From positions 930,001-994,000 of the forward strand of contig NC_086108.1 in the NCBI RefSeq assembly GCF_963921235.1: DNA of 64,000 nucleotides. The letters are read 5' to 3'. A program made the position numbers and the translations under genes. The notes beneath the pieces are model-generated. The model saw only the letters and a list, made by a program, of their open reading frames with translations, searched no databases and was not told the DNA's origin. This document shows, piece by piece, positions 1 to 64,000 of this stretch. The DNA is from Mobula hypostoma. Its lineage: Eukaryota. How positions within the stretch are numbered: the stretch's first letter is position 1; the number at the start of each line of letters is the position of its first letter.

Positions 1-32
1 AAGCCCTGGAGGAGGAGAAGGCGATGTACTCG
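1..32 (+). CDS. CLASRP: CLASRP coding exon (5' part outside window), ...(K)ALEEEKAMYS
   Basis: Translation from position 3 gives ALEEEKAMYS, matching vertebrate CLASRP as I recall it. Donor tcg|gtaggg at 33, phase 0. Confidence 0.93.
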
Positions 33-84
33 GTAGGGATATTCATTCATCAGTGGTTCATTTAATATCAAGGAATGTATACAA

Positions 85-720
85 AGTCAAAGTAAGTTTT
101 TTATAAATACATGTATGTCACCACATACAACCTTGAGATTCATTTTCCTGTGAGAATGCTCAGCAAATCTATAGAATAGTAACAACAACAGGGTCAATGA
201 AAGATCAGGTAGCACATAGAAGATAGCAGACTGTGAAAATGCAAATATAAATGAATAGCAATAAATAACGAGAGCATGAAATAACAAGATAAAGAGTTCT
301 TACAGTGAGATCATTGGTTGTGGGAACATCTCAATAGATGAGTGTAGTTTTCCCTTTTTGTTCAAGAACCTGATGGTCGAGGGGTAGTAACTGTTCTTGA
401 ACCTGGTGGTGTGAGTCCTGAGGCTCGTCTGCCTTCTGCCTCATGGCAGCAGTGAGAAAAGAGCATGGCCTGGGTGGTGAGAATTTTTGATGATGGCTGC
501 TGCTTTCCTAAGACAATGTTTCATGTAGATGTTCTCAGTGGTTGGGAGGGCTTTACTCGTGATGTACTGGGCTGAATCCATTACCTTTTGTAGGGTTTTC
601 CATTCAAAGGCATTGGTGTTCCCATACCAAGGTGTGATGTAGCCAGTCAATACACTCTCCACTACACATCTTAGAAGTTTGTCAAAGTTTTTGATGTCAT
701 GCCGAATCTCCCCTGCTGTT
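85..720 (-). mobile_element. Rex1/Babar-type LINE 3' fragment
   Basis: ORF 441..662 LPTTENIYMKHCLRKAAAIIKNSHHPGHALFSLLP is the Rex1-like ORF2 C-terminus. Sister fragments at about 1385-1935(-), 3100-3470(+), 8400-9475(+, split), 15575-16520(-), 23715-24215(-), 27150-28155(-), 56450-56790(-), 62825-63200(-), 63385-63910(+). Confidence 0.75.
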
Positions 721-1024
721 GTATACAGTATATAACTTGAAATTTGTACTCTTCACTGACAAAGGAACCCCACAGAATGAATGATCGAAACATCAAAGCC
801 CAGCAGCACCCTGCCCCCATTTCACGTAAGCAGCAGCAAGAGCATTGACCTCCCCCCATCTGTGCCAGCAGAAGCTCTGACCACACCCCCCCCACCATGC
901 AAGCAACAGCAGAAACACCCCAAAGAGACCTTGATCCAGACGCCTTCAAAACTACAGTCACAACCCAGCACTTCGGTATCCCACACAGGCTCTTTCTTCC
1001 AGCAACAACGAGGGGCTCCCAGTT

Positions 1025-1345
1025 TCATAGAGTCATAGAGGAGTATAGCTCAGAAACAGACTCTTCAGCCCAGATAGTCCATGCTGAAAACCATTTAAAC
1101 TGTCTACACCCATATGTCTCTGCACTGGGACCATGGCCCTCCATATCCCTAATATCCATGTACCTATCCAAGCTTCTCTTGGACGTCGAAATCGAACTTG
1201 CATGGACCACCTGTGCTGGCAGCTCATTCCACACTCTCACGACCCTCCGTGAAGAAGTTTCCCCTCATGTTCTCTTTAAACTTCTCACCTGTCACCCTTA
1301 AGCCATGACCTCTAGTTGTAGTCCCTCCCATCCTATATACCTGTT
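1025..1345 (-). mobile_element. CR1 LINE 3' fragment
   Basis: RVWNELPAQVV...KRSLDRYM CR1 ORF2 end plus 3' UTR and short-repeat tail. Similar fragments at about 2428-2990(-), 4935-5310(-), 11120-11945(+), 16727-17115(-), 17262-17530(+), 32390-32850(+), 33008-33430(-), 40965-41400(+), 42555-42900(-), 54880-55310(-), 61668-62200(-), 62330-62780(+), 63910-64000(+). Confidence 0.85.
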
Positions 1346-2022
1346 GTTATACATTCTGTTGTATCTAATGAGAAGGACTGTCCAAAGTGCAAAGTAAATT
1401 TATTATCAAAGTACATATATGTCACCATATGCGTGAGATTTATTTTCTTGTAGGTGTACTAGAACCATAAAAGAATCAATGAAAGGCTGTCCAACTTGGG
1501 CGTTCAACCAGAGTACAGAAGGCACCAAGCTGTGGAAATACAAAAAAAAGAAATAATAATAAATAAGCAAAAAATATTTTGAACATGAAATGAAGCGTCT
1601 TTGAAAGTGACTCCATTGGTTGTAGGAACATTTCAAATGAAGTTGAGTGAAGATATCCCCTTTGGCTCAAGAGCCTGATGGTTGAGGGGTAATAACTGTT
1701 CCTGAGCCTGGTGGTATGAGTCCTGAGGTTCCTGTACCTTTTTCCTGATGGCAACAGTGAAAAGAGACCACGTCCTGGGTGGTGAGGTTTCCCTGATGTT
1801 GGATGCTGCTTTCCTGCAACAGCGATTCACGTAGATGTACTCATGATGGGGCAGGCTTTACCCACGGTGGACTGGGCCGTATCCACAACTTTTTCTAGGA
1901 TCTTCCGTTCAAGGGCATTGGTATTTCTGTATCATGCCACGAGCATCCTCTATGTGCGTCTCCATGGCTGCCAGTATCAGATGCAGAACAGGTTTAATTA
2001 TTTTGGTGTGTGTTCTTTGCAG

Positions 2023-2096
2023 GGACGAAGGTCTCGTCGCCAGCGGAGAGAATTCAGAGAGAAGCGCTTGAAGGGGAGAAAAATCAGTCCACCCAG
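2023..2096 (+). CDS. CLASRP: CLASRP exon, GRRSRRQRREFREKRLKGRKISPP(S)
   Basis: Acceptor ttctttgcag|, donor ag|gtaccc; 74 nt, phase 0 to 2, in frame with both neighbours. Confidence 0.96.
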
Positions 2097-3590
2097 GTAC
2101 CCTGTGTTTAAACTCAGCTCTTTGCTATCTATGGTTTTAAAACACTTTCTTAATCTTGACCACTCTTTGTCAGGGTGACGCTGTACTGTTGATGTCAGAT
2201 TAAGGAAACTCCGTTAATTTCTACTGCACCTACTGTGAGGAGCTCTATGTCACAAATGCAATCAAGTGCTTCTATACTCCATGGAATATGGCAGCCCAAC
2301 TTGTGCATCTCAGTTTGCTGTAAGCAGCTGCCTGTGAATAGCCTGGTGGTCAGGGCTGATGCTGTGTTGGGACCTTTCACTTTCAGCTGAGAAGGGAGTT
2401 GTGGGCCTCAGTTTCACATCTCTGATCATAAAACCATAAGACATAGGAGCAGGATTAGGCTATACAGCCCACCAAGTCTGCTCCACCATTCATGGCTGAC
2501 TTACTTTCCCTCTCAACTCCATCCTCCTGCTTTCTTCCCGTAAGCTTTGACATTCGTACTGCTGAAGAACCTATCAACCTCTCCCTTATGTATACCCAAT
2601 GACTTGACTTCCACTTCCTTTTGTGGCAATGAATTCCGTGGATTTACCACCCTCTGAGTAAAGAAACTTCTCCTCATCCGTGTTCTAAAGGGACGTCCCT
2701 GTATTCTTAGCCTGTGTGCTCTGGTCCTAGATTCTCCCATTAGTTGAAAAATCCTCTTCATGTCCACTCTGTCAAATATTGAAAGGCCAAGATAGATTTA
2801 AATGAGATCACTTCTCATTCTAAGCTCTAGTGAGTACAGGCCTAGAGCCATCAAACACTCCTCATTCCTGGGATAATTCTCCTGAACCTCCTGAGCACCT
2901 CCCCAATGCCAGCACATCCTTTCTTAGATAAGAGGCCCAAAACTGTTCACAATACTCCAAATGTGGTCTGAACCCTCAGCATTACATCGTGCACACTAGC
3001 CTGTTCGAGTCTCTGATCTACATCTTGAACCCTAATTCTGCTCCTATCCCTTATGATCTTAAATCTCACCACTAGCTCTTCCCACCATTAAGTACATTTA
3101 CAAAGAGTGCTGCCACAAGAAAGCAGCAGCCACCATCAAGGTCTCCATCATCCAGGCCATGCTCTCTTTTCGCTACTACCATTGTGCAGGAGGTACAGGA
3201 GCCTCAGGTCCCACACCACCAGGTTCAGGAACAGTTATTACCCCTCAACCATCAGGCTCCTGAACCAGTGTGGATAACTTCACTCACCACAACAGTGAAT
3301 TGATTCCATAGCCTACAGACTGTCTCACTTTCAAGGACTCCACAACTCATGTTCTCATTATTACTTAGTTACTTTTTTATCTTTTGCACATTGGTTGTTA
3401 TTTGTGTTTTTCATAAATTCTATTGTATTTCTTTATTTTTCTGTAAATGCCTGTAAGAAAATGAATTTCAAAGTATTATCTAGTATAGTTTCAAACAACA
3501 GGAATTCTGCAGATGCTGGAAATTCAAGCAACACACATCAAAGTTGCTGGTGAACGCAGCAGGCCAGGCAGCATCTGTAGGAAGAGGTGC

Positions 3591-3626
3591 AGTCGACGTT
3601 TCAGGCCGAGACCCTTCGTCAGGACT
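3591..3626 (-). ncRNA. Minimal type I hammerhead ribozyme motif
   Basis: Reverse complement reads agtc-CTGACGA-agggtctcggcct-GAAAC-GTC-gact. Catalytic core intact, stem I agtc/gact, palindromic stem III ACGT. Confidence 0.7.
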
Positions 3627-4121
3627 AACTGAAGGAAGAGTGAGTAAGGGATTTGAAAGTTGGAGGGGGAGGGATGGAGCCAAGAGCTGGACAGGTGATT
3701 GGCAAAAGGGATACAAGAGGATCATGGGACAGGAGGTCCGGGAAGAAAGACGGGGGGGGGGGACCCAGAGGATGGGCAAGAGGTATATTCAGAGGGACAG
3801 AGGAAGAAAAAGGAGAGTGAGAGAAAGAATGTGTGCATAAAAATACCCCATCTGTTACTTATTTTTATGCACACATTCTTTCTTTCACTCTCCTTTTTCT
3901 CCCTCTGTCCCTCTGAATATACCTCTTGCCCATCCTCTGGGTCCCCCCCCCCCCCCGTCTTTCTTCCCGGACCTCCTGTCCCATGATCCTCTCGTATCCC
4001 CTTTTGCCTATCACCTGTCCAGCTCTTGGCTCCATCCCTCCCCCTCCTGTCTTCTCCTATCATTTTGGATCTCCCCCTCCCCCTCCAACTTTCAAATCCC
4101 TTACTCACTCTTCCTTCAGTT

Positions 4122-4157
4122 AGTCCTGACGAAGGGTCTCGGCCTGAAACGTCGACT
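4122..4157 (+). ncRNA. Minimal type I hammerhead ribozyme motif (sense to CLASRP pre-mRNA)
   Basis: agtc-CTGACGA-agggtctcggcct-GAAAC-GTC-gact; predicted cleavage after GTC at 4153. Confidence 0.72.
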
Positions 4158-4244
4158 GCACCTCTTCCTACAGATGCTGCCTGGTCTGCTGCGTTCACCA
4201 GCAACTTTGATGTGTGTTGCTTGATCTAGTATAGTTTGATTGTT

Positions 4245-4610
4245 ATATGTCGTGTCGTATGACGTGGCCAATCTTGGTCTTTCCATGACCATGTTTGGTC
4301 TTGGCAAATTTTTCTGCAGAAGTGGTTTGCCATTCCCTTCTTCTGGGCTGCGTCTTTACAAGACAGGTGACCCCAGGCGTTATCAATACTGTTCAGAGAT
4401 TGTCTGCCTGGCGTCAATGGTCACATAACCAGGAATTGTGATCTGCACCAGCTGCTCATACAACCATCCACCACCTGCTCCCATGGCTTTGCGTGACCCT
4501 GATCGGGGTGGGGGGGCTAAGCAGGTGCTACACCTTGCCCAAGGGTGACCTGCAGGATAGCGGAGGGAAGAAATGCCTTACACCACTTTTGGTAGAGATT
4601 ATCTGGTACA
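4245..4610 (-). mobile_element. Short RTE-related non-autonomous element
   Basis: Carries the gaag(g)gaatggcaaaccactt motif typical of RTE/BovB-related elements. Second copy on + at about 14720-15095 ends in (tga)n. Confidence 0.55.
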
Positions 4611-4750
4611 TAGTACAGTTTTGTTATTAAATTTATTTTTGAATTTGAACATTGGCAGGGTCTGACAGCTAAAGGGAGACTGGGGGGGTGGGTAGAGGTC
4701 ATCAATGTGTTTCAGAGTCAGTTTTTAATATGCTGTCTTTTCTGTTTCAG

Positions 4751-4792
4751 TTATGCTAGGAGAGACAGCCCAACTTATGACCCATATAAAAG
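4751..4792 (+). CDS. CLASRP: CLASRP exon, YARRDSPTYDPYK(R)
   Basis: Acceptor tctgtttcag|, donor ag|gtaatt; 42 nt, phase 2 to 2; conserved RRDSPTYDPY motif. Confidence 0.96.
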
Positions 4793-5899
4793 GTAATTAC
4801 ACTACACAGTTTGACATTGAAACTCTGTTCCATGTGGTGCTTCTCATTATAACAATTTAAAATGAATACTGCGCAGAAATGGGTTTTGGTGGCAAAAGGA
4901 GATTGAAAACGAAGAGTTGTTTGTGTCACATTTTAAGTCATAGAGCAAGGAACAGCCCATCCAGTCCCTGTGAAACTGTTATTCTGCCTAGTCCTGATCT
5001 GTGCCTGAACCATAGAGTTCCATGCTCTCCCCATCCATGTTCTTATCCAAACTTCGATCTTTAATATTGAAATCGAACCCACAAGCACTACTTTTGCTGG
5101 CAGCTTGTTCCACACTTGCGCCACTCTCTTGAGTGAAGAAGTCCCCCTCATGTTTCCCTTAAACATTTCACCTTTCACCCTTAACCCAAGACCTCTAGTT
5201 GTAGTCCTACCCAACCTCAGTGGAAAAAACCTGTTTGCAGTTACCCTATAATTTTGTATACCTCTAACAGCTCTCCTCTCAATCTTCTACGTCCCAAGAA
5301 ATGTCCCAAATATCTACAGTTCACTTTCTCTGTCTTTTGAAGGATTTAAGATTCAAGTCTGTTTATTATGTGTACACCGACATAGTTTGTGTTAACAACC
5401 AACACTGGGGGCAGCCTGCAAGTGTTGCCATGCATTCTGGTACCAACATAGCATTCCCACAGTGCTCGGCAGAAAACAACAAGCAACAAAACACGCCTCG
5501 TTCGTCCCTCTCACACAGGCACGTATGCAATTCTCCAACCCAAGAGAGCCTCCAGCCTCCAGGAAAGACCAGGGCTTATCTTTTACCTCTGTGCTGCTTT
5601 CCTGCAAGTTTCTTAAGGTTGTCATGCCCACAGGGAGGGGTTATGGGGATAAGCTTCCACAGCCTATTAAATGCTTTCAACGGTGTGCATCTCAGGTAGT
5701 TTTGACAACCAATTCCAGCTCCTGGCTTTCTTTTGTGGCTTAGCTACTGAGCCAGGTGGAACATTTCTGCTGACTGGAGAAGGGGCAAAGGTGGGTCGCT
5801 AGCACTTCAAAGCTATTCTGCCCGGACATATGGGGCTTGTCAGCTGTGGGTGGCTGCTCAACGAGGAGAAGGAAAACTCTGATCTCAAACTTCGACTGC

Positions 5900-8020
5900 A
5901 TTGCAGACTTCAGTAGTTGGGAAGATGTTGGAGTCCATTTTTAATTACGAGGTTTCAGGGCACTTGGAGGCACATGATAGAATAAGCCAAAGTCTGCATA
6001 GTTTCCTTAAGGGGAGATCTTTCCTGGCAAGTCTGTTGGAATTCTTTGAGGAAAGAATAGGCAGGAGAGTTGGTAGATGTTGTTAATTTAGATTTTCAGA
6101 AGGTCCTTGACAAGGTGCCACACACGAGAGCAACTTAAGAGTCCATGATATAACAGGAGAGATACTAGCATGGACAGAAGATTAGCCAAACGGCAGGAGG
6201 CAAAGAGTGGGAATAAAGGGGCCCTCTCCTGGCTGGCTGCCGGTGACCATTGTGGTCTGCTGGGGTGGGTGTTGGGATCGCTTCTTTTCACATATGTCAG
6301 TGATTTGGATGACAGAATTGATGGCCTTGTGGCCAAGTTTGCTGACAATACGAATGCAGCCCCCTGACCGGGTCCATAAGCAAATTTGGCTTGTTGGCTG
6401 GCTCTGCTAACAGCCACGTGACTCAATGGGAAAAAGGTTACCTTCTACAAACAATATATGTCTAGGGTCAGTATAATTTGGGGTTCAATCAAACAGGAAC
6501 GTTGTGATGAAGAAACCTCAATTGGAATGAATGCTGTGTAAATACTACCTGTGCACAATTATTGGTTGGCAAGAAATAACAGATTGTGCACCATACAAAA
6601 ATTTAAAGTAGATTTACTAATTTCAACTTTATTAAACAGCTATTAAGAGAAAGAAAAGAAAGAAAAAATAAATTAAAAAACCCTTTACAGTTAAACCAGT
6701 CTAAATGTGTACACAATATTGGAGCTTGTATCTTCCAAACCTGGGTGTTCAGGGTTGTATTTCATACTCATGGTGAGATACCCATGGTCTGCATGAAAAC
6801 ACATGCCATCTTTTCAGACTCCCCTCATAAGCATCTCGAGTAAGTGGGATCTCTCTCTCAAGAGTATTGTGTTCCTTCTTGGAGCCATTGATCTGCACAA
6901 AGCACTTCTTGCAACGGGCCTCTCCTTCCCACAGCATTCTGAGGCATCTTTCCTGCTGTCCTCTTCTGAGCTCCCGCCAAAAAGACCCCAAACCAGAGTA
7001 CTGTCCGTTACAAATCTCGCTCCACTCCGCCCCACTCTCTCTAGAACTTTCTCCTGATTCCACCATCCTGATTGGCTGACACAACATTCCTAAGTTAAAC
7101 AGCAGGGCTTTTTATTTTGGCCGAAACTAATTGCAGAAACTGCTCAAATGAAATACCTACGGCATAGAAATCTTAACCAGGCCATTACATGAAGAAGGGG
7201 GAAGGGGTAAGTACTATTGAGAATGGGCAAAGAAGTGGCAGATGAATATCGGTAGGGAAGTGTATGGTCATGCACTTCGGTAGAAGGAATAAAGGCACAG
7301 ACTCATTTCTACGTGAGGAGAAAGTTCAAAAATTAGCAGTGCAAAGGGACTTGAGAGTCCTTCTGCAGGAGTCCCTTAAAAATTAACTTGCAGGTTGAGT
7401 TGGTGATGAGGAAGGCAAATGCAATGTTAGCATTAATTTCAAGAGAACTAGGATATAAGAGCAAGGATGTGATATATTGTGAGCAGTTTTGGGTCCCTTG
7501 TCTAATAAGAGATATGTTGGCGTTGGAGAGGGTCCAGAGGAGGTTCTTGAGAATGATTCCAGCAATGAAAGTTAACATATGGGGAGCATTTGATGGCTCT
7601 AGTTCTGTACTTGCTGGAGTTTAGAAGAATGGGGGAGGATATTACTGAACCCTATGGAATATTGAAAGGCCTAAATAGAGTGGACGTGGAGAGGATGTTT
7701 CCTGTATTTAGTGAGTATAGGACCTGAGGGTAAAGCCTCTGAATAGAGGGATTTCCATTTAGAACAGAGGTGAGGAAGAATTTCTTTAGCCAATAGGTAG
7801 TGAATATATTAAATTCATTGTCATAGATGGCTGTGGAGGACAAGCCCTTGGGTATATTTAAAGTGGAGATTGGTAGTGTTTTGATTAGTCAGGGCATCAA
7901 AAGTTACGGGGAAAAGACAGAAGAGTGGGTTGAGAGGGGTAATAGATCAACTATGATGGAATGGCAGAGCAGACTTAATGGCCAGATGGCATAATTCTGC
8001 TCCAATGACTTAATGGTATA
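5900..8020 (+). mobile_element. Decayed CR1 ORF2/3' UTR interrupted by a solo LTR
   Basis: TSVVGKMLES...LLEFFEE and VAKFADNT (degenerate FADD) translations; CR1 sequence resumes after 7190. Confidence 0.8.
6355..7189. mobile_element. Solo LTR (TG...CA, about 835 bp)
   Basis: Non-CR1 block from tgcagcc to cattaca, flanked by cgaa (6351-6354) and tgaa (7190-7193), a 4-bp TSD with one CpG-type change. It splits a contiguous CR1 RT sequence. Confidence 0.6.
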
Positions 8021-8519
8021 TACACATTCATGGGAAAAATACCCGAGGAAAATTCTGGAGCTGTCATCCGTAAGGCAGTCCTACATTGAGATCAACGCTG
8101 ACTGGTAACTCCTGAAACGCTGCTGGTGCCAAACTGTATCGGGCTCTGCAGTTCCTTTAGATTCATTAGCTGCATGGAGAGGGGAGCTTACTACATAGGC
8201 AACAGCATGCTCTCCATATCGTACTGCCCTGGCTTGCGTATCAACTGGCGGTAACAACGTAAGCAGCTAGGACATAACAACCTGCCAAAGAAGGGCCTCA
8301 TCTGGCCTCAACATATTCCTACACTAATCCCACCTCATTTCATCCACTTTACTACAGTTAATGGAGCCGCCATCTTGCAGCTATAGTGACCTGAAATATC
8401 GCGTCAGCAGCTATATTTCATTAGGAGTTTGAGATTTGGTATGTCACCAAAGACACTCGCAAATTTCTACAGATGTGTGTATCATGGAGAGCGTTCTAAC
8501 AGGCTGCATCACCGTCATG

Positions 8520-8975
8520 GATAGCCTCCAAACTAATGGCATGAACATCGATTTCTTGAACTTTCAGTAATGCCCCGCCGCCTCCTTCACCAGTCCCCAT
8601 CCTCCTTTCCTTCTCTCACCTTATCTCCTTGCCTGCCCATCGCCTCCCTCTGGTGCTCTTCCCCCCTTTTCTTTCTTTCATGGCCTTCTATCCCCACCTA
8701 TCAGACTCCCCGTTTAAAGCTCTGTATCTCTTTCACCAATCAACTTCCCAGCTGCTTACTTCATCCCTGCACCTCCCGTTTTCACCTATCACCTTGAGTT
8801 CTCTCTTCCTTCCCCCACCTTTTCAATCTACTCCTTATCTTTTTTTTCTCCAGTCCTGCTGAAGGGTCTCGGCCCGAATCGTCGACTGTACTTTTTTCCA
8901 TAGATGCTGCCTGGCCTGCTGAGTTCCTCCAGCGCTTTGTGTGTGTTGCTCGGATTTCCAGCATCTGCAGATTTT
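8520..8975 (+). mobile_element. Penelope-like 3' fragment with degenerate hammerhead motif
   Basis: End of GIY-YIG coding (GMNIDF), pyrimidine-rich UTR, cagtcctgctgaagggtctcggcccgaatcgtcgactg at 8851-8888, then cagcatctgcaga tail. Inserted in a Rex1 fragment. Related pieces at about 9630-9890(-), 17150-17225(-), 23000-23345(-), 27925-28015(-), 31430-31530(+). Confidence 0.75.
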
Positions 8976-10314
8976 CTCTTTCTTTGCATCGCTGTCTGGT
9001 ATGGGGTGTGGGGGAAACAACTGCACAGGACTGAAATAAGCTGCAGAGAGGTATAAACTTGGTCAGTTCTGTTATGACAATAAAGTATAAAGTAAAGTAT
9101 AAGTATGAGCACTAGCCTCCGCAGAATCCAGGACACCTTCATGGAGTGATGTCTCAAAAACAAGCGGCATCCATCATTAAGGGCCCCCATCGCCCACGTT
9201 CTCATTGTTACCAACAGAGGGGAGGGACAGGAGCCTGAAGGCACACACTCAAACAATTCAGGAACAGCTTCTTCCCCTCTGCCATCCAATTTCTGACCGG
9301 ACAATGAATCCGTGAACACTACCTCACTAATTTGCTTTCGCTCTTTGTACTGCTTATTTAACATTTTTAATATATACTGTAATTTGCAGTTTTTATTATT
9401 ATGTATTGCATTGTACTGATACTACATAACAACAAATTTTACGACATATGCCGCTGATATTAAACCTGATACTGATTCTGAATCTGGTCCAATCCTGACT
9501 CGTGTGTGTGGAGTTTGTATGCTCTACCCATGATCCTGTGGCAGGTCCAGCTTCTCTCATGTCCCAAGTTGTCCCTCGTATGTAAATAATGGATAGAATC
9601 CAGGCAAAATTAAAGGGAAACATAAATAATGAGAGACTGCAGATGCTGGAAATCCAGAGCGATACACACAAACCGCTGATGGAACTCAGCAGGTCAGGCT
9701 CAGAATAAAGAGTCAACGTTTCGAACTGAGACTCATCCTCAGGACTGGAAAGGAAGGGGGAGTAGTTCAATCTGGCAGGATATATGTGACACACACAAAA
9801 TGGTAGAGGAACTCAACAGGTCAGGAAGCATCTATATAAATGAATAAACAGTCAACGTTTTGGGCTGAGTTCCTTAAAAGCAATGTTGGGGGAAATGAAA
9901 TGGGATTAGTGTGGATGGGTGCTTGATGGTCAGAATGGACCTGACGGGCCAAACTGCCTGTTTCCATATGGTATCACTTGACACCTCTCCTGTTTGATCA
10001 GGAATGCACTGTTCTGTGCTATAGTACAATTTCACAGTAACTGCACGCCTCTCGATATTACTCAGACTTCATGATGATGAACAGGTGACTTTTGATGTTC
10101 TAAATGACTCTTAATAGCAGCCTAAACCTTCCCTCTCAAATAGCCCTCCATTTTTCTATCATCCATGTGCCTAACTAATGTGTCTGCACTACAGGGGGTT
10201 TTATGCCATGAAGCCTTACCTTTGACTGAGGGGTCTGTGAACCTGCTCTTATGTATCCGGCAGTGCGTTCCATGCACCGACTGCTCTCTGTGTAAAAGAA
10301 AATATACCTCTCAC

Positions 10315-10529
10315 GTCAACACACACAAGATGCTGGAGGAACTCAGCAGGTCAGGCAGCATCTATGGAAATAAACAGGTAGTCAATTTCTCAGCCCTGAA
10401 GAGGGGTCTTGGCCAAAACATCGACTGCTTATTCACTTCCATAAATGCAGCCTGACCTGCTGAATTCCTCCAGAATATTGAATGTGTTGCTCTGGATTTC
10501 CAACAACTGCTGACTTCCTGGTGTTTACG
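10315..10529. mobile_element. Older Penelope pLTR hairpin insertion
   Basis: Inverted arms around a degenerate hammerhead; TSD atatacctctcac (10302-10314) / atttacctctcac (10530-10542). Confidence 0.7.
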
Positions 10530-10784
10530 ATTTACCTCTCACTACCCCCATACTTTCCTCCAGTCACCTTAACATAACGCCCTTTCATATTAGCCATTTC
10601 TGCCTTGGGGAAGAGTCTTTGGCTGTCCACTCGATTCTCCTGAGTGTTGAGGAATTGAGTTAACTCTTTGAATTAGATCAGTCTGCTATTAAACCTAATT
10701 TCCCAGTTGTGGATCTATCCACAGTGCTTGAGTGATCATAGTCCGATGTAACGAGTTGTCCTGTGGCGTTTGCTGATGTTCTAG

Positions 10785-11003
10785 GTCACAGTCTGAGTCC
10801 AGCTCAGGGACGAGGTCACGGTCGCGATCGAACTCGCCTACCCACGAGGAGAAGATCACCTACATCACAAGCTTTGGCGGCAGTGAGGACGAGGGCGGAT
10901 CGATGGCGCAGACTGGGGTGACCTCTGCCAAGGCCCCAATTGGCAGGCATCGGAACTCCAACACGCAGCAGGGCTCTGGCACAGGTCATGCCAGCTCCTC
11001 CCG
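10785..11003 (+). CDS. CLASRP: CLASRP exon, SQSESSSGTRSRSRSNSPTHEEKITYITSFGGSEDE...HASSS(R)
   Basis: Acceptor gttctag|; EEKITYITSFGGS motif. Phase-2 donor cg|gtcggt at 11004 is required for frame with the next exon. Confidence 0.92.
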
Positions 11004-12079
11004 GTCGGTAACTTTCAAAATCTTTCCTTTTCCATTCCCAAAGCCACTGATTTTGCTGCTAGAGGGAAAGGTCAGGACTTCTAAAGAATGAAGGTTTTGC
11101 AGCCAATCATCTCATAGCGTTCAGACAGATTGGGAGAATGGGCAAAGCAGTGGCAGTTGGAGTGCAGTGTGGTCATGCCCTTTGGTAGAGGGAATAAAAC
11201 TGTAGACTATTTTCTAAACAAGGAGCGAATTCAGAAATCGGAGGTGCAAAAGGACCTAAGAGCCCTAGTGCAGGATTCCCTAAAGGTCAACTTGCAGGTT
11301 GCGTCGGTGGTAAGGAAAGCAAATGCACTGTGGGCATTCATTTCAAGAGCACTAGAATATAAAAGCAAGGATTTGATGCTGAGGCTTTATAAGGCATTTG
11401 TAGATTGCTCTTGGAGTATTGTGAGCGGATTTAGGCCCCTTCATCTAAGAAAAGATGTGCTGGCGTTGGCAAAGGTCCAGAGGAGGCTCATGTAAATGAT
11501 CTCGGAAATGAAATGGTTAGCATTTGAATCTGGGCCTGTACTCATTGGAGTTTAGAAGAATGAGGGGAGATCTCATTGAAACCTACCGAACACTGAAAGG
11601 GGTAGATAGAGTGGATGTGGAGAGGATGTTTCCTATGGTGGGGGAGACTTGGACCAGCGGGTACAGTCTCAGAATACAAGGATGTCCCTTTTGAACAGAG
11701 ATGAAGAATTTTTGTTGCCAGAGGATGATGAATCTGTTGAATTTATTGCCACAGACAGCTGTGGAGGCAAAGTTATGGGGTATATTTGAAGTAGAGGTTG
11801 ATACATTCTTGATTAGTCAGGGTGTTAATGGTTTCAGGTAGAAGGAAGGAGAATGGGGTAGAGAGGGAAAATAAATCAGCCCTGATTGAATAGCAAAACA
11901 GATTCGATGAGCTGAATGTCCTAATTCTGCACCTGTGTTCTTTGATGTATAACCTTGCCCTGAGAAATGGCAGCCTCTTGAACGGTGCAGATTGTTTGCA
12001 TTAACGAGCCGAGAAGATTAGGGCAATTGATACCAAACATGGCTTTTTAAAGCATCATCATCATAGAGAGAAGGTCAAG

Positions 12080-13200
12080 AGTTCAGTATAAACAGATTTG
12101 GTAAATGCATTTAACTGTCATGTGATGGAAAAGTATAGTGATTATACTCACATTTATACAGATGGTGTGAAGGAACCTGAAACAGGAGTGATAGGGTTTG
12201 GGGTGGTAATACCAGCAAAAGAAATTGGAATCAGCAGAAGAACATCTAATAAGTTAGGAGTGTTTACAGTGGAGATGCTGGCGGTGTTGGTTGCGTTGCA
12301 ATGGGTGCAGAAAGCCAGACAAGTCAAAGCATTGATATGTTCAGATTCATCCTCAGTTCTAGCAAGTTTAAGGTCTTTTCACACAAACAGTCGGCAAGAT
12401 GTACTTTATGAAGTCCTTCAGTTAGTTACAAGAATTGCAAATCAGGGAGGTCAGGTAAAATTTCTATGGGTTCCAGCACATGTAGGGGTGAAGGGGAATG
12501 AGAGGGTGGATGAGTTGGCAAAGAGGGCGTTAAAGAAAGAAAATGTGGAAATGCACATTAGTATCAGTAAAGCAGAGGTTAAGTGTGTAATCTCGGAAAA
12601 AGTCAACCGAATGTGGCAAGAAAGATGGGACGGGAGGGGAAAGGGAGGCATTTATATCAAATACAAAAGAGTGTTGCAGGTACGAGGGTAGGTAATGGAA
12701 ACAGAAGAGAGGAAATTGTGTGGACTAGGTTAAGGCTGGGGCATTGAGCATTAAACAAAACATTGAAAATGATAGGGAAACACCAGACAGGATTGTGTGA
12801 GGAATGTCAGGAAGAGGAGTCAGTAGAACATCTAGTTTTGTGTTGCAGGAAGTATGGGATACAGAGAGAGATGATGAGAAATAAATTAAGGGAGTTGGGG
12901 ATGCAGGAATTCACATTAAAAGGGTTGCTGGGCATGGGTGAGAGAGCACAAGTCCGGGTATTTTTAGCATTTTTAAGGGGTACAGGGGTTTTTTATAGAA
13001 TATGGCGAATAAACAGGAATAGGATACTAGGGTGGTCAAAGATGGGAGGGTGAAGTGTAGGTTTGTGTGTGTGTGTGTGTGATTGGGTGAAGGGATTTAG
13101 AATGTATGTCTAGTGCACATTCTGGAGCAGAGGGTGGCGGTAATGCACCATTAAACTGGATGCCAACCGCCGTAAAACAAGATACAGACAGACAGACACA
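12080..13200 (+). mobile_element. I-group (Nimb/I-like) LINE 3' part with RNase H and CCHC knuckle
   Basis: ORF 12098..12691 has RNase H motifs YTDG, EM.AV..AL, SDS.SVL, WVPAHVGVKGNE.VD. Then TRLRLGH and CEEC...ESVEHLVLCC; (caga)n tail. One frameshift and one stop. Confidence 0.85.
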
Positions 13201-13611
13201 GCTAGTGGTAGGCTCACATTTCAGCAATCCTGAACACTGATGCTGTGTGTGACCGCATGAGGTTCTCATGGCCACTGCAGCTTCCTGCCACATCCCAGAG
13301 CTGTGTAGGTTGGTAGATTTAATTGGTCGCTGTATATTGCTGCTGATATCGGAGTGAACGGTTGAATCTTTGGGGAATTAAGAGAAAGCAAAATGGGATC
13401 TGTGTAAATTAGTACTCGATGGAGGGTGCAGTGGCTGAAGGGCCAGTTTCTGTGCTGTGTAACTTTGTGAAGACCTGTGATGTCCAAGGGAGCTATTGAT
13501 GGTGTCTAGTTACTAGAAGTTGGACAGTTGGTGTAGTAAGCCATGAGCCACTTGCGCTTCTTGTGCCCACATGTCCATAAGACATAGGAGCAGAAATAGG
13601 CCATTTGATCT

Positions 13612-14045
13612 GTTGTAACGTGAATAAAGTCACTGGAGAGATACTGAAGCTGGATACAGAAGTGTTCTATTCAACAAAAACATACAACAGGCATCATATT
13701 GAGACACTCTTGGTGGAAGAGGCCTCCCCATCAAATATTACATGACATTTTTATATGCTAAATATAAAAGCAGGACAATTCTATAGTTATAATGTATCTA
13801 CAATGCTTCCTTTGAGTTACACCTAGTTTTCATACAGCTCCTTCTCTGCACCCACACTCCAGACACCCAAAATGTACGTCAATCAGCATTGTCTGCTTTG
13901 TAATCAACTCCAGACCACAGCTCCAGGAAAACTTGTTCAGGGCTGCATGTTAAATTTAATCTACAATCCATGTTCATGTGTGAAGATTGGGGTGAAGCTA
14001 ATATTTGCTATATACACTGACTCCAGAATACGTCTTAACATAACG
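13612..14045. mobile_element. Possible short solo LTR
   Basis: About 430 bp block with tgt(a)ac...ttaaca/taacg ends interrupting a CR1 3' tail; TSD ambiguous. Confidence 0.3.
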
Positions 14046-17000
14046 TATTGAATCTGTTTCACTGAGCATGAATGACAATAGAACATGAGGATGAAATGTT
14101 TTTACTCAGTCATGTTAACCACAATACGATTCATCCCCTATTCCTCTTCTTGATGCTGTGGGACATGGAGCCTGAGTCCTAAGTTACACGGTTCAATGGT
14201 TGTATACAGTATACAACCTGAAATTCTTATTCTTCGCAGACAAACATGAAACAGAAAAACCCCAAAGAATGAATGACAGAAATATTACAACCCCAAAAGC
14301 TCCCTGTCCCCCTCCCACGCGCAAGTAGCAGCAAAAAGCATCAGCCCTCCCCCCACTTTCTCCAGCAAAAGCACGGACCTCCTTCCCCCCTTGCAGGCAG
14401 TAGCAAAGCCCCCAAAGAGACCTGGACCAAGAAGCCATCAAAAAACTACTATCCATTTTAACACTTCAACATGTCAGGCAGGCTGTCTTCTATAATCATA
14501 GAATGATACAGCGTGAAACAGGCCCCTCAGCCCACTGAGTCTGCGTTGACCTTCAAGCACCTGCGTTTACACTGTCCAACACTAACCCGTTTTATTATGT
14601 CTCGGAGAAATGTGGTTTCAAATGTTAGTGGTCCGAGTCTGTGTTGTGCACCTGTATGACCCAAGAGAGGTGTAAAATTTAAAATGAGCTGAAGTACAGG
14701 TATATAGGAAAGTGAATGGACTAATGGGCGGTGGGGTGGAGATATGTCTCTACCAAAGGAGATGTAAGGTGCTCCTTCACTCTGATAGTCTGCAGGTCAT
14801 CCCTGGGCAAGGTGTGGCACCTGTTTAGTGACCTGGTCAGGGTCACGTGAGGCTGTGGGAGAAGGTGGTGGACGGTCATATGAGCAGCTGATGCATATCA
14901 CAACTCCTGGTTATGTGACCACTGACGCCAAGTAGATAATCTCTGAAGATAATGGCTAGGGTCACTCGTCTTGTAAACACATTGCCTAGAAGAAGGCAGT
15001 GGCAAGCCACTTCCATAAAATTTGCCGAGAACAATCATGGTCGTGAGACCAAGATCGCCCACATCATACGACATGGCATATGATGATGATGAATGAACTA
15101 TTCAGGGATTAAATCTGTACTTTCCATAATGGTTAAACTAGTGTGGATCATTCCACCTCTTTTCAGGGATTGGTAGGTCTGTTTGGTGTGAATATCAGAG
15201 TCACCTCACACGCTTTCATCAAGAGTGAAGCTTCATTCTGCCAGTCTGCTGGAGAGCCCCAAATCCATGGGGGTGAGTGGGGTTAAATAGTCGAGCACAC
15301 ATTTTGACCTGTGTTACTGAGTATAGAGGCAGAGGCGGGCAGGTCTACTCAAGTACTAAGCCTCACAAGCGATGGCAATGAATAGGGAAAATAAGTGGCA
15401 GGGAGGGAGAGGTGCCCAGATTATCAGTTGAAAGCCTGAAGTGCGCCCACGTCAGTGAAAGAGCTGGTGACTCAGCTCTGGATAACCACAGCCTGCTCCA
15501 GAGGGAATTACTTTTTCATGACAGTGACGATAAACACCGTTGCCATCAGATTGAATTTCAAATCCCTCGTACTAAAGTTCAAAGTAAATTTTATTATTAA
15601 AGTACACATATGTCACCATATAGAACCCTGAGATTCATTTTCCTGTGGACATGCTCAATAGAGGGCTAAGGATATCCTAGGTAATTTCTAAAGTAAGTAC
15701 ATGTTCAGCTGAATTGTGGGCTGAAGGGCCTGTATTGTGCTGTAGGTTTTCTATAAATCTATAGAATAATAATCATAACAGAATCAATGAAAGACTGCCT
15801 GACTAGGGCGTTCAACCAGAGTGCAGAAGACAACAAACCGCAAATACAAAAGGGAGAAACAACAGTCATAATAAATAAATAAATAATAAATATCGAGAAC
15901 ATGAGATGAAGAGTCCTTGAAAGAGAGTCCATAGATTGTGGGAACAGTTCAGTGATGAGATGAGTGAAGTTATCCCCTGTGGTTCAAGAGCCTGATGGTA
16001 ATAACTGAACTTGGTGGTGTGAGTTCTTAGGCTCCTGTACCACCTTCCTGATGGCAGCAGCGAGGAGAGCGCATGGCTTGGATGGTGGGGTCCCTGATAA
16101 TGGAGGCTGCTTTCCTGCGACAGTGTTTCAGGTGCCCAGTGGTGGGGTGAGCAGTGTCAACCACTTTTTGCAGGATCTTCCATGTCAGGGTATTGGTGTT
16201 TCCATATCAGGTTGCGATGCAGCCAGTTGATTTACCCTCCACTACACATCTATAGAAGTTTGTCAAAGCTTTAGATGCCCGAATCTTTGTAAACTTCTAA
16301 GGAAATAGAGGCACAGCTGTGCTTTCTTTATAATTGCACTTAAGTTCTGGGCCCAGAGAAGGTCCTTTGAAGTAATAATGCTGAGGAATTTTGAGGTTGC
16401 TAACCCTCTCCACATCTGATCCTTCTGAGAGGACTGCCTGATGGACCTCTGGTTTCCTTCTGAAGTCTATGATCAGTTCCTTGGTCTTGCGGGGTATTGA
16501 GTGGCACCACTCAGCCATACGAGACGATATGGATTGTGAGGTCTCCGTAAACCTCGATTTACTGTTTTAGTCTCTCTGCCCAGTGGAAGTGATTGTTTGG
16601 TAATCTGAGCGGGATTAGAGGCTAATGGGAAAGATGGTTTCCTACAACACAGTGTTATTTAAACTAGAGTGTGACTTAAACTTACAGTGTGCTGTCATTA
16701 ATTTAGGGGAGTGTGTCTTGAAGAAATATAGAAAGATAAAAAAACTGCAGCACAATACAGGCCCTTCGGCCCACAATGCTGTGCCGAACATGTACTTACC
16801 TTAGAAATTACCTAAGCTTTCCCATAGCCCTCTATTTTTCTAAGCTCCATGTACCTATCCAGGAGTCTCTTAAAAGACCCTATTGTATCTGCCTCCACCA
16901 CCGTCACCAGCAGCCCATTCCACACACTCGCCACTCTCTGTGTGAAAAAAACACTTCCTCCCGACATCTCCTCTGTACCTACTTCCAAGCACCTTAAAAC

Positions 17001-19738
17001 TCGTAATAGCCATTTCAACCCTGGGAAAAAGCCTCTTGCTATCCACACGATCAATGCCTCTCATCATCTTATACACCTGTATACGGTCACCTTTCATCCT
17101 CCATCGCTCCAAGGCAATGGGACAGTCTGCAGTTCAACTTCTAAACCTAAGAGGTTCTGCATATGCTGGGAATCTTAATGCTGGAGGAACTCAGCAGGTC
17201 AGAGAGTATCTATGGAGAGGAATGGTTATAGCCCAAAGGAAGGAAGTGGGCAAAATCTAGAATAAGTGTTTGATGGCTCTGGACCTGTACTCACTGGAAT
17301 TGAGAAGAATAAGGGGTGGCCTCATTGAAACCTATCGAATGATGAAAGGCCTCGATAAAGTGGATGTGACGAGGATTTTTCCTATACTGGGGAGTCTAAG
17401 ACCAGAGGACACAGCGTCAGAATAGAGGGGTGTCCCTTTGGAACAAAGATGAGGAATTTCTTTAGCCAGAGAGTGGTGAATCTGTGGAATTCCTACCACA
17501 GATGAGGAGGCCAAGTCATGTGGTATATTCATTAGTTATCGTGTGTTATCTGTTCTACTGTGCTTTAGATTCTGGTTTGGAGAAATATTGTCTTGTTTCT
17601 ATATACATTATAACCATATAACAATTACAGCACGGAGACAGGCCATCTCGGCCCTTCTAGTCCGTGCCAAACTCTTACTCTCACCTAGTCCCACCGACCT
17701 GCACTCAGCCCATAACCCTCCATTCCTTTCCTGTCCATATAGCTATCCAATTTAACTTTAAATGACAACATCAAACCTGCCTCAACCACTTCTGCTGGAA
17801 GCTCGTTCCACACAGCTACCACTCTCTGAGTAAAGAAGTTCCCCCTCATGTTACCCCTAAACTTTTGCCCTTTAACTCTCAACTCATGTCCTCTTGTTTG
17901 AATCTCAATGGAAAAGGCCTATCCACGTCAACTCTATCTATCCCCCTCATAATTTTAAATACCTCTATCAAGTCCCCCCTCAACCTTCTACGTTCCAAAG
18001 AATAAAGACCCAACTTGTTTAACCTTTCTCTGTAACTTAGGAGATGAAACCCAGGTAACATTCTAGTAAATCTTCTCTGTACTCTCTCAATTTTGTTGAC
18101 ATCTTTCCTATAATTCGGTGACCAGAACTGTACACAATACTTCAAATTTGGCCTTACCAATGCCTTGTACAATTTTAACATTACATCCCAACTCCTATAC
18201 TCAATGCTCAAATTTATAAAGGCCAGTATACCAAAAGCTTTCTTCACCACCCTATCCACATGAGATTCCACCTTCAGGGAACTATGCACCATTATTCCTA
18301 GATCCCTCTGTTCTACTGCATTCTTCAATGCCCTGCCATTTACCATGTATGTCCTAATTTGATTAGCCCTACCAAAACGTAGCACCTCACATTTATCAGC
18401 ATTAAACTCCATCTGCCATCTTTCAGCCCGCTCTTCTAACTGGCCTAAATGTCTCTGCAAGCTTTGAAAACCTACTTCATTATCCACAACTCCACCTATC
18501 TTAGTATCATCTGCATACTTACTAATCCAATTTACCACCCCATCATCCAGATCATTAATGTATATGACAAACAGCATTGGACCCAGTACAGATCCCTGAG
18601 GCACACCACTAGTCACCGGCCTCCAATCTGACAAACAGTTATCCACCACTACTCTCTGGCATCTCCCATTCAGCCACTGCTGAATCCATTTTACTACTTC
18701 AATATTAATACCTAATGATTGAACCTTCCTAACTAACCTTCCGTGTGGAACCTTGTCAAAGGCCTTACTGAAGTCCATATAGACAACATCCACTACTTTA
18801 CCCTCGTCAACTTTCCTAGTAGCCTCTTCAAGAAATTCAATAAGATTTGTCAAACATGACTTTCCACGTACAAATCCATTTTGACTGTTCCTAATCAGAC
18901 CCTGTCTATCCAGATGATTATATATACCATCTCTAAGAATACTTTCCATCAATTTACCCACCACTGACGTCAAACTCACAGGCCGATAATTGCTAGGTTT
19001 AGTCTTAGAACCCTTTTTAAACAATGGAACAACATGAGCAATACGCCAATCCTCCAGCACCATCCCCGTTTCTAATGACATTTGAAATATTTCTGTCAGA
19101 GCCCCTGCTATTTCTACACTAATTTCCCTCAAGGTCCTAGGGAATATCCTGTCAGGACCCAGAGACTTATCCACTTTTATATTCCTTAAAAGCGCCAGTA
19201 CTTCCTCTTCTTTAATCATCATTGTTTCTATTACTTCCCTACCTGTTTCCCTTACGTTACACAATTCAATATCCTTCTCTTTAGTGAATACCGAAGAAAA
19301 GAAATTGTTCAAAATCTCCCTCATCTCTTTCGGCTCCACATATAGCCGTCCACTCTGATTCTCTAAGGGACCAATTTTATCCCTCACTATCCTTATGCTA
19401 TTAATATAACTGTAGAAACCCTTTGGATTTAGTTTTACCTTACTTGCCAAAGCAACCTCTTATCTTCTTTTAGCTTTTTTAATTCCTTTCTTAAGATTCT
19501 TTTTACATTCTTTATATTCCTCGAGCACCTCATTTACTCCAATTTGCCTATATTTATTGTAGATCTCTCTTTTTTTCCGAACCAAGTTTCCAATATCCCT
19601 TGAAAACCACGGCTCTCTCAAACTTTTAACCTTTCCTTTCAACCTAACAGGAACATAAAGATTCTGTACCCTCAAAATTTCACCTTTAAATGACCTCCAT
19701 TTCTCTATTACATACATCCTTCCCATAAAACAAATTGT

Positions 19739-20655
19739 AAGCACAAAATAATCTGCAGATGCTGGGGTCAAAGCAACACTCACGACAAGCTGGAGGAACT
19801 CAGCAGGTCGGGCAGCGTCCGTGGAAAAGATCGGTTGATGTTTCGGGCCGGAACCCTTCGTCAGGACTGTAGGGGGAAGGGGCAGAGGCCCTATAAAGCA
19901 GGTGGGGGGAGGGTGGGAAGGAGAAGGCTGGTAGGTTCCAGGTGAAAAACCAGTAAGGGGAAAGATAAAGGGCTGGGGGAAGGGAGGCAGGGAGGTGATA
20001 GGCAGGAAAGGTGAAGAAAGAATAGGGGAAAACACAATGGGTAGTAGAAGGAGGCGGAACCAAGAGGGAGGTGGTAGGCAGCTGGGGGAGGGGGCAGAGC
20101 GACATAGGGATAGAGGAAGGGAGGGGGAGGGAATTACCGGAAGTTGGAGAATTCTATGTTCATACCAAGGGGCTGGAGACTACCTAGATGATATATGAGG
20201 TGTTGCTCCTCCAACCTGAGTTTAGCCTCATCATGGCAGTAGAGGAGGCCATGTATGGACATATCTGAATGGGAGTGGGAAGCAGAGTTGAAGTGGGTGG
20301 CTACTGGGAGATCCTGTCTGTATTGACGGATGGAGCGGAGGTGCTCGACGAAGCGGTCCCCCAATCTGCGTCAGGTTTCACTGATGTAGAGGAGACCGCA
20401 CTGGATGCAATAGATGACCCCAATAGACTCACAAGTGAAGTGTTGTCTCACCTGGAAGTACTGTTTGGGGCCCTGAATGGTGGCAAGAGAGGAGGTGTAG
20501 GGACAGCTGTAGCACTTGCGCTTACAGAGATAAGTGCCAGATGGGAGATCCGTAGGGAGGGACGTGTGGACCAGGGAGTCGTGGAGGGACCGATCCCTGC
20601 GGAAGGCAGAGAGGGGTGGAGAGGGAAAGATGTGCTTAGTGGCACATCGTAGTTG
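19739..20655 (-). mobile_element. 5'-truncated Penelope-like element (GIY-YIG endonuclease end, 3' UTR/pLTR with hammerhead motif)
   Basis: FTCESIGVIYCIQCGLLYISET and DRFVEHLRSIR...VATHFNS...LEEQHLIYHLGSLQPLGMNIEF; ctgacgaagggttccggcccgaaacatc on minus at about 19837-19864; 15-bp TSD cataaaacaaattgt at 19724-19738 and 20656-20670. Confidence 0.92.
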
Positions 20656-22747
20656 CATAAAACAAATTGTCCCAATCCACTCCTAAATCCTTTCGCATCT
20701 CCTCAAAGTTAGCCTTTCTCCAATCAAAAATCTCAACCCTGGGTCCAGTCCTATCCTTCTCCATAATTATATTGAGAGACAAATGGCGTTGTGATCACTG
20801 GACCCGAAGTGCACCCTAACACATACCTCTGTCACCTGACCTATCTCATTCCCTAAAAGGAGATCTAACACTGCCCCTTTTCTAGTTGTTACCTGTATGT
20901 ATTGCTGCAAAAACCTATCTTGCACAGATTTTACGAACTCCAAACCATCCAGCCCTTTTATAGAATATGTTTCCCAGTCTATGTGTGGAAAATTAAAATC
21001 TCCCACAATCACAACCTTGTGCTTACAACAAATATCTGCTATCTCTTTACAAATTTGCTCCTCCAATTCTCGCTCCCCGTTAGGTGGTCTATAATACATC
21101 CCTATAAGCGTTACTACACCTTTCCCATTCCTCAATTCCGCCCAAATAGCCTCCCTAGACGAGTCCTCTAATCTATCCTGCCAAAGCACCGCTGTAATAT
21201 TTTCTCTGACAAGCAATGCAACACCTCCCCCTCTTGCCCCACCGATTCTATCACAGCTGAAGCAATGAAATCCAGGAATATTTAGTTGCCAATCACACCC
21301 CTCCTGCAACCATGTTTCACTAATAGCTACAACATCATATTTCCAGGTATCAATCCATGCTCTAAGCTCATCCACCTTTCTTACAATGCTCCCAGCATTA
21401 AAATAGATGCATTTAAGAAACTCTCCACCTCTTACTCTCTGTTTATCCCGAATGGTGCAAACAACTTTGTTATCTTTTTCTTCCTTCTCCCCTACATCTT
21501 CAGTCCCAGTGCTTCCGTCCTCTGTCCCCTGCCCACCCTCCCTCACACACCGTCCACCAGCTCTCTCCATCTGTGAACCAACCTCCTCCCTCCTAATCTC
21601 TTCAATTTGATTCCCACCCCCCAACCATTCTAGTTTAAAGTCTCCCCAGTAGCCTTCGCAAATCTCCCTGCCAGGATATTGGTCCCCCTAGGATTCAAGT
21701 GCAACCTGTCCTTTTTGTACAGGTCACACCTGCACCAAAAGAGGTCCCAATGATCCAGAAACTTGAATCCCTGTCCCCTGTTCCAATCCCTCAGCCACAC
21801 ATTTATCCTCCACCTCATTCCATTCCTACTCTCACTGTTGCGTGGCACAGGCAGTAATCCCGAGATTACTACCTTTGCAGTCCTTCTTCTCAACTCCCTT
21901 CCTAACTCCCTATATTCTCCTTTCCCTTTTCCTACCTATGTCATTGGTACCTATATGTACCACAACCGCTGGCTCCTCACCGTCCCACTTCAGGATATCT
22001 TGGACGCAATCAGAAACATCCCGGACCCTGGCACCAGGGAGGCAAACTACCATCTGGGTCTCCTGACTGCGTCCACAGAATCGCCTATCTGACCCCCTTA
22101 CTATCGAGTCCCCTATTACTACTGCCCTCCTCTTCCTTTCCCTACCCTTCTGAGCTACAGGACCAGACTCTGTGCCGGAGCCACGGCCACTGTCGCTTCC
22201 CCCGGCTAGGCTGTCCTCCCCCAGTAGTACTCAAACAGGAGTACTTATTGTGAAGGGGCACAGCCACTGGGGTACTCTCTATTACCTGACTCTTCCCCTT
22301 CCCCCTCCTAACCGTGACCCACTTGTCTGCCTCCCGTGGCCCTGGTGTGACCACCTGCCTGTAACTCCTCTCTATCAACTCCTCACTCTCCCTGATCAGA
22401 CGAAGGTCATCGAGCTTCAGCTCCAGTTCCCTAACACGGTCCCTTAGGAGCTGCATCTTGGTGCACCTGGCGCAGATGTGGACGTCCGAGAGGCTTGGAG
22501 GCTCCAGGACCTCCCACATCCGACACTGAGAACAACAAGCTGCCCTCACACTCATACTTCCCCCTTTCCTCAAACGACAGGAAAAATTGAAAACCAAACC
22601 TACTTTGTCTCGCCTGTTTCCGACTAAGCCTGTTGAGCCAAAGCCCTTAAGCCTTCACTCTGCTCCCGGCTCACTCCGCTGCTCGCAAAACGATGCTGCC
22701 TGCTGTATAAGGCTGTGTTCCTTTCAAATCTTCCGCGCTTCACTGCC

Positions 22748-22755
22748 TGACGTCA
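22748..22755. promoter_or_regulatory. Perfect CRE palindrome TGACGTCA in the CR1 5' UTR
   Basis: Exact motif about 40 bp from the element's 5' end; possibly part of an internal promoter antisense to CLASRP. Function unproven. Confidence 0.3.
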
Positions 22756-25698
22756 CAAGCCTGTGCAGTCCTGCCTCTCTTAACTCCGATGATGAGAAGA
22801 TATGATTATAAGATTATATGGTTATATATGTTATGTACATGTACAGTATATAGTTAAATGACAATAAACGTGAGTTAAAGCAGAGGCTGATAGATTCTTG
22901 ATTGGTCAGGGCATGAAGGGATATGGCAAGAAGGCAGGAGGGAGATGGAGTCACCAGATGGACCAAGCAGACTCATTCTGCTCCTGTATCTTTGCTCTAA
23001 TAAGAAGGTAGAGAGAAGGAGTGGAGTACAAGCTGGCAGGTGATAGCTGAGGCCAGGTGAGAGAGAAGGTGAGTGGATGGGTGGGAAGGGAGAGTGAAAT
23101 AAGCTGGGAGGTGATAGGTGGAAGAATTGGGAATGGAAACAGAGAAGGGGTAGGGGAGAATTTACTAGGAATTAGAGAAATTGATATTCATGCCATCAGG
23201 TTGGAGGCTACCCAGATGGAACATGTAATGGTGCTCCTGCAACCTGCATTTGGCCTCATAGTGGCAGTAGAGGAGGCCATGAACAGACATGATAGAATGG
23301 GAATGGAAAGTCGAACTGAAATGAGTGACCACTGGGAAATCTTGCAGTGGACAGTTTTACTTAAACGTATGCATTATGATTAAAATGGGGCAATGTGACT
23401 TCAGTAGGATTGTGTGCAATGATGGCATAAAAAGTTTTTCAGGAGCTTGGGTAATAAAGGAAAGTATAAGGAGGTTGAACTTGTTGTCTTTGGAAGCAGA
23501 GTTTGAGATGATCCAGCTGAGATTTTTAAGCTTATAAATGAAAGTGGTATAATATTCAATGGACCAGTATAGCACAGGACAGACATTTCAGCCCATAAAG
23601 ATGTACCAAATTAATTAACCTAATGATCCCTAATTACACTAATGTCTTCTGTCTGCATGTGGTCCATAAGACTCCATTCTCTATATATTCCTGTGCTTAT
23701 CTAAGAGCCTCGTGTTTCTGAATTGCTGAGTGTGTGTCTTCAGGCTCCTGTACCTCCTTCTGGATGGCAGCAGTGAGAAGAAGGCATATCCTGGGTGGTG
23801 GGGGGTGCTTAATGATGGATGCCACCTTTCTGAGGTATCGCTACCTGAAGACGTCCTTGACACTACGGAGTTCTGGAGCTGACTAAGTTTACAAATGTGT
23901 GCAGTTTATTTTGATCCCATGCAGTAGACCCCTCTCCCCATACCAGATGGTGATGCAGCCAGTTAGAATGTTCTCCACTGTTCATCCGTAGAAATTTGGG
24001 AGTGACTGATGATACACCAAATCTCCTCAAACTCCTAATGAAATGTAGTCACTGTTGTGCTTTCTTTGTAGCTGCATCAATATGTTGGGTCCAGGTTATG
24101 TCCTCAGAGATGTTAATGTGCAGGAACTTGAAATTGCTGACTCTTTCCACTTCTGATCCCTCTATGAGGACTGGTGTGTGTTCCCTCACTTTACCCTTTC
24201 TGAAGTCCACTATCTTTCTGACATCTGAGTCCAATCAAACAGCTGATCTATCTCGCTCTGGTATGCTATGGAAGTCTAGCTTGCCTGTAGAATCAAAGCA
24301 TTAAAGACAGCACCTGGCAATAGGGAATGGGAAGATCCCACAAATAGTTTACAGATGTGGGTCAATACAAGGCCTACTGGGAGATGTACTGACATGTACT
24401 GAGGTCTCATGCAGCTGAATAGCTTTGCTATGCTCTAGAAAGTATCAGGCAGTATTCCAGTTGTTGTAAGGTATTGGGTCCAAAGCTGGAGTGAGGGGTT
24501 TTGAGAGAGATGCGGAGGGTGGAAATTTCGAACAGAAATGAGGAGGAATTTCTTTAACCAGAGGATAGTGATCTGTGGAACTCTTTGTCACAGACAACTC
24601 TGGAGGCTAAATCATTGAGTATATTTAAGGCAGAGGTTGGTAGCTCTTGATTAGTCAGGGCATTATAGGTTATGGGGAAAAGCAGGAGAGTGGGGTTTAG
24701 AAGGACAGTGTTCCTAGTTTTAAAGAAAGGTCCCTAAAACATGGCGATGAATCAAATGGATTTAATTCTGGAATAGTTTATTTTATGTAAGATTGAAGGA
24801 GTCAGGCCTGCAGCTGAAACATTTCTCTAATCTTAGTCCGAACACCTCAGGTTCATTTGTTTGGTTTAAGGAGTGCATTCTCCAGGGACCGCTGCTGTGT
24901 TGTCTGAGTTGCAAATGGATACTGAATTGGGTGTTGTCTTGTGCTACATCTTGAATGCTTTTCTACATTAGAGCTGCAAATGGTGTTATGTAGAAATGGG
25001 CAAGTTTGAACATGCAGAAACCCAGCCAACGATTGCAGCATCAAAGCTGTTAACCTGAAGACATGATGTTAAACTGAGAGCCTATTGCAGGGATGTGAGA
25101 CTGCTGGACACGGCTTCAGAAGAGAGCAAAGGAGTTCTCCACAGTATAAAAGTAGAAAGTGTCGTCAAAACATCCAGGAGTGATAAATAGTTAACATTTC
25201 AGACTGATGATCTACCATCAGCTCTATCTTTACAACAGCTGTTCCCAACCTTTTTTATGCCATGGACCAATACCATTAAGCAAGAGGTTCGTGGACTTCA
25301 GGTCAGGAACCCTTGCTTCAGGGGATGAATATTGGCTGTGATACAATGCTCCACACATCTAAAACCTTCCATGAATCCTTTGTCATCTTCATGCACCTCT
25401 AGAGGAGTCAGAATGTGCTGCCATTTAATGTAACCTTGCTTGACCTAAGAAATGTCACCTTCAAGAAAGCAAGAGTTTCTCAGTGGAGTGGAGTGTCGGA
25501 GTGGACAAAGTCACTGACTTATCTTGGCTCAAACCAAATTCAATTTCAAACCCAGGCGAGGTGTTCTTGTTTCTCTCGATCTCCTTGTGTGTGTAATATT
25601 GTGCGTTTGTGGGTTTCAGCATACGAAAGCCTCAACAGATTCAGTTTTGGTGCCGGCAGACTATCGTTTATACTTTACTATGTTTCTGTATTCCTCAG

Positions 25699-25947
25699 GC
25701 GCCGCTCCTCTTCCTCTTCCTCGTCACAGTCTCGATCAGGCTCTCGCAGCCACCGATCCCACGGGCACCGGCGGACGAGGTGCTACTCCCGCTCCCGGTC
25801 CCGCTCGCGCAACAGGCACTACTCGCGATCGTATGGCCGCTACACCAGAGGAGGATCCCGGGACGGGCACCACTGCTCCCGCTCACACTCGCGCTCGGCT
25901 GACAGGACACGCTACATCAGCTCCCGCAGTCGTGGCAGGAGATCCAG
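25699..25947 (+). CDS. CLASRP: CLASRP RS-domain exon, RRSSSSSSSQSRSGSRSH...RGRRS(R)
   Basis: Acceptor ttcctcag|, donor ag|gtatgg; 249 nt, phase 2 to 2; Arg/Ser-rich with GGSRDGH motif. Confidence 0.93.
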
Positions 25948-26382
25948 GTATGGTGACGGCATCTGCTGCCCGGGTACAGATAGAACAGCACAATTGATAT
26001 TACACTTCACAGCACACAGCTGTAAGATCAGGGTTCAATTCCCACAGCTGTGTGTAAGGAGTTTGTACATTCTCCCCATGACCTCAGTGTGTTCTGCTTT
26101 CCTCCCACATTCCAAAGACGTATGGCTTAGGGTTAATAAGCTGTGGGCACGCTACCGGAAGCTTGGCGACTCTCGCAGGCTACCTCCAGTACATCTTTGG
26201 ACCTTGTTGGTGGTTGACGCAAATGACACATTTCACTGTGCGTTTCGATGTTTCAATGTACATGTAGTACAAAGCTAATCTCTTTAAAGCAGTGGTGGGA
26301 GCAGATTGAACAAGCACCACTGATCCACAATGGCAGAGGGTTAACCTTATGATCTGGCTACTGTGATCTTGCTGGATTTGAA

Positions 26383-26431
26383 CAGCTTCCCGCAGTCATG
26401 GCAGGAGATCCAGGTATGGTGACAGTTCTGC
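26383..26431 (+). repeat. Local duplicate of the 3' end of exon 25699-25947 including its splice donor
   Basis: cagcttcccgcagtcatggcaggagatccag|gtatggtgac compared with cagctcccgcagtcgtggcaggagatccag|gtatggtgac at 25918-25957. Confidence 0.9.
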
Positions 26432-26681
26432 AGTGGGAATAGGTGGGAAAATGTTGGGGAACATTAAACAAGCAGCACTATGTAAGAAGTGGGACTGAGG
26501 GGTTTTCAGAGAGGAAGCTTTGGAAGAGTGGTGAGGAGATGCTGGTGATGATAATGGTTTACTTGCTATGATCTTGCCTCGTTTTGACAGTCTCAAGGCA
26601 ATGGGTTTTGTATTATAGAATTTAAATTCTTTTCCTTGTAAGAATTAAGGACATAAAGTTCAGGGTAAATTTATTATCAAA

Positions 26682-27150
26682 ATCCAATGTGGGGACTGCA
26701 GGAAATATCACATCAGCCAAGATGGGAAAAAACAGCCCACAAGGATCCATGAACATCAACCGTAAAGCGAAACGACCAACTCTCCCTTGTCTCTACCACG
26801 AAGATCGAGAGGGCATAAATTTGACTGGGCATTAGTGAAAGTCATAGCACAAGCAAACATGTGGTGTTCATGAGGATTCCTAGAAGCATAGTTTTCCATG
26901 AACAGTTCTGTAAACAGACGTGTAGACCTCAATCCCATGTATGAGCCAATGCAGGCAAAATTCAAGTCAACACATGGAGTTGATGCAACCAGTCAGCAGC
27001 ATGATCTCCATGCATCGCAATTGAATTTCCATAATGACAACCAATTAGCTGATTGAAAGGTATATAAAGCTCAAGCACTCGGAGGACACACCACAATCAA
27101 CAGTGCACATTTGCAAATGGATTGTCAAGGTTGGAGAACAACTCAACCCA
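26682..27150 (+). mobile_element. Decayed Penelope-like element of a second type (Poseidon-like GIY-YIG C-terminus)
   Basis: Translates KIQCGDCRKYHISQDGKKQPTRIHEHQ...EGHKFDW...FLEA...VNRRVDLNPMY. Flanked by attatcaaa at 26673-26681 and 27151-27159. Confidence 0.7.
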
Positions 27151-27396
27151 ATTATCAAAGTGTGTATATATCACCATTTACTACCCTGAGATTCACTTCC
27201 TTGCAGGCATTCACAGTAAGTACAAAGAAATACAATGGAATCAATGAAAAAATATGCCCACAAATAAAGACTGACAAGCAATGTGCAAAAGAAAGCAAAC
27301 TGAGATACATTAAAGAATTAAAAATAAATAATTAGTACAGAGAACATGAATTTATAGTCTTTGAAAGTGTTCGTAGGTTGTGTTCAGTAATCAGAG

Positions 27397-27870
27397 TTGT
27401 GGTGAGTGAAGTTATCCACACTGGCTCAGGAGCCTGATGGTTGTGGGGTAACAACTGTTCCTGAACCTGGTGGTGTGGGACCTGAGGCTCATTGTGGTGA
27501 GTGAAGTTATCCACACTGGTTCAGGAGCCTGATGGTTGTGGGGTAATAACTGTTCCTGAACCTGGTGGTGTGGGACCTGAGGCTCATTGTGATGAGTGAA
27601 GTTATCCACACTGGTTCAGGAGTCTGATGGTTGTGGGGTAATAACTGTTCCTGAACCTGGTGGTGTGGGACCTGAGGCTCATTGTGATGAGTGAAGTTAT
27701 CCACACTGGTTCAGGAGCCTGATGGTTGTGGGGTAATAACTGTTCCTGAACCTGGTGGTGTGGGACCTGAGGCTCATTGTGGTGAGTGAAGTTATCCACA
27801 CTGGTTCAGGAGCCTGATGGTTGCAGGGTAATACCTGTTCCTGAAGCTGGTGATGTAGGACGTAAGGGTA
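27397..27870. repeat. 95-bp tandem repeat (4 near-identical units plus 1 diverged) derived from a Rex1 3' end
   Basis: Units start at 27397, 27492, 27587, 27682, 27777; no unique spacers; encodes HTTRFRNSYYPTTIRLLN on minus. Confidence 0.95.
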
Positions 27871-28502
27871 CTGTACCTCCTTCCTTATGGTAGCAGTGAG
27901 AAGAGAGCATGCCGTGGATGGATCAAAATAAAAAAATGTTGGAGCAACTCAGCAGGTCAGGCAGCATCTATGGAAATGAATAAATAGTGGACGTTTCAGT
28001 CGAGACCCTGTTGATGAATGCTGCTTTCTTATGGTATTGCTGCTTGTAGATGTGCTCAATGGTGGGAAGGGCTTTTCCTGTGATGGACTGGGCTGTATCC
28101 ACCTCGTTCATGGGCACTGGTGTTTCCATATTAGGCTGAGATGCATCCGGACAAAATTATAAGTAATAGCTGAAACAAATTTATGTCTGTAATAATAAGA
28201 TAAACCACCTTAGATGTGCAAACTAGTTATAAGGGCAACATTCACCAGGAACTATCACCTTGTGTACTGAGCTGTTAACAGGCACTTAGATTGGGTGTTA
28301 AACTGATGGTCGACCTTGAATGCTCTCCTGCATTATGGGTGAGAAGCCAGTGTCATTGCAGATGGAACCTTCTGGTATCAGAGCCACTGGTTGCACCAGC
28401 AGGAGGTGTTAACTTTCACTTGCGACTTTCACCTAAAGTTAACAGAAAGCGAGATTTGAAGTCATCAAGGCTTTTCAGAGAATAAATATTGAGATGCTTC
28501 TA

Positions 28503-28892
28503 CTCTCAGTGGGCACATTATTAGATACCTCCACTACCTAATAAAGTGGCCACTGAGTGTATGTTCATGGTCTGCTGCTGCTACAGCCCATGCTTCACAT
28601 GTTGTGCATTCAGAGATGCTCTTCTGTACACCACTGTTGTAACGTGTGGTTATTTGAGTTACTGTCACCTTCCTGTCAGCTTGAACCAGTTTGGCCGTTC
28701 TCCTCTGACCCACAGAACTACCGCTCACTGAATGTTTTTTGATTCTCGCACCACTCTCTAAACACGAGGGCAGGGGTTTCCAACATGGGGTCTACAGACC
28801 TCTTGGTTAATGGTAGGGGTTAGGGAACCCCTGCTGTTGAGACTGTTTTGTGTGAAAAATCTCAGGAGATCAGCAGATTCTGAAATACTTCT
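28503..28892 (-). mobile_element. Tc1-like DNA transposon remnant
   Basis: QRRTAKLVQADRKVTVTQITTRYNSGVQKSISE Tc1 DNA-binding region; TIR-like cactcagtggccactttattaggta. Second copy at about 55875-56362. Confidence 0.75.
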
Positions 28893-29128
28893 ATCTGGAG
28901 GAGAGGCTGGGGAGATGAAGCTCGGTCTGTTTGGTCTGGAGGAGAGACTGGGGAGGCTCGGCTCGGTCTGTTCTGTCTGGAGGAGAGGCCGGGGAGACGA
29001 GGCTCGGTCTGGAGGAGAGACTGGGGAGGCTCGGCTCGGTCTGTTCTGTCTGGAGGAGAGGCTGGGGAGGCTCGGCTCGGTCTGTTCTGTCTGGAGGGTG
29101 GGGCTCGGTCCGTTTTGTTTGGAGAGGC
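28893..29128. repeat. Minisatellite, unit about 31-41 bp (ctggaggagagRctggggaggctcggctcggtctgttctgt)
   Basis: About six imperfect units seen directly. Confidence 0.9.
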
Positions 29129-29129
29129 T

Positions 29130-30597
29130 CAGTCTGTCCGTTTGTATAGGGCCTATCAGCGGAGTCAAAAGAGCTGTATGAAGAAGAGGTGTTTCTCGCA
29201 GGTCTGAGGCAGTCATTTAAAAAGAGAGCTTTGAGGGCGTTTGTCCATTGTATAGGAGTCAACAGAGCTCTATGAACTAAATAAAAGTACAGAAGCGATA
29301 AGTGGAGTGGCCATTTTTGGGAGTAGGCCAGTGACAAGAGTAGAAACGACAGGCTTTAGCTCAAAGGAGGCTTTGGCTCTATGTAAAGTGTCTGTTAGGA
29401 TTTCTTTTTATCTTTTTTTCCCCTCTATTACTGTACTATTTAAGTGGCTGTGGTGTTGGAGAACTGGAAGACCTAGAGTCTCCTGGGGAACTACATCTGT
29501 GTGAAGTGCATCCAACTGTAGCTCCTTGAAGACTGTGTTAGGGATCTGGAGCAACAACTGAATGACGTTTGGCTTGTTAGATAGAGTGAGGAGATAATTG
29601 ATCAAAGTTTCAGGTAAGTAGTCACCCCGAAGTTGCAGGAGACAAGTAGCTGGGTGACCGTCAGGTGAAATGGAAATAGGCAGTTAGAGCAGAGTACGCA
29701 TGTGACCATTACCCTCAAAAACAAGTATACCGCTTTGGATACTGTTGTGGGGGATGACCACCTGGGAGAACGCCACGGTGATTGGTTACAGGCACTGAGG
29801 TATGATGTTGTGGCCATCACTGAACCGTGGCTGAAGGATGGTCGTAGTTGGGAGCTGAATGTCCAAGGTTACACGTTGTATCAGAGGGACAGGAAGGTAG
29901 GCAGAGTGGGTAGTGTGGCTCTACTGGTAAAGAATGGTATCAAATCAGTAGAAAGATGTGACATAGGATTGGAAGATGTTGAATCCTTGTGGGTTGAGTT
30001 AAGATACTGCAAGGGTAAAAGGACGTTGATGGCAGTTATATACAGGCCTCCCAACGGTAGCTGGGAGGTGGACCACAGATTGCAACAGGAAATAGAAAAG
30101 GCGAGTCAAAAGGGCAATATATGGTAGTGATAGGTGATTTTAACATGCAGTTTGATTGGGAAAATCAGGTTGGAAATGGATCTCGAGAGTGAGTTTGTTG
30201 AATGGCTAAGAGATGTTTTTTTAGAGCAGTTTGTTGTTGAGCCTACTAGGGGATCAGCTATACTGGAGTGGGTGTTATGTAATGAACTGGAGGTGATTAG
30301 GGAGCTTAAGGTAAAAGAACCCTTAGGAACCAGTGACCACAATATGATTGAGGCAACACACATCAAAGTTGCTGGTGAACGCAGTAGGCCAGGCAGCATC
30401 TCTAGGAAGAGGTACAGTCGACGTTTCAGGCCGAGACCCTTCGTCAGGGTCTCGGCGTGAAACGTCGACTGTACCTCTTCCTAGAGATGCTTCCTGGCCT
30501 GCTGTGTTCACCAGCAACTTTGATGTGTGTTGCTTGAATTTCCAGCATCTGCAGAATTCCTGTTGTTTACAATATGATTGAGTTCAACTTGAAATTG
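29130..30597 (+). mobile_element. Internally deleted 5' part of a CR1 LINE (5' UTR, ORF1 fragment, APE fragment)
   Basis: ITLKNKYTALDTVVGDD (ORF1) fused to YDVVAITEPWL...YRPP...SDHN (APE); interrupted by a Penelope hairpin. Confidence 0.85.
30353..30568. mobile_element. 216-bp Penelope pLTR hairpin insertion with 14-bp TSD
   Basis: TSD acaatatgattgag at 30339-30352 and 30569-30582; arms nearly identical to those at 3492-4223; fold-back point lies inside the hammerhead core. Confidence 0.9.
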
Positions 30598-31405
30598 AAG
30601 GTTTTAAAGGTACATTTAATGTCAGAGAAATGTATACAATATACATCCTGAAATTCTTTTTCTTTGCAACCATTCACAAAAACAGAGGGGTGCCCCAAAG
30701 AATGAATGACAGTTAAATGTTAGAACCGCAAAGTACCCCCCAGCTCCCCCCACCCAAGCATAAGCAGCGGGAAAGTAGTGATTTCCCTGCCTCCAGCAAA
30801 AAAAAGCATCGGCGCCCCCCCACTGAGAACTCAGGCGTGCAGCAAGGCGTCAATAAAGAGACTTGCAGTAGCCCATAGTCTACTTGTTCACCCAGTAACT
30901 CGACATAGCACAGGCTCTCTCTCCCCCGAATAAGCAAAAAAAGAAGTGTCCCTGTTTCACAGTGAGAGGGGAGACATAACAAGCAACTCATTGATTTATG
31001 ATGTTGAAAGTCTGTTGCGTCATTTTTTCTGAGCTCTGTGCCCAAAGAACTCGGTTCTCTGGGCACACAGCCAGAAGCTAGCTTGCTGCTTTTGTACTCC
31101 CGCGACACGCTAGTTTCCTGTGGAGGCACCAACCTCAAGCTTCTAGAGCCACAAAACCCCGGAACCCTGAAGGCGCGCTAGTCTTCTAGAACGCGTCCTT
31201 GGTATGTTGAATAGTGGCCAGTCGTGAGACCCCGAAAGCGGGTCCCATTCCCGCAAAGAACCAAAATCGGCGTGTAACTCCAGGTCAGGGTCTTTAAAAG
31301 AACCCTGAAAGGGAAAAATGGAGATATTGAAGATAGAAATAGAGCAGTTTCGGAAGATGCAAGCAGAGGAGTTGCCGTTAAGCGCCATCGTCCTTCTGAG
31401 CTCCA
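30597..31405 (-). mobile_element. Non-coding, non-autonomous retroelement (about 800 bp)
   Basis: Starts on minus with gaaggacgatggcg and ends with a Rex-like 3' tail. Shorter relatives at about 720-1020 and 14195-14490. Confidence 0.5.
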
Positions 31406-31954
31406 GCCATTCCTTCTCCATTCCTTCTCAGTGCTGAAGAAGAGTCTTGGCCAGAAATGTTGACTGTTTATTCATTTCCATAGACGCTGCCTGACCTGCT
31501 GAGTTCCCCCAACATTTTGTTTGTGTTGCTTTAGAAATTTATGACACCGGGGTGATTTTATTTATTTATTTAGTGATCCAGCGTGGTAACAGGGCCTTGT
31601 GGCCCAATGGCACCCAATTTCATCCTACTAACCCATACATCTTTGGAATGCATAAGGAAACTGGAGTTCACGGACAAAACCACACAGTCACAGGGAGAAT
31701 ATACAATCTCCTTCCAGACGGCAGCAGAAATGAACCTGGGTTGCTGGTGTAATTGTAGCTTTACGCTAACTGCTGCCCATGTTATGTGTGGGTAGTTAAT
31801 GTAGGCGTAAATGGTGGTGTAGTACATGAAAATCTATTCAGTGTACAGTCTGCGTTGGAGTGGAAATCGGATTTGGGGGCAGTTTCCACCGTAATCATCT
31901 ATGTATTTGGCTGCTCCTGTGATGCTGTCTTAAAGCATTTCTCCTTCCCCCGAG

Positions 31955-32158
31955 GTCGCGGAGTCACTCGCGTTCGGACGACCGTTACCGCAGAAGCAGC
32001 AGGGGAGGCTACAGCTTGAGTCGACGCAGGAGCAGCAGCAGCCGGAGCAGCAGCGGCAGCCTGAGCCGCTCGCAGAGCCAAAGCAAGTCTCTGTCCCCCG
32101 TGAAAGAGAGCCTGGGGAAGGTGGCTGCCTCACCTGCCACCAGCGAAAAACTGAAAAA
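31955..32158 (+). CDS. CLASRP: CLASRP RS-domain exon, SRSHSRSDDRYRR...AASPATSEKLK(K)
   Basis: Acceptor ttctccttcccccgag| (GAG), donor aa|gtacga; 204 nt, phase 2 to 2. Confidence 0.9.
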
Positions 32159-32177
32159 GTACGACTGCACTCTCTCT

Positions 32178-32372
32178 GCCCCTCGCTCCCTCTTCACCTC
32201 CGCCCCTCGCTCCCTCCTCTTCACCTCCGCCCCCTCGCTCCCTCCTCTTCACCTCCTCCCCCTCGCTCCCTCCTCTTCACCTCCGCCCCTCGCTCCCTCC
32301 TTTTCACCTCCGCCCCTTGCTCACTCCTCTTCACTTCTGCCCCCTCGCTCCCTCCTCCTTACCTCCGCCTCC
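32178..32372. repeat. C-rich minisatellite, about 27-bp unit gcccctcgctccctcctcttcacctcc, about 7 copies
   Basis: Seen directly; starts 20 nt after the donor at 32159. Confidence 0.92.
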
Positions 32373-33720
32373 GTGTACAGCCTTGGTTTCCATATTGTGT
32401 GAGGGATGTCAAGGCACTAGAGAGAGTTCAGAGAAGGGCAGCTAAACTTATTCCAGGTCTGCAGGGTATGAGTTATGAAGAAAGATTGAAAGAATTAAAT
32501 CTTTTTACCCTAAGTAAATGTAGAAGGAGAGGAGACATGATAGAAGTGTTCAAAATCATGAAGGGTATAAGTAAACTGGATGCCAGCTGCTAGTTCAAAA
32601 TTAATCCATTATCGAGGACACGGGGCCATAAGTGGAGACTGGTTAAAGGGAGATTTCAGACTAATCTCAGGAGGCATTCCTTTACAGTGAGTTGTGAACA
32701 CATGGAGCAAACTATCTAGTTGAGTAGTTGAGAGTACTTTCAAATCTAAACTCAATAGTTATTTAAACTAACAACGTGAATAGGACTTTGGAAAGCTTTG
32801 TTGGGCCGAATGGCCTGTTCTTGTCAAAAACTTTATAATGTTCTAGAATACTGGATCTAAGGACTAGAAGTATTATTGGACTTTGTGGGCGTTCAAATTC
32901 CTTATTTGCGTGATCAATCATCCAAATAGAATCTCCACATTAAAGGCAAATAATACTTCAGAATTAGTAATTGACCAATAGTAAGTAACACTCTAGAACC
33001 CTAATAGAGTCATAGAAAGCTACAGCATAGAAACAGGCCCTTTGGCCCATCTAGTCAATGCCGAATCATTGAAGTTGCCTACTGTCATTGACCTGCACCG
33101 GGACCATAGCCTCCTTACCCCTGCCATCTGTTTACCTTTCCAAACTTCTGAATGTTGGAGTCGCAGCTGCCACTTACGCTGACAGCTTGTTCCACACTGC
33201 CTCCACCCTCTGAGTTTTCCTTCATGGTCCCCGTGAATCAGGGGTTCCCGGTCCTTTTATATCATGGACCCCTACTATTAACCAAGAGGTCTCTAGGCCC
33301 CAGGTTGGGAAACCCTGCCTTACACATTTCACCTTTCAGCTTTAGTTGCAGTCTCACCCAACTTCTGGAAAAAGCCTGCTTGCATTTACCCTATCTATAT
33401 ACCTCTATCAAATCTCCCCTCAGTTTTCTGTGATCTGCTTATTTTGTATCTGTATGCCAAATAGCTTCATATGCCAGTTGGTCAGTATCTATATTTAACT
33501 AATCCTAAACAATTCTGCTTAAAAATTACATTTTTTAAAATTCAAATGTTAGAACAGTTTGGTGATAGGGGCCAGGCTGTTCTCTTTGTGTGCAACTAAA
33601 TAGTGTGTTTGAGGATCGAGTGTAAGTTTTCAGAGACCGGTTCATCGGCGATGACACTGTGATTGTGTTAAGTTGACCCTCTGTCTCTCTTCCCCCCCCC
33701 CCCTTTTTTCTCATTCCCAG

Positions 33721-33760
33721 GTCTGACACTCCTGTGGGTAAAGAGTCCGGAGCTGCCAAA
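33721..33760 (+). CDS. CLASRP: CLASRP exon, SDTPVGKESGAAK
   Basis: Long polypyrimidine tract ending cccag|, donor aaa|gtcagt; 40 nt, phase 2 to 0. Confidence 0.93.
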
Positions 33761-34879
33761 GTCAGTAAGAATTTTATCTCACCTCCGTTAAACACAGCCC
33801 CTTCTGAAAACCTCACAGAAACACTTATGCAGCCTCAAGTAGTCTTTCAGCAACTTTTAGTCGCTTTCTAACCTGAAATTGTCCTTGATGCTGTGTTACT
33901 GGTAACACAGCAGAGAGCACGCGAGTTTGGCAGCACCTTAAACACGTTCCGCTTTCATAAGGTCCTTTGTGTTTCCAAACGGTGCCAAGAACTCAAAGTG
34001 CTAAATTTTGTCTTTCCTATGAGAATCTGAAATTCTAAAATGTTGCACCAAATGTAAATTGTTATAACTTTTCACTGTGCTGCTGCGGGTTTTTCCATCC
34101 TCTGACCATTGCCTGCTGTCTATAGTTTGCAAGGACATGATACGTTTTGCTATGTCAACTGTCACAATGCTGTTACATGTGATTATCATTAGGGGGCTCT
34201 GTGGAAAAGGTTTATAAAATGCATCTCAAATATCCTTTATTTCAAAGATACACTATTTAAGATTGATTGAGATACAGCACAGAATAGGCCCTTCCAGCAG
34301 TGCCGCCCAGCAATCCCCTGGTTTAATCCTAGCCTAATCCAGGGACAGTTTACGACGACCAATTCACCTACCAATCAATGCGTCTTTGGACTGTGGGAGG
34401 AAACCAGAGCACCCGGAGGAAACCCACGTGGTCACAGGGAGAGCGTACAAACTCCTTACAGGCAGCGGTGGAAGTTGAATCCAGGTCACTTGTACTATAA
34501 AGTGTTGTATTAACCACTGCACTCCCTTATGTCACTGATTGTGTGCAAGAGTAGAAATACTTTACAAGTGTCGCCTGAATAATTCCAAGTTGCTATTTAT
34601 TTCTGGTGATTTTACATTATTTATTCGTGGATTATGGCAGATTTACACAACATAAGGCATTTGGCTTAATGAAGAGCGGCATAGTAAGTTACCGCAATGC
34701 TATGATAGCACCAGCAACCTGGCTTCAATTCCCACCACTGCCTGTATGTTTTCCCAGTGACGATATGGGTTTCCTCTGGTGCTCTGGTTTCCTCCCACAG
34801 TCCAAAGACATAGGCTTTTAGATTAATTGGTCACATGGGTGTGATTGGGAGGCACAGGCTCGTTGGGCCAGAAGTGCTT

Positions 34880-35300
34880 GTTACTGTACTTGTTGCCCAG
34901 TACGCCGCTGACATTTAGGGCAGGAATGAAGGTCGTCCATCTCTGGTGGTGTTTGGGGCTTCCTTCATCGTATCAGTAGCTTCCTCTCAGTTTTCAATAC
35001 TGTCACTCAAGCAAATCCCAAGTGGAGACTCAGGAATACTGTTGCACTCAGTTGTAGGATTCTTTAGTGCTGTTTCTGTAACAGTTTTGTTTGACCAGTC
35101 GGGGTTGTTAGCCCTGAGTTAAACCCCTGAACCTGGAGGACCGGTGGACCACTCTTAGTCTGGCCTGTACCCTTTGACCTATTTGGCATGGGTGACCCTA
35201 CCAAGAGCATAAAGCCCTAACTCCAGCTAAAACAGCTCTCTGGATCATTTGGGCATGCAAGCCTTCAAACTCAACAACAAGGTTGTGGTCCCTTTGGAGG
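34880..35300 (-). mobile_element. RTE-clade 5'-type fragment
   Basis: cctgaacctggaggacc...ggcatgggtgaccctacca motifs recalled from RTE-1 elements. Partial reverse copy at about 60370-60630. Confidence 0.45.
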
Positions 35301-36479
35301 CCTGATACTGTGCTGCTTCTCTAAATCTGAAAGTTTCAATTAGTGCCACGCTTTTGAAGATTTAAAAAATAAAAATTAACTTTATTTGTCGCATGTACAG
35401 AGAAATATGCTGTCTGTGTCAAACCAAATCAGTGAGGATTGTGTTGGGCAGCCCTCTAGTGTCGCCACATTTCCGGTGCCACAACTCACTAACCCTAACC
35501 TGTGTGTCGTTGGAATGTGGGAGGAAACTGTGTCGTGTGGAGGAAGCCTAAGTGGTCATGGAGAGAAAATACAAACTCCTTACAGACGGTAGCGGATATC
35601 GAAACCCACATTCCAAAGACATACAGATGGGTTAATAGGTAAATTATCACATGGGTGTAATTGGGTGGCACGGACTCATAGGTCTAGTTACCATGCTGTA
35701 TCTCTAAATTAAACAAAACAATACAAAAAAAGTCTTCTGAGTTGGACAAACTCAAGTCCTTGTGTTCCGTCAATGGTTGGTGCTGTTACTGTGTGCTGCC
35801 ACGTAACAACTATATCAAGAGGGAAAAACCTGATTCATGTTCTCAAGTTGTCTTGTGACATAGGAAGCCATTTGGCACATCTGTGATCCTATGCCGGCTC
35901 TCCTGGCAATCTCATCACTCCCATTCTTCCTTCATTTCCCTTTCATGTCCACAGCTTTACCTAGTTCTTTTGCTACCCACTACACTAGGGGCAACCTGCA
36001 GTAACCAGTTAGTTTCTTTTATGGAGATGCAGCATGGAATAGGCCCTTCATGCTGTGCTGCCCAGCAAACCCCCAAATTAACCCTAGCCTAATCACAGGA
36101 CAATTTACAATGACCAATTATCCTACCAACTGGTTGGTCCTTGGACTGTGGGAGGAGACCAGAGCACCCAGAGGAAACCCACACGGTCCTTACAGGCAGC
36201 AGCAGCGATTGAAACCGGGTCGCTGGTACTGTAAAACTTTCTGCTAACTATTATGCTACTTGCTGCCCACAAATGACAGGAAATCCGCACGGTCACTGGG
36301 AGAACATGTGAACTCTGCACAATATCACTGGATGTCAGGACTGAACCCAGGTTGATTGAAATGTTCAGCTGCCTGTATCATTAACACTTACTCTTGGGCA
36401 GATCTTGGTACAGTTAGCAAGCCGTTACTGTGTGTCTTTCATGCAGAGATACTTGAGCAAGGTTTAAGTAAATATATTA

Positions 36480-36725
36480 GGATGATTCAGTTAGCATAAC
36501 ACTGTTACAGCACTAATGACCCAGGTTCAATTCCCACTGCTGCCTGTAAGGAGTCTGTATATTCTCTCTGTGACTGTATGGGTTTCCTCCGGGTGCTCCA
36601 GTTTCCTTCCACGGTCCCGAGACGTATGAGTTAGTATGTTAATTGATCAGGAGTGTAATTGAGTGGCGTCGGCTCATTGCAGAGCAAGGCCCTCTTACCG
36701 TGCTGTATCTCGAAATAGATAAATG
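36480..36725 (+). mobile_element. tRNA-derived V-SINE (HE1-like)
   Basis: B-box ggttcaattcc followed by V-domain gagtYtgtaYRttctc...gggtttcctccgggtgctcc.gtttcct. Other copies at about 26010-26280(+), 31570-31780(-), 34270-34520(-), 34670-34890(+), 35420-35610(-), 36025-36350(-), 41880-42040(+), 55590-55860(+), 58710-58900(+), 60770-61010(+), 61040-61300(-). Confidence 0.75.
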
Positions 36726-37071
36726 GTCAACTGTGCCCAAGAAACCGTCCAGAGAGAATTGGGTATTGAGGTAATTGCAATATGCACAGATGTTGCATAG
36801 AAGGAGGTTTGGATGCCATTAATAGAGGGAGAAGCAGAATGCGACTAAAGTTTCAGACTGCAGTGTTGAATAAGGGTTGGGTTCCTGAATAGCTACAGGG
36901 TTAAGTAATATCGGGATGCTAGGGCTATGTCAGTGATGTGAAATGCCCGTCCTACCAGCAATTAGTATAGTAAATAATACAAAAAACTGGAAGCAGTCAG
37001 CTCAGGTAGCAGCTGTGCAAAGAAAAAAAAAGTAGTTTACATTTCAGGTCTGTGATCGTTTGTCTGGTAGG

Positions 37072-37710
37072 ACCATAAGACATAGGAGCAAATTAGGCCC
37101 CAAGGCGCATCGAGTCTGCTCTACCATTCCATCATGGCTGATTTAATATTCCCCTCAACCCCATTCTCCTGCCTCCTCCCTGTAACCTTTCATGCCCTGA
37201 CTAATCAAGAACCTATCAACCGTGGAAGTTCACGAGAGTGATCCTGGGAATGAAAGAGTTAATGCACCTTATGTGGAGCGTTTGATGGCTCTGGGCCTGT
37301 ACTTGTTGATATTTAGAAGAATGGGGGTGGGTGGGAATCTCATTGAAACTAATAAAATATTAGAATGCCTAGATAGAGTGGACATAGAGAGGATGCTTCC
37401 TCAAGTGGGAGAGCCTGGGACCAGAGAGGACAGCCTCAGAACACAAGGACATCGGTGTAGAACAGAGATGAGGAGGAATTTCTTTAGCAAAAGGGTGTTG
37501 GGTCTGTGAAATTCATTGCCACAGACAGCTATAGGGGCCTAGTCATTGGGGGTAGTTAAAGCGGAAGTTGATAGGTTTTTGTGTTAAAGGTTTTGGGGAG
37601 AAGGCAGAAGAATGGGGTTGAGAGGAAAAATAAATCAGCCGTGATGGAATGGTATGGAGCACACTCAGTGGGCCGAATGGCCCAATTCTGCTGCTGTGTG
37701 TTATCATCTT
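37072..37710. mobile_element. Two CR1 3' ends joined head to head
   Basis: 37072-37221 is a minus-strand CR1 3' UTR. 37222-37710 is a plus-strand CR1 3' part ending in the same UTR, giving about 150-bp imperfect inverted arms. Confidence 0.7.
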
Positions 37711-38764
37711 AACCACTCTTCCTGTTGATATAAAAGACCACATGGCACTACTGGAGAAAATCGGAGGCGTTCTCCACTGCCACTTGGCTAACACCATAAT
37801 GCTGGTTGAGCTTACTTGCAAATCAGCTGCTGTACCTCCAAAATTGCAGCACCAATTACACTTCCCTGGCATCTAAAGAATACAACTGCAGGTTCCTTTC
37901 TTTTACATTCTAGAGAGGGGCTTGTGCTCAGCTCTCCAGCCTTGCGAATCCTATCCAGCTGTCACTCACTGCATCTGTGGAGGAGAGAGCGATGTCTGGA
38001 TGTCAGATTCTTGATGCACAGTATTGAGCTGAGCCCCAGAGATATCTGACCCTGACTACCCCATTGCCACTAAAATTTTGTGCTGTCTCAACATGGGACA
38101 CTACAGCACAGTCTATAAGTTGTGCTGACCTTCTAAGTCACTGTAAGATCAATCTAACCCTTCCACCCCCACCCCCACATAGCCCTCCATTTTTTTTTTA
38201 TCACCCATGTGCTTATCTAAGAGACTCTTCAATATCCCTAATGTATCTGTCTCTACCACCACCCCTGGCAGGGTGATCCACACACCCTCTGTAAAGAAAA
38301 ACGTACCACTCACATTCCCCTTCAATCATCTTAAAATTATGCTGCCTCACATTGGCCAACTCTGCCTTGGGGGAAAACGTCTGTGACTGTCCGTGCGATC
38401 TGTGCCTCTTACTATCTTTATCAAGTTGCCTCTCATGCTGTTTCGCTCCCACGAGAAAAGCCCTAGCTCGCTCAACTTATTCTCATAAGACATGCTCTCT
38501 AATCCATTTAGCATCCTGGTGAGGTGAATTTAATATACCTGGGCAGTCCATGCTCACTGACTCTATACCTACCCATAGTGCCCTCACCGTAATACCTGTA
38601 ATCCGGTGTTCAAATCCAGGTCCAGGTCTGTCAGTGGTAGCTTTTGTTGCCAAGACGTTAGAAAGCAAAACAGGTTTTGGTGTTTGGTGAAATCCCAGAG
38701 AGCTGTTTGTGCTCAGCAGCAAGATCCCAATGGGATGGGCTGCTCAGGACTGCGATATGTCGTA

Positions 38765-39363
38765 GCAGCACATGCAGAATACTGGAGGAACTCAGCAGGT
38801 CAGGCTAAGTGGATTTTCGGCATCTGATGTTTGAAATATGTCGCACCTTTGTGGATGGTGGGGAGGAGTAAACATTTCTGGCTGAGCTCCTTCATCAGGA
38901 TTGAATGCCTTATATTCCGGCTGGGCATGTCCATCGATCTTTCGAATTTCTTGTAATTCCTCCCCCCGTTCCCTTCTCTCTTTCTCCATTTCCCATTCTG
39001 GCTCCCCCTCACCTGCTCATCACCTTCCTCTGGTTCCCCTCCTTCCCTCCCTCCTGTGGTTCTCTTTCCTCTCCTACCAGACAACCTCTTCCTCCCATCA
39101 CCTCCCAGCTTTTTACTTCATCTCCCCACCCACCCACACACCTTCCCCCTCACCTGGTCTCATCTATCACCTGCGAGCTTATACTATTCCCCTCTCCCTC
39201 ACCTTCTTATTCTGGCATCTTCCCCCTGCCATTCCAGTCCTGATGGAGGGTCTCAGCCTGAAATGTGGACTGTTTATGCCTCTCCATAAGCCTGACTTAC
39301 TGAGTTCCTCCAGCAATTTGTGTGTTGCTCCCTTTTCCCAGCATCTGCAGAATCTCTTGCATT
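38765..39363 (+). mobile_element. Older Penelope insertion with inverted 5' arm
   Basis: Inverted pLTR piece 38765-38900, then forward UTR, degenerate hammerhead at 39235-39272 and tail. TSD tgcgatatgtcgta (38751-38764) / tgtaatatgttgta (39364-39377). Confidence 0.7.
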
Positions 39364-39486
39364 TGTAATATGTTGTACCCTTGTGGTTGTGCCCCTGTGG
39401 GATAGGTCCAGCTGGAATCTCCTTGAAGGGCTGGGTGTTATCCTCAAAGTTCAAAGTACATTTGTTATTTAAGTATGTATGCATTA

Positions 39487-40098
39487 TGAGGGGTGATTGC
39501 TAAGTTCGTGGCCTAAGGTAGATGGAGTCAATTTTAGAAAACCTAGCACATACATTTTTCAACATAGTACCCTCCTACATATACATACTTAGTCCAGCGG
39601 TCATGGAGTATACAGATCCCTTCTTTGTAGAAGTGGTCCACAGCAGGAGTGATTGATAAGTAAGGTAGAAGGAGATGAGTTATTAACTTCAAACTTTCTG
39701 CATTATCACTCAGAGTTGAACCGCACGTGCATGTAACGAGAGTGTCTTGGATCTCCAGGTGGTCCACAATAGGGATGATTGATAAGTTCGTGCCCTAAGG
39801 TAGAAGGAGATGAGTTATACCGCTTTCGTTACATGTACGTGCAGTTCAGCTCTTTGAGTGAAAATGCAGAAAGTTTGAAGTTAATAACTCATCTCCTTCT
39901 ACCTTAGGCCACGAGCTTATCAATCACCCCTGCTGTGGACCACTTCTGGAGGTCCAAGATGCCAGCTTCTACAAAGAAGGGATCCGTATGCTTCACGACC
40001 ACTGGACTAAGTGTCTAAATGTAGGAAAAATGAATGTGCTAGGTTTTCTAAACTTGACTCCTTCTACCTTAGGCCACGAACTTATCAATCACCCCTTG
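39487..40098. mobile_element. Mariner-derived fold-back MITE with nested TIR copies, TA TSD
   Basis: TIR gggtgattgataagttcgtggcctaaggtagaaggag at both ends and three more times inside. Arms encode FYKEGI..LHD.WTK..., a mariner transposase C-terminus. TA at 39485-39486 and 39099+1000 (40099-40100). Confidence 0.85.
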
Positions 40099-41446
40099 TA
40101 TACAACTTTGAGGTTTGACTCCAGACAGGCAGACACAAAACAAAGAAACCCAAAAGAGCCCATTTTTAAAAAAAGATTACCAAGTGCACAGAGACAAAAA
40201 GCCAAATCGCGCAAACAATAATTGAATCTAATTCAAGTTTAATTGTCATTCGTCCATACATGAATACAGCCAAAGGGGCAGCATTACTCTGGGGCAAGGT
40301 GCAAAACACAGTACCAACAGTTACACACAGCACAAAGCATGCATAAGATAGCAAGCTCAAATGGTATTGCAATCATGCAATAAAAGTCAAAAGCTCATGC
40401 TATCTATCCACAGTTGACCACATTAGAGACCGTCTCCTGCCGAGCAAACGTTTGGGGGCAGGGGCAACACCAACTCCAGCCTGGATGCCATGCCACAGCG
40501 CACCAGCCCTGACGACACTGGTTTGAAGCATAAAAATCAGCAAGCAAATAGTGTTCTGAGGCCCACAAAGAGAGTACATCCCCACACCCTTAGATCAGCG
40601 CAGAGCCAAGCAGCAGGCTGAATCGACCTGTCCCTCGCCTCAGGGCCCAGACGTGCTGACTTTTTCCATCTGGCCCGGTGCCCAAGTCATCATTCAAACT
40701 TCGGTTTCAGTGGCTTGGGTAATGCTCTGGGACTCGGACCCCACCGCCTTGATTCAACCTGTACGTGTCCTTTCCATTTGGGCCTGAAGGGGTGGGCCAG
40801 ACCTGGTGCTGCGATCGTTGGTATTTGCATCATTGGCGTGTGTGGAGTTTTCCACACTGCTTGTTGCAGCTGCGCTGTGACTCAGCACTGCTTGCTGGCT
40901 GTAACTTGGAACACGATTGTCACTAAATAATAACATATTATTAGGATTGTAGAAAATTGAAAACCAGCGTACCATACATCTTCATAACAACGTTGCAGCT
41001 CTATAAAATCCGAGTTGGACCACACTTGGAGTATTCTGTTCAGTTCTGGTCACCTCATTTATAGCAAGGATGTGGAAGCTTTAGAGAGGGTTCGGAAGAG
41101 ATTTGTCCAGCTGCTGCCTGGTTGAGCGAGCTAGGGCTTTTCTTTGGAGAGGAGGAGGTAGAGGGGTGACTTGATAGGGGTGTGCAAGAAGATGAGAAGC
41201 GTAGATTGAATGGGTAGCCAGAGTCTTCTTCCCAGAGTGGAAATGGCTAATAAGAGGGGGCATGATTTTACGGTGAATGGAGGAAAGTATCGGGGAGATG
41301 TCAGAGGTAAGTTTTTTTTTAATAGGGAAAGTGGTGGGTGCTTGGAACATCACGGGCCAAAAGGTCTACACTGTGCTATAATATTCTGTTTTTCTATGTT
41401 TCTGAATGTTTTGTATGTAATAAATCCTTTGTTTGCATTTTTCTAG

Positions 41447-41452
41447 CATATG
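41447..41452 (+). CDS. CLASRP: Candidate alternative 6-nt microexon CATATG (His-Met) of CLASRP
   Basis: tcctttgtttgcatttttctag|CATATG|gtgagc; lies in a phase-0 intron so frame is kept; TGC at -13..-11. No transcript evidence. Confidence 0.55.
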
Positions 41453-41672
41453 GTGAGCCTGTAAATTTAATTTGAAATCTCGGGACTTAAGTGTCCACGG
41501 CGTGCTCCTGTTGTCCTGCACCTCAGCTGGTTGAGACATTTATAGTTTCCAGAAAGAAAAAAAATGAGCACAATTCTCTCCAGCTCCCCTCGGGCCGATG
41601 CTACAGTGTTTAATACTGTCTGAACCTGAAGCATTGTTTCCCCTTGTAAATGTTACTTCGTTTCTCTTGCAG

Positions 41673-41733
41673 CCGAAGCTAACGCCACAGGAGAAACTGA
41701 AGCTTCGCATGCAGAAGGCACTGAATAAGCAAT
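41673..41733 (+). CDS. CLASRP: CLASRP exon, PKLTPQEKLKLRMQKALNKQ(F)
   Basis: Acceptor tttctcttgcag|, donor t|gtaagc; 61 nt, phase 0 to 1. Confidence 0.97.
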
Positions 41734-42442
41734 GTAAGCACGCGTGTCCTGGGCTGCAGGGCTCCCCTGCGGTGTTATTGCTGCACGGAAGCTGCCCTAT
41801 ATCGCCAAGGGGATTCGGGGGACTCTGAACAAAGAGGGCAAGTCACCATTTAGAGTCTGTGATCATGTAGAGTCCTAGAGTGCAATGCTTTATCATACCA
41901 GCGACCTGGGATCATTCCTACTGCTGCCTATAATGAGTTTGTACGTTCTCCCCGTGACCACATGAGTTTCCTCCGGGTGCTCCGGTTTCCTCCCACAGTC
42001 CAAAGATGTACCGGCTGGTAGGTGAAATGCTCATTGTGCAGCAGCAGGTCATTCCAATACAGAATAATAAAAACTATGATTTACAGTGTGTGTTTATATG
42101 TATATGTGTACTTTTAATTAAATTTAACATTATATAGATACATAATGATAAATTAACTAAATAATGCAAAAAGGAAGAAAAATTAGTGAAGTAATGTTCA
42201 TCTGTCAGAAATCTGCTCAAGTCTTTGGTGATGTACCAGATCTCCTCAGACTCTGAATGACATGTAGCCACTGTCTTCAAATCACATTTAATCCATGGTG
42301 GGTGTTAGTAGAGTGACAAAGCCTGCAGGGTTGAGTCAGGTGGGGATGGCAGAGGCATGAATCACGACTGTATTATCTGGGGGTGGTAACTTGTCACGGA
42401 TGCAGGCGTGACCTGTTTGTTTTTTTTTTGTTTTGTCGGCAG

Positions 42443-42501
42443 TTAAAGCAGACAAGAAGGCTGCACAGGAGAAACAGCTACAGCAGGAGCAGGAGCGACA
42501 G
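42443..42501 (+). CDS. CLASRP: CLASRP exon, KADKKAAQEKQLQQEQERQ
   Basis: T-rich tract ending cggcag|, donor cag|gtaggc; 59 nt, phase 1 to 0. Confidence 0.96.
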
Positions 42502-42979
42502 GTAGGCCTCCAGAGTAGCAGGCACTCCCACCACCTACGTCTCTGGTTACACCATAGAACAGTATGGGCCTTTCAGCTCACAGTGTGGTGCAGAACTTCA
42601 ACACTCTCCAAGATCTGTCTCACTGTTCCCTCCTGCATAGCCTTCCATTTTTCTATCACCCATGTGCCTATCTAAGAGTCTCTTAAATGTCCCTACTGAA
42701 TCTCCCTCTACCACTAGGACGTCCCATGCACCCACCACTCTGTTTAAAACAAACCTACCTCTGACTCCCCCCACCCTCTGATACTTCCCTATAAACACCT
42801 TAAAGTTCTTGTGTATTACCTATTTCCTTCCTGGGAGAAAGGTCTTTGGCTGTCCATGCCTCTTATCATATTGTGCACCCCTGTCAAGTCACCATTATTG
42901 ATGTAACACACACACTGTGCTGGAGGAACTCAGCAGGTCAGGCCAAAGCAATACACATAAAATGCTGGAGGAACTCATG

Positions 42980-45900
42980 AGACTATAAGACAAGGGAGCA
43001 GAATTAGGCCATTCAACCCATTGAGTCTGTTCCGCCATTCCATCATGACTGATCCCAGATCTCATTCAACCCCACACACCTGCCTTCTCGCCATATCCTT
43101 TGATGCCCTGACCGATCAGGAAAGGATTGACTTCCACTTTAAATATACGCACAGACTTGGCCTCCACCGCAGTCTGTGGCAAAGCATTCCACAGATTTAC
43201 CACTCTCTGACTAAAAAAAATTCCTCCCTACCTCTGATCTAAAGGGCCACCGTCAGTTCTGAGTCTGTGCCCTCTAGTTCTGGACAACCACCATCATAGG
43301 AAACATCCTCTCCACATCCACCCAATCTAGTCATTTTGGTAGGTTTCAATGAGATTCCCACCACATCCTTCTAAATTCCAGTGAGTAGAGGCCCAAAGCT
43401 GCCAAATGCTCCTCATGTGTTAACCCTTCCCAGAGTCATCCTTGTTAACTTCCTCTGGACTCTCCAATGATAACACATCCTTTCTGAGATATGGGGCCCA
43501 AAACTATTGACAATATTCTATTCTAAGTGTAGCCTGACTAGTGTCTTATAAAGGCTCAGCATTCTCTTCTTGTTTTTATATTATATTCCCCTTGAAATAA
43601 ATGCCATCATTGCATTTGTCTTCTCTACCACAGACTCAACCTTAAATTAACCTTTTGGGAGTGTTGCTTGAGGAGTCCCAAGTCCCTCTGCACCTCTGAT
43701 GTTTGAACGTTCTCCCCATTTAGATAATAGTCTGCATTATTGTTCCTTTTACCAAAATGCATTATCATACATTTCCCAACACTGTATTCCATCTGCCACT
43801 TTCTTGCCCATTCTTCCAATTTGTCTAAGTCCTGCTGCAATCACATTGCTTCCTCAGCGCCACCTACCCCTCCACATTCATTGCCTCTCCTTTGTCCACC
43901 CTGCTTGTTACTTCCTTGAAGAACTCTAACAGATTTGTCAGGCAAGATTTCCCTTTACAGAAACCATGCTGACTTTGACTTATTTTATCATTAATCTCCA
44001 ACGCTTTCCCAACCACTGAGGTTAGGCTAACTAGCCTATAATTTCCTTTCTTTTGCCTTTCTCTCTTCTTAAAGAGTGGAGTGACATTTGCAATCTTCCA
44101 GTCCTCCGGGACCATGCCAGAATCAATGCATCCATTATCTCTTCAGCAATCTCTCTCAGGTCCCTGAAATATAATCCATCTGGTCCAGGTGACTTATCTG
44201 CCTTAAGACATTTCAGTCTCCCTAGCACATTTTCCTTTATATTAACAATGGCACTCACTCCTGCTACCTGGCACTCTTGGACCTCTGGCACACTGCTAGT
44301 GCCTTCCACAGTGAAGACTGATGCAAAGTACCCTTTAAGTTTATCTGCCATTTCTTTGTTCCCCATTACTCCCTCACCAGCATCATTTTCCAGTGGTTCA
44401 GTATCAACTCTCATCTCCCTTTTATTCTTTATATAACTGAAAAAACTTATAGTATCCTGTTTTATATTTGCCCTCATATTTAATCTTTTCCCTTCTTTTA
44501 GCTTTTTTAGTTGCCTTTTGTTTGATTTGGAAAGCTTCCCAATCATCTAACTTCCCATTCACTTTTGCTACCTTATAAGCCCTTTCCTTGCTTTTATGCA
44601 GTCCTTAACTTCCTTTGCCAGCCACAGTTGTCTACCCCTGCCATTTGAGAACATCATCTTCTGTGGGACATATCTATCCCGCATCTTGTGAACTATCCCC
44701 AGAAACTCCAGCCATGTCTTGCTGTGCCATTGTCCCACCAATATCCTCCTCCAATCTACATGGGCAAGCCCACAATGTCATACCGACGATTGCATCACGT
44801 GTTCGTCTGTCTTATTCCGAATGCTGTGCTCTTTTAAATACAGCATCTTCAGTCCTGCGTTTTTCATCCTTTTGAATTTTGCCTCTGTGGTACAATTTAA
44901 CTCTTTGTTCTGTCTGTTTTTGTACCCAATCATTGGCTTGTCCTTCCTTACATTCATATTACACCCATCATCTACTGGTAAACCTGCTGGCTCATCCTCA
45001 GCTCTATCAAACTGGTTCCCATCCCCTGCCATATTAGATTGAACTACGCCAAACAGCTCTAGTAAACCTGACCACATCCCCCTGCCATATTAGATTGAAC
45101 TACGCCAAACAGCTCTAGTAAACCTGACCACAAAAATATTTGTCCCTCTTAGATTCAAGTGCAACCCGTTCCTTTTGTTCAGGTCCCGTCTACCCTAGAA
45201 AAGGTCCCAGTTATCTGAAAGTCTGAATCCCTGCCCCCTGCTCCAATTCTTCAGCCACACATTTATCTGTCACCTCATTCTATTCCTATCCTCACTGTCA
45301 CATGGCAGAGGCAACAATTCTGAGATTACTACCCTGGAGGTCCTGCTTCTCAGCTTCCTTCCCAACTCCCTGTATTTTTTTTTAGGACCTCCTCCCTGTT
45401 TTCTGCTCATGTTGTTGGTACCACAACTTCTGGTGGCTCACCCTCCTTTTCCAAGTAATATATAGATGCATCCAGAAACATCGTGGACCTTGGCACTGGA
45501 AGGCAAACTACCATCCGTGTTTCCTTCTTGTGTCCACAGAATCGGCTATCTCTCCCCCTGACTATAGAGTCCCCTAATACTGCTGCCATCCTCCAGTTCC
45601 ATATAACCATATAACCATATAACAATTACAGCACAGAAACAGGCCATCTCAGCCCTTCTAGTCTGTGCCGAACACTTAGTCCCACCGACCTGCACTCAGC
45701 CCATAACCCTCCATTCCTTTCCTGTCCATATAGCTGTCCAATTTAACTTTAAATGACAACATCGAACCTGCCTCAACCACTTCTGCTGGAAGCTCGTTCC
45801 ACACAGCTACCACTCTCTGAGTAAAGAAGTTCCCCCTCATGTTACCCCTAAACTTTTGCCCTTTAAATCTCAACTCATGTCCTCTTGTTTGAATCTCTCC

Positions 45901-48205
45901 CGCTCTCAATGGAAAAAGCCTATCCACATCAACTCTATCAATTCCCCTCATAATTTTAAATACCTCTGTCAAGTCCATCCCCCCTCAACCTTCTACGCTC
46001 CAAAGAACAAAGACACAATTTGTTCAACCTTTCTCTGTAACTTAGGTGCTGGAATCCAGGTAACATTCTAGTAAATCTTCTCTGTACTCTCTCTATTTTG
46101 TTGACATCTTTCCTATAATTCGGTGACCAGAACTGTACACAATACTCCAAATTTGGCCTTACCAATGCCTTGTACAATTTTAACATTACATCCCAACTCC
46201 TATACTCAATGCTCTGATTTATAAAGGCCAGCATACCAAAAGCTTTCTTCACCACCCTATCCACATGAGATTCCACCTTCAGGGAATTATGCACCATTAT
46301 TCCTAGATCCCTCTGTTCTACTGCATTCTTCAATGCCCTGCCATTTACCATGTATGTCCTTTTTTAATTAGTCCTACCAAAATGTAGCACCTCACATTTA
46401 TCAGCATTAAACTCCATCTGCCATCTTTCAGCCCACTCTTCTAACTGGCCTAAATCTCTCTGCAAGCTTTGAAAACCTACTTCATTATCCACAGCACCAC
46501 CTATCTTAGTATTATCTGCATATTTACTAATCCAATTTACCACCCCATCATCCAGATCATTAATGTATATGACAAACAACATTGGACCCAGTACAGATCC
46601 CTGAGGCACACCACTAGACACCGTCCTCCAATCTGATAAACAGTTATCCACCACTACTCCCTGGCGTCTCCCATCCAGCCACTGTTGAATCCATTTTACT
46701 ACTTCAATATTAATACCTAACGATTGAACCTTCCTAACTAACCTTGCGTGTGGAACCTTGTCAAAGGCCTTACTGAAGTCCATAGACACAACATCCACTG
46801 CTGTACCCTCGTCAACTTTCCTAGTAGCCTCTTCAAAAAATTCAATAAGACTTGTCAAACATGACCTTCCACGCACAAATCCATGTTGACTGTTCCTAAC
46901 CAGATGATTATATATACCATCTCTAAGAATATTTCAGTTAATTTACCCACCATTGACGTCAAACTCACAGGCCGATAATTGCTAGGTTTACTCTTAGAAC
47001 CCTTTTTAAACAATGGAACAACATGAGCAATACGCCAATCCTCCGGCACCATCTCCGTTTCTAATGACATTTGAAATATTTCTGTCAGAGCCCCTGCTAG
47101 TTCTACACTAATTTCCCTCAAGGTCCTAGGGAATATCCTGTCAGGACCCAGAGACTTATCCACTTTTATAATCCTTAAAAGCGCCAGTACTTCCTCTTCT
47201 TTAATCATCATAGTTTCCATAGCTTCCCTACCTGTTTCCCTTACCTTACACAATTCAATATCCTTCTTAGTGAATACCGAAGAAAAGAAATTGTTCAAAA
47301 TCTCCCCCATCTCTTTTGGTTCCACACATAGCTGTCCACTCTGATTCTCTAAGGGACCAATTTTATCCCTCACTATCCTTTTGCTATTAATATAACTGTA
47401 GAAACCCTTTGGATTTATTTTCACCTTACTTGCCAAAGCAACCTCGTATCTTTTAGCTTTTCTAATTTCTTTCTTAAGATTCTTTTTACATTCTTTATAT
47501 TCCTCGAGCACCTCAATTAGTCCGTGCTGCCTATATTTATTGTAGATCTCTCTCTTTTCCGAACCAAGTTTCCAATATCCCTTGAAAAACATGGCTCTTT
47601 AACCTTTCCTTTCAACCTAACAGTAACATAAAGATTCTGTACCCTCAAAATTTCACCTTTAAATGACCTCCATTTCTCTATTACATCCTTCCCGTAAAAC
47701 AAATTGTCCCAATCCACTCCTTCTAAGTCCTTTCGCATCTCCTCAAAGTTAACCTTTCTCCAATCAAAAATCCCAACTCTGGGTCCAGACCTATCCTTCT
47801 CTATAATTATATTGAAACTAATAGCATTGTGATCACTGGAGCCGAAGTGCTCCCCAACACATACCTCTGTCACAGACCTATCTCATTCCCGAACAGGAGA
47901 TCCAACACTGCCCTTTCTCTGGTTGGTATCTCTATGTATTGCTGCAAAAAACCATCCTGCACACATTTCACAAACTCCAAACCAAAAAGCCCTTTTACCA
48001 TATGGGCTTCCCAACCTATGTGTGGAAAATTAAAATCTCCCACAATCACAGCCTTCCCTTTTGAGCTTCAGGGCCAGACTGAGTTCCAGAAGCTTACCCT
48101 CCCCCCCTGCAGCAGTGCACAAAACGAAGTTAGGGGGACGGTCACAGGGGTGCTCTCCACTATCTGACGTTCCCCCTTCCCTCTCCTGGCAGTCACCCAT
48201 TTATC
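42980..48205 (-). mobile_element. Old deleted CR1 (42980-45600 and 48050-48205) with a younger CR1 nested at 45601-48050
   Basis: Host has RT and ORF1-esterase remnants (LGDSIVRG). The nested copy has an (atatggtt)n tail and closely matches the 17610-21000 element. Confidence 0.88.
45020..45131. repeat. About 56-bp tandem duplication inside CR1
   Basis: catcccc(c)tgccatattagattgaactacgccaaacagctctagtaaacctgaccac occurs twice. Confidence 0.9.
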
Positions 48206-48227
48206 AGCAGGTTAGGCAGTATTGATG

Positions 48228-48442
48228 GCCAGAGCAATACACACAAAATACCGGAGGAACTCAGCAGGTCAGGCAGCACCTATGGAGAGGAATCAACGGT
48301 TGGTGTTTTGGGACAAAATCCTTCATCACGCCCCAAACATGACTGTTTATTCCTCTCCATAGCTGGTGCCTGACCTGCCGAGTTCCTCCAGCATTTTGTG
48401 TGTTTCTCTGGATTTCCAGCATCTGCAGAATCTCTTGTGTTA
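48228..48442. mobile_element. Older Penelope pLTR hairpin insertion
   Basis: Inverted arms, tail on the right, fold-back inside a decayed hammerhead. TSD-like gcagtattgatg (48216-48227) / gcattgttgatg (48443-48454). Confidence 0.65.
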
Positions 48443-48459
48443 GCATTGTTGATGATGTG

Positions 48460-48775
48460 GGCCTTTAGAGGTGGGGTGTAGAGGTTTTGCTGTCTGCTCA
48501 CTCGGTAGAACCTATTCTCTCTGTGGCGTTATGGAGTGGGGGAGCTGCAAAAAGGCCATCAGGAACATCACAGAGGCTGCTGAGCAAGCCTCCAGATGGC
48601 TATGGATCAAGAAGTGTGATCCATGGACCAGTGGTGCTGGGACACAAGCCATGGCCTAATCAATGCTGGTTGGGTCACCTAGGCGAGGGCATCTGATGTT
48701 GAAAGACCCAAAACAGCCGACGACCCCAGGTTATGAATTCCAGCCCATCTGAGGATGTATCTCAGCATCATGAGG
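48460..48775 (+). mobile_element. Hero/R2-group non-LTR retrotransposon 3' end
   Basis: EVGCRGFA...KKAIRNITEAAEQASRWLWIK restriction-like endonuclease C-terminus plus 3' UTR. Confidence 0.7.
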
Positions 48776-49669
48776 CTGAGAGATGTTCAGTAATGGGAGG
48801 AAGCTGTCTGACCACCTTGAGTTGCATTACATCACAGCAGATCTAACTCAGCTCTGGGTAACCTTGTTCCCTTGTGTGATAAGAAATGAAGGGTTCAATG
48901 TACGTTTATTATCAAAGTATGTATACATATACAACCTTGAAATTCGTCTCTTTACAGGCAGCCACTAAACAAAGACAAAAGAACCCATTTAAAAAAAGAG
49001 TCTGTCAAACACCCAATGTGCAGAGAGAGAAAAACAAGTCATGCAAACAGTAAATGCAAGCAAATAACATTTTGAACTGAAGTCCACAAAGGGAGTTTGT
49101 CCACAGATCCTTAGTTCAGTGCAGAGCCAAATAAACCTCATGGAGCAGCGAGCTGAACTGGCCCAGTTGAGTTTTACAATCTGGCCCAGCGCTTAACTCG
49201 TCATACAAATATCGGGTTCTGTCACTTTGATATGCTCTGGTATCCAATCTTGCTCCAATGTTATTTGGAATCTCCCACTAGATATTTTCTCAGTATCCAC
49301 TGGAATAAATCCCTTTAAAATCCACCACATGATCGTACCAGGGCAATCTAAACCCAGATTTCTACAAACATCTCTTGTAATTTAAACCTTTGTAAACATC
49401 ATGTTGAATTAGCATTGTGCTACTTCAAGAACACTAGAGGTGTGATAATCAGGCAGTGATTATTACTACACTAATATTTACAGTCTTAACGATTATTCTG
49501 CACTTGTGAAATTATAGCAGATATTAGTTAATTTGTCTTCAGGTCTGGTTTCATATCCCAGACGAACCCCCAAATGTGACTGACTGAGTCACTGGGGACG
49601 CTGAAGATGACGTTCTATTCAATGCAGTAGATCGTCTGGAGGGAATCTAGTTGTCCTCTCCTCAATAAT

Positions 49670-52600
49670 GTTAGAAACATGGAAAACCTACAGCACAATA
49701 CAGGCCCTTCAGCCCACAAAGCTGTGCCGAACATGTCCTTACCATAGAAGTTACCTAGGGTTACCCAGAACTCTCTATTTTTCTGAGATCCATGTACCTA
49801 TCCAGGACTTAAAAGACCCTATCGTATCTGCCTCCACTACCGTTGCTGACAGTCCATTCCACGCACTCACCACTCTCTGCGTTTAAAAAAAACTTACTCC
49901 TCACATCTCCTCTGTACCTAGTTCCAAGCACCTTAACACTAAGCCCTCTCGTGCAAGCCATTCCAGCCCTGGGAAAAAGCCTCTGACTATCCACACGATC
50001 AATGCCTCTCACCATCTTATACACCTCTATCAGGTCACCTCTCATCCTCCGTCGCTCCAAGGAAAAGAGGCCGAGTTCACTCAACCTGTTCTCATAAGAC
50101 ATGCTCCCCAATCCAGGCAACACTCCTTGTAAATCTCCTCTGCATCCTTTCTATGGTTTCCACATCCTTCCTATAGTGAGGTGACCAGAACTGAGCACAG
50201 TACTCCAAGTGGGGTCTGACCAGGGTCCTATATAGCTGTAACATTACTTCTTGTCTCCTAAACTCAATCCCACGATTGATGAAGGCCAATGCACTGTATG
50301 CCTCCTTAACCACAGAGTCAACCTGCACAGCAGCTTTAATTGTCCTATGGACTCGGACCCCAAGATCCCTCTGATCCTCCCCACTGCCAAGAGTCTTACC
50401 ATTAATACCATATTCTGCCATCATATTTGACCTACCAAAATGAACCACCTCACACTTATCTGGGTTGAACTCCATCTGCCACTTCTCAGTCGAGTTTTGC
50501 ATCCTATCAATGACCCGCTGTAACCTCTGACAGCCCTCCACACTGTCCACAACACCCCCAACCTTTGTGTCATCAGCAAATTTACTAACCCATCCCTCCA
50601 CTTCCTCATCAAGGTCATGTATAAAAATCACGAAGAGCAGGGGTCCTGGAACAGATCCCAGAAACACACTACTGGTGACCGAACTCCATGCAGAATATGA
50701 CCCGTCTACAACCACCCTTTGCCTTCTGTGGGCAAGCCAGTTCTGGATCCACAAAGCAATGTCCCCTTGGATCCCATGCCTCCTTACTTTCTCAATAAGC
50801 CTTTCAGGGGTACCTTGTCAAATGCCTTGCTGAAATCCATATACACTACATCTACTGCTCTGCCTTCATCAATGTGTTTAGTCACATCCTCAAAAAATTC
50901 AATCAGGCTCGTAAGGCACGACCTGACTTTAACAAAGCCATGCTGACTATTCTTAATCATATTATGCCTCTCCAAATGTTCATAAGTCCTGCTTCTCAGG
51001 ATCTTGTCCATCAACTTACCAACCACTGAAGTAAGACTCACTGGTCTATAATTTCCTCGGCTATCTCTGCTCCCTTTCTTGAATAATGGAACAACATCCG
51101 TAACCCTCCAATCCTCCAGAACCTCTCCTGTCCCCATTGATGATGCGAAGATCATTGCCAGAGGCTCAGCAATCTCCTCCCTTGCTTCCCACAGTAGCCT
51201 GGAGTACATCCCGTCTGGTCCCAGTGACTTATTCAACTTGTTTTCCAAAAGCTCCATCACATCCTCTTTCTTAATATCTACATGCTCAAGCTTTTCAGTC
51301 CACTGTAAGTCATTCCTACAATTACCAAGATCCTTTTCTGTAGTGAATACTGAAGCAAAGTACTCATTAAGAACCTCTGTTATCTCCTCTGGTTCCATAC
51401 ACACTTTTCCACTGTCACACTTGATTAGTCCTATTCTCTCACGTCTTACCCTCTTGCTCTTCACATACTTGTAGAATGCCTTGGGGTTTTCCTTAATCCT
51501 GTCTGCCAAGGTGTTCTCATGGCCCCTTCTGGCTCTCCTAATTTCTTTCTTAAGCTCCTTCCTGCTAACGTTATAATCTTCTAGATCTCTATCATTACCT
51601 AGTTATTTGTACCTTTCATAAGCTCTTCTTTTCTTCTTGACTAGATTTACAACAGCCTTTGTACATCACGGTTCCTGTACCTTACCATCCTCTCCTTGTC
51701 TCTTTGGAATGTATCTACACAGAACCCCACACAAATATCCCCTGAATATTTGCCACATTTCTTCTGTATATTTCCCTGAAAACATCTGTTCCCAATTTGT
51801 GCTTCCAAGTTCATGCCTGATAGCCTTATATTTTCCCTAATAGAACATAGAACAGTACAGCACAGTACAGGCCCTTCGGCCCACAATGTTATGCCGACCC
51901 TCAAACCCTGCCTCCCTTATAACCCCCCACCTTAAATTCCTCCATATACCTGTCTAGTAGTCTCTTAAATTTCACTAGTGTACCTGCCTCCACCACTGAC
52001 TCAGGCAGTGCATTCCACGCACCAACCACTGAGTGAAAAACCTTCCTCTGATATCCCCCTTGAACTTCCCACCCCTTACCTTAAAGCCATGTCCTCTTGT
52101 ATTGAGCAGTGGTGCCCTGGGGAAGAGGCACTGGCTATCCACTCTTGTCTACTCCTCTTAATATCTTGTATACCTCTATCATGTCTCCTCTCAACCTCCT
52201 TCTCTCCAAAGAATAAAGCCCTAGCTTCCTTAATCTCTGATCATAATGCATACTCTCTAAACCAGGCAGCATCCTGGTAAATTTTCCTCTGTACCCTTTC
52301 CAATGCTTCCACATCCTTCCTATAGTGAGGCGACCAGAACTGGACACAGTACTACAAGAGTGGCCTAACCAGAGTTTTATAGAGCTGCATCATTACATCA
52401 CGACTCTAAAACTCTATTCTTCGACTTATGAAAGCGAATACCCCCGATAAGCTTTCTTAACTACCCTATCCACCTGTGAGGCAACTTTCAGGGATCTGTG
52501 GACATTTACCCCCAGATCCCTCTGCTCCTCCACACTACCAAGTATCCTGCCATTTACTTTGTACTATGCCTTGGAGTTTGTCCTTTCAAAGTGTACCACC

Positions 52601-53890
52601 TCACACTTTGAGTTGAACTCCATCTGCCACTTCTCAGCCCACTTCTGCATCCTATGAATTTCTCTCTGTAATCTTCGACAATCCTCTACACTATCTACAA
52701 CACCACCAACCTTTGTGTCGTCTGCAAACTTGCCAACCCACCCTTCTACCCCCACATCCAGGTCCTTAATAAAAATCACGAAAAGTAGAGATCCCAGAAC
52801 CAATCCTTGTGGGACACCACTAGTCAAAATCCTCCAATCCGAATGTACTCCCTCCACCACGACCCTCTGCCTTCTGCAGGCAAGCCAACTCTGAATCCAC
52901 CTGGCCAAACTTCCCTGGATCCCCTACCTTCTGACTTTCTGAATAAGCCTACCATGTGGAACCTTGTCAGATGCCTTACTAAAATCCATATAAATCACAT
53001 CCACTGCACTACCCTCATCTATATGCCTGGTCACCTCCTTAAAGAGCTCTATTAGGCTTGTTAGACATGATCTGCCCTTCACAAAGCCATGCTGACTGTC
53101 CCTGATCAGACCATGATTCTCTAAATGCCCATAGATCCTATCTCTAAGAATCTTTTCCAACAGCTTTTCCACCACACGTAAGGCTCACTGGTCTATGACT
53201 ACCCAGACTATCCCTACTACCTGTTTTAAACAAGGGGACAACATTCGCCTCCCTCCCATCCTCCGGTACCATTCCCGTGGACAATGAGGACATAAAGATC
53301 ATAGCCAGAGGCTTTGCAATCTCTTCCCTCGCCTCGTGGAGCAGCCTGGGGAATATTCCGTCAGGCCCTGGGGACTTATCCGTCCTAATGTATTTTAACA
53401 ACTCCTCACCTCCTCCTCTCCCTTACTCCAATTAAATGCATTCCTTACTTGTCGATTCCTATCCCTCTCCAATGCTATGGTAAAGGAGATAGAACTGTGA
53501 TCACTATCTCCAAAATGCTCTCCCACTGAGAGATCTGACACCTGACCAGGTTCATTTCCTAATACCAGATCAAGTACAGCCTCTCCTCTTGTAGGCTTAT
53601 CTACATATTGTGTCAAGAAACTTTCCTGAATACACCTAACAAACTCCACCCCATCTCAACACCTCACTCTAGGGACATGGTAATCAATATTTGGGAAATT
53701 AAAATCTCCCACCACGACAACCCTGTTATTATTACACCTTTCCAGAATCTGTCTCCCTATCTGCTCCTCGATGCCCCTGATACTCTTGGGTGGTCTATAA
53801 AAAAAACACCCAGTAGAGTTATTGACCCCTTCCTGTTCCTAACTTCCACCCACAGAGACTCCATAGACAATCGCTCCATGTCTTCCCTCC
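49670..53890 (-). mobile_element. CR1 ORF2 (49670-51838 and about 53418-53890) with a second CR1 nested at about 51839-53410
   Basis: Two sets of RT motifs (FADDTK at about 50570 and 52720) and two 3' tails; the host APE resumes at 53418. Confidence 0.9.
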
Positions 53891-54094
53891 ATGTTTTATA
53901 CCTTCTGAACACAAAGACACTTAATCAGTTTTACTGGCTATAATGACCTACTTTACCATTTTGAATGTGGACAGGTAACTTGCACAATTACATATTTTAT
54001 AATGGTTGCACATCCCAACTAGCAGGACCCCTTTGAATGTTCAAATACTGGCAGCACACACAAAATGTTGGAGGAATTCAGCAGGTCAGGCGTC

Positions 54095-54880
54095 ATTCCT
54101 GGCCTCAGTTTGATATGGTACTCTTCCTTCAGTGCCCCCAGGTCTGGGAACAACTCCCAGTTACTTCTCCTGCCACTGAATATTGTTTAGCGAATCCAGC
54201 CTTGCAATGAGATTCAGCTTCTTGAGGGCATGTCGTCCCAGTCGTGGTGAGAAGAGATTCTGAACAAAATAGACATCCTTTTTTAACTGTTTCTCATTTT
54301 TTATGGATGGAAGTCGTAATCATTTCTTTCACACTGAGCTTCTGTCTCCCTAGTCTGATGAGCACTTTTTTTTGTTGGGTTTTGTGTAATGCCTGTTTCC
54401 TTTGCCAGTTTTTCAAACAGACGTTTGGGATATCTGTGACATCTACCCCAGTGTCCACTTTGAACACCACTGCCTCATTTTTCAACTGAACTGTAGTACA
54501 CCAGACGGATTGAATCTAGAGCCCCAAGGAAATCTCTCTATTTGTCAAAAATCACAGCTTTTGACGTCCTGACTTTTAGAATGGGCAACTCTATTGCATT
54601 GGTGGCACGTCAGTTGTTTTGCTGGACAGAACTCTTTGACGTGGACGCAACATCACCTGAAGTTGGACACTTTACTTGCTCTTTGTTCCGCTCATCTGTT
54701 TTGTTCCCTCTTTCTGACTGTACCTTGTTTCCTCTCATATATCACATTTTGCTTTTCTGTGAAATATTCTTTGACTTCGTCCTGCAAAGTTTTGTGCTCC
54801 TTTTTCTGAGCAGATGTCAGTCCTAATCCATCCCTGATGTCATCTGCTTTGTTGTCCATGCAGTATATCAGTCTGCTTAT
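54095..54880 (-). mobile_element. Decayed Gypsy-type gag-protease fragment
   Basis: LIYCMDNKADDI...NVIYER gag motif and FKVDTG aspartic protease motif, followed by GRHALKKLNLI. Confidence 0.75.
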
Positions 54881-57114
54881 CAACCTCTGCCTTAAATATA
54901 CCTAATGATTTGATCTCCACTGTTGCTTGTGGCAACAAATTCCACAGATTCGCCACCCTCCGGCAAAAGAAATTCCTTCCTCATCTCTGTTCTAAATAGA
55001 TGTCCTTCTGTTCTGAAGCTATGTCCTTTGGTCTTAGACTCCTCTGCCATAGGATGCATACTCTCCACATCCACTCTATCGAGGCCTTTCAACATTTAAT
55101 AGTTTTCAATGAGATCACCCCTTTATTCTTCTGTGTTCCAGTGAGTATAGTCATCAAATGCTCCTTGTATGAAAAGCCTTTCAAACCCGGAATCATTTTC
55201 GTGAACCTCCCTTGAACCCTCTCCAATGTCAGCACATTCTTTCTTAGATAAAGGGCCCAAAACTGCTCACAATAATCCAAATGCTCCTCACCAGTGCTTT
55301 ATAAAGCCGCATTAACCTTGCACTTCATAAGGAGGAGTTGAGTGTCTGTGTTTGTGTGTGCATGCGAGCATGTGTGTGTGTAAAAGAGAGAAGCAAGATG
55401 CATAAAAATTGAGAGAGACTTGATGAGGATACTGAAGGCAGAAGGAAGGGTTGGTTCATCAAACAGACTGGCAGGAAGCTTGGTGGGATGAGAGGGTATT
55501 GTAGAGGATGGGCCAGGGGTCACTGAAAATGAGGGTGAGAGGACAAGGAAGTGGAAGTTATGGGTCAAGGTTAAAGTCACCACTGGTGAACAGTGGAGGG
55601 TAACGCTTTACCGTAACAGCGACCCAGGTTCAGTTTGTGCTGCTGCCTGTCAGGAGTTTGTACATTCTCCCCGTGACCACGTGGGTTTCCTCCGGGTGCT
55701 CGGGTTTCTTCCCATGATCCAAAGATGCATCGGTTGGTATTTAATTGGTCATTGTAAATTGTCCCGTGATTAGGCTAGGGTTAAATTGAGGGATTGCTGG
55801 GTGCACAACTGGAAGGGGCAGAATGGCCTGTTCCATGCTGTATCTCAATAAATAAATAAGGCATAGGAGTGGATTATGATGTGGTCTGCTGCTGTAGCCC
55901 ATCCACTGCAAGGTTCAACATGTTGTGCATTCAGAGATGCTCTTCTGCGCACCACTGTTGTAATATGAGGTTTTTGAGATACTGTTGCCTTCCTGTAGAC
56001 TTGAACTAGTCTGGCCATTCTCCTCTGACCGCTCTCATTTAAAAACAAGTGTTTCACCCACAGAACTGTCTCTCTGGATGATTTTTGTTTGTACTCAAGA
56101 GACTGAAATCCCAGGAGATCAGCAGTTTCTGAGATACCCCCCCGCCCCCCCCCCCCCGCAATCTGGCACCAATAGTCGTTCCATAGTCAACGTCACTCAG
56201 ATCACATTTCTTCCCCGTTCTGATGTTTGGTCTGAACAACAACTGAACCTCTTGATCGTGTTAGCATTCTATTATGCACTGAATTGCTGCCACATGATTG
56301 ACTGTTAGGCATTTGTATAAACAAGCATGTGTTCAGGTGTACCTAATAAAGTGGCCACTGAGCATGAAAGGAAGTCAGTTTGGCCCAGCAAATCTGTGTC
56401 GTATCACAGAGCATTAGTTTTCCCTGTAATCCCCTTTCTCCCACATTCCTTTCTAGTTTAAGTTTAATGTCATAGGCATAGTAAAACCCAGGGTATAAAT
56501 GCCAAGAAAGTCAGCTTTTTCCAGCAGTGGTTCAGTACAGTACAAATATGTTAACATAAAGTTCATTAACATAAATTGTACCTAACTTACATGGCCAAAA
56601 TAAACATAACATCAGTGCAAGTTGAGAGAAAGGAAAGGAAATGTAGTCTGCGGTAGTGTTAGGGTTGTTCAGGTCAGTGGTTGATGTCAGAGCCCTGTTG
56701 CTGAACCCTGAGCTGTGGGTCTTCTGGCTCTGTACCTGCTGTCTAATGGCAGCGTTGCGAAGAGGGCACAAATGGTGGGGGTCCCTTATGGACGTTGGAT
56801 GTTGTCCATAACCCACATCCTTTGATACTCCACATTGAGGGCATGGGGCAATTTACAGTGGCCATTTAACGCACTGACCTGCAGGTTGATTGGATGTAGG
56901 GGGGAATCTGTGTGGTCACAGGCAGAACGTTTACTCTGAACACAGACGGTGTCCGATGTCAGTATTGGACGCCTGAATGTGACTTTGGCAGCAAGGTAAA
57001 GGAGAAGGGCGAGCAGTATGCATGGAGGGGAAGTGCAGTTGCTTCATTGGGTGAGGGAAGTCCCTGTTACCTATCGACAACATGCAGTCACAGTTTTTCT
57101 GTTCTTCCTTTCAG

Positions 57115-57161
57115 GAACGGGAGGACGAGCTGCGAGCAATGGCTCGGAAAATTCGCCTGAA
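57115..57161 (+). CDS. CLASRP: CLASRP exon, EREDELRAMARKIRL(K)
   Basis: Acceptor ttcctttcag|, donor aa|gtaatt; 47 nt, phase 0 to 2. Confidence 0.96.
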
Positions 57162-57169
57162 GTAATTCT

Positions 57170-57490
57170 CTTCTCCCTCTCCACCCTCGGTCCCCCACTC
57201 CCCCCTCTCCCCCGGTCCCCCTCTCCCCCCTCGGTCCCCCTCTCCCCCTCTCTCCCGGTCCCCCTCTCCCCCTCTCCACCCCGTCGGTCCCCCTCTCCAC
57301 CCCCTCTCCCCCCTCGGTCCCCTTCTCCACCCCCTCTCCCCCTCTCCCCCCTCGGTCCCCCTCTCCCCCTCTCCACCCTCGGTCCCCCTCTCCACCCCCT
57401 CGGTCCCCCTCTCCACCCCCTCGGTCCCCCTCTCCACCCCCTCTCCCCCCTCAGTCCCCCTCTCCCCTCGCTCCCCCTCTCCCCCTCCTG
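57170..57490. repeat. C-rich minisatellite (ccctctccaccccctcggtcc-like units)
   Basis: About 320 bp, almost all pyrimidine on +, starting about 10 nt after the donor at 57162. Confidence 0.93.
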
Positions 57491-58929
57491 CCTGCCTGCC
57501 CTGGCAAACCGCTGCAAAGCTGCTGCTGATAAGAAAGCCAGTTTCACTGTGGGTGACCTGGGGAGAGTGGGGTGGGTTTGCATGGTTCGTAAACCTGCAG
57601 TGGGGAGTGACATTAATTTATACTTTAATTTATGCGTCCTCATGTCTCTGAGCCTCGTGGAGAATTTTCTAACCTACTGAGGCTTGGTGGGTTAATCTGA
57701 TGAAGCAAGTCACCCCCACCCACCACCACCTCACCAGGGCACTGTCCTTTTCTCGGGTCTAACCCCAGCCCGTGATCTCTCGGCAAGCTGTCAGACAGCA
57801 AGTCCATCCCCCTCAGCATTGCCACAAGTCCCACTGTTCACTGGCAATCTGTGATTTCCCTTTATCCGAGTGCGGTGCAGACTGTTTCAGAAGGCTGTTC
57901 TGGATCTGTAGGTCTGATTCTATCCCCTATGTAAACATAAGTGAACCACACTTCTTTCGTGGCAGTCTTGTGCCTTCACAGCCTTGCTGGAGCCTGCATT
58001 TAATTCCAGGTTTATTAATTACTTGGATTCAATTCCCCGGCTCTGTTGATGGGAATTAGACCCGAGCCTGTAGACACCTGCACGCCAGCCCTGCAGATTA
58101 ACCTTTCTGCAACTCTGTGCCACATTATTCCCAGTGACATCCGCAGCCAGTGCCTGTGTGGTTTAACTATGGACCTTCCTGGACTAGGAGCCACAGCAGA
58201 TTACTGCATGGCTTGCTGCTGGTGCATCTTTATCTTTTGTACAGTAAAGATTAGTGCAGAATAACAGGTGAAGTATTCAAGGTTATTCAGCACACTTTCC
58301 AGCTCTCGGGGACAAGAGGATTGCCTGTTGTTTAAGTTGCTGACTTCCCCACAGGATGCCTCCTGACCCTCGTAGAACTTGTTAGTTCCTCAGAGTCTGG
58401 TATGTTATATTCCCGGAAGAATCAGTTTGTGCCATCATCTGTAACAACTTAAAAATAATAAGACCATAAAGAGTAGGCCATTTGGCTCATCGAGTCTGCT
58501 TTGCCATTCCAATATGGTTGGTTTATTTTCCCTCTCTACCCCATTTTCTTTCCTTCTCCCCGTAGCCTTGAAGCCCTGACTAATCAAGAACCTGTCAACC
58601 TCTGCTTTAAGTATACCCAATGGCTTTAGCTTCTGAATCCAGAAGTCATTTGTGATCCATGATATCTTTTTGGTTGGCACAACACTCTCCAGTGCACCTG
58701 CTGAAAGGTCGGGCTCAGTTCCCGAATGCCTGTAAGGAGTTTCTACATCCTCCCCGTGATCACGTGGATTTCTTCCGGACACTCTGGTTTCCTCCCACAT
58801 TCCAAAGATTAGAGTTAGTAAAATTTGGGCGTGTTACATTGGCACTAGGGGCATGGCGACACTTGCAGCTGCAAGGGACACATTTCACTCTGTTTCCATG
58901 TATATTGAAAGTTGTGCAAGATGTTAGCG

Positions 58930-60340
58930 AGGCCTAATTCAGAGTACTGTACAGGAAAACATAAATAAGTTTGAACGAGCACGGAGAAAGTTTTCAAGGA
59001 CGTTGCTGGGTCTGGAGGACCTGAGTTATAAGGAAAGATTGAATAGGTTAGGAGTTTATTCTTTAGAATGTAGAAGATTGAGAGGAGATTTTGTAGAGGA
59101 CTATAGATAGGGTAAATAGAAACAAAGAAAACCTACAGCACAATACAGGCCCTTTGGCCCACAAAACTGTGCCGAACGTGTCCCTACCTTAGAAATTACT
59201 AGGCTTACCCATAGCCCTCTATTTTTTTTCTAAGCTCCATGTACCTATCCAAAAGTCTCTTAAAAGACCCTGTTATATCTGCCTCCACCACCGTTGCCGG
59301 CAGCCCATTCCACGCACTCACCACTTTGAGTAAAAAACTTACCCCTGACATCTCCTCTGTACCTACTCCCCAGCACCTTAAACCTGTATCCTCTTGTGGC
59401 AACCATTTCAGCCCTGGGAAAAAGCCTCTGACTATCCACATGATCAATGCCTCTCATCTTATACGCCTCTATCAGGTCACCTCTCATCTGCCATCACCCC
59501 AAGGAGAAAAGGCCGAGTTCACTCAACCTGTTTTCATAAGGCATGCTCCCCAATCCAGGCAACATCCTTGTAAATCTCCTCTGCACCCTTTCTATGGTTT
59601 CCACATCCTTCCTCTAGTGAGGTGACCAGAACTGAGCACAGTACTCCAAGTGGGGTCTGACCAGGGTCCTATATAGCTGTAACATTACTTCTCGGCACTT
59701 AAACTCAATCCCATGGTTGATGAAAGCCAATGCACCGTATGCCTTCTTAACCACAGAGTCAACCTGTGCAGCAGCTTTTAGTGCCCTATGGACTTGGACC
59801 CCAAGATCCCTCTGATCCTCCACACTGCCAAGAGTCTTGGCATTAGTACTATATTCTGCCATCATATTTGACCTACCAAAATGAACCATTTCACACTTAT
59901 CTGGTTGAACTCCATCTGCCACTTCTCAACCCAGTTTTGCATCCTATCAATGTCCCACTGTAACCTCTGATAGCCCTCCACACTATCCATAACACACCCA
60001 ACCTTTGTGTCATCAGCAAATTTACTAACCCATCCCTCCACTTCGTCATCCAAGCAGGCTTTTTCCATTGAGGTCAGGTGGGGCTACAGCTAGAGGTTAT
60101 TGGTTAAGGGTGAAATGAGAAAAGTTCAAGGGGGAAATTTCTTCACTGTGGGGGTCGTGAGATTGTGGAATGAGCTGCCAGCACAAGTGGTGCATATGAG
60201 CTTGATTTCAATGTTTAAGAGAAGCTTGGATGGGTACGTGGATGTAGGGCTATGGTTCGGTGCAGGTTGATGGGAGTAGGCAGTTTAAATGGTTTAGCAC
60301 AGACTAGATGGGCTGAAGGGCCTGTTTCTGTGACTCTATG
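58930..60340. mobile_element. Plus-strand CR1 3' part interrupted by a minus-strand CR1 (about 59117-60050)
   Basis: Host reads atagatagggtaaa...caagcaggcttttt across the insert. The insert closely matches 49670-50610. Confidence 0.85.
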
Positions 60341-61399
60341 TGTGACAAATAAAGCTAGTCTTCTTTAACAGTTACTGGCCAGGAGCTAAGATTTTAGCAG
60401 GCTGATACCACTGCTGGCTCCCAGTTAACGGAGGGTGATAAGTCCTGTTCTTGAGGGCTGTGCTGTGATCCTTTAGTATGCCCAGTGCCGTAGAGGTCAA
60501 ACTAAGAGTGGTCCACTGGTCCTCCAGGTTCAGGGATTCAGCTTAGGGCTAAAACCCTAAATTGTTCTGGAAACTGCAATGAAGATTCCTTCTATCCAGA
60601 CAGAGATGGAGGACCTTCACAGCTGCTCTATATGTCAACAGCGTAACGGGCTGTAAGTAAGTCCATGTTGAAAATGTCAGTAACAACGTGACAATCATCA
60701 GTGTTTGCGGACACACAACCCAGTGTCGAGCAGGGTAGGACATGTAGATGAAAGGAGAGTAGTTTTGAGTAGAGGAGCAGTGAGCACAGCCCTACTACAG
60801 TGCCAGTGACCCAGGCTCCATTTGATGGCTTTGTACGTTCCTCCCTGTGACCTTGTGGCATTCCTTTGGGTGCTCTGAACGGGTTAGGGTTAGTAAGTTG
60901 TCCACGAGCCATGTTGGCACTGGGTTTGTAATTGATCAATTGGTTACGTGTGTGATGTGGGCTCATTGGAGCAGAATGGCCTGTCACCACGTTATATCTC
61001 GTAATAAAGATAAAGATAAAGATGAGCTTTATTTGTCACAGGTACATTGAGGCATAAAGTGAAATGTGTCACTTTGTGTCCGAGTGTTGTGTAGGGCATC
61101 CTATAAGTGCCGGCATGTTTCCGGCACCAACGTAGCATGCCTGTGACTCATCAACCCTAACCGGTGCATCTTTGAAATGTACAGGAAGCCAGAATACCCG
61201 GGGGAAAACCACTTAGACACGGGGAGAACGTACAAACTCCTTACGGACAGCAGCAGGATTTCAGCCCCAAACACTGGTGCTGTAAAGCGCTACGCTAACC
61301 AATATTAAAAGGAAGCTCCCCTGAAGCCATCTGTGTGCACAGCTGCCAGGTGAAGGGTGAGTCCGAATGATGCATGTTGTGCTTTGTTCCTTTCCTTAG

Positions 61400-61482
61400 G
61401 GAGAGGGAACGCAGAGACAAGGAGCGAGATGAGTGGGAGAAGGAGTACCCGAGGAGAAGTCGCTCTTCCTCGCCGAGATACG
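61400..61482 (+). CDS. CLASRP: CLASRP penultimate coding exon, ERERRDKERDEWEKEYPRRSRSSSPRY
   Basis: Acceptor tttccttag|, donor g|gtgcgt; 83 nt, phase 2 to 1. No terminal exon seen in the window. Confidence 0.93.
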
Positions 61483-62008
61483 GTGCGTGTCAACTGTGCA
61501 GAGGGTTGTGGTGGTGGGAGGGGAAATGAGTGCTGGCCCTGGCTGCTGCAGGACTTCTGAGCATTGGCTCTCAGCATGTGTCACTCTGGGGGAGCTGGGC
61601 AGACACAAGTGAATGAACTACAGAACGTTAGCTCCGGGCTCACTTGGAGCTGAGCACACAGGCCAAGACCATAAGACATAAAGTAGAAGCAGAATTAGGG
61701 CATACAACCCACTCCACCATTCAATCAAGCTGATTTATTTTCCCTCTTAACCACACGCTCCTGCTTCTCCCCGTAACCTTTAATGCCCTTACTAATAAAA
61801 ACTTAACAATCTCTGCTTTAAATATACCCAATACCTTGGCCTCTACAGCCGCCTGTGACAGTGGATTCCAGGTTCTTGACCCCCTGGCTAAAGAAATTCC
61901 TCCTCATCTCTTTTCTAAAAGGATGTCTCTTTATTCTGAATCTGTGCCCTCTGGTCCCAGACTCTCCCTCTATTGGATACATCCTCTCCATGTCCACCCT
62001 ATCTAGGC

Positions 62009-62084
62009 CAGGGGTTCCCAACCTGGGATACCCGGACCACTTGGTTAGTGGCAGGGTTAGCATTAAGAAGGTTGGGAAGCCCTG
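62009..62084. mobile_element. 76-bp hAT (Charlie-like) MITE with 8-bp TSD
   Basis: TIR caggggttcccaacct / aggttgggaagccctg; TSD atctaggc at 62001-62008 and 62085-62092. Relatives at about 25236-25315, 28771-28833, 33239-33317. Confidence 0.85.
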
Positions 62085-64000
62085 ATCTAGGCCTTTCAAT
62101 ATTTGATAGATTTCAGTTGGATCCCCCCCTTCTTCATTCTTCTAATCCTAAACAGTACAGGCCCAGAGCCAATCAAATGCTCCTCATACATTAACCCTTT
62201 CTAGCTGTAGAATAGTTCACTCGAGGAATGGGGTGGTTGAGAACTTGGAGTCAGTTTTGTCTTAAAATGCCAATAACTATTCCGTACAGTTTTCTACCAT
62301 GTTGTAAAGGCAGCAAATGGTCATAGTGTACAGTTTCTGGCTGTCCCATTATAGGAAGTATGTTACAGGCTTTGGCAAGGATGTAGAAGAGGGTTTAGCT
62401 GAAAGCTGCCTGGATTAGAGGTCATGAACTGTAAGAGGAAGTTGACAAGCTTGGGTTGTTTTCGCTAGAGCCTCAGAGGTTGAAGGGAGACCTGGTGGAA
62501 GGTATTATTATTATGAGAGGCTCAGACAGGGTATCTTTTCCCCCACAGTAGGGCATGTATTTAGAGGGAGGAAAATTTAAGGGAGATGTGTGGAGCGGAC
62601 TGCTATGGGTAGTGTTGGTAGTGGCTTTTAAGAAGCTTTCAGTCAGGTGTATCAATATGCATGGAATGGAGAGAGTTGGATCATGTGGAGGTAGATGGCA
62701 TTAAGTTTAATTTGGTATAGGGTTCAGCACACACACGATGGGCCGAAGAGCCTGATCCTCTGCTGTACTGTTTGATAAGAAAGAAATTATTTACAAGAAT
62801 AAACCTCATAAAGACTTTAATTCTTATGTTCAAGTCAAGTCAAGTTTATTGTCATTTAGCTTTATGAATGTATACTGTCAAGCAAGACGTTTCTCCAGAT
62901 CAGGGTGTCAGGCACTGTACACATAACACACAATAGCTTAGGGAAAATAAGGATAAAATCTACAGATGAATTACACATAAATAAACTAAAGTGCATAAAT
63001 TAAATATGGTCAGGCACAGAACAGGTTAACCTGTGAAATTTCAAATGTGATGCCGCAGGGAGCTCAGAAGTCCAATGGCCTGAGGGAAGAATCTGTTTAC
63101 CATCTTGACTGTTCTTTGTGCTGGATGAATGGGTGGGATCCTTGATAATACTAAGGGCCCTGTGTACACAGACTTCCTGATAAATGTCCCTGATGAATGG
63201 TAGGGGTTGTTGTATTGAAGTTTTATAAGATGTTATTGAGGCCATATTTGGAGTATTTTGTGCAGTTCTGGTCACCTACCTACAGATAAGTTAATAATAA
63301 GATTGAAAGAGTACAGAAAAGATTTACAAGGATTTGTCGGGACTTGAGGACCTGAGTTAATAGGGAAAGGTAAAGAAAGCATGACAGCAGCTATATTTCA
63401 TTAGGAGTTTGAAGCGAATTGGTATGTCACCCAAGATACTTGCAAGTTTCTACAGATGTACTATAAAGAACATTCAAACTGCTGCATCACTGTTTGGTAT
63501 GGGGGTGCTGCACAGGACTGGAAAAAGCTGTAGAAAGTTGTAAACTCTGCCAGCTTCATCACGAGCATTAGCCTCCCAAACATCCAGGACACTTTCAAAA
63601 GGTGATGCCTCTATTATTAAGGATGCCCATCCCTCAGGATGTGCCCTCTTCTCATTGCTACCATCAGGGAGGAGGTACAGGAGCCTGAAGACACACACTC
63701 AACAGTTTAGGAATAGCTTCTTCCTCTCTGCCATCGGATTTCTGAATGGACAATGAATAATTTTTTAAAATCGTTTTGCACTGCTTATTTAATTTCCTTT
63801 TTTTATACATATAGTAATTTATAGTTGTACTACATATTACAATGTACTGCTGCCACATAAAAGAAATTTCACGACTTATGTCAGTGATAATGGACCTGAT
63901 TCGGATTCTGAAGGTTGAATAGGTTTGGACTTTATTCCTTGGACTGTAGGAGAATGAGGGGCAATTTGATAGAGGTATAGAAAACTCTGAGGGATATAGA

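Follow-up and report, generated by a model that had tools for sequence, protein, structure and literature searches.

A front-truncated, folded-back Penelope-like copy in a CLASRP intron of the ray Mobula hypostoma

How does a hairpin without coding sequence, carrying a hammerhead motif in each arm, come to lie between two exons of a gene? The question is raised by a 732-bp insert in a 64,000-nucleotide stretch of the Mobula hypostoma genome (assembly GCF_963921235.1, contig NC_086108.1, forward-strand positions 930,001 to 994,000), referred to below as the window. An earlier note, made from the letters alone, had seen in it a young Penelope insertion of a recently active, possibly non-autonomous family. 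The answer reached here is that the insert very probably consists of two head-to-head, 5′-truncated 3′ ends of a Neptune-type Penelope-like element (PLE) within one 14-bp target-site duplication (TSD), likely placed there in one integration by the element's own reverse transcriptase (RT) and GIY-YIG endonuclease and likely inert since. It is real but ordinary, a front-truncated, folded-back copy whose architecture and motif are already published.

The Insert and Its Intron

The host had been taken for a fish, and rightly: it is a cartilaginous one, and a window exon is 99% identical to CLASRP of Mobula birostris (P0160). Exact peptide matches to that protein run in order along the plus strand across the window. 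The insert falls between two of the matching exons; it is therefore intronic and would belong to the CLASRP pre-mRNA. The features of the locus are the following.

2023-2095 (plus strand): CLASRP exon upstream of the insert, exact match to P0160 residues 262-285, AG/GT borders
3478-3491: left copy of the TSD, AT-rich, 14/14 identical to the right copy
3492-3524 (minus strand): one-sided 33-nt tail, the outer 3′ end of the element, without counterpart in the right arm
3525-3845 (minus strand): left, tail-bearing arm, a 5′-truncated 3′ UTR/pLTR with a 39-nt deletion after 3661, from the arm alignment
3844-3845: 2-nt microhomology (TA) at the fold-back junction, common to both arms; the plus-strand family match starts at 3844, and protein P0004 (below) aligns from 3844
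3846-3859 (plus strand): loop of 14 nt, formed by additional 5′ element sequence that belongs to the right arm and shares its frame with the P0004 read-through
3860-4223 (plus strand): right, tail-less arm, a pyrimidine-rich 3′ UTR/pLTR ending at the 3′ foot of a predicted stem-loop, from alignment and fold
4224-4237: right copy of the TSD, 14/14 identical to the left copy
4751-4792 (plus strand): CLASRP exon downstream of the insert, exact match to P0160 residues 286-300, AG/GT borders

The insert proper (3492-4223) contains no ORF and is bounded by two identical 14-mers, so the coordinates, the length, and the perfect TSD given in the earlier note all stood. How readily would such a match arise by chance? 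When 3000 pairs of 25-nt windows were drawn at random with comparable spacing, they shared no word longer than 10. The 33-nt tail was also as described, with no partner in the right arm. The stem-loop predicted at the end of the right arm comes from a minus-strand fold of 3492-3560 (z -2.06).

The arms had been called near-identical, which holds for 316 of 321 aligned sites (98.4%), but a larger difference had been missed. Besides five substitutions, the arms differ by three indels: a single nucleotide, 3 nt in a G-run, and a 39-nt segment (4048-4086 of the right arm) absent from the left. Because family contigs of all four public runs compared carry this segment (loose ends before 3662), the difference is a deletion in the left arm. 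It is flanked by 12-nt direct repeats, visible in the right arm at 4036-4047 and 4075-4086. The 14-nt spacer had been measured correctly; it proves to be element sequence running on into the right arm, not foreign filler. Four of the five substitutions are C>T on the sense strand, and an editing signal was considered and rejected, that strand being 39% C and 13% G.

Attempts to find the unoccupied state gave no match. Empty-site reconstruction within the window yielded no paralogous repeat spanning the target site, and a query of one arm plus 26 nt of the other returned neither an empty allele nor a contig across the fold-back junction among the 15 of 915 joints and 32 of about 280,800 pieces listed.

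The Parent Element

The arms take their identity from P0004, a partial, read-through gene model of M. hypostoma (XP_062918402.1) with an RT YIDD motif, a CX4CxxC linker, and a GIY-YIG core, the last matched by Pfam at an E value of 4.6e-4, just under the curated cut-off. P0004 reads through its stop position into a peptide that matches window positions 3844-3942 at 30 of 33 residues, and the arm starts 18 nt 3′ of that stop codon position. The arm is therefore the UTR behind an RT plus GIY-YIG ORF, which bears out its description as a Penelope-like pLTR. Family contigs agree: 5′ of 3844 they run into what looks like the end of an ORF, similar to that of the GIY-YIG copy in the window (72 contigs with loose ends before 3844 in run X1 and 12 in X10). 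The search for an autonomous parent that the earlier note had proposed thus succeeded in part, P0004 tying RT and GIY-YIG to the UTR, but the intact ORF of the insert's subfamily was not recovered, and the 64-kb window holds no full-length copy.

Relatives show the same domain arrangement. A protein search with the ORF end of the window copy at 19739-20655 returned 10 proteins, 9 of them named as ray or shark. RVT_1 and GIY-YIG occur in one ORF in five of the seven 750-950-aa relatives scanned (E ≤ 0.01), and two relatives, P0013 and P0015, score above the RVT_1 cut-off and match GIY-YIG. Of 159 fetched proteins scanned, 130 have the GIY-YIG CC core, and 117 of those also have a CX2-5CxxC linker, a motif present both in P0004 and in the window's own copy. 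The two cysteines between GIY and YIG (CCHH motif) are likewise found in P0004 and its relatives and are partly lost in the window copy. Some annotated proteins deserve separate mention: P0001, P0002, and P0011, Hypanus sabinus models named “divergent protein kinase domain 1C” and “mucin-2,” are largely or partly Penelope-like ORF and are likely annotation errors or exonised copies.

To which clade does the element belong? In the parts of PMC8557442 consulted, a CX2-5CxxC motif in the RT-EN linker marks Neptune and Nematis and is absent from Penelope/Poseidon. By this motif, the element is classed as an EN+ PLE of Neptune/Nematis type, and a Penelope/Poseidon assignment was rejected on the same grounds. 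The choice of Neptune over Nematis is a probable one, made from the linker motif and from reports of Neptune in vertebrates rather than from an RT tree. Literature searches covering main texts found no paper on a ray or shark PLE hammerhead that treats this family, nor one on PLE twin priming or a PLE inversion mechanism that does. In the available part of PMC6155905, “shark” refers to shape only.

Hammerhead Motifs

Each arm carries one motif.

3591-3626 (minus strand): left-arm minimal type I hammerhead motif, with C3 at 3622 and a cleavage site predicted to follow 3595
4122-4157 (plus strand): right-arm motif of the same type; stem I is formed by 4122-4125/4154-4157 and the core by 4126-4132, with a bulged A at 4133; stem II (4134-4137/4142-4145) has a G.U closing pair at 10.1-11.1; G12-A15.1 at 4146-4149, ACGU at 4149-4152, C17 at 4153

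The intact core, 4-bp stem I, and ACGU “stem III” ascribed to both arms are all there, with stem III loopless and the cores (4126-4153, plus; 3595-3622, minus) identical. The features of an intact minimal hammerhead (min-HHR) are present: C3-A9, G12-A15.1, U16.1, H17, helices I and II, and the palindromic 15.2-16.2. The core pattern has three matches in the window against 0.04 expected. A stricter, full descriptor also has three, two of them in the insert, against none in 200 Markov-simulated windows; the third, at 9715-9742, is the sole passing copy outside the insert. Rfam, suggested earlier as a check, gave a different result, with no hammerhead at the insert at E ≤ 10, none at gathering score in the whole window, and only below-threshold matches to miRNA-type hairpins. 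The hammerhead assignment therefore rests on the descriptor and the literature. At the G.U pair at 10.1-11.1 of the insert copy, a C variant accounts for about 18-27% of contig depth. Across nine window copies, three of them cut at a junction, 83% of helix cells are paired and two of eight pairs show two-sided change, covariation that 70-212 of 500 shuffles reached as well. Of two pattern scans of JGI metagenomes, one gave 0 loci and the other 6; the six were rejected as relatives, since they share only the 21-nt pattern, and are taken as chance.

Do the motifs amount to a pair of opposed ribozymes, as had been claimed? There is a motif in each arm, but what faces it is its reverse complement. 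Any transcript of the insert has one sense motif and a full antisense partner, so the two cannot form an active dimer with each other. The antisense (left) arm would be transcribed first in the CLASRP pre-mRNA, and the sense motif is then predicted to pair with it fully. Both hammerheads are accordingly modelled as buried and inactive in a duplex of about 320 bp, not as a ribozyme pair. The predicted fold of the whole insert has -684 kcal/mol and is 90% paired. In an isolated 51-mer, stems I and II form with pair probabilities of 0.85-0.91 and 0.81-0.91, although the core is predicted to pair with cleavage-site bases; the probabilities fall below 0.01 in either whole arm and to 0.0 in the whole insert, all in models that leave aside proteins and tertiary contacts. 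For a dimer, the nearest-neighbour model, which ignores core contacts, puts the active fold at -11.1 kcal/mol against a minimum of -31.7 kcal/mol. The min-HHR motifs treated in the available part of PMC4209133 showed no cleavage as monomers and low cleavage as dimers.

Other Copies of the Family

The terminal unit of the element has 21 profile matches in the window. The hairpins other than the insert, and one older copy, are the following.

10315-10532 (wider span 10305-10542): third hairpin, TSD of at least 10 bp
19739-20655 (minus strand): older related copy with a broken GIY-YIG ORF end (20134-20655), 3′ UTR, decayed hammerhead, and tail; 15-bp TSD at 19724-19738/20656-20670
30353-30568 (30339-30582 with TSD): second hairpin, 216 bp, same subfamily, 93-96% identical to the insert, 14-bp TSD, 35-nt one-sided tail
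48229-48441: fourth hairpin, without a TSD under the search rule used

All four hairpins, the insert included, have the tail on one arm only, and three have a detectable TSD (14, 14, and at least 10 bp). Their arms are about 90 to 380 nt long, and in every case the two arm ends lie within about 5-20 nt of each other. Three hairpins turn inside the hammerhead, one of them (30353-30568) with a 3-nt microhomology and a 5-nt loop; the 732-bp insert turns about 280 nt upstream of it. Since the fold-back points differ, each hairpin is a separate truncation. All eight arms reach 5′ of the predicted scissile bond; running through the cleavage site, they point to RNA templates that were likely uncut.

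The older copy sits in a LINE whose paralog near 47690 has the target once, an empty site. At its 5′ end is a mini inversion of 7 bp (20629-20635/20642-20648) with a 6-nt loop. Pfam did not recognise GIY-YIG in this broken ORF end, and it was identified via homologues. A second Penelope-like GIY-YIG ORF-end fragment, 72% identical to P0004, lies at 23171-23344 (minus strand). A single-arm copy of another subfamily (8560-8985) seems to start at the last codons of the ORF and to run through hammerhead and tail, with a broken core. At 9625-9875, two terminal units stand in direct tandem, one containing the 9715-9742 descriptor match and the other cut inside the motif.

Abundance and Age

The family is very abundant. 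Run X1 has 198,898 contig records on a 986-bp stretch made of one arm and repeat-rich flank, a figure that is not a copy number. Summed depth in X1, usable for its shape only, rises from about 1.4e5 in the adjoining flank to 0.8-1.5e7 across the last 130 nt and has fallen to about 2e6 at the turn; in all four runs it drops from the 3′ end toward the 5′ end. The shape fits 5′-truncated retroposition; subfamilies sharing only the terminal 130 nt could also give the fall at about 3625. Many unrelated AT-rich flanks join the family exactly at 3492, in 183 contigs of X5 and 33 of X9, which makes the tail end a genuine terminus of the family. The status of X9 as an RNA run is a guess, so its contigs are not taken as evidence of transcription.

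The insert appears young relative to neighbouring copies, which does not imply present activity. Of its five arm substitutions, the left arm carries the derived state at two (the family letter stands at 94% in X1) and the right arm at two more, as judged from the 30-kb copy and P0004; one is ambiguous. This amounts to about 0.8% change per arm if the arms began identical. A pedigree of the epaulette shark gave 7e-10 changes per site per generation (CI 1.4-14.1e-10; PMC10587355, seen in part), at which rate 0.8% would take on the order of ten million generations, an estimate that borrows its rate from another order and assumes an identical start. With derived changes on both arms and slow chondrichthyan rates, no recent date follows, and the claim of recent activity is not upheld; the copy has likely been inert since it integrated.

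How the Hairpin May Have Formed

How PLE integration is completed is described as still undefined in PMC8557442, as far as its consulted parts go. The present reconstruction starts from what is read directly at the locus: the TSD, the one-sided tail, the arm as UTR behind an RT plus GIY-YIG ORF, the 2-nt microhomology, and a loop that is part of the tail-less arm. Two nicks with a stagger of 14 nt would have left two 3′ ends. Each end would then have primed cDNA on uncut element RNA, one at the end of the tail and the other 33 nt further in. The tail-less cDNA would have halted about 380 nt in, snapped back at the TA microhomology, and copied itself to yield a sense strand, which could have annealed to the tail-primed cDNA before repair sealed the gap. 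The 39-nt deletion between the 12-nt direct repeats may have arisen during copying or later, and the hammerheads would be passengers throughout.

Support for the opening steps comes from work in vitro on the anole Poseidon element (PMC11167929, seen in part), where both strands were nicked, two internal RT start sites bracketed the tail, and unprocessed RNA served as template; the element tested there belongs to Poseidon and not to Neptune. Snap-back itself is drawn from two clean junctions, with 2- and 3-nt microhomologies and short loops. Arms that end about 5-20 nt apart in all four hairpins are what a self-primed, stalled cDNA would leave. A strand that copied itself lacks the tail, so the tail calls for another round of priming, at the outer start site. 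If true, this reading of double priming and snap-back explains the tail, the inversion, and the TSD together.

Could the strands have met in another way? In a double-priming scheme akin to L1 twin priming, each nick would prime its own cDNA on a separate RNA copy, and microhomology annealing would join the two products end to end without any snap-back. This is a rather unlikely course, though it uses the same two start sites and accounts for the tail, the TSD, and the microhomology, and the anole protein is a predicted dimer (PMC11167929, seen in part). It would also suit a transversion between the arms at 3700, where the right-arm letter is a common variant (30% of X1 depth, 12-35% over the four runs); a single site is weak evidence, however, and the closeness of the arm ends in all four hairpins is left unexplained, whereas snap-back explains it. 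The head-to-head inversion might instead precede integration, made by self-priming on an antisense element transcript, as the consulted part of PMC3846280 proposes for palindromes at inverted junctions. That published reading gives the same polarity, but by itself it produces no tail on one arm, and initiation in vitro was on sense RNA (PMC11167929, consulted in part); it is improbable here.

The suggestion that a dedicated non-autonomous, ribozyme-tipped family moved as a unit, in the manner of a MITE or retrozyme, has in its favour the lack of coding sequence in the insert and the many contig records (198,898 in X1, again not copies); non-LTR retrozymes, too, are reported as PLE derivatives (bioRxiv 10.64898/2026.07.22.740005, seen in part). 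It is nonetheless very improbable. The start of the arm lies 18 nt 3′ of the parent's stop codon position, and beyond the fold-back point family contigs carry on with ordinary element sequence. The four hairpins turn at different places, whereas members of a family mobilised whole would all turn at one point; retrozymes, moreover, are direct tandem repeats, and the arms here are inverted. Palindromes are a known class of artefact, so a fold-back introduced in the library or the assembly was weighed too, the more so as no spanning contig appeared among the matches listed. An artefact is scarcely credible given the exact TSD, the five substitutions and three indels between arms that have each acquired derived changes, a tail that ends at the true family terminus, and the same anatomy at three other loci.

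For the family at large, double priming and snap-back lead to a more tentative proposal, which may well prove too broad: that double-nick priming (14-15-bp stagger, two internal starts) and snap-back at 1-3-nt microhomology, often inside an uncut hammerhead fold, have left a very large fossil record in ray genomes, and that the process also seeds introns, the present CLASRP intron among them, with dsRNA of about 320 bp that silences its own ribozyme.

Relation to Known Systems

An inverted 5′-truncated partner, an optional 30-40-bp tail, and a TSD are typical of PLEs in the consulted parts of PMC3846280 and PMC8557442, and the earlier description of an inverted pLTR partner lacking the short tail matches these insertions. 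The nearest likeness is Pen2a_Av of the rotifer Adineta vaga (PMC3846280), together with the scheme in Fig. 2 of PMC8557442: the inverted 5′-truncated partner stands at the 5′ end, the 30-40-bp tail is one-sided, and the TSD surrounds the unit. Pen2a_Av also shows microhomology-mediated internal deletion. The ray insert differs in that both halves are cut down to UTR, the host is a cartilaginous fish, and the family is very abundant; TSDs are 14-15 bp in the ray copies against 8-10 bp in the rotifer examples described there.

The motif resembles the min-HHRs of PMC4209133 in its core, helix I of 4-5 bp, unpaired base between 9 and 10.1, palindromic 15.2-16.2, and helix III without a loop. That paper also mentions cases in Schistosoma where two motifs lie on opposite strands with about 100-700 bp between them. 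The insert departs in its 4-bp helix II with G.U at 10.1-11.1, and the consulted part of that paper contains no ray example. PAc, a Poseidon element of Anolis carolinensis (Frangieh et al. 2024, PMC11167929), shares two internal start sites that define the tail, AT-rich targets, a hammerhead upstream of the start sites, and an uncut RNA template. It belongs to Penelope/Poseidon, whereas the ray family has the CX2-5CxxC linker of Neptune/Nematis, and the main text of the PAc paper leaves inverted insertions unexplained. Non-LTR retrozymes (bioRxiv 10.64898/2026.07.22.740005, seen in part), reported also from one chondrichthyan, are likewise PLE-derived and non-coding with a type I hammerhead. 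They form direct tandem arrays with same-sense ribozymes; the inverted arrangement of the ray unit leaves no tandem that could self-cleave, and a retrozyme identity was rejected for this reason.

What, then, does the insert offer? As a single locus it matters little, being one dead copy of an abundant family. As a clean specimen it is of more use: the polarity of the loop, the microhomology, the asymmetric tail, and the fact that the arms run through the cleavage site limit the ways in which PLE integration can finish. Its remaining value is a junction anatomy that favours two primed cDNAs joined by snap-back at 2-3-nt microhomology. The insert also carries the signature of two start sites, shown for a Poseidon element, over to a Neptune-type family. 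Such hairpins in introns are likely sources of long dsRNA in ray pre-mRNAs.

Surrounding Repeats

CLASRP exons (P0160 residues 252-621) span window positions 1-61484 on the plus strand, and LINEs crowd the introns, with an RT frame of 526 aa at 17882-19459 (minus strand) and an RNase H frame at 12092-12688 (plus strand). An inverted-repeat element of about 600 bp with nested internal repeats (39489-40096) is unrelated to the Penelope arm and looks like a non-autonomous DNA transposon. Finally, a tandem array with a unit of about 95 bp occurs at 27397-27920 and 3149-3292 and is nearly identical to part of the insert's left flank; its many contig joints that go back by 35-94 nt suggest that the repeat is prone to local tandem duplication.

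Follow-up and report, generated by a model that had tools for sequence, protein, structure and literature searches.

Five insertions in the window (the whole 64,000-nucleotide stretch analysed here) each comprise one tailless inverted arm, one tailed arm and flanking direct repeats, and are labelled A (3492-4223), B (10315-10529), C (30353-30568), D (38765-39365) and E (48228-48442). The original prediction had described an inverted arm and a one-sided tail in five independent insertions, and both the layout (5/5 loci) and the independence are borne out: A to E almost certainly arose by separate insertions, each 5'-truncated, of an elasmobranch Penelope-like retrotransposon of high copy number, and show the standard layout of Penelope-like elements (PLEs), i.e. 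an inverted pLTR, a tailed copy and a target-site duplication (TSD).

In A the tailed arm (3492-3845, minus strand) holds 3' UTR, a hammerhead motif and a 33-nt tail (3492-3524), and has a 39-nt deletion relative to the tailless inverted arm (3844-4223, plus strand), with which it overlaps by 2 nt (TA) at the junction. The tailless arm extends about 15 nt further 5', family sequence carries on from the inverted arm at 3845 in the loose-end consensus, and the frame of the arm corresponds to the read-through after GIY-YIG in P0004 (30/33 aa). TSD copies of 14 bp lie at 3478-3491 and 4224-4237 (14/14 identical); the first base of the right copy is equally assignable to the element. The remaining four loci are on the plus strand. 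B (10302-10542) has TSD copies at 10302-10314 and 10530-10542, an inverted arm at 10315 to about 10398 and a tailed arm from about 10391 to 10529 with a 38-nt tail. C (30339-30582; TSD 30339-30352 and 30569-30582) lies in a CR1-type endonuclease ORF, the frame of which resumes across the insertion; its inverted arm (30353-30448) and tailed arm (30446-30568, tail 35 nt) overlap by AGG at the junction. D (38755-39377; TSD 38755-38764 and 39368-39377) is strongly asymmetric, with an inverted arm of about 145 nt (38765 to about 38907), broken by about 65 unrelated nt, and a tailed arm of about 445 nt (about 38921 to 39365, tail 37 nt) that begins at the last ORF codons. E (48216-48454) is bounded by a degenerate TSD (48216-48227 and 48443-48454) and consists of an inverted arm at 48229-48328 and a tailed arm at 48330-48442 with a 30-nt tail. 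The CAGCATCTGCAGA motif has degenerated in B but is intact at the other four loci. Arm-to-arm identity is 98% in A (plus the 39-nt indel), 95% in C, 86% in E, 85% in D and 81% in B, a span that indicates a real spread of ages and agrees with the earlier view that divergence runs from near zero to high over a long period.

The element family and its other copies

The family was identified chiefly through H (19724-20670, minus strand), a 5'-truncated copy without an inverted arm that interrupts a CR1 LINE and retains the end of the ORF (with one internal stop), the 3' UTR, the hammerhead region and the tail. H encodes the EN end, comprising GIY-YIG and a zinc linker (CX3CxxC), in line with the Penelope assignment first made. 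Its database relatives are eight ray and shark proteins (47-80% identical) with RT motifs upstream of EN; the window copies are without RT. Pfam GIY-YIG gave weak matches, below the curated cut-off, in four of the five relatives scanned (E 0.0005-0.005) and no match in H. Linker spacing is CX3-4 in most relatives, and all eight have the CCHH-type cysteines as a CxxC lying between VIY and LYIG, where H has a 3-aa gap. Taken through H and its relatives, the predicted protein is that of an EN+ PLE (a PLE-type RT followed by a C-terminal GIY-YIG), and the pLTRs are 5'-truncated, inverted in A to E and direct in G and N. The RT, a CX2-5CxxC linker and GIY-YIG are the features by which a section of PMC8557442 defines Neptune/Nematis elements; the likeness extends to two internal cysteines and the R, H, E and N residues of GIY-YIG. 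The zinc linker thus suggests a Neptune/Nematis type, and Neptune itself is assumed because the host is a vertebrate (Neptune is listed in fishes in PMC4209133). An element DNA pattern had 0 matches in metagenome contigs and 0 in viral contigs; its 23 matches in prokaryote genomes were rejected as chance hits to the core only (best E 0.0009; 14 bits, where the window copies score 15-130), and of 89 candidates from a metagenome scan by protein alignment none was confirmed.

In total the window holds 21 arms across 14 loci, and a clear inverted arm is absent from nine of the 14, so that the stereotyped route originally proposed is not obligatory (5/14 loci inverted). F (8505-8995, plus strand) is a tailed copy running from the last ORF codons, without an inverted arm. 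G (9624-9880, minus) is a direct partial tandem of a tailless and then a tailed unit; it was considered as a sixth inverted locus and rejected, the 10-nt antisense match involved being equally readable as mutated sense sequence. I (17142-17226, minus) is a short tailed single arm, and J (22999-23344, minus) is an ORF-end and UTR fragment of the same family without the 3' end. Tailless single arms are found at K (27925-28009, minus), L (31413-31533, plus), M (36979-37059, minus; weak and old, E 0.0003) and O (54045-54102, minus; short), and N (42900-42978, minus) is a direct tandem of two short tailless units. No array of the non-LTR retrozyme kind, defined in bioRxiv 10.64898/2026.07.22.740005 by at least two complete hammerhead units following one another in tandem, was found among 16 TRF rows; G has one complete and one truncated hammerhead unit, and N has none.

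The pLTR carries a predicted minimal type I hammerhead at 4122-4157 on the plus strand (stem I, CUGANGA, stem II, GAAAC-GUC), with a second copy in A on the minus strand starting at 3626. The motif scan gave 3 matches in the window versus 0.04 per shuffle, and 84% of cells in the predicted fold were paired, compared with 18-41% when slid; covariation was not above that of shuffles, and an Rfam search returned no hammerhead match. Rfam miRNA matches on A and C fell below the gathering score and reflect the palindromes. Ribozyme cleavage was rejected as the source of the 5' ends, since seven loci (B, C, D, E, G, K and L) have arms that continue beyond the predicted cleavage site.

Target sites, ends and junctions

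The original prediction gave the TSDs as 12-14 bp. Measured against 1500 random position pairs in the same search space, those of A (14/14), B (12/13) and C (14/14) each have p 0.0013 and are firm at 13-14 bp, whereas those of D (10 bp, 9/10, p 0.012) and E (12 bp, 10/12, p 0.051, borderline) are weak and degenerate. A single TSD pair brackets each whole inverted unit, with none inside. Among the non-inverted copies, H has an exact 15-bp TSD, with an overlap of 15 at an empty paralogous site, and F one of about 10 bp, with an overlap of 10 at each of two such sites, giving a range of 10-15 bp over A, B, C, D, H and F. The TSD of G is borderline and none was found at six of the nine non-inverted loci (I, K, L, M, N and O; p 0.18 or more), K showing instead a 7-9 nt deletion of the target relative to three paralogous empty sites. 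None of the inverted loci has a usable empty paralogous site within the window: A, C, D and E gave no match, and the match for B lies too far from the edges. The flank beyond the tail end is A/T-rich.

The 21 arms fall into two 3' end classes, nine tailed and 12 tailless, and every inverted unit has exactly one tail (5/5). Measured on each locus's own tailed arm, the tails range over 8 nt, for which P is 0.0001-0.002 under uniform starts; the starts are therefore clustered. The proposal of a fixed internal site about 30-40 nt inside the element end, which has served again and again over a long period, stands; the sharp peak at 33-35 nt does not (tails are 30-38 nt). Nor is this site tied to inversion, as had been supposed: seven of the 12 tailless arms are non-inverted and end in the same zone, and the internal end is therefore not created by inversion. 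On the sense strand it falls within GU-rich sequence, and a 3' stem-loop marking both ends was unsupported (z-scores -0.85 to +0.80, six folds). Beyond the window, 460 contigs of run X3 and 454 of run X5 pass out of the element ahead of 3492, the tail end of A; the tailless zone has no position among the six loose-end rows listed per run, of which the smallest have 52 (X3) and 25 (X5) contigs, and tailless ends may for this reason be less frequent, or more scattered, than they appear in the window. A loose-end peak at 3626 (470/439 contigs) was rejected as a truncation hotspot, its consensus resembling upstream sequence of older subfamilies.

At their 5' ends, 12/21 arms stop in or near the hammerhead region, and this clustering accounts for the near-equal lengths of B (215 nt), C (216 nt) and E (215 nt). 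The inner ends of the two arms lie within 20 nt of each other in four of the five loci (P 0.02 versus pooled ends), including A, whose ends are 220 nt from the hotspot; those of D are uncoupled, 310 nt apart. Which arm extends further 5' varies, being the tailless one in A, C and E and the tailed one in B and D; the loop can therefore come from either strand. These five junctions are the whole sample, and three are old (14-19% diverged), which limits the placement of ends in B, D and E to a precision of about 5-10 nt. Loop polarity could also be changed by a deletion at the centre after insertion.

How inverted insertions may form

The mechanism that best fits these features, and to which we give even chances, is that cDNA synthesis starts from both target nicks, at the element terminus for one and 30-38 nt inside for the other, and that the products are joined at short microhomology. 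An RT-EN protein would nick the two target strands 10-15 bp apart, as the TSDs show, and each nick would prime cDNA on the element RNA, at the terminus or at the second start site; the two end classes seen here, together with the two start sites and both-strand extension of an anole PLE in vitro, support this step, those in vitro data coming from a Poseidon-clade element, a different clade from the window family. RT would often stop in or near the hammerhead region, as the clustered arm ends suggest, and one cDNA end would then anneal over 2-5 nt, either to itself or to the partner cDNA of identical sequence (alternatives that leave the same final DNA), and be extended into a sense strand that complements the other cDNA. 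After fill-in, the target would be followed by the tailless inverted arm, the junction, the sense arm with its tail, and target again. Retention of just one cDNA would leave a plain copy, tailed as in F and H or tailless as in K, L and O, and the palindromes would be dead-end products formed anew at each landing. More tentatively, at somewhat below even chances, the inverted pLTRs may result from twin priming in which a dimeric PLE protein uses a different RT start site at each nick (terminal at one, internal at the other), with the hammerhead fold halting RT and so fixing the recurrent size of 215 nt, and with either cDNA supplying the loop. If so, ray genomes, in which this end is borne by tens of thousands of contigs, would preserve the whole pathway in a form testable by counting.

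An unlikely alternative is that the palindrome pre-exists in the template, as an inverted-pLTR donor or through self-priming of an antisense transcript, and is copied whole, a MITE-like non-autonomous family being the extreme case. Passages of PMC3846280 argue for self-priming on an antisense template, and both the matching lengths of B, C and E and the sharing of subfamily letters by the two arms of a locus (A, B, C and E) would follow; the lengths, however, follow from the clustering of 5' ends at the hammerhead. Against whole-unit copying, the centres differ among all five loci, and those of A and C, which belong to one young subfamily, are 230 nt apart. Five opposite-strand joints are found among the 15 of 65 joints listed, all different and each in 1-4 of 106,908 and 71,493 contigs, a weak genome test of shared joints because contigs under-report hairpin joints.

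Slightly less probable still is that one tail-primed cDNA folds back and copies itself, the copy being cut or stopping 30-38 nt before the terminus by EN-mediated resolution (to which the relevant part of PMC8557442 attributes the tail) and joining the second target end. This would account for the coupled inner ends and the microhomology, and fits B and D; it predicts, however, a loop continuous with the tailed arm, whereas at three of the five junctions (A, C and E, which include the two youngest loci) the loop belongs to the tailless arm, a configuration that simple fold-back cannot produce, and it leaves the seven non-inverted tailless arms unexplained. Two head-to-head insertions (by own-pLTR preference), or long inverted insertions that later lost their centres by microhomology deletion, are very improbable, for although the protein can nick its own pLTR (PMC11167929), the inverted arm of D is interrupted and the arms of A differ at site 3700 with both letters common in the family (33% and 22%), there is one TSD pair around each unit with none inside, the arms match by subfamily and exactly one tail is present in 5/5. 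Loop polarity and the one-tail rule are countable features by which the models can be told apart.

Comparison with known systems

In LINE-1 twin priming, as in the reading favoured here, both nicks prime cDNA and inversion is accompanied by a TSD and junction microhomology; LINE-1 inverts its 5' part without duplication, whereas the window loci carry the same 3' sequence twice, with a fixed internal start. MITEs resemble the window loci in being short, non-coding, palindromic and TSD-flanked, and the original description as MITE-like holds for shape. It does not extend further: the ends are asymmetric (30-38 extra nt on one), TSDs vary over 10-14 bp, no two centres agree and the sequence itself represents the 3' end of an RT element. 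Identity with MITEs was rejected, as symmetric terminal inverted repeats, a fixed TSD and a conserved interior (judged on five centres and the weak test of low-copy joints) were all lacking; such stumps can nevertheless be mistaken for MITEs or microRNA hairpins in annotation.

The closest biochemical parallel is PAc (Poseidon, Anolis carolinensis; PMC11167929), a predicted dimer that cleaves and extends both strands without needing ribozyme cleavage, and in which the tail is tied to two RT start sites bounding it. PAc and the window family share two 3' end classes that bound the tail, an upstream hammerhead, arms extending past the ribozyme cut site and an A/T-rich flank beyond the tail end; they differ in clade, in the CX3-4CxxC linker, which Poseidon lacks, and in the internal end, AC-rich in PAc and GU-rich (sense strand) here. 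The main text of PMC11167929 does not address inverted arms or TSDs.

The observation is real but largely known. An inverted pLTR with a one-sided tail of 30-40 bp and a TSD is the typical PLE structure in the sections of PMC3846280 and PMC8557442 on insertions, and Pen2a of Adineta is described in the former with a 31-bp tail, an inverted pLTR 37 bp shorter and a 9-bp TSD. Since the layout is textbook for PLEs, the window adds an example and not a system, and its value is mechanistic, the steps that make inverted repeats being called unresolved in part of PMC8557442 and in PMC11167929; the short ray insertions keep both junction and TSD within about 250 bp, at very high copy number. With canonical EN+ PLE insertions, as covered in parts of PMC3846280, PMC8557442 and PMC8969392, the window loci share an inverted, 5'-truncated copy at the 5' end, a tail of 30-40 bp at one end only, variable TSDs, partial direct tandems and palindrome or overlap at the inverted junction. 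They differ in that most units are ORF-less stumps of 215-730 nt, in their somewhat longer TSDs (10-15 versus 8-10 bp) and in their host, a batoid-like fish.

Inverted loci and family identity

BLAST searches, together with a profile built from eight copies in the window, identified 21 arms in 14 loci of one Penelope-like element (PLE) family, to which an ORF-end fragment (22999..23344) is additional. The five loci of the original prediction are confirmed at their coordinates (A, 3492-4223; B, 10315-10529; C, 30353-30568; D, 38765-39365; E, 48228-48442), and in each an arm starting some 30-38 nt inside the element terminus (tailless) lies in inverted orientation relative to an arm carrying the terminal tail (tailed). 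The shared architecture holds for these five, but they are only 5 of the 14 loci: F (8505..8995), H (19724..20670) and I (17142..17226) are single tailed arms, K (27925..28009), L (31413..31533), M (36979..37059) and O (54045..54102) single tailless arms, and G (9624..9880) and N (42900..42978) direct tandems. The inverted arm of D is broken at 38807-38871 by some 65 nt foreign to the element. Other repeats in the window include a 95-nt unit in 4.9 tandem copies (27397-27861, 96% match) that resembles the dispersed repeat at 3149-3327 (85-99% similarity), and a perfect 56-nt direct duplication (45023-45132).

Locus H contains a frame of 174 codons, with one stop, that encodes a CX3CxxC linker and a GIY-YIG-like domain; the Neptune/Nematis linker is defined in PMC8557442. 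When compared with proteins of 306-2000 aa, H was matched by 8 of 210 candidates at E 1e-10 or better (identity 47-80%), from Hypanus, Mobula, Stegostoma and Chiloscyllium, with RT motifs upstream and weak Pfam GIY-YIG matches in four of the five scanned. These eight relatives (P0001-P0008) are PLE RT-EN frames that ray and shark gene sets list under host protein names, e.g. 'mucin-2' and 'divergent protein kinase domain 1C'. The arm of A matches the read-through behind the endonuclease of the Mobula protein P0004 at 30/33 residues, so that the young subfamily (A, C) too is the 3' terminus of an RT-EN element. Copies of the family are highly abundant: in two sequencing runs, X3 and X5, 106,908 and 71,493 contigs, respectively, match 407 bases, while two raw-read runs yielded no aligned reads and carry no weight here. 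Arg/Ser-rich frames at 25403-26278 and 31923-32402, without a Pfam match, probably represent host exons from an SR-type gene.

Element ends, junctions and target sites

The tails of A-E measure 33, 38, 35, 37 and 30 nt, a spread improbable with uniform starts (P 0.002 or less). At the tail end the boundary is sharp: 460 (X3) and 454 (X5) contigs depart there, at 3492, for A-rich sequence unlike the element. The tailless end is less well defined. Among the 16 pieces listed from these runs, beside 157,310 unlisted ones, five have at least 50 unmatched letters on the tail side, ending at 3527, 3528, 3532, 3492 and 3550, of which three lie in the tailless zone. By contrast, the six loose-end positions listed per run, the smallest of which comprise 52 (X3) and 25 (X5) contigs, include no tailless position, in a tally of unstated ranking that leaves 900 further rows unlisted and some ends uncounted; the sharp peak anticipated at 33-35 nt is therefore unconfirmed, and the internal-end data fit a zone of about 10 nt. 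A rare opposite-strand joint, 3493/3526, occurs in both runs (3 and 4 contigs) with zero letters between, connecting the tail end straight to the tailless start with both canonical ends almost exact; it may represent a tail-to-tail hairpin whose loop is the tail, or else a TSD-less dimer of palindromic units.

A minimal hammerhead motif, as described for fish PLEs (PMC4209133), lies about 130 nt from the element end, with three intact matches against 0.04 per shuffle, 84% pairing and covariation that is not significant. The 5' ends of 12 of the 21 arms fall within -30..+20 nt of its core, with four at +21..+70, none at -31..-200 and five beyond, although these arms are mutually non-independent and upstream subfamily divergence may inflate the clustering. 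This clustering accounts for the 215-216 nt lengths of B, C and E. Since arms ending near the core run past the predicted cut site, a stall there is likelier than cleavage.

The inner ends of paired arms are separated by about 15 (A), 18 (B), 8 (C), 310 (D) and 15 (E) nt; four of the five lie within 20 nt (P 0.02 against the 21 pooled ends). Junction overlaps are TA at A, where the family continuation is visible in X3/X5 contigs, and AGG at C. Both arms of a locus share subfamily letters and no two centres are alike, an argument for the mirror half arising anew at every insertion.

Target-site duplications (TSDs) were assessed against 1500 random position pairs. The predicted 12-14 bp duplications stand at A (14/14), B (12/13) and C (14/14), and H shows 15/15 (p 0.0013 each), but they are weak at D (9/10, p 0.012) and at E (10/12, p 0.051, as at F and G); I-O, including the fragment J, gave p 0.18 or more. 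Uninterrupted paralogues, sought separately for left and right flanks, confirm TSD lengths of 15 bp at H and 10 bp at F; at K they show that 7-9 nt of the target are deleted. At C, a CR1 endonuclease frame resumes past one TSD copy. H splits a CR1-type LINE (17879-21687) in which an endonuclease frame accompanies a long frame for RT (Pfam RVT_1, E 2e-33); an RNase H domain frame at 12092-12691 (Pfam E 3e-15) probably forms the end of a different type of LINE.

Formation of the inverted arm and published layouts

In A, C and E the tailless arm extends further 5'; in B and D its tailed partner does. Two cDNAs, one primed at each target nick, would give both loop polarities with one tail and one TSD pair. 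We tentatively suggest, as a reading somewhat short of even likelihood, that inverted PLE arm copies (pLTRs) may be the twin-priming footprint of a PLE dimer, with the terminal and internal RT starts assigned per nick, an RT stop at the hammerhead setting the 215-nt size and either cDNA supplying the loop. Alternatively, one cDNA might fold back and copy itself; as the loop would then stay continuous with the first-made strand, a tail-primed cDNA could account for B and D only, whereas self-copying of an internally primed cDNA could not supply the tail.

Searches on Penelope, twin priming and inversion found nothing on PLEs, judging from titles and the starts of abstracts, and those on self-priming, sharks and MITEs found no paper on a two-primed-cDNA model or batoid insertions; subscription journals, where a prior model is possible, lay largely outside their scope.

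The five-locus feature is real, and the novelty attached to its layout falls, family and layout both being known (PMC3846280, PMC8557442); what it retains is value as a countable test of inverted pLTR formation. In published descriptions, the typical PLE structure has a neighbouring inverted pLTR 37 bp shorter, a 31-bp tail on one inverted pLTR and a TSD of 8-10 bp, explained by self-priming on an antisense template (PMC3846280). The general layout is elsewhere given as an inverted 5'-truncated copy with a tail of 30-40 bp that is often confined to one end, by a mechanism called undefined (PMC8557442); inverted pLTRs and 3' extensions are treated as routine (PMC8969392), and for an anole PLE the tail is shown to be bounded by two RT start sites, with both strands cleaved and extended (PMC11167929).

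Follow-up and report, generated by a model that had tools for sequence, protein, structure and literature searches.

A conserved 4-nt tandem splice donor in CLASRP of the ray Mobula hypostoma and the likely fates of its frameshifted product

The closest described system is the tandem donor of human and mouse CLASRP that gives the long and short forms ClaspL and ClaspS (Bortfeldt 2008, PMC2423196), where the same 13 bases are found as in the ray locus described here. In the human EST counts of that study, 6-7 mRNAs used the +4 donor, located four bases past the in-frame donor, vs 9 that used the in-frame site, and human RT-PCR showed splicing from the +4 site to the following exon. ClaspS was described as lacking the third RS domain, with a stop that had "apparently avoided NMD". 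The same work reported a conserved human flank longer than 120 nt and identified +4 as the most frequent human alternative-donor offset; the words "zebrafish", "fugu" and "chicken" are absent from its text. Both mammalian proteins were detected by antibody with differing nuclear locations, according to the account of Katsu 2002 given in PMC2423196. The tandem donor itself is already known in mammals and has been in print since 2002/2008. Our literature search, with subscription papers beyond its scope, found no report of the CLASRP tandem donor outside mammals and no paper on regulation of the +4 ratio by the CLASRP product or CLK.

Signals of NMD are also on record. In PMC4233243, a CLASRP transcript annotated as NMD, ENST00000391952, has an endocleavage peak and belongs to the relaxed target set; CLASRP is found there on the relaxed sheet only, with three further CLASRP transcripts under other ids. 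In PMC7354994, a zebrafish clasrp transcript is up 3.5-fold in upf1 mutants (q 7e-4), in a row annotated protein_coding with the NMD feature "unclear". The human and zebrafish signals provide support at the gene level and are not tied to the +4 junction. ENST00000391952 is presumably the +4 form. CLASRP was missing from the searched supplements of PMC8361881, PMC8055015 and PMC4288159 (the last searched in part), and the sections covered of PMC10474993 and 10.1101/2022.01.11.475943 held nothing further on CLASRP. To this record we add an extension to cartilaginous fishes and the frame logic that connects the +4 donor with skipping of the next exon; both are modest additions, and neither was found in print in this search.

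Gene identity and the two donors

The DNA analyzed, referred to here as the window, is a 64,000-nucleotide stretch of Mobula hypostoma contig NC_086108.1. Splicing its ten CLASRP exons by coordinates produced an open frame that matched Mobula hypostoma CLASRP (P0022) at 359/359 residues, and 358 residues of M. birostris CLASRP matched the same spliced frame. The DRY_EERY domain (PF09750) was identified in P0022 with an E value of 2e-42, encoded by exons upstream of the window, and the window gene is assigned to this family because its spliced product equals P0022 at 359/359. The traits of a CLASRP orthologue, RS tracts and a conserved charged C-terminal helix, are present. The features around the tandem donor are collected in Table 1.

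Table 1. Positions of CLASRP exons, donors and related features in the window
Feature	Position	Strand	Remarks
RS-rich CLASRP exon preceding the 40-nt exon	31955..32158	+	
40-nt CLASRP exon (SDTPVGKESGAAK)	33721..33760	+	last codon AAA = Lys537; human exon 15 counterpart
In-frame donor GTCAGT, leading to full-length ClaspL	33761..33766	+	joint 33760>41673 equals P0022 at 359/359
GTCA extension retained with the +4 donor	33761..33764	+	identical in human SFRS16 E15
+4 donor GTAAGAAT, leading to frameshifted ClaspS or to an in-frame form with the next exon skipped	33765..33772	+	
Conserved intron flank	33761..33805	+	read-through peptides vs window intron frame
61-nt exon (PKLTPQEKLKLRMQKALNKQ when read in frame; frameshifted when joined to the +4 donor)	41673..41733	+	
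TAA that ends the +4 form prematurely	41726..41728	+	
59-nt exon	42443..42501	+	acceptor of the +4/skip form; junction 64 nt past the +4 stop
47-nt exon	57115..57161	+	junction 111 nt past the +4 stop
83-nt exon	61400..61482	+	junction 194 nt past the +4 stop; final coding exon beyond the window

The acceptor of the 61-nt exon lies immediately before 41673, and that of the 204-nt RS-rich exon (31952-31954) reads GAG, not CAG or TAG. The introns are filled by reverse-transcriptase-like frames on the - strand (17879-19459, 46364-47598 and 50092-51602), which we take to be LINE-type repeats. A cluster of short inverted repeats is also found at 39489-40096, within the intron between the 40-nt and 61-nt exons, with arms of 32-72 nt and complementarity of up to 97%.

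At the end of the 40-nt exon, window 33752-33772 reads ...GCTGCCAAA/GTCA/GTAAGAAT, which places two GT donors 4 bases apart (AAA/GTCA/GTAAGA) with exon ends at 33760 (in frame) and 33764 (+4). The peptide ahead of the junction is identical in human P0197 and P0199, and Lys537 is unchanged in 30/30 aligned proteins. Each donor matches U1 at 7/11 positions, with a U1 duplex energy of -4.5 kcal/mol at the +4 donor vs -3.1 at the in-frame donor; the U1 end used for these pairing figures is our assumption. Equal or slightly better pairing at the +4 site agrees with the preliminary description of this DNA, which had proposed that gtaaga competes with the in-frame gtcagt. The site that it called "distal" does exist; in the wording of PMC2423196, gtaaga is the proximal donor. 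A GT at +5/+6 is ordinary, occurring in 3/11 window donors; continuation of GTNNGT as GTRAG was found in just 5/251 cases on the + strand of the window. The exon-final Lys codon (33758-33760) is AAA in ray and human, the only two species compared, although AAG would make a stronger in-frame donor there and is the more frequent Lys codon of CLASRP (16 vs 11 for AAA).

Splicing 33764>41673 by coordinates gives Val-Thr at the junction followed by EANATGETEASHAEGTE-stop (41675-41728), which reproduces the peptide and the TAA earlier claimed for the +4 frame. The +4 form contains 556 aa vs 643 aa for the full-length protein, with 19 new residues before the stop. The four junctions that follow lie 5, 64, 111 and 194 nt from the stop, and the three later ones lie farther off than the 50-55 nt of the NMD rule, as expected for the NMD-competent stop that had been suggested. 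The AlphaFold model contains one helix, residues 542-608 (67 residues, pLDDT about 88-91), which is the element predicted best and begins five residues past the junction at Lys537. Loss of the charged C-terminal helical region had also been part of the preliminary description, and the translation together with the model puts the whole helix past the junction. The +4 form is accordingly predicted to lose the entire modeled C-terminal helix along with the last RS stretch.

A further tandem donor, CCG/GTCG/GTAACT, lies upstream (11003/11007; window 11001-11013), and its flank is also conserved. The intron frame there begins with SVTF, as do the terminal stretches of the teleost-like assembled proteins P0263, P0264 and P0266 (SVTS in eel P0237), and use of its +4 site would lead into a hydrophobic frame and then a stop.

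The donor pair and the shifted-frame tail across vertebrates

Among 280 proteins fetched, the junction anchor was present in 233 and absent from 47. The anchored proteins comprised 196 in-frame records, 18 with a +4 tail, 6 with +4 plus a skip, 4 with intron read-through and 9 others. The 18 were obtained from 21 rows starting with V by removing P0074 (other exon) and P0252, P0255 and P0253 (other acceptors) and adding P0223 from the skip bin. They originate from fishes (sharks, two bichirs, electric eel, cyprinids, mackerel and lungfish) and from tetrapods (frog, tortoise, crane, eagle, pika, hare, degu and human), and 17/17 tested tails agree throughout with the +4 reading of an in-frame peptide from the same species or a close relative. 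The five +4/skip records besides P0024 are from shark, caecilian, turtle and eel. Human KAI4043326.1 (P0197) terminates in VTQADASGEAETEDAEGAEQAVQGG, the ending that the preliminary description had given for a mammalian isoform in the same +4 frame. The accompanying suggestions of conservation to mammals and of jawed-vertebrate age are supported by the 18 records from sharks to human and by the same 13 bases in human.

The read-through records allowed the intron flank to be compared with the window intron frame. Agreement was seen at 13/15 residues for P0080 (skate-like), 5/6 for P0265 (mackerel-like), 8/20 for P0248 (carp) and 7/20 for P0183 (bat). VSKN starts all four (4/4), as it does the window intron, which needs GTNAGYAARAAY or an unlikely TCN serine, and 12 intronic bases therefore appear to be held. 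The basis for donor and flank conservation is PMC2423196 together with these peptides, the window being the sole vertebrate genomic DNA considered. Judged from these sequences, the +4 tandem donor has existed at least since jawed vertebrates arose, because +4 tails and VSKN run from sharks and skate to mammals. The +4 form was found in 0/4 hagfish records, too few to date its origin in a protein set without lamprey, and in 0/7 Xenopus tropicalis records, which is no evidence of loss. One match to the donor pattern in a metagenome contig was rejected as chance since it lies in a bacterial frame, presumably a ribosomal-protein-like one.

The tail encoded in the shifted frame shows a mean identity of 0.55 vs 0.94 for the same DNA read in frame. 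Its length varies from 18 to 25 across records, and 57/77 residues permitted by synonymous change were observed. A functional acidic tail was considered and rejected, as net acidity of at least 5 is expected from CLASRP codon bias with a probability of 0.115 (0.025 under uniform codons) and the bichir tails are neutral or basic; the acidity mentioned in the preliminary description is not a conserved property. The lack of a stop before residue 18, observed in 17/17 records, has a probability of 0.76 per lineage under the same codon bias. Nothing in the aligned tails points to selection on their sequence. Because the tail drifts and its acidity reflects codon bias, it is most likely the loss of the C-terminus or of the mRNA that matters, not the tail.

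Use of the +4 donor in rays

In order to look for use of the +4 donor, contigs of four public ray-like runs were compared with window 33400-42600; the RNA status of these runs is presumed, with X5 marked as probable DNA. Among the pieces listed, contig pieces start exactly at 33735 in X2 and X5 (2/4 runs, from two studies and two organism codes) and end exactly at 41702 in X2, X5 and X6 (3/4 runs), the latter fitting the acceptor. A 31-mer graph simulation placed the acceptor end at 41702 and showed that an intron-side start at 33735 needs use of the +4 donor, the in-frame donor alone giving 33731. The word length of 31 was taken from tool texts and confirmed by the acceptor end. Because the starts at 33735 fit the simulation and DNA alone would be without such breaks, use of the +4 donor in rays is indirectly shown, and the contig starts speak neither to its share nor to its acceptor. 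The target joints were absent among the 15 joints listed for this region, with 870 more in which interspersed repeats dominate. P0005 and P0029, two shark-like proteins assembled from reads, end in the +4 tail, and the M. hypostoma RefSeq model P0024 joins via the +4 donor.

The unique parts of intron 33765-41672 are covered by contigs at a depth of 4-50 in all four runs, and the assembled proteins P0080 and P0265 terminate within this intron, indicating possible intron retention. The mouse and human intron lists of PMC4281565 each contain three high-coverage CLASRP introns, of which this one may or may not be part.

Candidate roles of the +4 site and comparison with known systems

We favor a dosage switch that works mainly through NMD, with a probability of about 0.6. 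The overlapping U1 sites, four bases apart, would make use of the two donors mutually exclusive, with the productive donor kept weak (AAA exon end, C at +3) beside an equal or slightly better frameshifting donor. A large share of transcripts would take the +4 site, as its sequence and the indirect signs of its use suggest. The main role of the +4 site would be to withdraw transcripts from the full-length pool, with most of this mRNA probably decayed and any that escapes yielding truncated ClaspS. Factors that adjust the balance between the two donors probably bind the conserved intron flank, plausibly as part of SR-protein/CLK feedback.

The +4 site may instead make a stable truncated ClaspS, differently located or dominant-negative, with NMD weak or incidental. 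Such a protein would keep DRY_EERY and the RS tracts without the C-terminal helix and the third RS stretch, and the two antibody-detected proteins with different nuclear locations (Katsu 2002, as recounted in PMC2423196) and the plentiful +4 mRNA in human ESTs argue for it. The donor directly precedes helix 542-608, the best-predicted element. A function through helix loss would fit a drifting tail. The 17/17 tails without a stop before residue 18 also agree with a stable protein, although codon bias leads one to expect as much at 0.76 per lineage. Three junctions more than 55 nt downstream of the stop and the NMD signals at gene level in PMC4233243 and PMC7354994 weigh against it, and we consider a mainly protein-based role possible but rather unlikely. 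A switch mainly through NMD and a working truncated protein can both hold.

Another explanation sees the +4 site as retained for the sake of transcripts that leave out the 61-nt exon (33764>42443), whose frame it restores, with the frameshifted form as a by-product. The product of this joint is in frame, 19 residues shorter and without the start of the helix; it is open throughout and shows 0 mismatches to RefSeq XP_062919548.1 (P0024, M. hypostoma), and the in-frame donor combined with the skip gives a frameshift. The joint is present in six records (P0008, P0024, P0037, P0075, P0221 and P0229). However, 4/6 are from genome-project gene predictions, which would favor an open frame, and the two RefSeq models are predictions as well. 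It occurs in 0 Logan (assembled-read) proteins vs two with the frameshifted tail and in no mammalian record, and human RT-PCR joins the +4 site to the next exon, which makes frame restoration an improbable main role. Still less probable is a neutral by-product of the consensus GT at +5/+6, or splicing noise. The rank of +4 among human alternative-donor offsets and the GT at +5/+6 in 3/11 window donors are in keeping with noise, but bases +7 to +12, scarcely needed by the first donor, are held from ray to bat, U1 pairing of the +4 site at least equals that of the in-frame site, the human EST counts are near equal and the conserved human flank exceeds 120 nt. Conservation largely refutes this explanation.

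The NMD-based dosage switch could be part of a wider arrangement, which we put forward tentatively and regard as doubtful. It would be a three-output switch of at least jawed-vertebrate age, yielding full-length CLASRP, a form that is truncated or bound for NMD and, with the next exon skipped, an in-frame form whose helix is shortened. CLASRP would regulate its own abundance by 4-nt shifts (33760/33764 and 11003/11007) and retention of the same introns, under CLK control and with no poison exon. A 4-nt donor choice that shifts the frame and has persisted since the shark/bony-fish split is under selection, and the freely drifting new tail indicates that this selection favors loss of the C-terminal helix or of the mRNA and does not act on the tail. 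The old question about ClaspS, protein or NMD substrate, becomes testable with existing data, and the tandem donor offers a clean natural reporter of U1/U6 choice between overlapping donors.

Similar to human and mouse ClaspL/ClaspS, the ray carries AAA/GTCA/GTAAGA at an exon ending in ...GAAK, and its short form is without the third RS domain. The ray differs in that its stop falls in the first exon past the junction after 19 new residues, where the mammalian stop follows 25, in its 7.9-kb intron and in the in-frame +4/skip model annotated in a Mobula species. The pair also resembles A5E-delta-4 tandem donors (GTNN/GT) in its 4-base spacing, its frameshift and a stop that precedes the last junction by over 50 nt, a position shared by 78% of A5E-delta-4 stops. 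Use of both donors, which defines that class, is seen for the in-frame donor in protein identity and indirectly for the +4 donor in the contig starts, P0005/P0029 and P0024. Unlike most A5E-delta-4 donors, which combine a strong major site with a weak unconserved minor one, the CLASRP pair is balanced and held across jawed vertebrates. It is like the AS-NMD switches of SR and SR-related genes in that an RS-domain splicing regulator carries a conserved stop-introducing event with a conserved flank and gene-level NMD signals. Unlike the switches of SR genes, CLASRP uses a 4-nt donor shift with no poison exon, and a truncated protein has been reported.
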